A DNA stretch of 64,000 bases from Mobula hypostoma (GCF_963921235.1 NC_086105.1:102796001-102860000), one strand, 5' to 3'; positions 1 to 64,000 are shown, counted from the first letter of the stretch. Numbers and translations: made by a program. Notes: a model not told the origin generated them from the letters alone.

Positions 1-610
1 AAACATGATACATTGAGTGGATATCATTTGTTTGGATTTTCAAAAAGTCTTTAACAAGGTCTGACACACAATGCTGCTACTCTGGATAAGAGATAAAGTA
101 CAAGTATAGATAGAAATGTGGTTGATTACCTTAGAAGTCAAAGATTGGGGATAAGATGGTGCTTTTCACAATGGCTGCTCGTAACTTTTGGAATTCCACA
201 AGGGTCAGTGTTAGATTTCCAGCATTTCATCTTATACAATAATGATCTGGATGAAGAAAATTATGATGTTATGGCTACATTTGATAAGTAGAAGAACAGG
301 CAATATCCCAGAGGCAGGAAGCCTGCAAAATGACCTGGAGAGGTTGGGAGGTTGGGCAAAGAATAAGCAGATGGAATGTAGAATAGGAAGTGTGGGGTTA
401 TACACATTGGTAGGAAGAACAAAAGACTATTTTGTAAATGAGGAGAAAATTCAGAAAGCAGAGGTGTAAAGTTACTTGCGATTCCGAATCCTGAATTCCC
501 TCAAGGTTAATTTACAGGTTGAGTCAATAGAAAACAAGACAAGTGCAATATTAACATTCATTTTGGGAGGATTAGTATATAAAAACAGATACGTAATGCT
601 GAGGCTTTAT
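1..610 (+). mobile_element. Degraded CR1-type LINE RT fragment (continues at about 1550-1865); paralogue at 39928-40540
   Basis: Decayed DFQKAFDKV and GIPQGSVL motifs and SLQNDLERLGGWAK. Confidence 0.7.
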
Positions 611-728
611 AGTCATGCAGAATGATGCAAGAACATCAGGCACATATATGTATATAGCTAGGGTGTCAAAGGACTGTATTTCTCAATAAGGAGCAGAGAG
701 CAAGTTTGTGGATCTCGAGGGACTAATA

Positions 729-1551
729 TCAGAATTAGAATCAGGTTTATTATCACCGGCATGGGAAGTGAAATTTGTTAACTCGGCAGCAGCAGTTCAA
801 TGCAATACATAATCTAGCGGGGGAAAAAAGAATAATAATAAATAAAATTTTAAAAAATAAACAAGTAAACAATTACGTATATTAAATTCATTTTTAAAAA
901 ACATGCAAGAACAGAAATACTGTGTATTTTTTTAAAAAGTGAGGTAGTGTCCAAAGATTCAATGTCCATTTAGGAATCGGATGGCAGAGGGGAAAAAGCT
1001 GTTCCTGAATTGCTGAGTGTGTGCCTTCAGGCTTCTGTACCTCCTACCTGATGGTTACAGTGAGAAAAGGGCATGCCCTGGGTACTGGAGGTCCTTAATA
1101 ATGGACACTACCTTTCTGAGACACCGCTCCCTCAAGATGTCCTGGGTACTTTGTAGGCTAGTACCCAAGATGGAGCTGACTAGATTTACAACCATCTGCA
1201 GCTTCTTTTGGTCCTGTACAGTAGCCCCTCCATACCAGACAATGATGTAGCCAGTCAGAATGCTCTCCACGGTACAACTGTAGAAGCTTTTGAGTGTATT
1301 TGTTGACATGCCAAATCTCTTCAAACTCCTAATAAAGTATAGCCACTGTCTTGCCTTCTTCATAACTACATCAATATGTTGGGACCAGGTTAGATCCTTA
1401 GAGATCTTGACACCCAGGAACTAGAAACAGCTCACTCTCTCCACTTCTGATCCCTCTATGAGGATTGGTATGTGTTCCTTTGTCTTACCCTTCCTGAAGT
1501 TCACAATCAAGTCTTTCATCTTACTGACGTTGAATGACTGGTTGTTGCTGC
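729..1551 (-). mobile_element. Rex1/Babar-like LINE 3' fragment
   Basis: ORF 1055-1363 KKARQWLYFIRSLKRFGMS...FYSCTVESILTG is typical of the C-terminus of this clade; short (ATTCTR)n tail at about 730-745. Confidence 0.75.
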
Positions 1552-3181
1552 AATTTTGGGTCCTTTCTCCAAGGAAGGGTGTAGTAGATTGGAAGGGATC
1601 CAGAAACTCACAAGAAAGGTCATAGGAATAAATGGCTTGACATTTGAGAAGTGTTAGATGTCTCTGCGCTTGTACTCAATGGTGTTCAGACTAATAAGGA
1701 GCTATCTCAATGAAAACTATCAGAGACTGAAAGGCCTGGACAGAGTGGATGTGGAGAGAATGTTTCCATTAGGAGGAGATAATTGGATCCAAGGGCATGC
1801 CTTCAGAATTTAGGCTTGTCCCTTTAAAAGCGCTGAGGAGGAATTTCTTCAACCAAAGGGTAAAAAGAGGACATGGGATATCCTTGGCAGATAAAGTGGA
1901 GATGATTCTTCACCGTTTCTGTGCATATTAATGGAAAAAAAGGGAAAAGGTAGTGAGTATTTCCCCTTTAGGATCAGTGTGGCAAAGTATGTCGGGGTTA
2001 CAAATGAAGGGTAAAGTTATAAATGTGTATTCTCATCTATATTTACTGTGGCAAAAGATATGAAACCGGGTAAGTTTATGGAAATTTTCAATGATATTCT
2101 GAAGCATTTTGACGTACAAAAGAGGAGGCAATTGCAGATGAAACTCAAAATAGTCTATATATCCCCAAGATACTTATATCAAGCTGCTCTGGTCACAGAA
2201 AGATAATTTGCATCTTAGAGTGGACTTCCAGCAATTGCATTGCAGGAAATTTTGGAGTTACTTAAACCAATTGAATGGTCCATTTCGGTGTTCCAGATAG
2301 GAAAAATGAATTCCTCTATTCATAATGAGTTTGAAAAAGACAATAATGATGATTATATCCCTTTTAAAATTGGATGTTGAATTTTTATAACTATGTGATT
2401 GAATATATTAATATAAAAACATAACAAAATACTTTTTCAGGATAAAGTTTTAAGGAGAGCCTGAATTACTTTTCACATTTTCCCTGGACTGTAGGAGACT
2501 GAGGGGTGAGCTGACAAGGGTTGTTTAAGATCATGAGGGCATAAATGGATGATCATAGTCTTTATCCAAGTGTAGGGGAGTCTAAAACTGAACAATGTGG
2601 TTATCTGGTGAAAGGGAAAAGATTTAAAAGACATCTGGCAGAAAAACTTATTCTCACAGAGTGGTGGGTGTATGAAATATGGTGGGAGAACAGGCTGTAG
2701 AAACAGGAACAAAGTGAGGAGATGGGACTAGGTCAGACAGACATTGGTAGGCATGGATGAGCTGGGCTGAATGGCCTGTTTCCATATTGTACAACTCTAC
2801 AACTATATTTATCTATATTTTACGTGTAAAGCTTGCTTTATACAGTAAGTCATGATATGTTGCTGAATGTATAAACGCGATTCAGAGAGATTTCGATCTC
2901 CTATTTCAGTTATTTGCTTCTCAGAAATCTCTGCTGTGAACTTGATTCATTTACAATGGGGCAATAAGTAATTGCCATACAAACAGACAATTGTTGGCTC
3001 AATGTTTTTATGTCCAAGTTCTTTCTCCACTTTATTGTTATCAAGTAATAGAGGTAAACACACCCTGCAGTATTGTTTGTTTTCTTGCTAATAGACAAAT
3101 TGACAGGTATTTTTTTCTGAAATTAAGTATATTTAATACATTCAGCCAAAGCAAATGATAAAGTATTGATTGAAGTGAAAT

Positions 3182-3187
3182 TTTATT
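3182..3187 (-). terminator. polyA signal of alpha copy 1
   Basis: AATAAA on the minus strand about 100 bp after the stop codon; conserved in copy 2 at 46585-46590. Confidence 0.7.
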
Positions 3188-3283
3188 TAACTCAGTTTTT
3201 CAATTATGACAATTAATCAAAGACAAACTGTGGAATTAAATGATGATCTTGCGGTCGTTCACCATAATTTGTTGGTTGTGTCT

Positions 3284-4236
3284 TTAGCGGTACTTGGAGC
3301 TCAATTCATGTGCGAGCAACTCAAGGAACTTGTCGACAGCACAGTGGGTTGCTGGGGAGAATGCAGGCAAGTGAATGGCCAGAGTGACCGTGATACAATC
3401 AGCCAACAGCTGTAAAAGTGAAAAATAAATAACATAAGGCAGTGTTAATATCGTCAATGGATGATTTTACCCATTGAACAAGAATTGCTTCTTTGTACTT
3501 TGACTGCTTTCCTATGTATCGTGTAGCAGGAAAAAGTTTTCCCAGCTAAACTGAACAAGACTACACTTCAAGACCACTGAAATTTCAACTAAATAAAGTT
3601 GAAAGTTCAGGATTGCTGATCTAATTACAATAACATAGTTTGTGTCATGACAATGAGAAAGAATCTGTAAAATTGTTACATACGTGAAAGTTATGAGGAT
3701 CCACAAGAAGTTCTTCACCATGTCTCTTGGCAAGCTTTTCCAGGTGTTTACTCAGGTTGTCCACGTTATGGGCTGCATCTGCCACAGCTTCCATGACAAT
3801 GCGACCATGTCTTCTGACAGGCTGGTCAGAGGCTTTGTAGCCATTGAATTTTGGGAAGTATGTCTTAGCTTGAGGGTGGATCTCAAACAACCTTCACAAA
3901 CACGGAAAATGAAAACAGAAATTATTTGCAGACACAATATACACTACATCTCACAGGATTAAATTCTGTTATTCTTCAGACCAGCAATCATGTTATTTTG
4001 GAAAAACTTCAATTCTATGCAGAGGATGTCTTTGTAGATTTATTAGTGGTCTCACTGTTCAAGAGAAATGCAAAGAAATGTTAACAATTACAAATAATAG
4101 CTGAAAATGCATTAATTATACTATGAACCTAAGAAAATTACCTGGCTAAAGCTTCCGCACCCCAAGCTTCAGCATTTGCCTTGATGTGGTTGCCCAGTTC
4201 CTCTATAACCTGTTTGTTGGGGCCAGAGAGTACCAT
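3284..4236 (-). CDS. hba: Haemoglobin alpha chain, copy 1; 3 exons: 4142-4236, 3684-3891, 3284-3409; 142 aa
   Basis: Spliced translation: MVLSGPNKQVIEELGNHIKANAEAWGAEALAR|LFEIHPQAKTYFPKFNGYKASDQPVRRHGRIVMEAVADAAHNVDNLSKHLEKLAKRHGEELLVDPHNFH|LLADCITVTLAIHLPAFSPATHCAVDKFLELLAHELSSKYR*. Both introns are GT..AG at the canonical globin positions (phase 2, phase 0). Distal His (RRHG), proximal His (KRHG) and C-terminal KYR are present. Confidence 0.97.
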
Positions 4237-4299
4237 TGTTGCAGAGTTTTCACTTTTTCAGATCTCTCATTAACCAGAAGATGCCTCTGGCTTGATGTG

Positions 4300-4550
4300 T
4301 CCGTATTTATTGTAATTCACACTGATCTACAAACTCTCCACCCCACTTTTCCCATTGGTTGTGGGTCCTGATTCATGGTCTACGTAATCTAATGATAAGA
4401 GACAATAGTGAACAGAGAACCAGTTGTCTGTTTCACAGACAACTGTTAGCAAAGATATCCTGTTCCAGTAAAGCTAAACACTACCTGCACACGTTTCACT
4501 TGACGCACAATTGTAAAGGTTTAGTTTATTGCCATGTAAGTTATCAGTAA
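4300..4550 (-). promoter_or_regulatory. Alpha-globin copy 1 proximal promoter
   Basis: ATAAATA TATA-like box at 4304-4310 (about 70 bp upstream of ATG); CCACCCC at 4338-4344; CCAAT at 4354-4358 (minus strand); GATA sites TGATAA 4393-4398 and TTATCA 4541-4546. All are conserved in copy 2. Confidence 0.75.
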
Positions 4551-5199
4551 ATGAACATTAATATTCATCAATCAATGTGCATTTCCAAACTAATTCTGAT
4601 ATAATAAGTTTAATTCATTTTGTTGTTACTTTGGGCTGTATCGCCTATTGAAATTCATCCTGCTCACCCTCGGTCTTTTTATTTCACAACTGTTTAACCT
4701 CAGTGTGCGGGGAGACATGGTTTTCCAATATTCACAAAACACCTGCTGTGTACACTGCACAGAAATGACTGGACAGAATGAATTTTGATAATGTAGCCAC
4801 ATTGCACCAGGAAGTGTGTAGGTCTAAAATCACGTAAATGAAGAGTATTAACATGCAGCTGAAGGATTTATTTGTGCACAGGTGATGGAAGGTGTAGGGT
4901 GTCAGGACGACCAGGGCAACTTTGGAAAATTGGTCTGGAATTTCATAGACATGGGTGATCTGAGCTGATGTTACAGGGACATTTAGAGAAGAAAAGTCAG
5001 CCACAAGCTCAGCTCAGTAGAAGGTTACAGGCCTGACCAAACAGAGACTGATGAAGTCGGTGGTCTGATATTAGAGTTAAGCAGGCATAGTCAATGTTTT
5101 TGTTCTTCACAAATCTTAGATAGCGCAAAATTCCACTCCATCATTGCCAGACATCAAGTAACCGGCGTGACTGAGCAGAAGCATTAGAAGAGTCAGTGG

Positions 5200-6290
5200 A
5201 GTTGCAAAAAATCAGCATTAAGGAGTTGGAGCTCGAACTGCATGAACTCCAGATCATTTGGGATGCTGAAGGAGTGATAGACAGGACATAAAGAGAAATA
5301 GTTACACCCAAAGTTCAGGACACAGGAAACTGAGGGACAGTCAGGAAGGGGAACGAGGTTACGGAGTCAGTGTCGAGTACTCTGTGGCCATCCCCCTCAA
5401 CGATCGCTTTGGATATTCTTGGGGGTGGGGGTTGACCTAACAGAAGAAAGTCACAGTGGTCGGGTCTCTAGCACTGAGTCCAGAGGCACTGAGGAATGGA
5501 TAGGAAGTTCTGTGGGTAAGAACAAGATTCTTGGATGGTATGTTGCCTCCCAGGTGCCAGGGCCCGGTATATCACAGACTGAGTCCTCTGCATACTTAAG
5601 TGGGAGGGTGAACTTAACTGGTTGTGGTCCATGTAGCCACCAATGACATGGGTAGAACGTGTAATGAGGTTCAGCATAGCAAGCACAGGGAGTTAGGTGT
5701 TAAGTTAAAAGGCAGGACCTCTAGGGTTGTGATCTCAGGACTGCTACCCATGCCGCATGTTCGTGAGGCCAGAACTGGGGAGATTATACAGTTTAAAACA
5801 TGGCTACAGAGTTGGTGCAGGAGGGAGGGCATAAGATTTTTGGAACATTGGACTCTCTTTCAGGGAAGATGGGACCTGTACAGAAGGGATAGTTTGCGCC
5901 TCAACTGGAGGGAGACTAATGTTCCAGCAGGAAAGTTTGTTAATGTGGAGTTTAAACTGGAGTTGCAGGGGGTTGGGAACCAGAGCGACAGAACAGTTAG
6001 CGGAGAGATCGTGGAGGCAGATGTCGGTAAGATCTCAGACAAAGTATGTCAGCATGGTGCGACAAGTGTCTCGAGCTGTGTATTGTTTAATGCAAGAAGT
6101 ATCATAGGAAAGTCAGATGATTGTGCAGGAGATGAGGTAGATGGTTTACAAAGAGAGGCACTATGTAGTGAGGAGAGGCAAAATTGCAGTGAACAGCATG
6201 AGTTGCAATGTAAAAGGTGGACAAAATCGAAAACGTTGAATACAGGACTGAAGGTGTTATAATTGAATATGCTCTGTATACAGAATAAGG
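5200..6290 (+). mobile_element. CR1 LINE ORF1 (SGNH/GDSL esterase-like) remnant; paralogue at about 48590-49700
   Basis: ORF 5624-6262 VHVATND...RVVISGLLP...WLQSWCRREGIRFLEHW...WDLYRRD, homologous to 42811-43263. Confidence 0.8.
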
Positions 6291-6295
6291 TAGAT

Positions 6296-7970
6296 CAGTG
6301 TTTCCCACCCTTTTTTAGCCAAACGTCCCCCCTAAAGCACCTTCATAATTGTCAACACCCCTCTTAAGCAAAATATACTTTCTGATGCCCCTGTAGTGTA
6401 AGAACATGTCTACCATGTGCTAACATGAGGAAAATGATTCCACTTTAAATTTTTATTTATCTTTATAGCCCGCTTACACATTACCTGTGCACTGTACAGC
6501 AGCTTCAATATTCATGTGATCCTTGAGCTTGATGGTTTTTAGTAAGATTTGAAACAACTGGTTCAAGTTGTGACAGCAAAAGCCTTAAGTCCCCATGTGT
6601 AACAATGTCCAAGTGCTTTCTGTTTTTTGTGAGTATGTGGTTCACTGCCCTGAAGCCTCTTTCAACAAGGTAAGAGGATGGAAATCCAAGGAAGAGCAGT
6701 TTGGCTCTTCTCCAAAGACCAGGAAATTTTGTATGACTGTGTAGCTACTTACCACAAAAGCTGATATTTTTGAAAAGCATTTTTGTCTCTTCATCATTCT
6801 GAATTTCTATAATTTCTTCTTGCAAGCTCTCTTCCTGTTCTTCCATCTTGCAAAAGAATGGGTTAATTACTCAATCAGGAAATTCCAGATTGTTCAAATC
6901 CTTGAATCCACTCTGAAAATCCTTCTTCAGTGATTGAAGTCGTAAGCAATACTCTTGTAAAGAGGAGGAGGCGGAGAAGATGGCGGCACGACTCAGCATG
7001 CGCAACCACTCTGGTGAATGATATCTGTAATCTGTCAAGTAGGGTGCCATGTACAATCCTGATTTGATGGAAACAGATGTGAGAGAACAGAGGAACATCT
7101 GGAGAAACTTCTGAAATGCCTGCTTTGCTGCCGCTGTTACTGTGTGATCCAGAATCTCCGGAGGGGAAGGCCCCGAGTCCCCGGCTTTGCTTGTTGCTCG
7201 GCGGCCGGGACTGGGTCGAAGCACTCGGCAGAGATGGTGCTCGGTGCTTGGTGTCGAAGGGCTGGTCAGAGGCTCAAAGTTTTTGGACGGACTCAGAGTC
7301 GGCTGTGGTCGGGTGCTTCCAATGCATCGACAGTTGTCAGTGCCTGGAGGTTTACGGCAGAGAGAGTTTATCCCTTCTGCCACCTGCTATCAGGGACTAT
7401 CGAGAGTCGGTCGGAACTGAGACTTATTTTTTACCCTTCTCATGGTCTTCTCTTTATCAAATTATGGTATTGCTTTGCAGTGCTGTAACTATATGTTATA
7501 ATTATGTGGTCTTGTCAGTGTTAGTCTTTGGTTTTTCTTGTTTTTTGGTGATATCACTCTGGAGGAACTTTGTATCATTTCTTAATGCATGCATGCATTT
7601 CTGAATGACAATAAATGAGGACTGAGTGTCCTCATAGTCTAATCTAAATCACAGTCTGGGAAAGAGAGTGCCGTACTTCCTCTGCTGAGAAACTGTGAGA
7701 ACTTCTCCCAATGTTTTGCTTATATATTTCCAATTTTTCAATACAAGTAGACACAGCACTTTTTGCCTGGATTAAGTTGAAATTCTCACCCTACAGTTTC
7801 ATATTCAGAATGTTAATTTCATCATACAGATTGGCTAGTTATGCCACATCTCCATGTGGAAGATCGATCTCGTGTCTCAAGTTAGGGTTCCGCTTACCGC
7901 CTCCCCAAGAATCTTGAATGTCTCCCAGTGATTTCTATTTCCTCTAACACCCCCTTAGAACACGTAACTG
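6296..7970 (-). mobile_element. hAT (Charlie/Buster-like) DNA transposon remnant, interrupted by an insertion at 6962-7648
   Basis: Terminus CAGTGTTTCCCA at 6296. The paralogous ORF 49918-50253 encodes the hAT C-terminal motif FPSSYLVERGFSAV...GDLR. Confidence 0.75.
6962..7648 (+). mobile_element. ~690-bp non-autonomous retroposon, copy A only
   Basis: Absent at the paralogous site (50365 gtaaattacc). TAAA direct repeat at both ends; 5' GGAGAAGATGGCGG; 3' AATAAA, hairpin and TCTAA tail. Confidence 0.8.
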
Positions 7971-9599
7971 CCTATGCTGAGTTAATTAAGATAATCATGC
8001 CTCATTAAACTAATCACTTCTGCCTTCACATTGTCGATATTTCTCCTATTCTGCAGTTTATCCCAAAATAACTCTACCAAGGGAAAGTGAAACATTGTAT
8101 CTGCTGAAAGACTGAAATAGGAAAAAGAGCATTAGAGGTTCTCAACAGGCCAGGCAGCACTTGAGGAGAGTGAAACATATCAGTGACTTTCATTAAAACA
8201 GGAAAAGTGTGAAAATAAGCTTCAATTTTCAGTCTGAGGAGAGAACGAAGGGAGTATCTTAGCTAGGGTAGAGACGATTCCTCCCCAGTATTCACAAATA
8301 ATGAGCTTCTAGGATGAATATAGGTAGGAAGAGGAATGAAGAAAATAGAGAGACAAATAAAGTGGTGGAACACTGAGATGTAGGGAACTCCAGTTGATGG
8401 AAAACTGAAATTAAAGAGAATTTTTGGAAATACTTGGAAGATCAGGGTGATCCACGGAGAGAGAAAACCTGAGTGAATGTCATCAAGCATCAAACTGAGC
8501 AGTTCTAACAGAAACAAGGAAGGCTAGTTATCAGAATCTCTTGTATCTTGGAACTACAAGTTGTCTGCAGGGAAGATGAGGGATTGTTTCTTGAGCTTCT
8601 TTTGGGTTTGGTGAAGCTGTATTCGTGGCCCCAGAATGAGAAATCATAGTGGGAGTGAGATGAAGAAATAAAATGAAAGGCAACTTAAAGGTCAGGGTCA
8701 CCCATTAGGATTGAATAGTGATAGTCTGCAAAATTATCATCGATCTGCAATTGGTTTCTCCAGTGTAGAAGAGACCGTGTTGTAAACACTGAATGCAGCA
8801 CACTGGATTGGAAGATTGGGAAAAGAAATTAAAGTTCAAGTTCACGCAGGGCATAAAAGCCATGAAAATTACTCTTGTGTAGCATGACAGCGGTACATAG
8901 GAGGACAAAGACAAACTGCAGTTAATATAAACTTAAATTTACATAAATTATACTTAATTTCAATGTGAAAAATAAACAATATTAGTGCAAGATTGAGAGA
9001 AAAAGAACAGTTCATTGTACCAATGTTACTTCTTTCCTAAACTCAAATATATAATTATAACAGTCCGTTTTGACTTTCTTTTCAAATATATATTGTACAA
9101 ATGTGCAATAATTAAGTGGGACTGAATTGTCAACTGCTCTGAATTTCTCGCAAATATTTCTGTTCACTTCACTGTAACTCATTTTTTATTCTGCTGCAGC
9201 AACGCAGAAATACAAAATTACACAACCCACTCTCTTTGTACAATTTTTTTAATATTGAAGCAACATCTATTATTTAACTTAGTGACGGATATAATTTTAT
9301 AATATTTAACTTCAAATGTTTTGTAAAACTACTTAATTAATGTATTGAGAAAGCTAGTTTTGTGATGAAAACCTAATGTAATGTGAAAGCTGATTTAGAT
9401 ACCTGATGTTATGAAAGCTTACAGTTATTTGGGTTCAGCTTGTTGAAACATTTGTAAAAGCTGCTTTGTATCATCAGAGTATGGAGATGGGGAGTATAGT
9501 CTATCTCAGGATGCCAGCTTTTTGGTGTGCCTGTATATCTGCAGGTTTGAAAAGTGTGGGACAAAGGATAATTACATTTTTTTTGTAAAGCAACCTTTT

Positions 9600-9830
9600 T
9601 CTAGATAAAGAACTAGGCTTAAGATCACATGCAACAACATTTTCTCCATATCGGGCTACCTTCTAATATTTGGTGCAACGATACAGCGAGTTGCCGCTGA
9701 ACATTTGTTGATGAGTCATTGGAACTTTATCAGCTTTGAAGTGATGAATATACACAATAGACCATTTCCAGAACACCCAAGTGCACGAGTCTTGCAAATG
9801 CATGATTGGGTACATCTCAGTTATCAACCA
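9600..9830. promoter_or_regulatory. Candidate erythroid enhancer (AP-1/NF-E2-like, GATA and CACCC cluster)
   Basis: GATGAGTCAT 9710-9719; GATA sites AGATAA 9603-9608, TTATCA 9727-9732 and 9821-9826; CACCC 9774-9778. No transposon similarity seen here, and 9680-9826 is identical in copy B. Confidence 0.4.
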
Positions 9831-11469
9831 GGTTCACATTAGTCCGGCCTTGAGCCAGTTGAGAACCATGTTTCTACATTTGCAAACCTATGTTAACAGC
9901 AGACTTTAATGATAAAACTGGGGAAATTTTATTGTGCATATTTGTTACCAATATATATTTAGTTTAGATTGAGGCCCTCTATGGAGAATAAAGCAAATGT
10001 AATTGAATTTGATGCTTGATTATTTCTTGATGTTGTAGGTTATTTAGTCTCCCATGTTTCCTCATCTGGACAGTTCAGAGATCCAAAGCACAGAGAAGAA
10101 CAATGCTATGGTTATGGTTGGTGGTGGGCAGGATGATGTTAATGATGGGAAGAGCATAATTAAGCAGAAATGGTTTGGTTGTTCTCATATTTACAGAGCA
10201 TGAACGACGGAGAGCTAGAAGACATGCATCAAATCTCCAGGTAAATACAATGCGGAAGATGGACTTGGCAGCTGACAGACTGTGGCTGAGATTGGGTTGG
10301 TTGGATGGTCACCAGATGGATGAGAACGTGATCTCAAGACTAAATCTGACACCAAGGGTGAAAAGTTTGAGACTGTTGCCAGTGGAAGAAATGGAATGAA
10401 ACACTGGAAAAGGCCAAAGGAATATCTTCAGTCTCAATGATTCAACTTGTCAGGATGTGTTATCTTTATTTTACTAAATGTCCAAAAATGTGGATTTCAC
10501 CCAGAATTACACAGTGAGCAAAAAAAAAGTTCCATCTTTAGTAACAGGATCAATTAACAAATTGTTCTTCTGATAGTTTAGTAGCCTTAAATTCACTGAT
10601 AATTCAGGGGTGACAGGATTGCTTTGCCTTGAATATATAATCCCATTGATTAATCTGCAGCCCCAGCAGAGCTAATTTTATGTACTGCTGGTATAAAAAT
10701 CAATAAAAACCAAAACAAATGCCGAAGGGAGAATGACTAAGTCATCTGTCAGAAATATGAAAAACAATAAAAATCAAATTGTACCAAACCTACCAATTGA
10801 AGGAAATTTCTACTCATTTGATAGTAGAAATTAGACAGGACATCTTATAACTGAGAGGCAAAGGAGGATTCCTGAGAAATGGCAGTGAAGTGTGGGGTCA
10901 GTGCTGCTGTGGAAACTGACAGTGTGTTTTAGAAAAAGCTGAATGTTGGGTTATCCAGTGAGTGTGTTTGGCAGGAGTTCCCTCTACCAGCTGATAGGAG
11001 GCAATAGAGTATATAAAGGCTTCAGACAAAGTTAGACTTTCTTTGTATATGATCTTTGACCTAACTCTCTGTCACCTGTTGTAGGATAGGTAGTACTAAC
11101 TTGTAGAAGATATTTCCATGAATTGACATTCCTTCTGACCTTCCGCATTCTAATGAGGTGGAGTGTTCTGTCCTCGGCAAGACTTTAACTTTATCCTCCT
11201 CCTCCCACACCTCAGTCTGTTCCATAGTGGCCACAATGCCGAGCTCTTCTTCTGTTGTCTCTGTCTCCAAGACCACTTCTTTGGCAAGAATTCCACGGGC
11301 TACTGCAAAGGATCAAAATAAGCTCCAGAGAGTTGTAAACTTAGTCAGCTCCATTATGGGCACTGCCCTCCCCCCTCCCCCCCCGCCCCCCGTAGTATCC
11401 AGGACATCTTCAAGGAGGATGCCTCACCAAGGTGGCATCCATCATTTAGGACCCCATCACCCAGGTCAT

Positions 11470-14400
11470 AGAACATAGAATAGTACAGCACAGTACAGGC
11501 CCTTGTTCCCACAATGTTGTGCTGACCCTTAAACCCTGCCTTCCATATAAACCTCTAGCTTAAATTCCTCCATATACCTGTCTAGCAGCCTCTTAAACTT
11601 CACTAGTGTATTTGCCTCCAGGCAGTGGAATGCACCAACCATTCTCTGAGTAAAATAAACCCCTCTAATATCCCCCTTGAAATTCCCACACCTTACCTTA
11701 AAGCCATGTCCTATTGTACTGAGCAGTTGTGCCCTGGGGAAGTGGTGCTGGCTATCCACTCTATCTATTCCTCTTAATATCTTGTATACCTCTATCATGT
11801 CTCCTCTCATCCTCCTTCTCTCCAAAGAGTAAAGCCCTAGTTCTCTCAATCTCTGATCATGATGCATACTCTCTAAACCAGGCAGCATATTGGTAAATCT
11901 CCTCTGTACCCTTTCCAATGCTTCCACACCTTTCCTATAGTGAGGCAACCAGAACTGGATGCAGTACTCCAAGTGTGGCCTAACCAGAGTTTTATAGAGC
12001 TGTACCATTACCCCACGACTTTTAAACTCTATCCCTCGACTTATGAAAGCTAACACTCCATAAGCTTTCTTAACTACCCTATCTACCTGTGAGGCAACTT
12101 TCAGGGATCTATGGACATGTACCCCCAGATCCCTCTGCTCCTCTGCACTTCCAAGTATCCTGCCATTTACTTTGTACTCTGCCTTGGAGTTTGTCCTTAC
12201 AAAGTGTACCACCTCACACTTCTCTGGGTTGAACTCCATCTGCCACTTCTCATCCCACTTCTGCATCCTATCGATGTCTCTCTGCAATCTTTGACAATCC
12301 TCTACACTATCTACAACACCACCAACCTTTCTGTCGTCTGCAAACTTGTCAACCCACCCTTCTACACCCACATCCAGGTTGTTAATAAAATTCACACAAA
12401 GTAGAGGTCCCAGATCCGATCCTTGTGGGACACCACTAGTCACAACCCTCCAATCTGAATGTACTCCTGCCACCACAAACCTCTGCTTTCTGCAGGCAAG
12501 CCAATTCTGAATCCGCCTGGCCAAACTTCCCTGGATCCCATGCCTTTTGACTTCCTGAATAAGCCTACCGTGTGGAACCTTGTCAAATGCCTTAGTAAAA
12601 TCCATATAGATCACATCCACTCTACTACCCTCATCTATATGCCTGGTCACCTCCTCAAGGAACTGCATCAGGCTTGTTAGACATGATCTGGCCTTCACAA
12701 AGCCATGCTGACTGTCCCTGTTCAGACCATGATTCTCTAAATGCTCATAGATCCTATCTCTAAGAATCTTTTCCAACAGCTTTCCCACCACAGACGTAAG
12801 GTTCACTGGTCTATAATTACCCGGACTATCCTTACTGTGTTTTTTGGACAAGGGGACAACATTCACCCCCTTCCGATCCTCTGGTACCATTCCCGTGGAC
12901 AACAGGGACATGAAGATCCCAGCCAGAGGCTCAGCAGTCTCTTCCCTCACCTCGTGGAGCAGCCTGGGGAATATTCCGTCAGGCCCCGGGGACTTATCTG
13001 TCCTAATGTATTTTAACAACTCCAACACCTCCTCTCCCTTAATATCAACATGCTCCAGAACATCAACCTCACTCATATCGTCCTCACCTTGGTAAATACC
13101 AAAGAGAAGTATTCATTGAGGACCTCGTTCACTTCCACAGCTTACAGGCACATCTCCCCACCTTTATCTCTAATTGGTCCTACCTTCACTCCTGTCATCA
13201 TTTTGTTCTTCACATAATTGAAGAATGCCTTGGGATTTTCCTTTACCCTACTCGCCAAGGCCTTCTCATGCCCCCTTCTTACTCTCCTCAGCCCCTTCTT
13301 AAGCTCCTTTCTTGCTACCCTATATTCCTCAATAGACCCATCTGATCCTTGCTTCCTATACCTCATGTATGCTGCCTTCTTCCACCTGACTAGATTTTCC
13401 ACCTCACTAGTCACCCATGGTTCCTTCACCCTACCATTCTTTATCTTCCTCACCGGGACAAATTTATCCCGAACATCCAGCAAGAGACCACATGTCCATA
13501 GTACATTTCCCTGCAAAAACATCATCCCAATTCACACCCGCAAGTTCTAGCCTTATAGCCTCATAATTTGCTCTTCCCCAATTAAAAATTTTCTTGTCCT
13601 CTCTGATTCTATCTTTTTCCATGATAATGCTAAAGGCCAGGGAGCGGTGGTTACTGTCTCCCAGAAGCTCACCCACTGAGAGATCTGTGACCTGACCCGG
13701 TTCGTTATCTAATACTAGATCTAGTATGGCATTCCCCGAGTTGGCCTGTCAACATATTGTGACAGGAATCTGTCCTGGACACACTTAACAGACTTTGTCC
13801 CATCTAAACCATTGGAACTAATCAGGTGCCAATCAATATTAGGGAAGTTAAAGTCACCCATGATAACAACCCTGTTATTTTTGCACCATTCCAAAAACTG
13901 CCTCCAAATCTGCTCCTCGATATCTCTGCTGCTACCAGGGGGCATATAGAATACTCCCAATAGAGTAACTGCTCCCTTCCTGTTCCTGACTTCTACCCAT
14001 ACTGACTCAAAAGAGGATCCTGCCACATTACCCACTCTTTCTGCAGCTGTAACAGCATCCCTGACCAGTAATGCTACCCTCCTCCCCTTTCTCCCCCCTC
14101 TCCATCCCATTTAAAGCACTAAAATCCAGGAATATTGAGAATCAATGCTTGTCCTGGTGCCAGCCAAGACTCTGTAATAGCCACTACATCATAATTTCAT
14201 GTATGTGTCCAAGCTCTCCTTTGTTCCTGATGCTTCTTGCATTGAAGTACACGAACTTTAGCCCTTCTACCTTACCACCTTTACAACCTTTATTCTGCTT
14301 CTCTTTCCTCAAAGCTTCTTTATATGTTAGATCTGGCTTTACTCCATGCACTATACTTGCAGTTCTTGCGTGACCTTTATCCTCCTCCACCTCACTATCT

Positions 14401-14527
14401 GCTCTAACACTCTGGTTTCCCCTCCCCCTGCAAATCTAGTTTAAACCTCCCGGAGCAGCAGTAGCAAATCTTCCTGCAAGGATATTAGTCCCCCTTCAGT
14501 TCAGGGGCAACCATGCTTGTTCAGGTT
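11470..14527 (-). mobile_element. CR1 LINE, 5'-truncated (APE and RT, frameshifted), copy A only
   Basis: ORFs 14184-14390, 13721-14110, 13142-13525 and 11529-13076 (DFTKAFDKV, GVPQGS, FADD). (TTCTATG)n tail; 8-bp TSD CAGGTCAT at 11462-11469 and 14528-14535; empty site at 54392. Confidence 0.92.
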
Positions 14528-14839
14528 CAGGTCATGCTTCTTCTCATTGCTACGATCAGTAGGGAGGCACAGAAGCCTGAAGGTACACACTCAGTGATTC
14601 AGGAACAGCTTCTTCTCCTCTGCCATCTGATTTCTGAACGGCCATTGAACCCATGAACACTATTTTTTATTTCTATTTTTGCACTACTTATTTAATTTAA
14701 CTACTTAATATATATACTTACTGTAATTCACATTTGTTCTATTATTTTGCATTGAATTGTATTGCTGCCACAAAGACAACAAATCTCACGACATATGTGG
14801 GTGATATTAAAATTGATTCTGATTCTGTTCCTGCAACAA

Positions 14840-15900
14840 TAACCTCTTCTCCTGTATCCAGCCCTCCTCCTTATCTTGGATACCCCGCTCTGGTTTTCTG
14901 CCTGCTCTGAATCTTTTCACTCCTCAATGCTCCTTGAACCGTGCCCCCTATGAACACACTGCCCTCTACTCTCTCCTCACTAATCCTAACCTTACCATTA
15001 AACCTGCAGTAAAATAGGGTGCTAGTGTGGTGTGGCAGACTGACCCCCACCTGGCTGAGGCTAGGCGGCAACTCTCAGATATTTCCTCTTACTTACCCCT
15101 TGGAAAGGACCCACTCAGGCTCATCAGGACATTGTCTCTGGCACCATCACTAATCTCATCAACTCTAGATGACTCATGGTTCACTTATGCCGCTCTGCAA
15201 ATTTCTACCTTCAACCCAAGATCCACAAACCTGACTGTTTGGGTAAGTCCATTGTCTCTGCCTATTCCTGTCCCACTGAACTCATGTCCACATACCTCAA
15301 CTCCATTCTCTCCCCGTTGGTTCAGTCCCTTCCCTCCTACATCCAAGACACTTCACATGCTCTCAACCTCTTCAACAAAATTCAATTCTCTGGCCTTGAC
15401 CACCTCATTTTCACCATGGATGTCCAGTCCCTTTTGTAACTCTATCCCCCATCAAGAAGGCCTTAAAACTCTCTGCTTGTTTCTCAGCAAAAGACCCAAC
15501 TAGTTCTGCTCCACCACCACCCTCCTTCGCCTGGCAGAACGGATCATCATGCTCAACAATTTCTCCTTTGGCTCTTCCAGTTTCTCAAGACTCAGTGGCA
15601 CCTTCATGGGCCTCAGCCTTGCCTGCCTTTTTGTTAGCTATGTAGAACAGTCCATGTTCCAAGCCTTCCCTGGTAATGCTGTCCCACTCATCCTGCGCTA
15701 TATTGACGATTATATTGGTGCTGTGTCATATACCCAATCTGAGCTCATAAATTTTGCCTTCAACTTACTCTCCACCCTTAAATTCACTTGGTCCATTTCT
15801 AACACCCTTTCTGGATCTTTCTGACACCATCTCTAGAGACAAACTGTTTATTGATATCTTTTTGTAAACATACTCATTCCCATGACGACCTTGATTATAT
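14840..15900 (+). mobile_element. Old Penelope-like retroelement RT remnant (also fragment at 11125-11290)
   Basis: ORFs 15176-15439 (YLQPKIHKPD...IVS...FTMDVQSL) and 15549-15824 (RYIDDYIG...LKFT). Confidence 0.8.
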
Positions 15901-16327
15901 GTATGCAGTCCTCCAAGAGGTCCACAAACTTGTCATAGGATTTGGAGGCTTGCATGTCCCAATGACCCAGAGAGTTATGTTGGCTGGAGTCAGTGCTTTA
16001 TGTTTTGACCGATGCTAGAGTCACCCATGCCAAACAGGTCAAAGGGCAGAAGCCAGACTAGAGTGGTCCACAGGTCTCCAGGTTCGGGGGTTCAACTCAG
16101 GGCTAACAACTCTGACTGGTAAAATAAAACTGTTATGGAAACAGCAATGAAAAGTCCTTCTACATCTGAATACAATGGTATTCCTGAGACTTCACCTGGA
16201 ACTTGCATGAGTGACAGTAGTAAAAACCGAGCTACTGACACGATGAAGGATGCCCTGAACACCGCTAGAGATGGAGGACCTTCATTACTGCCATAAACGC
16301 CAGTAGGGTAACAGGCTATGCTATGTA

Positions 16328-16742
16328 TACACTCCATGATACTTTATAAGGTAGCTACTGTATCTAATATAGTGGCCACTTGGCATATTTTTGTGGTCTC
16401 TGCTGCTTTTGCCTAACCACCTCAAGGTTCCACAAGTAGTGCACTCAAAAATGGTCTTCTGCCGATCAATCTTGTAGCATGTGGTTATTTGAATTACTGT
16501 CACCTTCCTGTCAGCTTGAGACAGTCTGGCCATTCTCCACTGACCTCTCCCATTAAGAAGGCGTTTTTGCCGACAGAACTACTGCTTAGTGGACGTTTTT
16601 GTTTCGTGCACCACGCTCACACTCGTGACCAGCGTCGAAACTCTTGACCATATCTGCATGTTTTTATGCATTGAGTTGCTGAAACATGACTGGCTGATTA
16701 GCAGGTGTACAGGTGTGCCTAATCAAGTGGCCACTGAGAGTA
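16328..16742 (-). mobile_element. Tc1/mariner internally deleted element
   Basis: Degenerate terminal inverted repeats (TIRs; tacactc...ttata aggta / gtgcctaatcaagtggccactgag). ORF 16321-16533 resembles the Tc1 HTH region. Confidence 0.6.
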
Positions 16743-17417
16743 GGCCACTGTTAACTACCTGTACAGTGACATTCATTTTCTTACTGGCATTCATAGTAGA
16801 ACAAATAAATACAATCAAATCAATGAAAAACCACACACAAACAAAGACTGACAACCAAAGGGCAAAAGAAGACAAACTGAGCAAATACAATAAATGAATA
16901 AATAGTATTGAGAATTTGAGTCCTTGAAAGTGAGTACACAGGTTGTGGAATCGGTTCAGTGTTGAGATGAGTAAAGTTATCCAAATTGATTCAGGAGGCT
17001 GATGGATCAAGGATAATAACTGTTCATGAACTTCGTGATGTGTGACTTGAGGATCCTGTATATCCTTCCTGATGGTAACAGTGAGAAGCCAGCATGGCCT
17101 ACTGATATGAAATTCCATTATCATATTCAGTGGGTTACTGTCAATACTGAATGAAGTAGCTCAGTAAAGAATTCAGTTGACCACAGTTGCTACAACACAT
17201 TGGTTACCGAATACAATTATCACACCATCTCCCTAAAGACAAGGTTTTCCTGACACTTTCATCCAGATCAATAATGAGAATAATAAAGGAACATCAGTTT
17301 CCATCTCAGGGCCGAAACACTGAGAGATGGCGATTCAAACTGATTCATCCACAATCATTTTGACTTCTGAACACAATTCATCAGTTTAATAACTTTTAGC
17401 TTTAGACATTATTCTTT

Positions 17418-17453
<36 letters not shown>
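17418..17453. repeat. (TA)n microsatellite forming the element tail
   Basis: tatatata... run with one g interruption. Confidence 0.9.
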
Positions 17454-18027
17454 ATTTTTATTGAGTTTTCAAAGTGAATACATGGGAAAATAATATCTAC
17501 CCTCCCCCCTCCCCTTAACCCTCCCCCCCCCGCAATATATACTCCTACCTAAAGAGAAAAGAAAAAAAAGAACCACCTGAATATTGGAAGGTTTGCACAT
17601 GCTCCATGGGATTAAAAATAAATTTTATATATATTTGTTACTTTCCCCAAGGAACCAAGATCTTTATCATCGGAGCTGTAAATAAGGGCACCAAATATTC
17701 AAAAATGTTTCATGCTTATCTCTTAAAATCTAAAACATTACTTAGCTTCTCAACTCTCATAGTTCCCTGGGGAATCTCTTTGAATTTCACCATGTTGCTA
17801 TGTGTTTTCCTCCCAATCATCCAGGCAAAAAGAAAAAAAAGATAGATTAGATACAAAAAAAGAAAAAACAAAATACCCCCCCACTAATGTTGTGAATGAA
17901 AAGATGCACAACACTACTCCCCTCCATTTTGCGGGTCGTGGCTATTACCACGCTTGCACACATGAATAACATAGCGATTGGTCAGTATTTCTTCCAGCTC
18001 CCCCGCAACAAAAAATTGTATATATAT

Positions 18028-18885
18028 TGTTACGAGAATACACATAAAATTAAGATGTTTGCTGGCCTGGGCTAGCATCAGTGGCATCAGCAGTTGGCCT
18101 GCCACCTGCCCTCAGGGGAAGGAGAGATAAGGAACAATGGAGCAGCGTCTGGAGATGTGTAATGAAGGAATGTGGGAGAGAGAGCTGTCTGGAGCGGCTC
18201 CCCTCTTTGAACCTTGAACTGTTTGAAGTGATGGACAGGTGATACCCCAGCAGGGGGATAAAAGGGACAGGTTCGCTAAGACAGGGACACACGCCACCCG
18301 AGGTAACGAAACCCTGGAAGCGGTGCGCCTCTCATGAGTGGGTGAGAAGTGCCAGACAACGACAAGGGTGAAAAGGTACGATCAGCGGGAACCCGGTGTG
18401 TGTCCGCCCTTGCCTGGGTGCCGGGTTCACTGCAGAGGATCGACCGCATCTGGAGGAGGGGTCACAGTCGGTGACCTCAGGTGACATCACCAAGGACCCG
18501 CCCAAATGCTGTTTGTGAGCCATCTCGCTGGTCTGTGAGTGAAGCCGTTCTGAATGGTCAGTTGTTCCTATTCTATGTCTCTCTTCCCCCACCTTGTCCA
18601 TCGCCATGGCAACGATTACTGCGAACTGAACTACTAACTGGACTGAACTTTGAGTCATTTTGAAATTGGTCATTTACCCCTAGACAACGATAGAGCTTGA
18701 TTGATGCTGTTATCTTAATTCTGTGCACATGTGTGGTTATCATTGTTGAATTGTTGCATTTATTATCCTTTCGATTACTGTGTTGCTTGTTTCTTTAATA
18801 AAACTTTCTTAGTTCTAGTACTCCAGACTCCAACTGAGTGATCCATTTCTGCTGGTTTGGCAACCCAGTTACGGGGTACGTAACA
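18028..18885 (+). mobile_element. Solo LTR (probably Gypsy-type) nested in the L1 derivative
   Basis: TGTTACG...CGTAACA termini; 4-bp TSD ATAT (18024-18027, 18886-18889); internal AATAAA 18797-18802; 858 bp. Confidence 0.85.
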
Positions 18886-19031
18886 ATATAAAAAAAATTA
18901 ATGTCATTATTCCCAGCTAGTATTCCTCAAATTTTAACCTTTCTTCCCCTCCCTCATATAATTAATAATGTATTTATATATTCATCCGCCTAAAAATCCA
19001 ACAGGCCTAATCCTTGATCCAGTCTTCATCT

Positions 19032-20078
19032 TCAATCCATCTCGCTCCCCTGGGTTTGTTCTTGTACCTGGTGAATAATCAAAGAATCTCGCACAAACTC
19101 CTCCGCTTTCCGGTAATCATCAAAAAATCTTTTTTCTCCACCAGCCAAAAAAATCTTCAAGGTTGCAGGATAACGCAATATAAATTGATAACCGTGATCC
19201 CATAGGGCTTTTTTCACTGGATTAAATTTCTTCCTTCTTTTCAAAAGTTCATAACTTATGTCAGGGTAGAAAAGAATTTTCTTCCCTTCTATCATCAGTG
19301 GCCCTTTTCTCTTCTTGGCAGCTTGGGCAACTGCCTGTAGAATCCTTTCTTTGTCTTGAAATCTTAAGAAATTTACTAAAATTGATCGTGGATATTGGTC
19401 ATCTTGTGGTTTTGGTCTTAGAGGTCTATGTACCCGCTCAATTTCAATTGATCGGTCTTCCTCTTTCATTTGCAAGGTTTTCGGGATCCATCTTTGAAAA
19501 AATTCTATTGGATTATCTCCCTCTATACCTTCTTTAAGACCAACAATTTTAATATTATTACGTCTACTAAAATTTTCCAACACGTCCACTTTCTCCAAGA
19601 GTCGATTTCTTTCCGTGTTCCAAACAAGCACATCATTTTCTGTTTTTTCCACTCTATCGTTAATATGCTCCATTGTTCTTTCCATCTTCTGAAGTTTCTT
19701 ATCCATTTTATCCTGTCTTTTCATAGCTTTATCATAGCACATCTTCACGTCTCTAAGCTCTGTTAATTTTCTTAGTTCAGCCGTTAATTGCAATAAAGCC
19801 TCTCTTATGTCTCTGCCGTCTCCTTTACTTCCAGTCACTTCCAGTTCTTCCTCCTCTTCTTCATCTGTATTCTCTGCGGTATCCAATTCTGACTCTGAGT
19901 TACTTTCGGTTGCAGTGGTCGTCGGTTCTTGTAGTTTAAATTGTGTCAATTTGCGCATGCGCATTTCCAGCATCTTCTTCCGAGAGACCGCTACCGCCAC
20001 CATTGCTCCCTGTTTTTCTACGCCAGAGATAAAATGCGTCTCCTCCGAAGGAGATCCAACCTGAATCCGAGGCTCCAT
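19032..20078 (-). CDS. L1 ORF1p-like protein (coiled coil, RRM, CTD), 348 aa
   Basis: Motifs LENFSRRNNIKIVGLKEG, EIERVHR, PRSILVNFLRFQDKERIL, FYPDIS and LRYPATLKI. Confidence 0.85.
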   Translation of the reverse strand: MEPRIQVGSPSEETHFISGVEKQGAMVAVAVSRKKMLEMRMRKLTQFKLQEPTTTATESNSESELDTAENTDEEEEEELEVTGSKGDGRDIREALLQLTAELRKLTELRDVKMCYDKAMKRQDKMDKKLQKMERTMEHINDRVEKTENDVLVWNTERNRLLEKVDVLENFSRRNNIKIVGLKEGIEGDNPIEFFQRWIPKTLQMKEEDRSIEIERVHRPLRPKPQDDQYPRSILVNFLRFQDKERILQAVAQAAKKRKGPLMIEGKKILFYPDISYELLKRRKKFNPVKKALWDHGYQFILRYPATLKIFLAGGEKRFFDDYRKAEEFVRDSLIIHQVQEQTQGSEMD

Positions 20079-21089
20079 CGCTGCAGTAGGTCATTTTTTC
20101 TTCCCATCTCACGGCGACTTCACAACAACAGACTTCTTCTGTTGCGGTTTACGAGGCATATCGTAGAGTAGTCTTACGAAGTTTATAAGTAGTTTTCGGA
20201 ACTTGGCTGATTTTTTACGGGAGAGCTGGATTTACACGTCTCAATCCCATGTCATCACGTGACGCTCCCTTAGACATTATTCTTAAAATGTTTTATGTAT
20301 TATAAAGTTAGAACACAATCTTGATAAGCAAGTACTAAGCATTCCTTCAAAACTGATAGTTTGCAGTAACCTGCATTAATTTTTCTGAGCAGATAACCAG
20401 TTTTCCTGAGCAGATAATTGTGACACAAGAGTCTGCAGATGCTGGAATCTGGAAGAACAAAAAATCTGCTGGAGGAACTCAAGAGAACAAGCAGCATCTG
20501 TGGGGGAGGGAACTATTAATGTTTCAGTTGAAAACCCTGCACCAAGATTATAGTATTTTGGATACTCATTGCTTTATTTTCTGATCATATTGAGCTCTTC
20601 GAATGGCATCTCCTGCTGTTAGGATTCTCCAAGGTTTGGCATTGAACTTGACCATCAACCAATAATAAACAATACCTTTTTTCTGTCCTTCTTGAAAGCA
20701 CTTTCTGAAGTAAATCAACTTGCTTGTCTGAATTGACTTCTGTCAGTGGCACATTCATCAAACATTGCATGGGGGCATACTATTGAGAGAGGGAGACTTC
20801 TTGAATACTCTTGGGATAATTGAATTTTACTCCCCAGTGCTGTACTGTGCTCATTCCTTCAGATCTTGTCCCATTCTCCACATGTGGCACCAAACCTCTC
20901 ACCAAAAAATAAATGACAGAAACACCCTGCAGTCAAGCAGTATCTGTGCAAAAAGAAACAGAGTTAACTTTCCATGTCAAAGACCCATCAGCAGAACTGG
21001 GAAAGACAGAAATGAGTGAGTCGAGGTAGTGGAGAAGGTGGATGAAGATGATGGCTGGAACAAGGGGAATTTCTCTGATGGGGTGAAAT

Positions 21090-24000
21090 AGAACATAGAA
21101 CACTGAACATCGTACAGTTCAGCACAGTAAAGGCTCTTTTACTAATGATGTTGTGTCGACCCTTTATCCGACTCCAAGGTCAATCTAACCTTTCCCTCCC
21201 AGACAACCCTCCATTTTTCCTTCCTTCATGTGCATATCTAACAGTTTCTGGCTCTATCACTACTCTGGCAGCGGATTTTGTGCACTTAATATTCTCTGTG
21301 TATAAACACCTGCCTCTGACTTCCCCTTAGACAGCAGGGTTCAAACACCCATCAACCTCTGTGTAAAAACACCAGCCTCTGACATCCCCTTAGACAGCAG
21401 AGTTCAAACACCCATCACTCTCTGTGTAAAAAACACCAGCCTCTGACATCCCCTTAGACAGCAGGGTTCAAACACCCACCACTCTCTGTGTAAAAACACT
21501 GGCCTCTGACATCCTCTTGGACTTTCCTCTCAACACCTTAAAATTATGTCTCCTTGTAAAAGAGATGTTTTGTGCCCAAGAAAAAAGACTGTCCATGCAC
21601 TCAATCTATGCCTCTTATCATCTTGTATGACTTTATCTAGTCACCTCTCATTTTCTTTCTTTACAAAGAGAAAGGCCATAGCTCACTCAACCTATCCTTT
21701 TAATGCTTATACTGCAAATGTGAAGGATCTATGGATGGGAACCACAAGATCCCTCTGTTCCACTTCACTATTAAGAATCCTGCACCAACCTTGTATTCTG
21801 CCTTCAAGTTTGACATTCCAAAGTAAATTACTTCACACTTTCCCAGATTGAACTCCATTAACCATTTCTCAGGTCAGCTCTGCATCCTATCAATGTCCTA
21901 CTGTAACCTATGACAACCTTCTTCTCTATCCACAACACTGCCAAACTTCCAGTTGTGTGGAAACTTACTAACCACCCTTCTACTGACTCATCCACCATTT
22001 ATAAAATTCATAAAGAGAAGGGATCCTAGAAGAAATCCCTATGGGATACTAACCTCCAGGCCACTAATCTCCAGGCAGGATATGTTCCATCTACTACCAA
22101 CCTCTGCTTTCTGTGGACAAGTTAATTCTGAATCCACCCAGTTAAATTTTCCTGGATCCTTGCCTCCTTTCTAAATGTGCCTACCATGGTGACCATTGTC
22201 AAATAACTTACCAAAATCTATATACACCAAATCCACTTCTCTGTTCTCATAGATTTGTTTTGTGATATCCTCAAAGAATTCAATCAGAACTGTGAGGCAA
22301 GACCTACCTCTTATAAAGTCATATTGTTTATCCCTAATCAGAATATGCTTCTCTACATGGTTGTCGATTGTGTCTCTAAGATTGCTTTCCAATATTTTAC
22401 CCACCACTGATGTAAAACTCACTGGTCTATAACTCCCAGCATTATCCCTATTACATTTGCCACCCTCCAATCCTCTGGTACTATTCCTGTGGCGAGTGAG
22501 GATGCAAACATCATTGTCAGATGTGTAACAATCTCTTCCCTCATTTCTCATAATAACTTTGAGTATATCCTGTCCAAGCCTGGGGACTTACCTATCCTAA
22601 AGTTTTCCAAAAGTTCTAGTGGATCCTCTTTCTTAATGTCAACGTGTCTTAGTTTATCAGCTTGTCCTAAACTGACCTCTCTTTTATCAAGTTTCTTCTT
22701 GCTTGTGATTACTGAAGCAAAAGATTCATTAAGGAGCTCCACTACCTCCTCCAGCTCGGGGCATGTTTCCTCTTTTGTCCCTGATCTGTCCAGTCTTCAT
22801 GTTTGTGTCTAATAACATCATAACTCTCCCTCCACAATTTTACAATTTCTTCTAAAATCCACTCCGGTCCATGTCAAAGGTTATGGTAAAGGTCAGGGAG
22901 TTGTGGTCACTGTCTTCACAATGTTCACCTGCCAAGAGATCTGTCTCCTCTCCTGGTTTAACGTCTTGTACCAGATCCAATTTTCAGGTCAAGGAGCATC
23001 ATATGGGGATCAACCAAGTTCACACCAAGGTGTAGTAATCCAATCATAATCAAGAGAAAATCTGCAGATGCTGGAAATCCTGCTGAAGGGTCTCAGCCCA
23101 AAACATTGATTGTAATTTTTTCCATAGAGGCTGCCTTGCCTGCTGAGTTCCTCCAGCATTTTGTGTGTGTTCCAAGAGCTGCGTTCTGTCCACACTCTAG
23201 TATGGATCAGAGTGACCTTGTCAAGCTGTTGTCATTCCACACCAGGAGTCTCAGGAAGACTCTCTGTACTTTTTGGCAAAGAAAGATCTCCAACCAAGCC
23301 CGACCCCTGCAGTGTCATCATGAAGAAACACTGGCAATAGATTGGGCATGTGATGAGAAGAAAGGCCAACTCCATCACCAAGATGACATGTCATTGGACC
23401 CCTGAAGAGTGGAGGAAACACGGGAGACCAAAGATAAATTGCTGCTGTGATGTAGAGGCTGAAATGAGGCCCTGAATCACACCTGGAGCACAACAGAGAA
23501 GATGGCCAAAGATAGACAGAGATGGAGGATCTTCATTACTGCCCCCTAAATGCCAGCAGCGTAATGAGCAGTAAGTAAGTACCTGATCCAGTAAGGGCTT
23601 TCCTCTAGTTGGCTTTACTCCATACCGAGTCAGGAATCCTTCCTGAACATACCTAACAAATTCTGCCTCATCTAAACGTTTTGCTATACGGAGATGTCAA
23701 TCAATATAAAGGACGCTGAAGCCACTGATGACAACAAAGATGCTGTTCTTACATTTTTTCAAAATCTGCCACCTGATCTGATCCACAGTGTCTCTGTTGC
23801 TATTAAGGGAGTCCATAGAATACCACCAATAGTGTAGTTGTTTCCTTACTGTTTTCACTTCCAACCACAGACTCAGAAGTTGATTTCTTCAGGAGATCTG
23901 CGTTGTTATACTATCCCTGATTAGCAATGCCACTCCTCTCTCCCTGTCTCTTTTGAAACATCTGGACCCCAGAACATCCTCCAACCATTCCTGCTCTTGT

Positions 24001-24270
24001 GACAGGCAATTGTCATGCTATAAGTGAAGCACAACCACATCCAGTGAGGATCCATGTAATGGAACTGTATCCAGTTAGGATCAGTGATGTAACCACTATA
24101 AGTTCATCACCCTTGTTCCTGTTAATATCATTACAACAGATACTTTTCAACCCATCCAACGATCCTGCAATAATGCCCATTCCACCGCCTATCCTGCCTC
24201 GCAGTCTCTCTACAGGCTGCATTTACCTTTACAACAATGGCCCCATTCTCTGACCTATCACTCTGGTTCC
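21090..24270 (-). mobile_element. Old degraded CR1 LINE with nested Penelope-terminal and RTE-like fragments; paralogue at about 55860-58680
   Basis: ORFs 22171-22551 (YRPVSFTSVVGKILE...VDLVYIDFGK) and 22548-22742 (KSPGLD); RTE-like 3' end with an agtaagtaagt tail at about 23330-23580. Confidence 0.75.
21312..21515 (+). repeat. 63-64 bp minisatellite, about 3.3 copies
   Basis: Unit gcctctgacatccccttagacagcagggttcaaacacccatcactctctgtgtaaaaacacca starts at 21312, 21375, 21439 and 21502. Confidence 0.9.
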
Positions 24271-25200
24271 CATCTGAATCAGAATCAGGTTTAATATCGC
24301 TGACATATGTCGTGAAATTTGTTGTTTTGTGGCAGTAATACATTGCAATACATAATAATAACAAAAAATATAATTAAAAGAGGCATACATAAAACATAAA
24401 TCAAGTTATTAGTGAAAAAATAAGGAAAGATTGTGAGGTACTGTTCATGTTTGTGAGTCATTGTCCATTCAGAAATCAGAAGGGGCGGTGGAGAAGAAGT
24501 TGTTCCTGAAAATTTGAGTGTTTGTCTTCAGGCTCCTGTACCTTCTCCTTGATGGCAGCAAAGAGAAGAGGGCATGTCCTGGATAATGGAGGTATATATT
24601 ATGAGACAGTATAAATATGATTAACTAAAATGGCTTCCTATTTCCTCCTGGAAGTATTTATGATAAAAAAAAGGTAGATATGAGGAACATGTTTTTGAGC
24701 TTGCCTGCAGGAAATACAGAGAAAGTCAATGGTTGATATCAGTTTTTATGGAATCCTGATATACGACCAGCCCTGGTTGTACTTGGTCCACTTGGATCCA
24801 AATATTGTATAAGCCTCTCACTTTAGCCCAGTCCTTATCATCAGCCAGAATGTCCCCCAAACCCCACTTTCCAGATTATTGCCCCACCATCTTTGCCATC
24901 TCTGTGAAGAGTTACCAAATGGTTTGCAGGTTTGTGAGGTTTGATTATAATACAGGTAATATTTTGCAGTACTAATTTAATCTTTATATATACTTCTTAT
25001 AGTAATTTATAGTACATTTTATGTATTGCACAGTACTGCTGCTACGTAACAACAAATTTCACGACATATGCAGTGATAATAAACCTAATTCTGATTCTGA
25101 TTCTGAAATTCTAAAGCCCTAATGCACTACAAATGGGAGAAGTGGCTGATATTTGCTGCCCCTGAACAGAATGAGTTGGAAGAAAAATATTAGGGGCGAC

Positions 25201-26214
25201 TATAAAAGCGAAAATCAAAGTGATGAACTTAAACCTCTGAGGCTGCGGCCCTACTTGCTGTGAATCTCAGACAGAAACTCATGGGAAAACATTACTCTTT
25301 GAGTGTATTGTACCTGTTCTGACTGTGATCCAAGTCACCGGAGAGGCACTCAAGCTGATGATATCAAAATCTTTACTCTGCCCAATAAACAGCATTCTCC
25401 TGGAGAAACACACACAAAATTCTGGAGGAGCTCAACAGGTCAGGCTGCATCTCTTGAAAATAATAAACAGTCAACGTTTTGGGTCCAGAATATTCAGCAC
25501 AAACATGAAGCAAGTAAATGGCCATTATTGATCAGCAATCTGCAGAGGCAGCTGATGATGATGCTGCCCATCGTGATTCACTTTCTTCTCCTCTGCAAAT
25601 GAGAGGAAAATGTGCTTGTGAACATACTAGCTGGGTAATTTGTTAACATCTTGGTGGGTATATACAAAAAGCTGTGAAATATGGGGTCAGAACTAGGGTC
25701 AGAGTAAAAATAAAGTAAGGGTATCGTGATGCAAAAGTTAAATAAGAAACATTATAGGTAGAGATTACTGGCTAAGTGTAATTGTAGAAGCATAACATAG
25801 AGCAGTGTGCAAGGGATGAAGTGACTGGAAAATGACTTAAAACACTTTCTTAGTACTAATCCGACTACCTGTAATCTGGTTCCTTCGATAATCGGGCACT
25901 GATTATGCTTAATGTGATCCTTCTGTCATTCAGCATTTTTACTAATCTGGCACTCCTCAGGTCCCAATGGTACCGGATTAGTGAAGGTCGACCTGTATTG
26001 CCCTTATGTCTTTGGTATTGATTTTGATTTAAAATTTATCCTACCAGTGCTTCACAACGAACTCTACAATTTTCAAATACATCTCCTCTTCTCCACACCA
26101 TCCATTATTATCTCCAGAACTGCCCGTTGTGATACACCATGACCCCACCAACCTTCCTACAAGTTTGAAATGACAGCTGATAATGATGAGAGGCCATGAC
26201 CACTTCCCCGATAA
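25201..26214 (+). pseudogene. Putative ancient, decayed alpha-like globin pseudogene (copy 1), opposite orientation to the intact genes
   Basis: In order: TATAAAA 25201; ATG 25281 (globin-like spacing); exon-1-like QVTGEALK (25331-25354); exon-2-like FSTNMKQVNGH (25493-25525), AEAADDDAAHRDSLSSPL (25542-25595), EENVLVN, then VNIL|GT (to 25653); exon-3-like LL(x15)TP*PHQPSYKF...R* (26083-26214). Many stops and frameshifts. Aligned by eye only. Confidence 0.5.
25854..25997. mobile_element. Tigger/pogo-like MITE in the putative pseudogene intron 2; paralogue 61064-61216
   Basis: TIR TACARGTCGACCTTCACTAATCCG / CGGATTAGTGAAGGTCGACCTGTA reconstructed from the two copies; TA at both ends. Confidence 0.65.
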
Positions 26215-26696
26215 GATGAATCATCATGAACTTAATCTAAACCTCTGATGCCCAACCAGTGGTAGTGTACCCTGTGAGTGTACTTCAATGACACAGACAG
26301 CACAGATATTGACTAGACACTTCCATCACAATAATGAGGTAGGTCTCAGGAGATTACAGATGCTAGAATCTGCAGGCAAAGAACTGAGCTGGTGGTGGAA
26401 CTCAGTGTGTCAAGCAGTGTTTGAAGAAGGAAACGGATAGTAAGCATTTCTATCAAGACCATTATAAAGAAGTTTTTAGCCTAGTGTCTTGGTCTCGGAA
26501 ATGTTTGGTTTATGAGATGCAGGATATCAGCTCCATCAGTGGATTAAGATAAAGATCAGATGTGTAAGTGTAACAGTGGAGTAAAGGGAATTCCAGAGAC
26601 ATGAGAGAGGAGCTGGCCAAAGTAGATTGCAAGGGGACACTAGCAGGGATGATGGCTGGAGATTCTGTGGGCAATTTAGAAGGCACAGGACAGATA

Positions 26697-29066
26697 TCAA
26701 TATATAGAGGGACCGACTAGAGGGGATGCAATATTGCATCTCCTGTTAGGAAACGAGTTAGGGCAAGTGATAGAAGTCTGTGTAGGGGAGCACTTTGGTT
26801 CCAGTGATCATAACACCATTAGTTTCAACTTGATCATGGACAAGGATAGATCTGGTCCTAGGGTTGAGGTTCTGAACTGGAAGAAGGCCAAATTTGAAGA
26901 AATGAGAAAGGATCTAAAAAGCGTGGATTGGGACAGGTTGATCTCTGGCATGGATGTGATCGGTAGGTGGGAAGCCTTCAAAGCAGAAATTTTGAGAGTG
27001 CAGAATTTGTATGTTCCTGTCAGGATTAAAGGCGGGGTGAATAGGAATAAGGAACCTTGGTTCTCAAGGGATATTGCAACTCCGATAAAGAAGAAGAGGG
27101 AGTTGTATGACGTGTATAGAAAGCAGGGAGTAAATAAGGTGCTTGAGGAGTATAAGAAGTGCAAGAAAATACTTAAGAAAGAAATCAGGAGGGCTAAAAG
27201 AAGACATGAGGTTGCCTTGGCAGTCAAAGTGAAGAATAATCCAAAGAGCTTTTACAGGTATATTAAGAACTAAAGGATTGTAAGGGATAAAATTGGTCCT
27301 CTTGAAGATCAGAGTGGTCGGCTATGTGCGGAACCAAATGAAATGGGGAAGATCTTAAATAGGTTTTTTGCATCTGTATTTACTAAGGAAACTGGCATGA
27401 AGTCTATGGAGTTAAGGGAAACAAGTAGTGAGATCATGGAAACTGTACAGATTGAAAAGGAGGAGGTCCTTGCTGCCTTGAGGAAAGTTAAAGTGGATAA
27501 ATCCCCAGGACCTGACAGGGTGTTCCCTCGGACCTTGAAGGAGACTAGTGTTGAAATTGCAGGAGCCCTGGCAGAAATATTTAAAATGTCGCTGTCTACA
27601 GGTGAGGTGCCGGAGGATTGGAGAGTGGCTCATGTTGTTCCGTTGTTTAAAAAAGGATCGAAAAGTAATCCGGGAAATTATAGTCCAGTAAGTTTAACGT
27701 CGGTAGTAGGTAAGTTATTGGAGGGAGTACTAAGAGACAGAATCTACAAGCATTTGGATAGACAGGAACTTATTGGGGAGAGTCAACATGGCTTTGTGCG
27801 TGGTAGGTCATGTTTGACCAATCTATTGGGGCTTTTCGAGGAGGTTACCAGGAAAGTGGATGAAATGAAGGCAGTGGATATTGTCTACATGGACTTCAGT
27901 AAGGCCTTTGATAAGGTCCCGCATGGGAGGTTAGTTAGGAAAATTCAGTCGTTAGGTATACATGGAGAGGTGGTAAATTGGATTAGACATTGGCTCGATG
28001 GAAGAAGCCAGAGAGTGGTGGTAGGGAATTGCTTCTCTGAGTGGAGGCCTGTGACTAGTGGTGTGCCACAGGGATCAGTGCTGGGTCCATTGTTATTTGT
28101 CATCTATATCAATGATCTGGATGATAATGTGGTAAATTGGATCAGCAAGCTTGCTGATGATACAAGGATTGGAGGTGTAGTAGACAGTGAGGAAGGTTCT
28201 CAGAGCCTGCAGAGGGACTTGGACCAGCTGGAAAAATGGGCTAAAAAATGGCAGATGGAGTTTAATACTGACAAGTGTGAGGTATTGCACGTTGGAAGGA
28301 CAAACCAACGTAGAACATACAGGGTTAATGGTAAGGCACTGAGGAGTTCAGTGGAACAGAGGGATCTGGGAATACAGATACAAAATTCCCTAAAAGTGGC
28401 GTCACAGGTAGATAGGGTCGTAAAGAGAGCTTTTGGTACATTGGCCTTTATTAATCGTAGTATTGAGTATAAGAGCTGGAATGTTATGATGAGGTTGTAT
28501 AAGGCATTGGTGAGGCCGAATCTGGAGTATTGTGTTCAGTTTTGGTCACCAAATTACAGGAAGGATATAAATAAGGTTGAAAGAGTGCAGAGAAGGTTTA
28601 CAAGGATGTTGCCTGGACTTGAGAAACTCAGTTACAGAGAAGGTTGAATAGGTTGGGACTTTATTCCCTGGAGCGTAGAAGAATGAGGGGAGATTTGATA
28701 GATGTATATAAAATTATGATGGGTATAGATAGAGTGAATGCAAGCAGGCTTTTTCCATTGAGGCAAGGGGAGAAAAAAAACAGAGGACATGGGTTAAAGG
28801 TGAGGGGGGGGAAGTTTAAAGGGAACATTAGGGGGGGGGCTTCTTCACACAGAGAGTGGTGGGAGTATGAAATGAGCTGCCAGACGAGGTGATAAATGCG
28901 GGTTCTTTTTTAACATTTAAGAATGAATTGGACAGATACATGGATGGGAGGTGTATGGAGGAATATGGTCCGTGTGCAGTTCAGTGGGACTAGGCAGAAA
29001 ATGGTTTGGCACAGCCAAGAAGGGCCAGGGGGCCTGTTTCTGTGCTGTAGTTTCTATGGTTTCTAT
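26697..29066 (+). mobile_element. CR1 LINE, 5'-truncated ORF2, copy A only
   Basis: ORFs 26734-27273, 27343-28647 and 28644-28892; tail tttctatggtttctat; empty site at about 61910 (cagatacatccc). Same family as 42880-46367. Confidence 0.93.
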
Positions 29067-29706
29067 ATATCCCAAATATGCAGAGTATTCTAAAAGGAGG
29101 ATGAGGCAGCCACGTTCAACAAGAGAAGTCAAAGTCCAAATGAAAGGAATAGAGAGAGCACATAATATAGCAAGTTGTATTAAGTTGGAGAAATGGGAAA
29201 CTTAAAAACCAACAGAAGGCAAGTGAAAAAAACATAAATAGTGAAAAAATGAAATATGAAGGTAAGTAGTCACTAATATAACAGAGGATACCACAGATTT
29301 TTCAGATATATAAGAAGTAAAAGAGAGTGGATATTGGACTGCTGGAAAAGGATGCTGGGGAGTTTGTAATTGGGGCTAAGAAATAGCCGAAGAACTTAAT
29401 AAGAATTTAATGTCAGTCTTAACTGTGGATTGAAACTAGTGAAAAAGAATCTCGGGGTTGTATGTGGTGGCATGTATGTACTCTGATAATAAATTTTACT
29501 TTGAACTTTGAACTTTTTCATTGTATGCCAGAAATATGAGTGCTGAGGGAAAAAGTGAGTGTATTTGCTATTACTAAGGAGAAGGTGCTTGGGAATCTGA
29601 AATATCTGAAGGTAGATATGCCACCTGGACCAGATGAACTTCCCCCAGTTTTGTAAGAGGTAGATGAAGAGATTGTGGAGGCATTAGTAATTATCTTTCA
29701 AAATTC

Positions 29707-30178
29707 TGTCAGTTCCTCGAGTTGAACTCTGCTTTTTGTGTGTTTCCCCCGAGCTGTCAGCCTATGCTTTTGTATTGCCATGTGCTCCTGCTCTACTCCG
29801 GCCCCTGTATTACTGAGTACTTCGTGTCTCATCTGCTTCTCATTATTACCTGTATTGCTGCCACCTGTGTCTCATTGTGCTCCACCTGTCATCTGCCTCT
29901 CTGTTTATTGCTCAGTGTATTCACTCCTGTGTTTTCACCTGTTCGGTGTGAGATTGTGCCAGTGAATTTTCCTGAGCCTTTCCAGCATTCGCATCTGTGC
30001 GTCTGAATATTGACTCTGCCTGTTTCCAATTCCGGTTTTTGGATTTCTCTGGATGTTTTGATCTCTGCCTGAACTTTGATGCTGACTTTGTTTGCACCTT
30101 GGGATTTGTTACTCAATTAATATCACTGTGTGCACAGTATTTGGTCTGTGATTAGATCCCTGCTCCAGTGCCCTGACA
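29707..30178 (+). mobile_element. Probable old solo LTR inside a degraded CR1; paralogue about 62546-63019
   Basis: TGTCAG...CTGACA termini interrupting CR1-like sequence; the TSD is degenerate. Confidence 0.5.
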
Positions 30179-30179
30179 G

Positions 30180-30900
30180 ATTTACTATATTCTGGAATTG
30201 TTCTAAAGAATTCGAAATGCAAATTTCACTCCACTCTTTAAGAAGGGAAGCAGAAGAAAGGAAATTATAGTCCAGTTAATCTGACCTCAGTAATTGGAAA
30301 GATGTTGGAGTACATTAATAAGGTTAAGGTCCCAAGGTACTTGAAGGTGAATGATAAAATTCACCAAAGTCATCATGGTTTTCTTAAGGTGAAATCTTGC
30401 CAGACAAATCTGTTGGAACACTTGGTGGAAATAATTGGCAAGATGGATAAAGGACAGTCAGTAGATGTTGTTTATTTGGTTTTTCAGAAGGCCTTTGACA
30501 AAGTGCCACACATGAGGCTGCTTGACAATATAACAGCCCATATAATTACAAGAAAGATATTAGCATGGATAGAAGATTGGTTTGCTGACTGACAGGTTGC
30601 TAAGGTGGGGGGGGCGGTATAAGGGGGGCCTCTTTTGATTAGCTGCCGGTTACTCGTGGTGTTCCATAGGGAGCATGTTGGGACCACTTCAGTGACTTGG
30701 ATGTTGGGTGGACGGCATGTAGTGCTGAACAAGCAGGGAGTCTGTAAAAGGAATTAGACAGTTTGGGAGATGGGTAAAGAAGTGGCAGATGGAACACAGT
30801 GCAGGGAAGTGAATGGCCGTGCACTTTGGTAGACAGTATACAGGCAAAGACTATTTTCTAAATGGTTAGAAACTTCAGATATCAGAGGTGCATGCAGACG
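30180..30900 (+). mobile_element. Degraded CR1 RT fragment; paralogue about 63020-63700
   Basis: ORF 30302-30592 SHHGFLKVKSCQTNLLE...VDVVYLVFQKAFDKVPH. Confidence 0.8.
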
Positions 30901-32912
30901 TAATAGTGCAAGGGAAGATAATAAAAGGATGCACAATGGTGTTGCAGTTTCAAAAAAAAGTTCACTACTGATGGACAATAAGGTGCAACTCTATAATGAT
31001 GTAGGTTGTTAGATTGACAATCGATTGTGTCATACAAGTGGGCTATTTCAGAGTTCCAAGTTTTAAGTTTGAAGTTAAAAGTAAATTTATTAACAGAGTA
31101 CGTAAATGTCATTATGTAAAACCCTGATTCATTTTCTTTTGGGCATACTTGGTAAATCCAAAAACCATAATAGAATCAATGAAAGATGCAACCAATGTGC
31201 AAAAGATAACAAACTGTGCATGTACAAAAATGAAAAAAAACAAACAAGTAAGCAATAAGTATTGTGAGCCTGAGATGAAGAATCCATAGGTTGTGGGTAC
31301 TTTTTAGTGATGGGGCGAGTGAAGTTGAATGAAGTTAACTCCACAGGTTGAAGAGCATGTAGGTTGAGAGGTAGAAGTGTTCCTGAATATGGTGATGGGG
31401 GTCCTGAGGCTTCTGTGCCTCCTTCCAGATGGTAGCAGTGGGAAGAGAACATGACCTGGGTGATAGGGGTCCCTGATGATGGTTAATGCTTTTGTATGAC
31501 TACGCACTGTGCTGATGTGTGGAATGGAGGGGACAGCTTTACCAGTAATGATCTGAGCCATATCCACTACTTTTATATCCTTTTATGGTCTTGTAGCAAA
31601 TGCAATTAAAGCTATCCTTGAGCCTAATGGTACCAGCTTTCAGGCTTTTTGTGTCTCCTGCCTGATGGGAGGGGGAGATAAGAGAGAATGTTTTGGCAAA
31701 GGCAATTGAAGTCTTTTTTTTTAACATTTAGTGTAAACCCTCACTTCTCATTCAATGTCTAAACACCTAATTCTAGCAAGTCTTGTTACAGTTGGTACAT
31801 TTATTTAGAAAGTGTAAGTGTTCAACTCCAGGTCCCACAAAATACATCCCATCCATCCCTTATATTCAGCTCTAAGATCCAGCAATAGAAGGGATGTAAT
31901 TGTGGTTCTTTCTCCATGGGTCACCATTTCCTGATTTACTCACAATTCTGAGACAGTGCAAGATCTTTTGCTGGCTACTGTCTGATTTACATCATGCTCA
32001 CAGGCAGTGTGTCCAGATGAATATTGGTCAGTACTTGCCCTCTGTTCCTACAACTGCAGTCATTCCTGGCACCAGAGAATAAACAAGTGCTTCCATTTCA
32101 TGGTATCTCCTGTCTCAGAAAACAATTTTAAAAAGCTTAACTTTATTTGTCAATAGGGCTCTGTTTACTTTCAACATAAGTCATGTTTTCAGCAGTGAAA
32201 TGTGACAGTGCCTCACAGTCATCTGTCCATGTTGGTCTGAGTGTGAAAGACCACAACCAAAGCTATTGTGGACATTTTCCTTGTTTTAAAGTACACCGTT
32301 GTTGGATTTTCATTCTCTCCACCTTTAGTTTTACACTGAAAAATTGTGTTACTTTATCAATTCTGTATGCTACAATACATTTTTTTTAGCAAAAGTGTGG
32401 GTGTTAGCCCGGTCGTCAAATTTCTTTTATAAAATGGCCCACTGAATGATAATTAGTTCATTACTCATGTAGGCAATCCTTATACAATGAATCAAAACTA
32501 CGTGCTATTGTTGTACAACATTTGTCTAATATGGGATGGTGGTGGGAGAATCGGGGAGGCATTAATGGATTGTGCGGAAGGATGGATACAGAAAATCTCA
32601 GAGCTTTCGAATTTCTTTGAAGACTAGTGGTTTGTCAATAGATTGAATGGCATCATCTTGTTATGAAATGTGAGAAATATGTGGGAAATTGACTGCTACC
32701 TTTCCCCATAGTACAGCATTAGTTTATTTCTAAAGTACTTCAGCAGATGAAAAATGCTTTGACCTGTCCTGGGACAGTGAAAGGTCCTACAGCACAATGT
32801 CTGCTTTTTAACAACAAACCATTGTTCATCTCAACATTGACCAAGTCAAAATTCTTTTAATTTTCATTCTCTAGAGATGAAGAATTTACCTTTGTGAGAG
32901 AATTATTCTTTC

Positions 32913-32918
32913 TTTATT
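32913..32918 (-). terminator. polyA signal of beta globin
   Basis: AATAAA on the minus strand about 200 bp downstream of the stop codon. Confidence 0.6.
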
Positions 32919-33118
32919 GAAGAAAAGGGAATGCTTGCAGACATTTTCCAAACATTGAGGAAAATGACAATACAAAGAGGAGTATTGTGCCACCTTTACA
33001 TTAGCATGACTTGAACCTGATGCTACACAGGTCCTTTAAGCAAAAAACACATTGTATATGCTGATAATACATGTTTGCATTGCATTTCTGAAGGTGGTGG
33101 AGGATGCAGGTTATAGAT

Positions 33119-34357
33119 TTAGTGGTAGTTGCTGGAGAGAGCTTCTGTCACCAGTTTAAAAAACTTGTAGGCAGCTTCATGTTCCTCTGGTCCGAATCCT
33201 TTTTTATCACGAAGAGCGAGTTCAACAATGAAGGCCTGGCTGAGAAGCTGTGAAGAAAAACAATAATTATACAACACTGAAACAAAATTGGAAAGCAAAG
33301 CTCAAACCTCCAATGACTTCTTACCGAATAGCCCAGAAGTCCATGGTGTCCTCTGGGTCGATGTCAGTACTCAGTGGTGCAAACATATAAGTCTTTTCCC
33401 ATATCCTTGCCTCATGTGCCCATCAAAGCCCTTTTGATTCTTTTTGACAAACAGTAACTAATTAACCTGAAGGACAGCAAACTGGAGCAAACTCTCTACA
33501 GACAATACACAATGTGAGGATAATTTCAGCGTCCTTGGAGCAGTGAAGTCAAAAACAATTCTGCATCTGTTAGATGTTGAATAAAGGGAAATCAAAATCA
33601 ACTTCTCTGGAAAATTTCAAAAGGTCTGCATTTTGCACAGTGAGCAGATGTGCTCTTTTTGCCTGCAGTTTAGTCCATGATGCTTGGTTGTCATGTTTGT
33701 TATAACTCTGTAATTGAGAAATATCTATAGCACCCCATTTATGAAAATTTGCACATCCTAGAAAGATTGGTGTTTACCTTGAAATTTTGAGTGTCCACTC
33801 CGATTGTTTGATGTTTACTGCTAAGATCATAGAAATTGGTTTCAATATTCTTCAAATCTTCAATTGCAGTGTTCAGAGCCTTCAGCACTTTGTCTGCATG
33901 AGCCTGAACACCAGGGTCACCGGCTGCAAAACGACCATTGAAATTCTTAAACAGTCTGGTCGTCCAGGGATAGACCGCGAATACCCTAGAAAGGAAAAAA
34001 AACAAATTGTCCAGTTTCTGTTGTGATAACTTGGAATTAATTAATTGCTCAAAGTTCATGATTTAGGACCTTTTTATCAAATAAAGAGTTGATTTTCTTG
34101 TGGGTTTAACTAGAACCTCAGTGCAGTGTTGAATACTAATTCCCTCACCCAATGACAACATCTAGGCAAGCATAGAAAATTAAAGAGCCTTCACCAGAAC
34201 CATAGTTGAAAATACAGTGCATGATTTAAACATAAAACAGAAAATACATTTTCAACATACAGTACCTTGCCAAGGCTTGGGCAGTTATTGTTTTCTTATC
34301 CAAATGGTCCCATTTGTTCGTGATGTATTGTTCCTGAGCCTTTGTTAATTTCACCAT
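33119..34357 (-). CDS. hbb: Haemoglobin beta chain; 3 exons: 34266-34357, 33778-33985, 33119-33247; 142 aa
   Basis: Spliced translation: [31 protein letters not shown]|[69 protein letters not shown]|[42 protein letters not shown]. Beta motifs VYPWT and C-terminal YH; GT..AG introns; both haem His residues present. Confidence 0.97.
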
Positions 34358-34427
34358 TTTGGCTGTTAAGCTCTCACTGTCACTGCTCACGCAAGAAAGC
34401 TGTGTTGACCTGGAGTTTTGACTTCAC

Positions 34428-34434
34428 TTTTATA
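34428..34434 (-). promoter_or_regulatory. Beta-globin TATA box
   Basis: TATAAAA on the minus strand, 71 bp upstream of the ATG at 34357. Confidence 0.8.
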
Positions 34435-36879
34435 GGCTCTGAAATGGCTCATCTCAGGCTAAATCGTTACTGTAACAGGCTGATTACTTGATGGGTTGGG
34501 CACACTTTCCAAACGTGGGCTGCAACCCTTCTGTGTTTGTGTGTTAACACTTGCTGAACAATTGCTTGTCTGAGCCTCACTTCTGCCCATCCAACACGAA
34601 GAATAATTCTCCAGTTTTGTAGAATATTAATTCAATACATTCATTTTCAAACTGTAGAACTCTCTCCTTGTTAATTGAAGTTCAGCTATTACACTTTTTC
34701 ATTAAATAATACTATTTTTCAAAAATTAATACATTTCTGACGTTGTAATCAAATCCATGACTATTATAATATAGCTTCATTAATGTTCTCATCTGTAAAG
34801 ATATGGGACTGTAGCTATGGAAAACTGATGATAAACTTACATCAGTAAATTGAGACAAGATTATTTTGAAATACTGAGCTACAGCAATAATGTGCATTTC
34901 ATGGTCCTGGGGTCTTTCTGACTGATGACTCAGCTATCAACTTTCACTGGGTAACTAATAGTAATTTGCATTGTCTGTGGGTAGTATTATGAATTTGGTA
35001 AATGGACACATATGGACAAAGCTCTATTTCTGTTTTGTGTGTCCATTGGTCCATTGAATAGAGAACCAGCCATGAGCATTCACAAATTACTGTAGGTGAA
35101 GTGTAAACATGAAAAGACCAATGAGGGAAAATGTGGGTTCACTATGAACAAAGATCGGAGACTTTATAATAGGAAATAATAAAATGACAGAGGAACTAAA
35201 CCAATGTCTCCTGTCTGCTTAAGTATTAGATTTTCAATAGGCTTTCAATAAGGTTGTGTTCAGAAGATAAACAAGGACAGTTCACATAGAATTTGGGGGT
35301 CACTGTGTCCATTGAGAGTTGTTTAACAAATGGAAAACAGAGTAGAGAAACAGACCCCTCATGGATAGTCAGGCTGCAGCTAATGGGGTCCATCAGGGAT
35401 CAGTGCTTGGACCCCAACATTTACTACGTCTGTTAACAGTTTATCTGAGAAGACCTGCTGTAACGTTTCCAGATTTGCTGATGATAGAGAACTAATTGGG
35501 AATTTTCTGTTCAGACAGAACTAGAGTATGATATTCATTTCTGGTCACTCATCATTGGAAGGATGTGGAGGCCATGGGGAGGGTTCAGAAGAGGTTTATC
35601 AGTGTGCTGGCTGGATTGGAGGGAATGTGGTATAAGGACAGTGGACAGATGAGAGTTGTTTTCACAGGAGTGGAAGAGGGGTAACCTGACAGAACTTTAT
35701 AAAGTTATGAGAGGTTTCGATAGACTAGATAGCCAGTGTCTTATTGCCCAGGGTTCAAATGTCTACTACTGGAGGGCTGCATTTATCGTAAGACGGGGAA
35801 GTTCAATAGGTTTTTTTTAACGGAGCAGTGAGTGTTGTTGCTGTGTTACCATCAGTGGTAGAAGAGGTAGATATGATAGGAGTGTTGAAGAGGCTCCCTG
35901 AAAGACACATAAAGTGTACAGGGAACGAGGGATATGGATCACATGCAGGCAGAATGGATTAGATGTTGCTAGCTTAATTAGTTTGGCTGAAGGGCCTTTT
36001 CCTGTCCTGTATTGTTCTAGGTTCCAAAACCTTGGTGAAATAACAGAAACGTTATTGTACAAAATTTTGATCTTTGCTTTCTAAAAAAGACATACTAGAT
36101 CTTAAGGTGAGTGCAAAGTTTCAAAGGACGGGTCAGAATATCAGATGTGGACGAAAAGCGCAGGTATTGATATAGCCACAAGTACAGCCTGAGCTGTTGA
36201 GTAATTCCAGCATTCTGTTTATGAGGTTTCCAGCATTTGCAAGTGGTTTTGATTGTCAGATGTGAGGGTGCTTACCAGTGATAGCACAATGTTCAAATAC
36301 ATTTTCTACTCAGTAAATGAAGTAGCCCATGCCTTGATACAACAATCCTCATAAAACATTCTACTGTAATTAGCCAGTAATATTCACATCAGGAAAGTAC
36401 CAGGTAACAACAATCTCCAACAAGATGTCATGCAGACATTGGTCCTTGAGTTCAAGAGCATTCTTATTATTGAGTCCCACCATCAACATCCTGGGCATCT
36501 CCACTGACCAGGTTCCAAATTTGATCAGATACAGAACTACTCTGGATGCGTGAACGGGGCAGACACTGGCTATGCAATACTAATACCATGGTAAAAACTT
36601 TCCGACTTTCACCAAAGGTACAATTCTGCGTATGATAGAATACACCCCACTTGTCTGAATGAGGACGGCCCCATCAGCACAGAAGAAGCTGCTCACCACC
36701 ATCCACACTTACACACCAGCTTGCCTGAATGTTCCTCCATCAGCCATCCATGCACCCTGTCCTCTCCAGCCACTGCAGCAGTCGTTGCACAAAGCTGCCC
36801 ACAACCCCAGCTTCAGCTGCTCTGCTTCTGTATTGTCCCTTTAAGAGACAAAACACAATGGATCTATTGCTAAATTGAT

Positions 36880-37860
36880 AAATCAGTTTGCTATTGTCAC
36901 ATGTACTAAGATAGTCTGAAGCAATAACAGAATGCAGAATAAAGTGTTACTTTTACCAAGAAGGTGCAGCGCAAGTTGACAATAAGTTTCAAGGCCACAA
37001 TGAGGTAGATTGTGTGGTCGAGAGATCATCCTACTACGGTAATATTCAATACCCTTAGAACTGTGGGGTAGAAGCTGTCCTTGAGCCTACTTGTATGTGC
37101 TTACAAGCATTTGTATTGTCTACTCTATGGGAGGGTGGAGAAGAGAGCATGTCTGGGGTGAGTGGGGTGCTTAATTATGTTGGTTTCTTTAGCAAGGTGG
37201 CAAAAAATGTTGGTAGACTCCATGGAGAGGATGCTGGTTTTTGTTCTGTGCTAAATTCTGGTCACAACTCTGTATTTTCTGCTGATTATTGGGAGAACAG
37301 TTGCCACACCAACCTGTGATGCATCTGGATAGGATGCATTCTATGTTCTATCAATAAAAACTAGTGACGGTCGGATGGGACATGCCAGATTTCTGTAGCC
37401 TCCAGAAGAAACTGAGATTTCTTGGCCATGGTGGAACTAGGAGCCTGTTGGTGATATTCACTCCTGGGAACTTGAAGCTCTTAACCTACTTGATCTCAAC
37501 ACTGTTGATGTAATCAGGTGTGTGTGCACCACCCACCCTCGTGAAGTCAATCACCAGCTCTTTTGTTTCACTGACATTGAGGGAAAGATTGTTGTCATGA
37601 CAGAATGTTACTAGACTCGTACTTTACTCAGATTATTGTTATTAGAGATTCGGCTCACTGTGGTGGTATCATTTGTAATGATGGAGTTCGAGTAGAACCT
37701 GACCACAAAGTTGTGAGCGTACAGAGAGTAGAGTAGGGTGTCGCTGATGAAGCCTTGTGGGGCACCAGTGTTGAGAATAATGATGATGGAGGTAATGCTA
37801 CCTACCCTTACTGAGTGTGCTCTGTTGGTTAGGAAGTCAGATTGTGTGCTGAAGACAGGG
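36880..37860 (-). mobile_element. Degraded Rex/Babar-like LINE RT fragment
   Basis: ORF 37611-37898 DFLTNRAHSVRVG...LNTGAPQG...LYSLY. Confidence 0.65.
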
Positions 37861-38177
37861 TAGTACTGTGACATTGATGGACCTCTGTTCGTGTTCATTC
37901 TGAAGCTGAAACAGCACGCTACAACTCTAGAGAGTCACCAGCACGATTTACAGTGGGACACATTACATACTGAGTCTATGTCTACTTGATTTAAATAACA
38001 CTAGAGAGACATAGATTACTAGTTTTGCACATGAAAATGCAGGAAAGGAATTTCTCAGAGTTGTTTCATTGTAAGTCAGAGGCTTTGCTTGGAGACACTT
38101 CAGTGAGGAAGTTGACCAAGGGTCAGGTAAGATGAAGTGAGATCTTTTCCATCCGTCCATAGTCTTAGTAGCCGGCT

Positions 38178-38305
38178 GGTGGCGTAGTGGCATGAGCACC
38201 GGACTTCGGAGTGAAGGCTCCCGAGTTCAAACTCAGCCGGCTCCCCAGGCACGCTTTCCATCTGTGCTGGGTTGAGTGTCAAACTAGCAACTTGTAAAAA
38301 AAAAT
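38178..38305 (+). mobile_element. Possible tRNA-derived SINE head
   Basis: Pol III A-box-like TGGCGTAGTGG 38180-38190, B-box-like GAGTTCAAACT 38223-38233, A-run at about 38296-38303. No tRNA cloverleaf established. Confidence 0.45.
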
Positions 38306-38472
38306 TGCCTGCTACAGAAACATCAACAGCAAAAAGTTGCTGGCCTATGCTCTCTCTTGAGTTTAGAAGGCAATTTCCTTTTCCTTCTAGTCTTAGTTGT
38401 TTAGGGATGGCCGTCAGGACAGTTGTGCGTACACTCTGCAGAACATGGGAAGGTCAGGGAAACTTCCATGGT

Positions 38473-39342
38473 AACACACATCAAAGTTGCTGGTGAACGC
38501 AGCAGGCCAGGCAGCTCTCTAGGAAGGGGTACAGTCGACGTTATGGGCCGAGACCCTCCGTCAGGACTAACTGAAGGAAGAGCTAGTAAGAGATTTGAAA
38601 GTGGGAGGGGGAGGGGGAGATCCAAAATGATAAGAGAAGACAGGAGGGGGAGGGATGGAGCCAAGAGCTGGACAGGTGATTGGCAAAAGGGATATGAGAG
38701 GATCATAGGACAGAAGGCCTAGGGAGAAGGAAAAGGGGGAGGGGGGGAAAAACCCAGAGGATGGGCAAGGGGTATAGTCAGAGAGTCAGAGGGACAGAGG
38801 GAGAAAAAGGACAGTGAGAGAAAGAACGTGTGTATATAAATAAATAACGGATGGGGTACGAGGGGGAGGTGGGGCATTAGCGGAAGTTAGAGAAGTCAAT
38901 GTTCATGCCGTCAGGTTGGAGGCTACCCAGATGGAATATAAGGTGTTGTTCCTCCAACCTGAGTGTGGCTTCATCTTTACAGTAGAGGAGGCCGTGGATA
39001 GACATATCAGAATGGGAATGGGATGTGGAATTAAAATGCGTGGCCACTGGGAGATACTGCTTTCTCTGGCAGACAGAGCATAGGTGTTCAGCAAAACAAT
39101 TTCCCAGTCTGCGTCGGGTCTCGCCAATATATAGAAGACCACATCGGGAGCACCGGACACAGTATATCACCCCAGCCGACTCACAGGTGAAGTGTTGCCT
39201 CACCTGGAAGGACTGTCTGGGGCCCTGAATGGTGGTAAGGGAGGAAGTGTAAGGGCATGTGCAGCACTTGTTCTTCTTACAAGGGTAAGTGCCAGGAGGG
39301 AGATCAGTGGGGAGGGATGGAGGGGACGAATGGACAAGGGAG
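38473..39342 (-). mobile_element. Penelope-like element 3' part with GIY-YIG endonuclease
   Basis: ORF 38877-39203 GVIYCVRCSRCGLLYIGETRRRL...EH...EEQHLIFHLGSLQPDGMN; 9-bp TSD TTCCATGGT at 38464-38472 and 39343-39351. Confidence 0.9.
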
Positions 39343-40653
39343 TTCCATGGTTCCTGGTGATTATATCTGTGGGAGATGTGTTCAGTTGCAGTTCCTGACT
39401 GACTGCATAGAGTGACTGGGGCTGTAGATGAAACAAAAGAATGAGATACTGCAGAGGGAATTGAGAGAGATGGGTAGAAGGTTAAAAAGTAGGAGCCGTA
39501 GGGTTATAATCCCTGGGTAACTCCATGTGCTGTGTTGTAGTGAAAAAGGGAATAGCAGGATAGGGCTGATGAATCTGTAGCTGATGAACTGGTGCAGGGC
39601 GACACACACCTCGAGATGGTGGGATATCTTCCAGGACCGAGATCACTTATACAAGAGGGACACATTGCAATAGGCTTCCTGATGGAGACAATTGCTAGAA
39701 TTACGTGAATGGATTTGAACAAGTTCAGCAGGATATGGATCCCAAAGTAGTTATGCAATCAATGAAAAAGCTGGAGTAAGTATAGAGGTTAAAGTGAAAA
39801 ACTCCAGCCAGCAGGAGCAGGACAAAGAGCGAGGAAGGTCTGACAACCTAAACTGCAAGTAGCCTGACAGGCTGATGATTTCGGAGCACCTTTGGCATGT
39901 GGGATTGTGATATTATATCTCTTACAGAAACATGATACATTGAGTGGATATCATTTGTTTGGATTTTCAAAAAGCCTTTAACAAGGTCTGACACACAATG
40001 CTGCTACTCTGGATAAGAGATAAAGTACAAGTATAGATAGAAATGTGGTTGATTACCAGAAGTCAAAGATTGGGGATAAGATGGTGCTTTTCACAATGGC
40101 TGCTCGTAACTTTTGGAATTCCACAAGGGTCAGTGTTAGATTTCCAGCATTTCACCTTATACAATAATGATCTGGATGAAGAAAATTATGATGTTGTGGC
40201 TACATTTGATAAATTGAAGAAGAGGCAATATCCCAGAGGTAGGAAGCCTGCAAAATGACCTGGAGAGGTTGGGAGGTTGGGCAAAGAATAAGCAGATGGA
40301 ATGTAGAATAGGAAGTGTGGGGTTATACACATTGGTAGGAAGAACAGAGGAATATTTTGTAAATGAGGAGAAAATTCAGAAAGCGGAGGTGTAAAGTTAC
40401 TTGTGATTCCTAATCCTGAATTCCCTCAAGGTTAATTTACAGGTTGAGTCAATAGAAAACAAGACAAGTGCAATATTAACATTCATTTTGGGAGGATTAG
40501 AATATAAAAACAGATACATAATGCTGAGGCTTTATAGTCATGCAGAATGATGCAAGAACCTCAGGCACATAGATGTATATAGCTAGGGTGTCAAAGGACT
40601 GTATTTCTCAATAAGGAGCAGAGAGCAAGTTTGTGGATCTCGAGGGACTAATA

Positions 40654-41476
40654 TCAGAATTAGAATCAGGTTTATTGTCACCGGCATGGGAAGTGAAGTT
40701 TGTTAACTCAGCAGCAGCAGTTCAATGCAATACATAATCTAGTGGGGGGAAAAAGAATAATAATAAATAAAATTTAAAAAAAAAACAAGTAAATCAATTA
40801 CGTATATTAAATTCATTTTTTAAAAACATGCAAGAACAGAAATACTGTGTATTTTTTTAAAAAGTGAGGTAGTGTCCAAAGATTCAATGTCCATTTAGGA
40901 ATCGGATGGCAGAGGGGAAAAAGCTGTTCCTGAATTGCTGAGTGTGTGCCTTCGGGCTTCTGTACCTCCTACCTGATGGTTACAGTGAGAAAAGGGCATG
41001 CCCTGGGTACTGGAGGTCCTTAATAATGGACACTACCTTTCTGAGACACCGCTCCCTCAAGATGTCCTGGGTACTTTGTAGGCTAGTACCCAGGATGGAG
41101 CTGACTAGATTTACAACCTTCTGCAGCTTCTTTTGGTCCTGTGCAGTAGCCCCTCCATACCAGACAGTGATGCAGCCTGTCAGAATGCTCTCCACGGTAC
41201 AACTGTAGAAGCTTTTGAGTGTATTTGTTGACATGCCAAATCTCTTCAAACTCCTAATAAAGTATAGCCACTGTCTTGCCTTCTTCATAACTACATCAAT
41301 ATGTTGGGACCAGGTTAGATCCTCAGAGATCTTGACACCCATGAACTTGAAGCTTCTCACTCTCTCTACTTCTGATCCCTCTATGAGGATTGGTATGTAT
41401 TCCTTTGTCTTACCCTTCCTGAAGTCCACAATCAAGTCTTTCGTCTTACTGACGTTGAATAACAGGTTGTTGCTGC
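40654..41476 (-). mobile_element. Rex1/Babar-like LINE 3' fragment (paralogue of 729-1551)
   Basis: ORF 40980-41435 MIVDFRK...VERVRSFKFMGVKISEDLTWSQHI...KKARQWLYF. Confidence 0.75.
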
Positions 41477-42879
41477 AATTTTGGGTCCTTTCTCCAAGGA
41501 AGGGTGTAGTAGATTGGAAGGGATCCAGAAACGCACAAGAAAGGTCTTAGGAATAAATGGCTTGACATTTGAGAAGAGTTTGATGTCTCTGAGCCTGTAC
41601 TCAGTGGTGTTCAGAAGGATGAGCGGCTATCTCAATGAAAACTATCAGAGACTGAAAGGCCTGGACAGAGTGGATGTGGAGAGAATGTTTCCATTAGGAG
41701 GAGATACTTGGATCCAAGGGCATGCCCTCAGAATTTAGACTTGTCCCTTTAAAAGAGCTGAGGAGGAATTTCTTCAACCAAAGGGTAAAAAGAGGACATG
41801 GGATATCCTTGACAGATAAGGTGGAGATGATTCTTCACAGGTTCTGTGCATATTAATGGAAAAAAAGGGAAAAGGCAGTGAGTATTTCCCCTTTAGGATC
41901 AGTGCGGCAAAGTATGTCGGGGTTACAAATGAAGGATAAAGTTTTAGATGTGTATTCTCATCTGTATTTACTGTGGCAAAGGATATGAAACCGGGTAAGT
42001 TTAGGGAAATTTTCAACGATATTCTGAAGCATTTTGAAGTATAAAAGAGGAGGCAATTGCAGATGAAACTCAAAATAGTCTATATATCCCCAAGATACTG
42101 ATATCAAGCTGCTCTGGTCACAGAAAGATAATTTGCATCTTAGAGTGGACTTCCAGCAATTGCATTGCAGGAAATTTTGGAGTGACTTAAACCAATTGAA
42201 CGGTCCATCAGTGTTCCAGATTGGAAAAATGAATTCCTCTATTCATAATGATTTTGAAAAAGACAATAATGATGATTTTATCGCATTTAAAATTGGATGT
42301 TGAATTTTATAACGTGATTGAATATATTAATATAAAAACATAACAAAATACTTTCTCAGGATAAAGTTTTAAGGAGAGCCTGAATTACTTTTCACATTTT
42401 CCCTGGACTGTAGGAGACTGAGGGGCGAGCTGACAGAGTTGTATATGATCATGAGGGCATAAATGGATGATCATAGTCTTTATCCGAGTGTAGGGGAGTC
42501 TAAAACTGAACAATGCGGTTATCTGGTGAAAGGGAAAAGATTTAAAAGACATCTGGCAGGAAAACTTCTTCTCACAGAGTGGTGGGTGTAATAAATTTGG
42601 TGGGAGAACAGGCTGTAGAAACAGGAACAAAGTGAGGAAATGGGACCAGGTCAGACAGACATTGGTAGGCATGGATGAGCTGGGCTGAATGGCCTGTTTC
42701 CATACTGTACAACTCTACAACTCTATTTATCTATATTTTACATGTAAAGCTTGCTTTATACAGTGAGTCATGATATGTTGCTGAATGTATAAACGTGATA
42801 CAGAGAGATTTTGATCTCCTATTTCAGTTATTTGCTTTTCAGAAATCTCTGCTGTGAAGTTGATTCATTTAGAATGGGG

Positions 42880-45800
42880 AAAGGTACAGATAAGAGGTTC
42901 TGTGGTCGTGACAGAGAATCCAGGATGGTTTGTTGCCTCCCGGGTGCCAGGGTCAAGGATGTCTCTGATCGATTGCATGACATTCTAAAGTGGGAGGGTG
43001 ACCAGCCAGATGTCGTGGTGCACATCGGTACCAATGACATAGCAAGGAAGAGTGAGGAGGTCCTGGACAGTGAGTATAGAGAGTTTGGTAGGAAGTTGAA
43101 AAGCAGGACCTCAAGGGTGGTAATCTCAGGATTGCTACCTGTGCTAGGTGCCAGTGAGGGTAGGAATAGGATGCTCTGGAGGAGGAGCAAGTGGCTGAGG
43201 AACTGGTGTAGGGGGCAGGGTTTCAGATTTCAGGATCATTGGGACCTCTTCTGGGGCAGGTGAGACCTGTACAAGAGAGACGGGTTACACTTGAACCACA
43301 GGAGGACCAATATCCTTTCAGGGAGGTTTGTTAGTGCTATTGGGAAGGCTTTAAACTAGATTTGCAGGGGGATGGGAACCAGAGTGCCAGAGCTGACAGT
43401 GTGGCTGGGGTGAAAATAAATGATGTTGAAAGTTTAAGCAAATCCGCTGGTAGAAAGGTTGTGAGTGGTGGTAAAAATCTTCTGAGGTGTATATATTTCA
43501 ATGCTAGGAGTATTGCGGGGAAGGCGGATGAGTTGAGGGCGTGGATTGACTCGTGGAATTATGATGTTGTAGCAATTAGTGAAACTTGGCTACTGGAGGG
43601 GCAGGACTGGCAGCTTAATATTCCAGGGTTCCGATGTTTCAGATGTGATCGAGGCAGAGGAATGAAAGGTGGGGGAGTAGCGTTGCTTGTTAGGGAAAAT
43701 ATTACAGCAGTGCTCAGGCAGGACAGATTAGAGGGCTTGTCTACTGAGTCCTTATGGATGGAGCTGAGAAACAGGAAAGGTATGGCCACATTAGTGGGAT
43801 TGTATTACAGACCACCCAATAGTCAACGAGACTTGGAAGAGCAAATCTGCAGAGAGATAGCAGGCAACTGCAGGAAACATAAAGTTATGGTGGTAGGGGA
43901 TTTTAATTTTCCATACATTGATTGGGACTCCCATACTGTTAGGGGTCTAGATGGTTTAGAGTTTGTAAAATGTGTTCAGGAAAGTTTTCTAAATCTATAT
44001 ATAGAGGGAACAACTAGAGGGGATGCAATATTGGATCTCCTGTTAGGAAATGAATTAGGGCAAGTGACAGAAGTCTGTGTAGGGGAGCACTTTGGTTCCA
44101 GTGATCATAACACCATTAGTTTCAATTTGATCATGGACAAGGATAGATCTGGTCCTAGGGTTGAGGTTCTGAACTGGAAGAAGTCCAAATTTGAAGAAAT
44201 GAGAAAGGATCTAAAAAGTGTGGATTGGGACAGGTTGATCTCTGGCAAAGATGTGATTGGTAGGTGGGAAGCCTTCAAAGGGGAAATTTTGAGAGTGCAG
44301 AATTTGTATGTTCCTGTCAGGATTAAAGGCAAATTGAATAGGAATAAGGAACCTTGGTTCTCAAGGGATATTGCAACTCTGATAAAGAAGAAGAGGAAGT
44401 TGTATGAAATGTATAGGAAACAGGGGGTAAATCAGGTGCTTGAGGAGTATAAGAAGAGCAAGAAAATACTTAAGAAAGAAATCAGGAGGGCTAAAAGAAG
44501 ACATGAGGTTGCCTTGGCAGTCAAAGTGAAGGATAATCCAAAGAGCTTTTACAAGTATATTAAGAGCAAAAGGATTGTAAGGGATAAAATTGGTCCTCTT
44601 GAAAATCAGAGTGGTCGGCTTTGTGCGGAACCAAAGGAAATGGGGGAGATTTTAAATAGGATTTTTGCGTCCGTATTTACTAAGGAAGCTGGCATGAAAT
44701 CTATGGAATTGAAGGAATCAAGTAGTGAGACCATGGAAACTGTACAGATTGAAAAGGAGGAGGTGCTTGCTGTCTTGAGGAAAATTAAAGTGGATAAATC
44801 CCCAGGACCTGACAGAGTGTTCCCTAAGACCTTGAAGGAGACTAGTGTTGAAAATGCGGGGGGCCTGGCAGAAATATTTAAAATGTCGCTGTCTACGGGT
44901 AAAGTGCCGGAGGATTGGAGAGTGGTTCATGTTGTTCCATTGTTTAAAAAAGGATCGAAAAGTAATCCGGGAAATTATAGGCCGGTGAGTTTAACATCAG
45001 TAGTAGGTAAGTTATTGGAGGGAGTACTAAGAGACAGAATCTACAAGCATTTGGATAGACAGGAGCTTATTAGGGAGAGTCAACATGGCTTTGTGCGTGG
45101 TAGGTCATGTTTGACCAATCTGTTAGAGTTTTTCGAGGAGGTTACCAGGAAAGTGGATGAAGGGAAGGCAGTGGATATTGTCTACATGGACTTCAGTAAG
45201 GCCTTTGATAAGGTCCCGCATGGGAGGTTAGTTAGGAAAATTCAGTCGTTAGGTATACATGGAGAGGTGGTAAATTGGATTAGACATTGGCTCGATGGAA
45301 GAAGCCAGAGAGTGGTGGTAGAGAATTGCTTCTCTGAGTGGAGGCCTGTGACTAGTGGTGTGCCACAGGGATCAGTGCTAGGTCCATTGTTATTTGTCAT
45401 CTATATCAATGATCTGGATGATAATGTGGTTAATTGGATCAGCAAGTTTGCTGATGATTCAAAGATTAGAGGTGTAGTAGACAGTGAGGAAGGTTCTCAG
45501 AGCCTGCAGAGGGACTTGGACCAGCTGGAAAAATGGGCTGATAAATGGCAGATGGAGTTTAATACTGACAAGTGTGAGGTATTGCACATTGGAAGGACAA
45601 ACCAACGTAGAACATACAGGGTTAATGGTAAGGCACTGAGGAGTGCAGTGGAACAGAGGGATCTGGGAATACAGATACAAAATTCCCTAAAAGTGTTGTC
45701 ACAGGTAGATAGAGTCGTAAAGAGAGCTTTTGGTACATTGGCCTTTATTAATCGAAATATTGAGTATAAGAGCTGGAATGTTATGATGAGGTTGTATAAG

Positions 45801-46367
45801 GCATTGGTGAGGCTGAATCTAGAGTATTGTGTTCACTTTTGGTCACCAAATTACAGGAAGGATATAAATAAGGTTGAAGGAGTGCAGAGAAGGTTTACAA
45901 GGATGTTGCCAGGATTTGAAAAACTCAGTTACAGAGTAAGGTTGAATAGGTTAGGACTTCATTCCCTGGAGTGTAGAAGAATGAGGGGAGATTTGATAGA
46001 GGTATATAAAATTATGATGGGTATAGATAGGGTGAATGCAAGCAGGTTTTTTCCATTGAGGCAAGGGGAGGAAAAAACCAGAGGACATGGGTTAAGGGTG
46101 AGGGTGGAAAAGTTTAAAGGGAACATTAAGGGGGGCTTCTTCACATAGAGAGTGGTGGGAGTATGGAATGAGCTGCCAAATGACGTGGTAAATGCGGGTT
46201 CTTTTTTAATATTAAAGAATAAATTGGACAGATACATGGATGGGAGGTGTATGAAGGTATATGGTCCGTATGCAGGTCAGTGGGACTAGGCAGAAAATGG
46301 TTCAGCACAGCCAAGAAGGGCCAAAGGGCCTGTTTCTGTGCTGTAGTTTCTATGGTTCTATGGTTCT
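42880..46367 (+). mobile_element. Young CR1 LINE (partial ORF1 esterase plus near-intact ORF2), copy B only
   Basis: Absent at 2961 in copy A; (TTCTATGG)n tail; ORF1 motif VVVHIGTNDI; 928-codon open ORF2. Confidence 0.95.
43362..46148 (+). CDS. CR1 ORF2: apurinic-type endonuclease plus reverse transcriptase, 928 aa
   Basis: YFNARSI, ISETW, GDFN, SDH (APE); YRPVSLTS, DFSKAFDKV, GVPQGSVLGP, FADD (RT). Premature TAG just before the usual QRVV..WN.LP terminus. Confidence 0.92.
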   Translation: MQGDGNQSARADSVAGVKINDVESLSKSAGRKVVSGGKNLLRCIYFNARSIAGKADELRAWIDSWNYDVVAISETWLLEGQDWQLNIPGFRCFRCDRGRGMKGGGVALLVRENITAVLRQDRLEGLSTESLWMELRNRKGMATLVGLYYRPPNSQRDLEEQICREIAGNCRKHKVMVVGDFNFPYIDWDSHTVRGLDGLEFVKCVQESFLNLYIEGTTRGDAILDLLLGNELGQVTEVCVGEHFGSSDHNTISFNLIMDKDRSGPRVEVLNWKKSKFEEMRKDLKSVDWDRLISGKDVIGRWEAFKGEILRVQNLYVPVRIKGKLNRNKEPWFSRDIATLIKKKRKLYEMYRKQGVNQVLEEYKKSKKILKKEIRRAKRRHEVALAVKVKDNPKSFYKYIKSKRIVRDKIGPLENQSGRLCAEPKEMGEILNRIFASVFTKEAGMKSMELKESSSETMETVQIEKEEVLAVLRKIKVDKSPGPDRVFPKTLKETSVENAGGLAEIFKMSLSTGKVPEDWRVVHVVPLFKKGSKSNPGNYRPVSLTSVVGKLLEGVLRDRIYKHLDRQELIRESQHGFVRGRSCLTNLLEFFEEVTRKVDEGKAVDIVYMDFSKAFDKVPHGRLVRKIQSLGIHGEVVNWIRHWLDGRSQRVVVENCFSEWRPVTSGVPQGSVLGPLLFVIYINDLDDNVVNWISKFADDSKIRGVVDSEEGSQSLQRDLDQLEKWADKWQMEFNTDKCEVLHIGRTNQRRTYRVNGKALRSAVEQRDLGIQIQNSLKVLSQVDRVVKRAFGTLAFINRNIEYKSWNVMMRLYKALVRLNLEYCVHFWSPNYRKDINKVEGVQRRFTRMLPGFEKLSYRVRLNRLGLHSLECRRMRGDLIEVYKIMMGIDRVNASRFFPLRQGEEKTRGHGLRVRVEKFKGNIKGGFFT

Positions 46368-46686
46368 ATAAGTAATTGCCATACAAACAGACAATTGTTG
46401 GCTCAATGTTTTTATGTCCAAGTTCTTTCTCCACTTTATTGTTATCAAGTGATAGAGGTAAACACACCCTGCAGTATTGTTTGTTTTCTTGCTAATAGAC
46501 AAATTGACAGGTATTTTTTCTGAAATTAAGTACATTTAATACATTCATGCACAGCAAGCGATAAAGCATTGATTGAAGTGAAAGTTTATTTAACTCAATT
46601 TTTCAATTATGACAATTAATCAAAGACAAACTGTGGAATTAAATGATGATCTTGTGGTCATTCACCATAATTTGTTGATTGTGTCT

Positions 46687-47639
46687 TTAGCGGTACTTGG
46701 AGCTCAATTCATGCGCGAGCAACTCAAGGAATTTGTCGACAGCACAGTGGGTTGCTGGGGAGAATGCAGGCAAGTGAATGGCCAGAGTGACCGTGATACA
46801 ATCAGCCAACAGCTGTAAAAGTGAAAAATAAATAACATAAGGCAGTGTTAATATCGTCAATGGATGATTTTACCCATTAAACAAGTGTTGCTTCTTTGTA
46901 CTTTGACTACTTTCCTATGTATCGTGTAGCAGGAAAAAGTATTCCCAGCTAAACTGAACAAGACTACACTTCAAGACCACTGAAATTTCAACTAAATAAA
47001 GTTGAAAGTTCAGGATTGCTGATCTAATTACAATAACATAGTTTGTGTAATGACAATGAGGAAGAATCTATAAAACTGTTACATACCTGAAAGTTGTGAG
47101 GATCCACAAGAAGTTCTTCACCATGTCTCTTGGCAAGTTTTTCCAGATGTTTACTCAGGTTGTCCACGTTGTGGGCTGCATCCGCCACAGCTTCCATGAC
47201 AATGCGACCATGTCTTCTGACAGGCTGGTCAGAGGCTTTGTAGCCATTGAAATTTGGGAAGTATGTCTTAGCTTGAGGGTGGATCTCAAACAACCTTCAG
47301 AAACATGGAAAATGAAGGCAGAAATTATTTGCAGACACAATATACACTACATCTCACAGGATTAAATTCTGTTATTCTTCAGACCAGCAATCATGTTATT
47401 TTGGAAAAGCTTCAATTCTATGCAGAGAATGTGTTTGTAGATTTATTAGTGGTCTCACTGTTCAAGAGAAATGCAAAGAAATGTTAACGATTACAAATAA
47501 TAGCTGAAAATGCATTAATTATACTATGAACCTAAAAAGGTTACCTGGCTAAAGCTTCCGCACCCCAAGCTTCAGCATTTGCCTTGATGTGGTTGCCCAG
47601 TTCCTCTATAACCTGTTTGTTGGGGCCAGAGAGTACCAT
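46687..47639 (-). CDS. hba: Haemoglobin alpha chain, copy 2; 3 exons: 47545-47639, 47087-47294, 46687-46812; 142 aa
   Basis: Same exon structure as copy 1 with an intact frame and splice sites. The protein differs at two residues (FPKF->FPNF, NFH->NFQ). Confidence 0.97.
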
Positions 47640-47699
47640 TATTGCAGAGTTCTCACTTTTTCAGATCTCTCATTAACCAGGAGATGCCTCTGGCTTGAT

Positions 47700-47950
47700 G
47701 TGTCCATATTTATTGTAATTCACTCTGAGCTACACCCTCTCCACCCCACTTTTCCCATTGGTTGTGGGTCCTGATTCATGGTCTACGTAACCTAATGATA
47801 AGAGACAATAGTCAATAGAGAGCCAATCGTCTGTTTCACATACAACTGTTAGCAAAGATATCCTGTTCCAGTAAAGCTAAACACTACCTACAGACATTTC
47901 ATTTGATGCACAATTGTAAAGGTTTAGTTTATTGCCATATAAGTTATCAG
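47700..47950 (-). promoter_or_regulatory. Alpha-globin copy 2 proximal promoter
   Basis: ATAAATA, CCACCCC, CCAAT and GATA motifs in the same arrangement as 4300-4550. Confidence 0.75.
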
Positions 47951-49702
47951 TAAATGAACATTAATATTCATTAATCAATATGCTTTTCCAAACTATGATA
48001 TAATAAGTTTAATTCATTTTGTTGTTACTTTGGGCTGTATCGCCTATTGAAATTCATCCTGCTCACCCTCGTTCTTTTTATTTCACAACTGTTTAACCTC
48101 AGTGTGCGGGGAGACATGGTTTTCCAAAATTCACAAAACGCCTGCTGTGTACACTGCACAGAACTGACTGGACAGAATGAATGATAATGTAGCTACATTG
48201 CACCAGGAAGTGTGTAGGTCTAAAATCACGTAAATGAAGTGTATTAACATGCAGCTGAAGGATTTATTTGTGCACAGGTGATGGAAGGTGTAGGGTGTCA
48301 GGACGACCAGGGCAACTTTGGAAAATTGGTCTGGAATTTCATAGACATGGGTGATCTGAGCTGATGTTACAGGGACATTTAGAGAAGAAAAGTCAGCCAC
48401 AAGCTCAGCTCAGTAGAAGGTTACAGGCCTGACCAAACAGAGACTGATGAAGTCGGTGGTCTGATATTAGAGTTAAGCAGGCATAGTCAATGTTTTTGTT
48501 CTTCACAAACCTTAGATAGTGCAAAATTCCACTCCATCATTGCCAGACATCAAGTAACCAGCGTGACTGAGCAGAAGCATTAGAAGAGTCAGTGGAGTTG
48601 CAAAAAATCAGCATTAAGGAGTTGGAGCTCGAACTGCATGAACTCCAGATCATTTGGGATGCTGAAGGAGTGATAGACAGGACATAAAGAGAAATAGTTA
48701 CACCCAAAGTTCAGGACACAGGAAACTGAGGGACAGTCAGGAAGGGGAACGAGGTTACGGAGTCAGTGTTGAGTACTCTGTGGCCAACCCCCTCAACGAT
48801 CGCTTTGGGTACTCTTGGGGGTAGGTGTTGACCTAACAGAGGAATGTCGTGGTCAGGTCTCTGGCACTGAGTCCAGAGGCACTGACGATTAGATAGGAAG
48901 TTCTGTGGGTAAGAACAGGATTCTTGGATGGTATGTTGCCTCCCAGGTGCCAGGGCCCGGGATATCTCAGACTGAGTCCTCTGCATACTTAAGTGGGAGG
49001 GTGAACTTAACTGGTTGTGGTCCATGTAGTTACCAATGACATGGGTAGAATGTGCAATGAGGTTCTGCATAGCGAGCACAGGGTGTTAGGTGTTAAGTTA
49101 AAGGGCAGGACCTCTAGGGTCATGATCTCAGGATTGCTACCCATGCCACATGCTAGTGAGGCCAGAACTAGGAAGATTATACAGTTTAAAACATGTCTAC
49201 GGAGTTGGTGTAGGAGGGAGGGCATAAGATTTTTGGAACACTGGACTGTCTTTCAGGGAAGGTGGGACCTGTACAGAAGAGGTAGTTTGTGCCTCAACTG
49301 GAGGGAGACTAATGTTCCAGCAGGAAAGTTTGTTAATGTGGGGTTTAAACTGGAGTTTCAGGGGGTTGGGAACCAGAGCGACAGAACAGTTAGCGGAGAG
49401 ATCGTGGAGGCAGATGTCGGTAAGATCTCAGACAAAGTTTGGAATCAAAAGTATGTCAGCATGGTACGACAAGTGTCTTGAACTGTGTATTGTTTAATGC
49501 AAGAAGTATCTTAGGAAAGTCAGATGATTATGCAGGAGATGAGGTAGATGGTTTACAAAGAGAGGCACTGTGTAGTGAGGAGAGACAAAATTGCAGTGAA
49601 CAGCATGAGTTGCAACATATAAGGTGGGCAAAATTGAAAAGGTTGAATACAGGACTGAAGGTGTTATAATTGAATATGCTCTGTATACAGAATAAGGTAG
49701 AT

Positions 49703-50670
49703 CAGTGTTTCCCACCCTTTTTTAGCCAAACGTCCCCCCTAAAGCACCTTCATAACTGTCAACACCCCTCTTAAGCAAAATATTCTTTCTGATGCCCCCG
49801 TAGTGTAAGAACATGTCTACCATGTGCTAACATGAGGAATATGATTCCACTTTAAATTTTTATTTATCTTTATACCCAGCTTACTCATTACCTGCGCACT
49901 GTACAGCAGCTTCAATATTAATGTGATCCTTGAGCTTGATGGTTTTTAGTAAGATTTGAAGCAACTGGTTCAAGTTGTGACAGCAAAAACCTTAAGTCCC
50001 CATGTGTAACAATGTCCAAATGGTTTCTGTTTTTTGTGAATATATAGTTTACTGCACTAAAGCCTCTTTCAACAAGGTAAGAGGATGGAAATCCAAGGAA
50101 GAGCAGTTTGGGTCTTCTCCAAAAACCAGGAAATTTCGTATGACTGTGTAGCCACATACCACAAAAGCTGACATTTTTGAAAAGCATTTTTGTCTCTTCA
50201 TCATTCTGAATTTCTATAATTTCTCCTTGCAAGCTCTCTTCCTGTTCTTCCATCTTGCAAAAGAATGGGTTAATTACTCAATCAGGAAATTGCAGATTGT
50301 TCAAATCCTTGAAACTATTCTGAAAATCCTCCTTCAGTGACTGAAGTTGTAAGCAATATTCTTGTAAATTACCGTCTGGGAAAGAAAGTGCCACATTTCC
50401 CCTGCAGGGAAACTGTGAGAACATTCTTCTCCCAATGTTTTGCTTACATATTTCCAAGCTTTCGATACTTTTTGCCTGGATTAAGTTGAAATTCTCACCC
50501 TACAGTTTCATATTCAGAATGTTAATTTCATCATACAGGTTGGCTAGGTATGCCACATCTCCATGTAGAAGATCGATCTCGTGTCTCAAGTTAGGGTTCT
50601 GCTTACCACCTCCCCAAGAATCTTGAATGTCTCCCGGTGATTTCTATTTCCCCTAACACCCCCTTAGAAC
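49703..50670 (-). mobile_element. hAT transposase remnant (copy B, uninterrupted)
   Basis: ORF 49918-50253 hAT dimerisation-domain motif; terminus CAGTGTTTCCCA at 49703. Confidence 0.75.
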
Positions 50671-51238
50671 ACATAACTGCCTATGCTGAGTTAATTAAGA
50701 TAATCATGCCTCATTAAACTAATCCCTTCTGCCTTCACATTGTCGATATTTCTTCTATTCTGCAGTTTATCCCAAAATAACTCTATCAAGGGAAAGTAAA
50801 ATATCGTACATGCTGAAAGACTGAAATAGAAAAAAAGAGCATTAGAGGTACTCAACAGGCCAGGCAGCACTTGAGGAGAGAGAAACATATCAGTGACTTT
50901 CATTAAAATGGGAAAAATGTGAAAACAAGCTTTCAGTCTGAGGAGAGAACGAAGGGAGTATCTTAGCTAGGGTAGAGACGATTCCTCCCCAGTATTCACA
51001 AATAATGAACTTCTAGGATGAATATAGGTAGGAAGAGGAATGAAGAAAATAGAGAGACAAATAAAGTGGTGGAACACTGAGATGTAGGGAACTCCAGTGG
51101 TTGGAAAACTGAAATTAAAGAGAATTTTTGGAAATACTTGGAAGATCAGGGAGATCCACGGAGAGAGAAAACCTGAGTGAATGTCATCAAGCATCAAACT
51201 GAGCAGTTCTAACAGAAACAAGGAAGGCTAGTTATCAG

Positions 51239-51461
51239 GCAACATACATCAAAGTTGCTGGTGAACGCAGCAGGCCAAGCAGCATCTATAGGAAGAGGCG
51301 CAGTCGACGTTTCAGGCCGAGACCCTAGTCCTGACGAAGGGTCTCGGCCTGAAACGTCGACTGCGCCTCTTCCTATAGATGCTGCTTGGCCTGCTGCGTT
51401 CACCAGCAACTTTGATGTATGTTGCTTGAATTTCCAGCATTTGCAGAATTCCTGTTGTTTG
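51239..51461. mobile_element. Penelope-derived palindromic mini-element, copy B only
   Basis: 14-bp TSD AGGCTAGTTATCAG at 51225-51238 and 51462-51475; perfect 88-bp arms 51239-51326 and 51338-51425; empty site at 8521. Confidence 0.92.
51327..51362 (+). ncRNA. Minimal type I hammerhead ribozyme motif (Penelope-type)
   Basis: AGUC-CUGACGA-AGG(GUCUCGG)CCU-GAAA-CG-UC-GACU: stem I AGUC/GACU, stem II AGG/CCU, intact catalytic core, GUC triplet and palindromic minimal stem III. Confidence 0.75.
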
Positions 51462-52531
51462 AGGCTAGTTATCAGAATCTCTTGTATCTTGGAACTACAA
51501 GTTGTCTGCAGGGAAGATGAGGGATTGTTCCTTGAGCTTCTTTTGGGTTTGGTGAAACTGTATTCGTGGCCGCAGAATGAGAAATCATAGTGGGAGTGAG
51601 ATGAAGGAATAAAATGAAAGGCAACTTAAAGGTCAGGGTCACCCTTTAGGATTGAATAGTGATAGTCTGCAAAATTATCATCGATCTGCAATTGGTTTCT
51701 CCAGTGTAGAAGAGACCGTGTTGTAAACACTGAATGCAGCACACTGGATTGGAAGATTGGAAAAAGAATTGAAGTTCAAGTTCACACAGGGCATAAAAGC
51801 CATGAAAGTTACTCTTGTGTAGCATGACAGCGGTACATAGGAGGACAAAGACAAACTGCAGTTAATATAAACTTAAATTTACATAAATTATACTTAATTT
51901 CAATGTGAAAAATAAACAATATTAGTGCAAGATTGAGAGAAAAAGAACAGTTCATTGTACCAATGTTATTTCTTTCCTAAACTCAAATATATAATTATAA
52001 CAGTCCGTTTTGACTTTCTTTTGCAATATATATTGTACAAATGTGCAATAAGTGAATGGGACTGAATTGTCAACTGCTCTGAATTTCTCACAAATATTTC
52101 TGTTCATTTCACTGTAACTCATTTTTTATTCTGCTGCAGCAATACACAATTACACAACCCACTCTCTTTGTACAATTTGTTTAATATTGAAGCAACATCT
52201 ATTATTTAACTTAGTGAAGGATATAATTTTATAATATTTAACTTCAAATGTTTTGTAGAAGTACTTAATTAATGTATTGAGAAAGCTAGTTTTGTGATGA
52301 AAACCTAATGTGATGTGAAAGCTGATTTAGATACCTGATGTTATGAAAGGTTACAGTTATTTGGGTTCAGCTTGTTGAAACATTTGTAAAAGCTGTTTTG
52401 GATCATCAGAGTATGGAGATGGGGAGTATAGTCTATCTCAGGATGCCAGCTTTTTGGTGTGCCTGTATATCTGCAGGTTTGAAAAGTGTGGGACAAAGGA
52501 TAATTACATTTTTTTTGTAAAGCAACCTTTT

Positions 52532-52762
52532 TCTAGATAAAGAACTGGGCTTAAGATCACAGGCAACAACATTTTCTCCATATCGGGCTACCTTCTAATA
52601 TTTGGTGCATCGATACAGCGAGTTGCCGCTGAACATTTGTTGATGAGTCATTGGAACTTTATCAGCTTTGAAGTGATGAATATACACAATAGACCATTTC
52701 CAGAACACCCAAGTGCACGAGTCTTGCAAATGCATGATTGGGTACATCTCAGTTATCACCCA
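52532..52762. promoter_or_regulatory. Candidate erythroid enhancer, copy B
   Basis: Same motifs as 9600-9830 (ATGAGTCAT at 52643-52651). Confidence 0.4.
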
Positions 52763-54886
52763 GGTTCACATTAGTCCGGCCTTGAGCCAGTTGAGAACCA
52801 TGTTTCTATAGTTGCAAACCTATTTTAACAGCAGACTTTAATGATAAAACTGGGGAAATTTATTGTGCATATTTGTTACCAATATATATTTAGTTTAGAT
52901 TGAGGCCCTCTGTGGGGAATAAAGCAAATGTAATTGAATTTGATGCTTGATTATTTCTTGATATTGTAGGTTATTTAGTCTCCCATGTTTCCTCACCTGG
53001 ACAGTTCAGAGATCCAAAGCACAGAGAAGAACAATGCTATGGTTATGGTTGGTGGTGGGCAGGACGATGTTAATGATGGGGACAGCATAATTAAATGGTT
53101 AATTTGGTTGGTTTGGTTGTTCTCATGTTTACAGAGCATGAACGACAGAGAGCTAGAAGACATGCATCAGATCTCCAGGTAAACATGATGCAGAAGATGG
53201 ACTTGGCAGCTGACAGACTGTAGCTGAGATTGGGTTGTTTGGATGGTCACCGGATGGATGAGAACGTGATCTGAAGACTAAATCTGACACCAAGGGTGAA
53301 AAGTTTGAGACTGTTGCCAGTGGAAGAAATGGAATGAAACACTGGAAAAGGCCAAAGAAATATCTTCAGTCTCAATGATTCAACTTGTCAGGATGTGTTA
53401 CCTTTATTTCACTAAATGTCCAAAAATGTGGATTTCACCCAGAATCACACAGTGAGCAAAAAAAAGTTCCATCTTTAGTAACTGGATCAATTAACGAATT
53501 GTTCTTCTGATAGTTTAGTAGCCTTAAATTCACTGATAATTCAGGGGTGACAGGATTGCTCTGCCTTGAATATATAATCCCATTGATTAATCTGCAGCCC
53601 CAGCAGAGCTAATTTTATGTACTGCTGGTATAAAAATCAATAAAAACCAAAACAAATGCCAAAGGGAGAATGACTAAGTCATCTGTCAGAAATATGAAAA
53701 ACAATAAAAATCAAATTGTACCAAACCTACCAATTGAAGGAAATTTCTACTCATTTGATAGTAGAAATTAGACAGGACATCTTATAACTGAGAGGCAATG
53801 GAGGATTCCTGAGAAATGGCAGTGAAGTGTGGGGTCAGTGCTGCTGTGGAAACAGTGTGTTTTAGAAAAAGCTGAATGTTGGGTTATCCAGTAAGTGCGT
53901 TTGGCAGGAGTTCCCTCTACAAGCTGATAGGAGGCAATAGAGTATATAAAGGCTTCAGACAAAGTTAGACTTTCTTTGTATATGATCCTTGACCTAACTC
54001 TCTGTCACCTGTTGTAGGATAGGTAGTACTAATTTGAGGAAGATATTTCCATGAATTGACCTTCCTTCTCACCTTCCCTATTCTGATGAGGTGGAGTGTT
54101 CTGTTCTTGGCAAGGCCTTAACCTTTTCCCCCTCCAGCCGCACCTCAGTCAGTTCCATAGCAGCCACAATGCCGAGATCCTCTTCTGTTGTCTCTGTCTC
54201 CGAGACCATTTCTTTGGCAAGAATTCCACGGGCTGCTGCAAAGGATCGAAATAAGCTCCAGAGAGTTGTAAACTTAGTCAGCTCCATTATGGGCACTGCC
54301 CTCCCCTCCCCCCCCCACCCCCGTGGTATCCAGGACACCTTCAAGGAGGATGCCTCACCAAGGCAACATCATCATTTAGGACCCCATCACCCAGGTCATG
54401 CTTGTTCTCATTGCGACCATCAGTAGGGAGGCACAGAAGCCTGAAGGTACACACTCAGTGATTCAGGAACAGCTTCTTCCCCTCTGCCATCTGATTTCTG
54501 AATGGACATTGAACCCAGGAACACTACCTCACTACTTTTTTATTTCTATTTGCACTACTTATTTAATTTAACCATTTAATATATATACTAACTGTAATTC
54601 ACATTTTTTCTATTATTTTGCATTGAATTATACTGCTGCCACAAAAACAACAAATCTCACGACATATGTGGGTGATATTAAAATTGATTCAGATTCTGTT
54701 CCCGCAACAATGACCCCTTCTCCCGTATCGAGCCCTCCTCCTTATCTTGGACACCCCGCTCTTGTTTTCTACCTGCTCTGGATCTTTTCACTCCTCAATG
54801 TTCCTTGAACCGTGCCCCCTATGAACACACTACCCTCTATTCTTTCCTCACTAATCCTAACCTTACCATTAAACCTGCAGTAAAAT

Positions 54887-55401
54887 TCTGATATGTCTAT
54901 CCATGGCCTCCTCTACTGTAAAGATGAAGCCACACTCAGGTTGGAGGAACAACACTTTATATTCCATCTGGGTAGCCTCCAACCTGATGGCATGAACATT
55001 GACTTCTCTAACTTCCGCTAATGCCCCACCTCCCCCTCGTACCCCATCCGTTATTTATTTATCTACACACATTCTTTCTCTCTCTCTCTCCTTTTTCTCC
55101 CTCCGTCCCTCTGAATATACCCCTTCCCATCCTCTGCGTTCCCCCCCCTTTTCCTTCTCCCTGGACCTCCTGTCCCATGATCCTCTCATATCCCTTTTGC
55201 CAATCACCTGTCCAGCTCTTGGCTCCATCCCTCCCCCTCCTGTCTTCTCTGATCATTTTGGATCTCCCCTTCCCCCTCCCACTTCCAAATCTCTCAGTTA
55301 GTCCTGACGAAGGGTCTTGGCCTGAAACGTCACCTGTACCTCTTCCTAGAGATGCTGCCTGGCCTGCTGCGTTCACCAGCAAATTTGATGTGTGTTGCTT
55401 T
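54887..55401 (+). mobile_element. Penelope-like 3' fragment, copy B only
   Basis: 8-bp TSD AGTAAAAT at 54879-54886 and 55402-55409; same family as 38473-39342 in reverse orientation; empty site at 15008. Confidence 0.88.
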
Positions 55402-58400
55402 AGTAAAATGGGGTGCTATTATAGTGTGGCAGATTGACCCCCACCTTGCTGAGGCTAAGCGGCAACTCTCAGATATTTCAGACATCCCACCCTGCAAAAA
55501 CTCATTTCAGGGAGGTAGCACCATCAATTTGCGGGAGACTCCCAGAACTTCCGGGAGGGTTGGGATATCTGCAATAGAGCAGCCGCTTAGCAGCTAGCCA
55601 GCTAGTTAAAATAACGTTAGCTATGCTAATGAACGAATGACACCTGTTAAACCCACCTCAACGTGTCTTTTACAATCTTAACCCACCACAGGCAATAGAA
55701 AAGTCACTGTTGCAAACAGTGCAGCAAGCAACACTGTCATTATTTTTGACCCCTGTTAGGCAGGAGTACACTTTAGTGTAGTCTGGGGTGACGTATGTTT
55801 TAAATTTTCATTTTATTTTTATAATTATATTTATATTTATATTTTTATATGCATCTGATTTCCCCTTAGCAGAGTTCAAACACCCATCAATCTCTGTGTA
55901 AAAACACCTCCCTCTTACATGCCCCTAGACTTTCCTCCCAACACTCCCAACAATTATGTCTCCCTGTAAAAGAGACCTTTTGTGCCCAAGGAAAAAGAAT
56001 GTCCAATGCACTCAATCTATGCCTCTTATCATCTTGTATGTCTTTATCTAGTCACCTCTCATTCTCGTTCTTTACAAAGAGAAAGGCCATAGCTCACTCA
56101 ACCTATCCTTATAATACTTACACTGCAAACGTGAGGGATCTACGGATGTGAACTATAAGATCCCTCTGTTCCACTTCACTATTAAGAATCCTGCACCAAC
56201 CTTGTATTCTGCCTTCAAGTTTGACATTCTAAAGTAATTTACTTCACACTTTCCCAGATTGAACTCCATTAACCATTTCTCAGGTCAGCTCTGCATCCCA
56301 TCAATGTCCTACTGTAACCTATGACAACCTTCTTCACTATCCACAACACTGCCAAACTTCTTGTTGTGTGGAAACTTACTAACCACCCTTCCACTGACTC
56401 ATCCATCATCTATAAAATTCATAAAGAGAAGAGATCCTAGAAGAAATCCCTATGGGATACTAACCTCCAAGCCACTAACCTCCAGGCAGGATATGTTCCA
56501 TCTACTACCAACCTCTGTTTTCTGTGGACAAGTTAATTCTGAATCCACCCAGTTAAATTTTCCTGGATCCTTGCCTCCTTTCTAAATGTGCCTACCATGT
56601 TGAACATTGTCAAATACCTTACCAAAATCCATATACACCAAATCCACTTCTCTGGTCTCATAGATTTGTTTTGTAAAATCCTCAAAGAATTCAATCAGAA
56701 CCGTGAGGCAAGACCTATCCCTTACAAAGTCATATTGTTTATCCCTAATCAGACTATGCTTCTCTACATGGTTGTCGATTGTGTCTCTAAGAATGCTTTC
56801 CAATATTTCACCCACCACTGATGTAAACTCACTTGCCTATAACTCCCAGCATTATCCCTATTACATTTGCCTCCCTCCAATCCTCTGGTACTATTCCTGT
56901 GGCGAGTGAGGATGCAAACATCATTGTCAGATGTGTAACAATCTCTTCCCTCACTTCCCATAATAACTTTGAGTATATCCTGTCCAAGCCTGGGGACTTA
57001 CCTAACCTAAAGTTTTCCAAAAGTTCTAGTGGATCCTCTTTCTTAATGTCAACATGTTTTAGTTTATCAGCTTATCCTAAGCTGACCTCTCTTTTATCAA
57101 GTTTCTTCTTGCTTGTGATTACTGAAGCAAAAGATTCATTAAGGAGCTCCACTACCTCCTCCAGCTCGGGGCATGTTTCCTCTTTTGTCCCTGATCAGTC
57201 CAGTCTTCATGTTTGTGCCTAATAGCATCATAATTCCCCCTCCACAATTTTACAATTTCATCTAAAATCCACTCCGATCCATGTCAAAGGTTATGGTAAA
57301 GGTCAGGGAGTTGTGGTCACTGTCTTCATGATGTTCACCTGCCAAGAGATCTGTCTCCTCTCCTGGTTTAACGTCTTGTACCAGATCCAATTTTCAGATC
57401 AAGGAGCATCATATGGGGATCAACCAAGTTCACACCAAGGTGTTGTAATCTAATCATAATCAAGAGAAAATCTGCAGATGCTGGAAATCCTGCTGAAGGG
57501 TCTCAGCCCAAAACGTTGATCGTAAATTTTTCCATAGATGCTGCCTTGCCTGCTGAGTTCCTCCAGCATTTTGTGTGTGTTCCAAGAGCTGTGTTCTGTC
57601 CACACTCTAGTATGGATCAGAGTGACCTTGTCAAGCTGTTGTCATTCCACACCAGGAGCCTCAGGAAGACTCTCTGTACTTTTTGGCAAAGAAAGATCTC
57701 CAACCAAGCCCAACTCCTGCAGTGTCATCATGAAGAAACACTGGTGATGGACTGGGCATGTGATGAGAAGAAAGGCCAACTCCATCATCAGGATGACATG
57801 TCATTGGACCCCTGAAGAGTGGAGGAAACACGGGAGACCAAAGATAAATTGCTGCTGTGATGTAGAGGCTGAAATGAGGCCCTGAATCACACCTGGAGCA
57901 CAACAGAGAAGATGGCCAAAGATAGACAGAGATGGAGGATCTTCATTACTGCCCCCTAAATGCCAGCAGCGTAATGAGCAGTAAGTAAGTACCTGATCCA
58001 GTAAGGGCTTTCCTCTAGTTGGCCTTACTCCATACCCAGTCAGGAATCCTTCCTGAACATACCTAACAAATTCTGCCTCATCTAAACGTTTTGCTCTACG
58101 GAGATGTCAATCAATATAAGGGATGCTGAAGCCACTGATGACAACAAAGATGCTGTTCTTACATTTTTTCAAAATCTGCCACCTGATCTGATCCACAGTG
58201 TCTCTGTTGCTATTAGGGGAGTCCATAGAATACCACCAATAGTGTAGTTGTTTCCTTACTGTTTTCACTTCCAACCACAGACTCAGAAGTTGATTTCTTC
58301 AGGAGATCTGCGTTGTTATACTATCCCTGATTAGCAATGCCACTCCTCTCTCCCTGTCTCTTTTGAAACATCTAAACCCCAGAACATCCTCCAACCATTC

Positions 58401-59607
58401 CTGCTCTTGTGACAGGCAATTGTCATGCTATAAGTGAAGCACAACCACATCCAGTGAGGATCCATGTAATGGAACTGTATCCAGTTAGGATCAGTGATGT
58501 AACCACTATAAGTTCATCACCCTTGTTCCTGTTAATATCATTACAACAGATACTTTTCAACCCATCCAACGATCCTGCAATAATGCCCATTCCACCACCT
58601 ATCCTGCCTCGCAGTCTCTCTACAGGCTGCATTTACCTTTACAACAATGGCCCCATTCTCTGACCTATCACTCTGTTTCCCATCAGAAACAGAATCAGGT
58701 TTAATATCGCTGACATATGTCGTGAAATTTGTTGTTTTGTGGCAGTAGTACATATACATACATAATAATAACAAAAAATATAATTATAAGAGGCATACAT
58801 AAAACATAAATTAAGTTATTAGTGAAAAATGAAGGAAAAATTGTGAGGTACTGTTCATGTTTGTGAGTCATTGTCCATTCAGAAATCAGAAGGGGCGGTG
58901 GGGAAGAAGCTGTTCCTGAAAACTTGAGTGTGTGTCTTCAGGCTCCTGTACCTTCTCCTTGATGGCAGCAAAGAGAAGAGGGCATGTCCTGGGTAATGGA
59001 GGTATATATTATGAGACAGTATAAATATGATGAACTAAAATGGCTTCCTCTTTCCTCCTGGAAGTATTTATAATTAAAAAGGTAAATATGAGGAACATGT
59101 TTTTGAGCTTGCCTGCAGGAAATACAGAGAAAGTCAATGGTTGGTATTAGTTTTTGCGGAATCCTGATATACGACCAGCCCTGGTTTTACGTGATCCACT
59201 TGGATCCAAATATTGTAAAAGCCACTCACTTTAGACCAGTCCTTATCATCAGCCAGAATGTCCACCAAACCCCTCTTCCCCGATTATTGCCCCACCGTCT
59301 TTGCCATCTCTGTGAAGAGTTACCAAATGGTTTACAGGCTTGTGAGGTTTGATTATAAAACAGGTAATATTTTGCAATACTTATTCAATCTTTATATATA
59401 TTTTATAGTAATTTGTAGTGCATTTAATGCATTGCACAGTACTGCTGCTACATAACAACAAATTTCATGACATACGCTGCAACAATAAACCTAATTCTGA
59501 TTCTGATTCTGAAATTCTAAAGCCCTAATGCACTACAAATGGGAGACCTGGCTGATATTTGCTGCAGCTGCACTGAATGAGTTGGAGGCAAAAACATTAA
59601 AAGCCCC

Positions 59608-61433
59608 TATAAAAGCGAAAATCAAAGTGATGAACATAAACCTGTGAGGCTGCAGCCCTACTTGCTGTGAATCTCAGACAGAAACTCATGGGAAAACATT
59701 ACTCTTTGAGTGTATTGTACCTGTTCTGACTGTGATCCAAGTCACCGGAGAGGCACTCAAGCTGATGATATCAAAGTCTTCACTCAGCCCATTAAACAAG
59801 CATTCTTCTGGAGAAACACACACAAAATTCTGGAGGAGCTCAGCAGATCAGGCAGCATCTCTGGAAAAGACTGATGACAGAGTCCTGATGAAGGGTCTTG
59901 GCCCAAAATGTCGACTGTTTACCCTTTTCCATAGATGCTGCCTGGCCTGCTGAGTATTGCGTGTTGCTTTGGAATTCCAACATCTGGAGATTTTCTTGTG
60001 TTTGTGATTCTTCTGGAGACACTCTTGCAAGAATCTCACAGGCAGCGTCTCTGGAAAATAATAAACAGTCAACATTTTGGGTCCAGAATATTCAGCACAA
60101 ACATGAAGCAAGTAAATGGCCATTATTGATCAGCAATCTGCGGAGGCAGCTGATGATGATGCTGCCCATCGTGATTCACTTTCTTCTCCTCTGCAAATGA
60201 GAGGAAAATGTGCTTGTGAACATACTGGCTGGGTGATTTGTTAACATCTTGGTGGGTATATACAAAAAGCTGTGAAATATGGGTTTAGAACTAGGGTCAG
60301 AGTAAAAATAAAGTAAGGGTATCATGATGCAAAAGTTAAATAAGAACCATTATAGGTAGAGATTACTGGCCAAGTGTAATTGTAGAAGCAGTGTGCAAGA
60401 GATTAAGCAGCTGGAAAATGACTTAAAAGGCGGGAGGGGGAGATGGCAGCGCACCTGCGTGTGCGCAGCCCTCCGGTGAAAAATGATATTGTATCTGTTA
60501 AATAGGGGCCGTGGACAATTCTGATTTGATGGAGAATGGATGTGAAAGCACAGAGGAGCATCTGGAGAAATTTCTGAAACACCCGTTCACTGCAGTTGTT
60601 ACTGTGTGGTCGGGAATCTTTTGGAGGGTAGGCCTCAAAATCCCCGGCCTTGCCTGCTTTTGGCAACCGAGAAGGAGGTCGAATCATTCAGACAGAGATG
60701 GCGCTCAGTACTCGGTGCCTTAGAGCTGATCAGAGCTCGAAGTTTTCTGATGATTCAGAGTCGGATTGTGGTCAGCATGGCAGGGAGAGTTTTTCTTCCT
60801 TCTCCCGTCTGCGTGAGATGTGGGACATTTGAGAGACTTTGAACTTTACTGTGCTCATGGACTGCTTCATCAAGTTATGGTATTGTTACACTGTTTGTAA
60901 CTATATGTTATAATTATATGGTTTTGTCAGTTTTTTCAGTCTTGATTTGTCCTGTGTTTTGTGATATCACATGGGAGGAAATAATGTATCATTTCTTAAT
61001 GATATTGTCTAAATGACAATAAAAGAGGACTACGTGTCTTCATAATCTAAAACACTTTCTTAGTACAAGTCGACCTTCACTAATCCGACTACCTATAATC
61101 CGGTTCCTTCGATAATCTGGCACTGATTATGCTTAATGCGATCCTTCTGTAATTCAGCATTTTCATTAATCCAGCACTCCTCAGGTCCCAATGGTGCCGG
61201 ATTAGGTCGACCTGTATTGCCCTTGTGTCTTTGGTATTGATTTTGATTTAAAATTTATCCTACCAGTGCTTCACAATGACCTCTACAATTTTCAAATACC
61301 TCTCCTCCTCTCCACACCATCCATTATTATCTCCAGAACTGCCCATTGTGATACACCATGACCCCACCAACCTTCCTACAAGTTTGAAATGACAGCTGAT
61401 AATGATGAGAGGCCATGACCATTTCCTCTATAA
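59608..61433 (+). pseudogene. Putative decayed alpha-like globin pseudogene (copy 2)
   Basis: Paralogue of 25201-26214 (TATA 59608, ATG 59688, exon-3-like 61302-61433), lengthened by insertions at about 59869-60058 and 60429-61052. Confidence 0.5.
60429..61052 (+). mobile_element. ~620-bp non-autonomous retroposon of the same family, copy B only
   Basis: Empty site in copy A at 25838 (acttaaaacac). TAAAA TSD; 5' and 3' ends similar to 6962-7648. Confidence 0.8.
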
Positions 61434-64000
61434 GATGAATCATCATGAACTTAATCTAAACCTCTGATGCCCAACCAGTGGTAGTGCACCCTGTGAGTGT
61501 ACTTCAATGCCACAGACAGCACAGATATTGACTAGACACTTCCATCACAATAATGAGGTAGGTCTCAGGAGATTACAGATGCTAGAATCTGCAGGCAAAG
61601 AACTGAGCTGGTGGTGGAACTCAGTGTGTCAAGCAGTGTTTGAAGAAGGAAACGGACAGTATGCATTTCTATCAAGACCATTATAAAGAAGTTTTTAGCC
61701 TAGCGTCTTGGTCTCAGAAATGTTTTGTTTATGAGATGCAGGATATCAGCTCCATCGGTGGGTTAAGATAAAGTCAGATGTGTAAGTGTTACAGTGGAGT
61801 AAAGGAAATTACAGAGACATGAGAGAGGAGCTGACCAAAGTAGATTGCAAGGGGATACTAGCAGGGATGATGGCTGGAGATTCTGTGGGCAATTTAGAAG
61901 GCACAGGACAGATACATCCCAAAGATGCAGAGTATTCTAAAGGGAGGATGAGGTTCAACAAGAGAAGTCAAAGTCCAAATGAAAGGAATAAAGAGAGCAC
62001 ACAATATAGCAAGTTGTAGTAAGTTGGAGAATTGAGAAACTTGAAAACCAACAGAAGGCAAGTGAAAAAAACATAAATAGTGAAAAAATGAAATATGAAG
62101 GTAAGTAGTCACTAATATAACAGAGGATACCACAGATTTTTCAGATATATAAGAAGTAAAAGAGAGTGGATATTGGACTGCTGGAAGAGGATGCTGGGGA
62201 GTTTGTAATTGGGGCTAAGAAATAGCCGAAGAACTTAATAAGAATTTAATGTCAGTCTTAACCGTGGATTGAAACTAGTGAAAAAGAATCTCAGGGTTGT
62301 ATGTGGTGGCATGTATGTACTCTGATAATAAATTTTACTTTGAACTTTGAACTTTTTCATTGTATGCCTGAAATATGAGTGCTGAGGGAAAAAGTGAGTG
62401 TAGTTGCTATCACTAAAGAGAAGGTGCTTGGGAATCTGAAATATCTGAAGGTAGTTTTGCCACCTGGACCAGATGAACTTCCCCCAGTTTTGTAAGAGGT
62501 AGATGAAGAGATTGTGGAGGCATTAGTAATTATCTTTCAAAATTCTATCAGTACCTCCAGTTGAATTCTGTCTTTTTGTATGTTTCCCCTTAGCTGTCAG
62601 CCTATGGTTTTGTATCGCCATGTGCTCCTGCTCTACTCTGGCCTCTGTATTACTGAGTACTTCGTGTCTCATCTGCTTCTCATTATTACCTGTATTGCTG
62701 CCACCTGTGTCTCATTGTGCTCCACCTATCATCTACCTCTCTGTTTATTGCTCAGTGTATTTCAGTCCTGTGTTTTCACCTGTTCATTGCCAGATTGTGC
62801 CAGTGAATTTTCCTGAGCCTTTCCAGCATTTGCATCTGTCCGTCTGAATATTGACTCTGCATGTTTCCAATTCCGGTTTTTGGATTTCTCTGGATGTTTT
62901 GATCTCTGCCTGAACTTTGATGCCGACTTTGTTTGCACCTTAGGATTTGTTACTCAATTAACATCACTGTTTGCACAGTATTTGGTCTGTGATTAGATCC
63001 CTGTTCCAGTGCCCTGACAGATTTACTATATTCTGGAATGGTTCTGGAGGACTGGAAATGCAAATTATAGACCAGTTAGTCTGACCCCAGTAATTGGGGT
63101 GATGTTGGAGTCCATTATTAAGGTTAAGGTCCTGGGGTACTTGAAGGCAAATGATAAAATTCACCAAAGACATCATGGTTTCTTTAAGGGGAAATCTTCC
63201 CTGATAAATCTGTTGGAACACTTTGTGGAAATAATTGGCGAGATGGATAAAGGACAGTCAGTAGATATTGTTTATTTGGTTTTTCAGAAGGTCTTTGACA
63301 AAGTGCCACACATGAGGCTGCTTGACAACATAACAGCCCATGGTGTTACAGGGACAATACTAGCATCGATAGAAGATTAGCTGACTGACAGGATGCTAAG
63401 GGGGGGGTGGGAATAAAGGGGGCCTCTTTTGATTGGCTGCCATTTTCTTGTTGTTTTCCACAGGGGGCATGTTGGGACCACACTTCTTTTCATGTTATGT
63501 ATCAGTGACTTGGATGTTGGGTGGACGGCATGTAGTGCTGAACAAGCAGGGAGTCTGTAAAAGGAATTAGACAGTTTGGGAGATGGGTAAAGAAGTGGCA
63601 GATGGAACACAGTGCAGGGAAGTGAACGGCCGTGCACTTTGGTAGACAGTATACAGGCAAAGACTATTTTCTAAATGGTTAGAAAAGTCAGATATCAGAG
63701 GTGCATGCAGATGTAATAGTGCAAGGGAAGATAATAAAAGAATGCACAATGGTGTTGCAGTTACAAAAAAGAAGTTCACTGCTGATGGACAATAAGGTGC
63801 AACTCTATAATGATGTAGGTTGTTAGATTGACAATCCATCTTGTCATACAAGTGGGCTATTTCAGAGTTCCAAGTTTTAAGTTTGAAGTTAAAAGTGAAT
63901 TTATTAACAAAGTACATAAATGTCACTATATACAACCCTGAGATTCATTTTCTTTCGGGCATACTTGGTAAATCCAAAAACCATAATAGAATCAATGAAA

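What the first reader, a model, noticed from the sequence alone, without database searches (positions are those of the whole stretch)
1..64000. Haemoglobin cluster built from a ~40-kb tandem alpha+beta module with all intact genes head-to-tail
Seen: 1-31184 is repeated at 39928-64000, and the gene order on the minus strand is alpha(47.6k) -> beta(34.4k) -> alpha(4.2k). Known: teleost clusters typically have head-to-head alpha/beta pairs, and amniotes have separate alpha and beta clusters. Inference: the amplified unit is a whole alpha+beta(+pseudogene+enhancer) cassette, which would raise globin dosage while keeping 1:1 chain balance. It predicts another beta gene about 1.9-3.2 kb beyond the window end and possibly one about 6-7 kb before position 1.
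Basis: partly seen in the sequence, partly recalled or inferred. Interest (0 to 1): 0.75.

Follow-up and report, generated by a model that had tools for sequence, protein, structure and literature searches.

The report
Devil-ray haemoglobin alpha-beta tandem repeat
This window is the middle of the lesser devil ray's haemoglobin gene cluster, where a roughly 40-kb unit carrying one alpha and one beta gene is repeated head-to-tail. The repeat is real and old, but the genes are already annotated and the cluster was described in a 2026 paper.

Summary
Positions 1-31184 and 39928-64000 are direct repeats, with 18.5 kb alignable at 95.6% identity. Three intact three-exon globin genes lie on the minus strand: alpha 4236-3284, beta 34357-33119 and alpha 47639-46687.

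Their proteins match exactly three consecutive Mobula hypostoma RefSeq entries, XP_062913467, XP_062913468 and XP_062913469. The published gene list for this species continues B-A-B-A on both sides. I could not fetch their offsets or strands.

The haplotype artefact is rejected for four reasons:
- The copies differ by 4.6% (K2P).
- Each carries its own LINE insertion, with a clean empty site in the other copy.
- The alpha coding sequences give dN/dS 0.08.
- Each M. hypostoma beta has a same-order best match in the separate M. birostris assembly, so the array predates that species split.

Three parts of the interpretation are not supported:
- I found no pseudogene.
- The enhancer is untested.
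- The 1:1 balance fails at gene level (12 alpha to 8 beta genes).

Walt et al. 2026 (PMC13023373) already describe the co-linear alpha-beta pair as the basic unit in cartilaginous fish, and describe this species' expanded cluster. The only nuance here is direct rather than anti-parallel orientation. Interest is low.

The parts
3284..4236 (-). Alpha-globin gene A (142 aa). Exons 4236-4142, 3891-3684 and 3409-3287, stop 3286-3284. Introns are 250 and 274 bp, GT..AG. It equals M. hypostoma XP_062913467 (GeneID 134351322).
   Evidence: gene model; exact protein match; Pfam Globin, 5.9e-28; CCAAT at -122, ATAAATA at about -75, AATAAA 97 nt after the stop.
33119..34357 (-). Beta-globin gene (142 aa). 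Exons 34357-34266, 33985-33778 and 33247-33122, stop 33121-33119. Introns are 280 and 530 bp, GT..AG. It equals M. hypostoma XP_062913468 (GeneID 134351323).
   Evidence: exact match; Pfam Globin, 4.6e-22; TATAAAA at -77, AATAAA 201 nt after the stop.
46687..47639 (-). Alpha-globin gene B (142 aa). Exons 47639-47545, 47294-47087 and 46812-46690, stop 46689-46687. It equals M. hypostoma XP_062913469 (GeneID 134351324). It differs from alpha A by K46N, H101Q and 7 synonymous changes.
   Evidence: dN 0.006, dS 0.078; (a spliced RNA contig across intron 2, 46812|47087, with 0 mismatches in 121 nt).
1..31184 (.). Copy A of the repeat unit, as far as it lies in the window. It is truncated at position 1 by the window edge.
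39928..64000 (.). Copy B of the repeat unit, in direct orientation. It is truncated at 64000 by the window edge.
31185..39927 (.). The beta-bearing part of the unit. Its paralogous copies would lie just outside both window edges. It has no partner inside the window except one 540-bp inverted repeat element (38473-39013 ~ 55396-54885).
   Evidence: inferred from the alignment reaching both window edges and from the annotation order.
42880..46367 (+). A LINE inserted after the duplication, in copy B only. It has an uninterrupted 928-aa ORF (43362-46148) with endonuclease and reverse-transcriptase domains. The site is empty in copy A at 2961/2964.
26697..29064 (+). A shorter copy of the same LINE family (it aligns only with the 3' 2.37 kb of the copy-B element, 94.4% identical), inserted in copy A only. 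The site is empty in copy B at 61912-61914.
11470..21438 (-). Two segments specific to copy A, 11470-14527 and 15016-21438, either side of a short shared block at 14528-15015. They carry LINE-derived ORFs: a reverse-transcriptase ORF at 11529-13076 and an ORF at 19035-20090 that looks like L1 ORF1. They account for most of the size difference between the units.
   Evidence: RVT_1, 7e-29; Atlas feature match 0.95 to L1 ORF1-type clusters; a lead only.
51239..51461 (.). A 223-bp foldback insertion specific to copy B, flanked by a 13-bp direct repeat (GGCTAGTTATCAG at 51227-51239 and 51463-51475). It belongs to a very high-copy family.
   Evidence: sequence; DNA word depth about 2e6 against about 20 for the flanks.
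4845..5373 (.). A low-divergence patch 0.6-1.1 kb upstream of alpha A, paired with 48241-48770 upstream of alpha B. There are 3 mismatches in 529 columns, against 4.4% on average.
   Evidence: binomial P about 1e-7, chosen post hoc. In one search the copy-B partner shows single-copy DNA depth over 48200-48599, a repeat-like rise in the 48600-48799 bin, and no RNA contigs.
23382..24216 (.). A second low-divergence patch, paired with 57792-58626. There are 9 mismatches in 835 columns. Part of it reads like an old LINE 3' end.

Best explanation
The window is the core of the haemoglobin cluster of the lesser devil ray, Mobula hypostoma. The cluster lies on the 152.4-Mb chromosome of assembly GCA/GCF_963921235.1.

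A unit of about 40-43 kb holds one alpha gene and, 12 kb downstream on the same strand, one beta gene. This unit is repeated in direct (head-to-tail) orientation, and the window shows about 1.6 units.

The most likely origin is unequal crossing-over, or another segmental tandem duplication, of the ancestral co-linear alpha-beta pair. That step is inferred. It happened before M. hypostoma and M. birostris diverged.

Since then the copies have diverged by about 4.6%. They acquired separate LINE insertions, which explains why unit length varies. Both alpha genes stayed under purifying selection.

Shown here: the direct repeat, the intact genes, their identity to annotated genes, the post-duplication insertions and the cross-species one-to-one matches. 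Inferred: the mechanism of duplication, the exact position and strand of the neighbouring beta genes, and any benefit from gene dosage.
For: - Repeat and its truncation by both window edges.
- Gene models with canonical splice sites, promoters and poly(A) signals.
- Exact matches to XP_062913467, XP_062913468 and XP_062913469, in the same order as window coordinates.
- Table S1 of PMC13023373 gives the GeneID order A316 B317 B319 A320 B321 A322 B323 A324 B325 A326 ..., so the genes alternate on both sides of the window.
- The closest pairs agree between alpha and beta. Alpha467/alpha469 differ by 2 aa and beta466/beta468 by 7 aa, the closest of the three betas that share the run with beta468 (464, 466, 470).
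- Every M. hypostoma beta has its lowest-difference partner in M. birostris, in the same accession order (2-4 differences within the array against 7-21 between those four run paralogues). Four pairs have 93-100% bootstrap support and a fifth has 80%; beta468/589 is unresolved in the tree.
- Clean empty sites for two LINE insertions.
- dN/dS of 0.078 between the alpha copies.
- A spliced alpha contig in RNA-type runs that is absent from the DNA run.
Against: - The DNA outside the window could not be fetched (searches returned no DNA and no coordinates). The offsets and strands of beta466 and beta470 are therefore not verified.
- Treating accession or GeneID order as chromosome order is an inference. 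It is validated only for the three genes in the window.
- Beta468 and beta470 differ by 14 aa, although exon 3 is identical. Not all neighbouring units are equally young, and some exchange between paralogues is likely.
- PMC13023373 says cluster expansions are anti-parallel, which would not give the direct order seen here.
Confidence: 0.9

Rival explanations
1. Assembly artefact: the two copies are uncollapsed haplotypes of one locus placed side by side.
For: Tandem false duplications do occur in long-read assemblies. Logan contigs of the source sample cannot give true read depth.
Against: - The copies differ by 4.6%, with 41 small and at least 9 large indels.
- Each copy has its own LINE insertion.
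- There is no gap (N) between the copies.
- A beta gene lies between them.
- The alpha copies differ by 7 synonymous and 2 replacement changes, a pattern of purifying selection.
- The independent M. birostris assembly carries one-to-one counterparts of the successive paralogues.
- Contigs of the DNA run include both exact copy-B pieces and 95-99% paralogue pieces, at similar word depth of about 10-30.
Confidence: 0.02
2. Only the alpha-bearing segment is duplicated, and the beta gene at 34 kb sits in unique DNA between two alpha copies. The unit is then not an alpha+beta cassette.
For: Inside the window the beta region 31185-39927 has no partner.
Against: The repeat alignment stops exactly at both window edges, which is what truncation by the window would give. 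The published gene list shows a beta on each side, 134351321 and 134351325. Beta466 differs from beta468 by only 7 aa.
Confidence: 0.05
3. The cluster as a whole grew mainly by anti-parallel (inverted) duplication, as published. The window happens to show a locally direct stretch, and the neighbouring units may be inverted.
For: PMC13023373 states that expansions are anti-parallel, including in the lesser devil ray. The GeneID order contains B317-B319, A326-A327 and A329-A331 adjacencies, which would fit inversion points.
Against: Three consecutive genes in the window are on one strand. The run B319 A320 B321 A322 B323 A324 B325 A326 alternates strictly, which inverted duplication (A B B A) would not produce. 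Homology continues in direct orientation to both window edges.
Confidence: 0.15

Closest known systems
Hb cluster of cartilaginous fishes as described by Walt et al. 2026 (Genome Biol Evol 18:evag058, PMC13023373), including the lesser devil ray itself
   Same: It is the same species, the same RefSeq assembly and the same genes (GeneIDs 134351322-324). The basic unit is a co-linear alpha-beta pair. The cluster expanded in batoids, and the paper reports several alpha and beta duplications shared between giant manta and lesser devil ray.
   Different: The paper's text says the unit is duplicated in anti-parallel orientation. The window shows a direct, head-to-tail repeat over at least 1.6 units. 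The following are not in the paper's text: unit size (40-43 kb), 4.6% divergence, private LINE insertions and low-divergence patches. Its Fig. S11b could not be read.
Tandem alpha-globin and beta-globin gene arrays of amniotes (birth-and-death with occasional gene conversion)
   Same: Expansion is by tandem duplication. The paralogues are kept under purifying selection. There are mosaic patterns between paralogues: beta468 and beta470 share an identical exon 3 but differ by 14 aa elsewhere.
   Different: In amniotes the alpha and beta genes lie in separate clusters. Here one repeat unit carries both.
Teleost LA/MN haemoglobin clusters
   Same: Alpha and beta genes are linked and interleaved in one cluster (general knowledge).
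   Different: Here the alpha and beta genes are co-linear on one strand.
Dasyatis (Hemitrygon) akajei haemoglobin, PDB 1CG8
   Same: It is the closest solved structure listed by the protein searches: 71% identity for alpha (chain A) and 67% for beta (chain B).
   Different: It comes from a different stingray family. It says nothing about gene arrangement.

Membership tests
Vertebrate haemoglobin alpha and beta subunits (Pfam PF00042 Globin) | Globin domain over the whole protein | tested here: met
   Globin E = 5.9e-28, 3e-28 and 4.6e-22, all above the curated cut-off.
Vertebrate haemoglobin alpha and beta subunits (Pfam PF00042 Globin) | Three exons, with intron 1 splitting the Arg codon near residue 31/32 (phase 2) and intron 2 lying after residue 100/101 (phase 0) | tested here: met
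   AG|G split codon, GT..AG at all six introns, and exons of 95/208/123 nt (alpha) and 92/208/126 nt (beta).
Vertebrate haemoglobin alpha and beta subunits (Pfam PF00042 Globin) | Distal (E7) and proximal (F8) histidines | tested here: met
   Read directly from the translations. In alpha...VRRHGRIV... and ...AKRHGEELLVDP.... In beta...VQAHADKV... and ...[10 protein letters not shown].... Alignment to the canonical positions is by eye and not from a structural alignment.
Vertebrate haemoglobin alpha and beta subunits (Pfam PF00042 Globin) | Transcribed and spliced | tested here: inconclusive
   a contig in two RNA-type runs joins 46812 to 47087 (alpha B intron 2) with 0 mismatches over 121 nt, and no such contig is in the DNA run. 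Other array paralogues could be identical over that stretch. The runs' RNA label is a guess by the tool.
Cartilaginous-fish Hb cluster built from co-linear alpha-beta units (PMC13023373) | Alpha and beta are adjacent on the same strand | tested here: met
   alpha B (47.6 kb), then beta (34.4 kb), then alpha A (4.2 kb), all on the minus strand.
Cartilaginous-fish Hb cluster built from co-linear alpha-beta units (PMC13023373) | Units are duplicated in anti-parallel orientation | tested here: not met
   the two unit copies in the window are direct repeats. The rest of the cluster could not be examined.
Cartilaginous-fish Hb cluster built from co-linear alpha-beta units (PMC13023373) | Flanked by GbY, Aanat2/Rhbdf1 and Luc7l | not testable with these tools
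   The flanks lie outside the window, and searches returned no DNA.
True paralogous segmental duplication (as opposed to haplotypic false duplication) | The copies are present as separate loci in an independent genome | tested here: met
   M. birostris carries same-order best matches for the successive beta paralogues and for alpha469 (1 aa difference to A590).

The most novel reading that the evidence does not exclude
The core of the Mobula haemoglobin array (GeneIDs 134351319-326) grew by direct unequal-crossover duplication of a 40-kb alpha-beta unit, and not by the anti-parallel duplication stated in the literature. In addition, each unit carries its own regulatory DNA (the two low-divergence patches). 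That DNA would substitute for the Nprl3-borne enhancers, which in cartilaginous fishes lie on another chromosome.
Probability: 0.15. Interest if true: 0.45.

Novelty: already known. Interest (0 to 1): 0.2.

Why it matters
Haemoglobin clusters are a textbook system for gene-family evolution. Cartilaginous fishes show the early jawed-vertebrate layout, with alpha and beta linked on one strand.

This window gives a clean worked example of how such a cluster grows. A whole alpha+beta unit is copied in tandem. The copies then drift apart by about 5%, pick up their own LINEs and keep both coding sequences intact.

That is useful detail, but it is not new. The genes are in RefSeq, and the cluster, its unit and the duplications shared among Mobula species were published in March 2026.

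Two leads go slightly beyond the paper. First, the orientation here is direct, where the paper says anti-parallel. Second, two unusually conserved non-coding patches sit in each unit. These could bear on the open question of what regulates ray globin genes, given that Nprl3 lies on another chromosome.

Tried and rejected
1. Fetching DNA or coordinates around the neighbouring beta genes. The look-up of encoding contigs on P0002 and P0001 returned no DNA, no coordinates and no neighbouring genes within 10 kb. The predicted offsets therefore stay unverified.

2. Looking for the 'pseudogene'.
- tblastn with the window's own globins and with 90 ray, shark and tetrapod globins, and low-stringency blastn with whole genes, found nothing convincing.
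- The best off-gene hit is a 25-residue stretch resembling alpha exon 3 at 50914-50988, with a shorter 18-residue hit at the homologous 8231-8284. Its E-value is about 0.05 per query among 90 queries. I treat it as chance.

3. Enhancer motifs. Counts of GATA, TGASTCA, CACCC and E-box motifs in the low-divergence patches and the promoters are unremarkable. There is no extended NF-E2 site. At 95.6% identity, motif conservation between units carries no information.

4. Rfam.
- The whole window at gathering threshold gave no match.
- 50500-56000 at E<=1 gave only sub-threshold generic hairpin hits to miRNA families on the foldback, and no hammerhead family.
- 22800-24800 gave nothing.

5. Pfam on 20 long ORFs. 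Only LINE domains turned up, plus one ALKBH8_N hit (E = 1.7e-7) and one sub-threshold capsid hit that I disregard. There is no non-globin cellular gene.

6. Gene conversion between the alpha copies. Divergence is about even across gene and flanks. Exon 1 is identical, but it is too short for that to be significant.

7. Read depth as a test of haplotype against paralogue. Only Logan contigs were available, and these cannot give depth.
Full report
**Observation.** A self-BLASTN of the window joins 1-31184 to 39928-64000 through ten colinear direct blocks of 90-97% identity. One further 2.37-kb block lies out of order (26696-29066 ~ 43993-46361). Re-aligned with MAFFT, 18,504 columns pair at 95.6% identity (K2P 0.046; 517 transitions, 301 transversions, 41 small gaps). 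The other 12.6 kb of copy A and 5.5 kb of copy B have no partner. The window contains no N.

The alignment begins at base 1 and ends at base 64000. The repeat is therefore cut by the window and does not end there. The 'unique' middle, 31185-39927, is simply the part whose copies would fall outside. The offset is 39,927 bp at the left edge, 43,403 bp between the two alpha start codons and 32,816 bp at the right edge. '~40 kb' is a fair figure for a unit whose length varies with insertions.

**Genes.** Motif scans and six-frame reading give three complete genes on the minus strand:

| Gene | Exons | Stop |
|---|---|---|
| alpha A | 4236-4142, 3891-3684, 3409-3287 | 3286-3284 |
| beta | 34357-34266, 33985-33778, 33247-33122 | 33121-33119 |
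| alpha B | 47639-47545, 47294-47087, 46812-46690 | 46689-46687 |

- All six introns are GT..AG. Intron 1 splits an AG|G arginine codon, as in other vertebrate globins.
- Each gene encodes 142 residues with a full Pfam Globin domain and both haem histidines.
- The alpha genes have CCAAT at -122 and an ATAAATA box. Beta has TATAAAA at -77. AATAAA signals follow the stop codons.
- No other globin-like sequence was found with the window's own proteins, with 90 other globins, or at the DNA level.

**What the locus is.** An exact-sequence look-up shows which proteins these are. Alpha A, beta and alpha B are identical to Mobula hypostoma RefSeq proteins XP_062913467, XP_062913468 and XP_062913469. 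These are three consecutive entries on the 152.4-Mb chromosome of GCA_963921235.1, numbered in the same order as the window coordinates. Earlier notes of this scan also call this genome the lesser devil ray.

Table S1 of Walt et al. 2026 (PMC13023373) lists the species' globins. By GeneID the order is A316 B317 B319 A320 B321 A322 B323 A324 B325 A326 A327 B328 A329 A331 B332 A335 B336. GbY and one more alpha follow, and two alphas lie elsewhere. That makes 12 HbA and 8 HbB. The window holds 322-324.

**Does the unit include beta?** The evidence says yes.
- The repeat reaches both window edges.
- In the published list the gene after alpha B is a beta (134351325 = XP_062913470) and the gene before alpha A is a beta (134351321 = XP_062913466).
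- The closest relatives agree between the two families. Alpha467 and alpha469 differ by 2 residues. Beta466 and beta468 differ by 7, the smallest distance between beta468 and the other betas of the alternating run, 464, 466 and 470.

I could not check the predicted distances (1.9-3.2 kb past the end, 6-7 kb before the start) or the strands. The look-up of encoding contigs returned no DNA and no coordinates for this chromosome. It showed only that no other gene lies within 10 kb of beta470, which fits the prediction. An earlier first-reader note places an 'alpha-globin upstream region' 33.6 kb before the window. That fits a further unit on that side, but I did not test it.

**Paralogues, not haplotypes.**
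- The copies differ by 4.6%, with many indels.
- Each carries a private LINE of the same family with a precise empty site in the other copy: 42880-46367 in B against 2961/2964 in A, and 26697-29064 in A against 61912-61914 in B.
- A beta gene lies between them, with no gap.
- The alpha coding sequences differ at 9 sites, 7 of them synonymous (dN 0.006, dS 0.078, ratio 0.078).
- The separately assembled giant manta genome has a lowest-difference partner for each M. hypostoma beta, in the same accession order: 464~584, 466~586, 468~589, 470~591, 474~593 and 477~597, at 2-4 differences. Betas 464, 466, 468 and 470 differ from one another by 7-21. Four pairs have 93-100% bootstrap support and 477~597 has 80%; 468~589 is unresolved in the tree. 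Alpha469 differs from manta A590 by one residue.

The array therefore predates the split of the two Mobula species. Accession numbers of Hypanus sabinus betas (even numbers 648-656, with an alpha at 655) hint at the same alternation in a stingray. This agrees with the paper's statement that several duplications are shared between manta and devil ray.

**Why the unit length varies.** The copy-specific DNA is largely LINE-derived.
- A LINE in copy B has an uninterrupted 928-aa endonuclease plus reverse-transcriptase ORF.
- Copy A holds a shorter copy of the same LINE family.
- A reverse-transcriptase ORF lies at 11529-13076.
- A 352-aa ORF at 19035-20090 resembles L1 ORF1 by language-model features only.
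- A 223-bp foldback with a 13-bp target duplication is private to copy B.

**Divergence profile.** Mismatches are spread fairly evenly, including across the alpha genes. I see no clear recent gene conversion there. Exon 1 is identical, and both copies share E28 where other paralogues have D. That is a hint of exchange, but it is not significant.

Among betas the pattern is mosaic. Beta468 and beta470 have identical exon-3 peptides but 14 differences elsewhere. Beta466 matches beta468 in exon 1 but matches beta477 in exon 3. This suggests some exchange between units.

Two patches are much less diverged than average: 4845-5373/48241-48770 (3 of 529) and 23382-24216/57792-58626 (9 of 835). Their motif content is unremarkable, and part of the second patch looks like an old LINE tail. 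They may be constrained DNA or conversion tracts. I leave them as leads.

**Expression.** In contigs of three RNA-type runs of the same species (the RNA label is the tool's guess), one contig joins 46812 to 47087. These are exactly the alpha B intron 2 borders. It has no mismatch over 121 nt, including three sites that separate alpha B from alpha A. The DNA run has no such contig. An alpha of this type is therefore spliced and present, although another array paralogue could be identical over that stretch.

The very deep contigs (1e5) that touch the alpha exons cannot be assigned to a single gene. The exon-1-like contigs are much shallower (depth 10-377). The loose ends read at the exon 1 border, which may come from records not shown in the piece table, continue into exon-2 sequence coding LFELHPQTKT and LFELHPYTRI. 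Those match other paralogues (XP_062914868 and P0049), not the window's genes. This fits the paper's remark that few paralogues supply most chains in related rays. It weakens the '1:1 dosage' idea, as do the gene counts of 12:8 here and 20:9 in the manta.

**Comparison with what is known.** Walt et al. state that the basic unit of cartilaginous-fish Hb clusters is a co-linear alpha-beta pair. They also state that the lesser devil ray has one of the more complex expanded clusters.

The one difference is that the paper describes expansion as anti-parallel. The window shows a direct repeat, and the strict B-A-B-A run from GeneID 319 to 326 also argues for a direct core array. Inversions possibly lie at B317|B319 and A326|A327. 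I could not view the paper's Fig. S11b, which probably shows this.

**Verdict.** The core interpretation, a tandem alpha+beta module with more betas beyond the window, is supported. The add-ons (pseudogene, enhancer, 1:1 balance) are not supported. The locus is annotated and published, so it rates low on novelty.

Noticed in passing
window 42880-46367 (ORF 43362-46148, + strand): A LINE with an uninterrupted 928-aa ORF carrying endonuclease and reverse-transcriptase domains. It was inserted after the unit duplication and ends in ATGGTTCT-type 3' repeats. A shorter relative, 94.4% identical, lies at 26697-29064. The family may still be active in this genome.
   Followed up: partly
window 51239-51461 (flanking repeats at 51227-51239 and 51463-51475): The foldback that another first-reader note calls a hammerhead carrier is a 223-bp insertion private to copy B, with a 13-bp target-site duplication. 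In the DNA run its word depth is about 2e6, against about 20 for the flanks, and it is abundant in RNA-type runs, so it belongs to a very high-copy mobile family. Rfam gave no hammerhead match at E<=1, although CTGACGA...GAAAC core letters are visible.
   Followed up: partly
window 4845-5373 / 48241-48770 and 23382-24216 / 57792-58626: These two patches are far less diverged between the units (0.6% and 1.1%) than the 4.4% average. The first lies 0.6-1.1 kb upstream of each alpha. In the laid copy-B stretch it is single-copy over most of its length and has no RNA contigs. Each could be a regulatory element or a gene-conversion tract.
   Followed up: partly
M. hypostoma beta paralogues P0025, P0034, P0002, P0001 (outside the window except P0034): The betas are mosaic by exon. 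Beta468 shares an identical exon-3 peptide with beta470 but an identical exon-1 peptide with beta466, and beta466 shares exon 3 with beta477. This suggests exchange between units.
   Followed up: partly
window 47544 (loose ends of RNA contigs): Loose ends of RNA contigs at the exon 1 border continue into exon 2 of two other alpha paralogues, with peptides LFELHPQTKT (= XP_062914868, listed next to GbY) and LFELHPYTRI (= P0049, on a 482-kb scaffold). The exon-1-like pieces listed there match at 95-97%. Those other paralogues are therefore transcribed in these samples.
   Followed up: no
window 21293-21522: A 63-bp tandem repeat of 3.6 copies at 91% identity, at the edge of a segment specific to copy A.
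   Followed up: no
window 40980-41435 (- strand; homologous to about 1050-1500 in copy A): A 151-aa ORF hits Pfam ALKBH8_N (E = 1.7e-7) over 42 residues. It is most likely part of an old transposable-element remnant and not a cellular gene. This was not checked.
   Followed up: no
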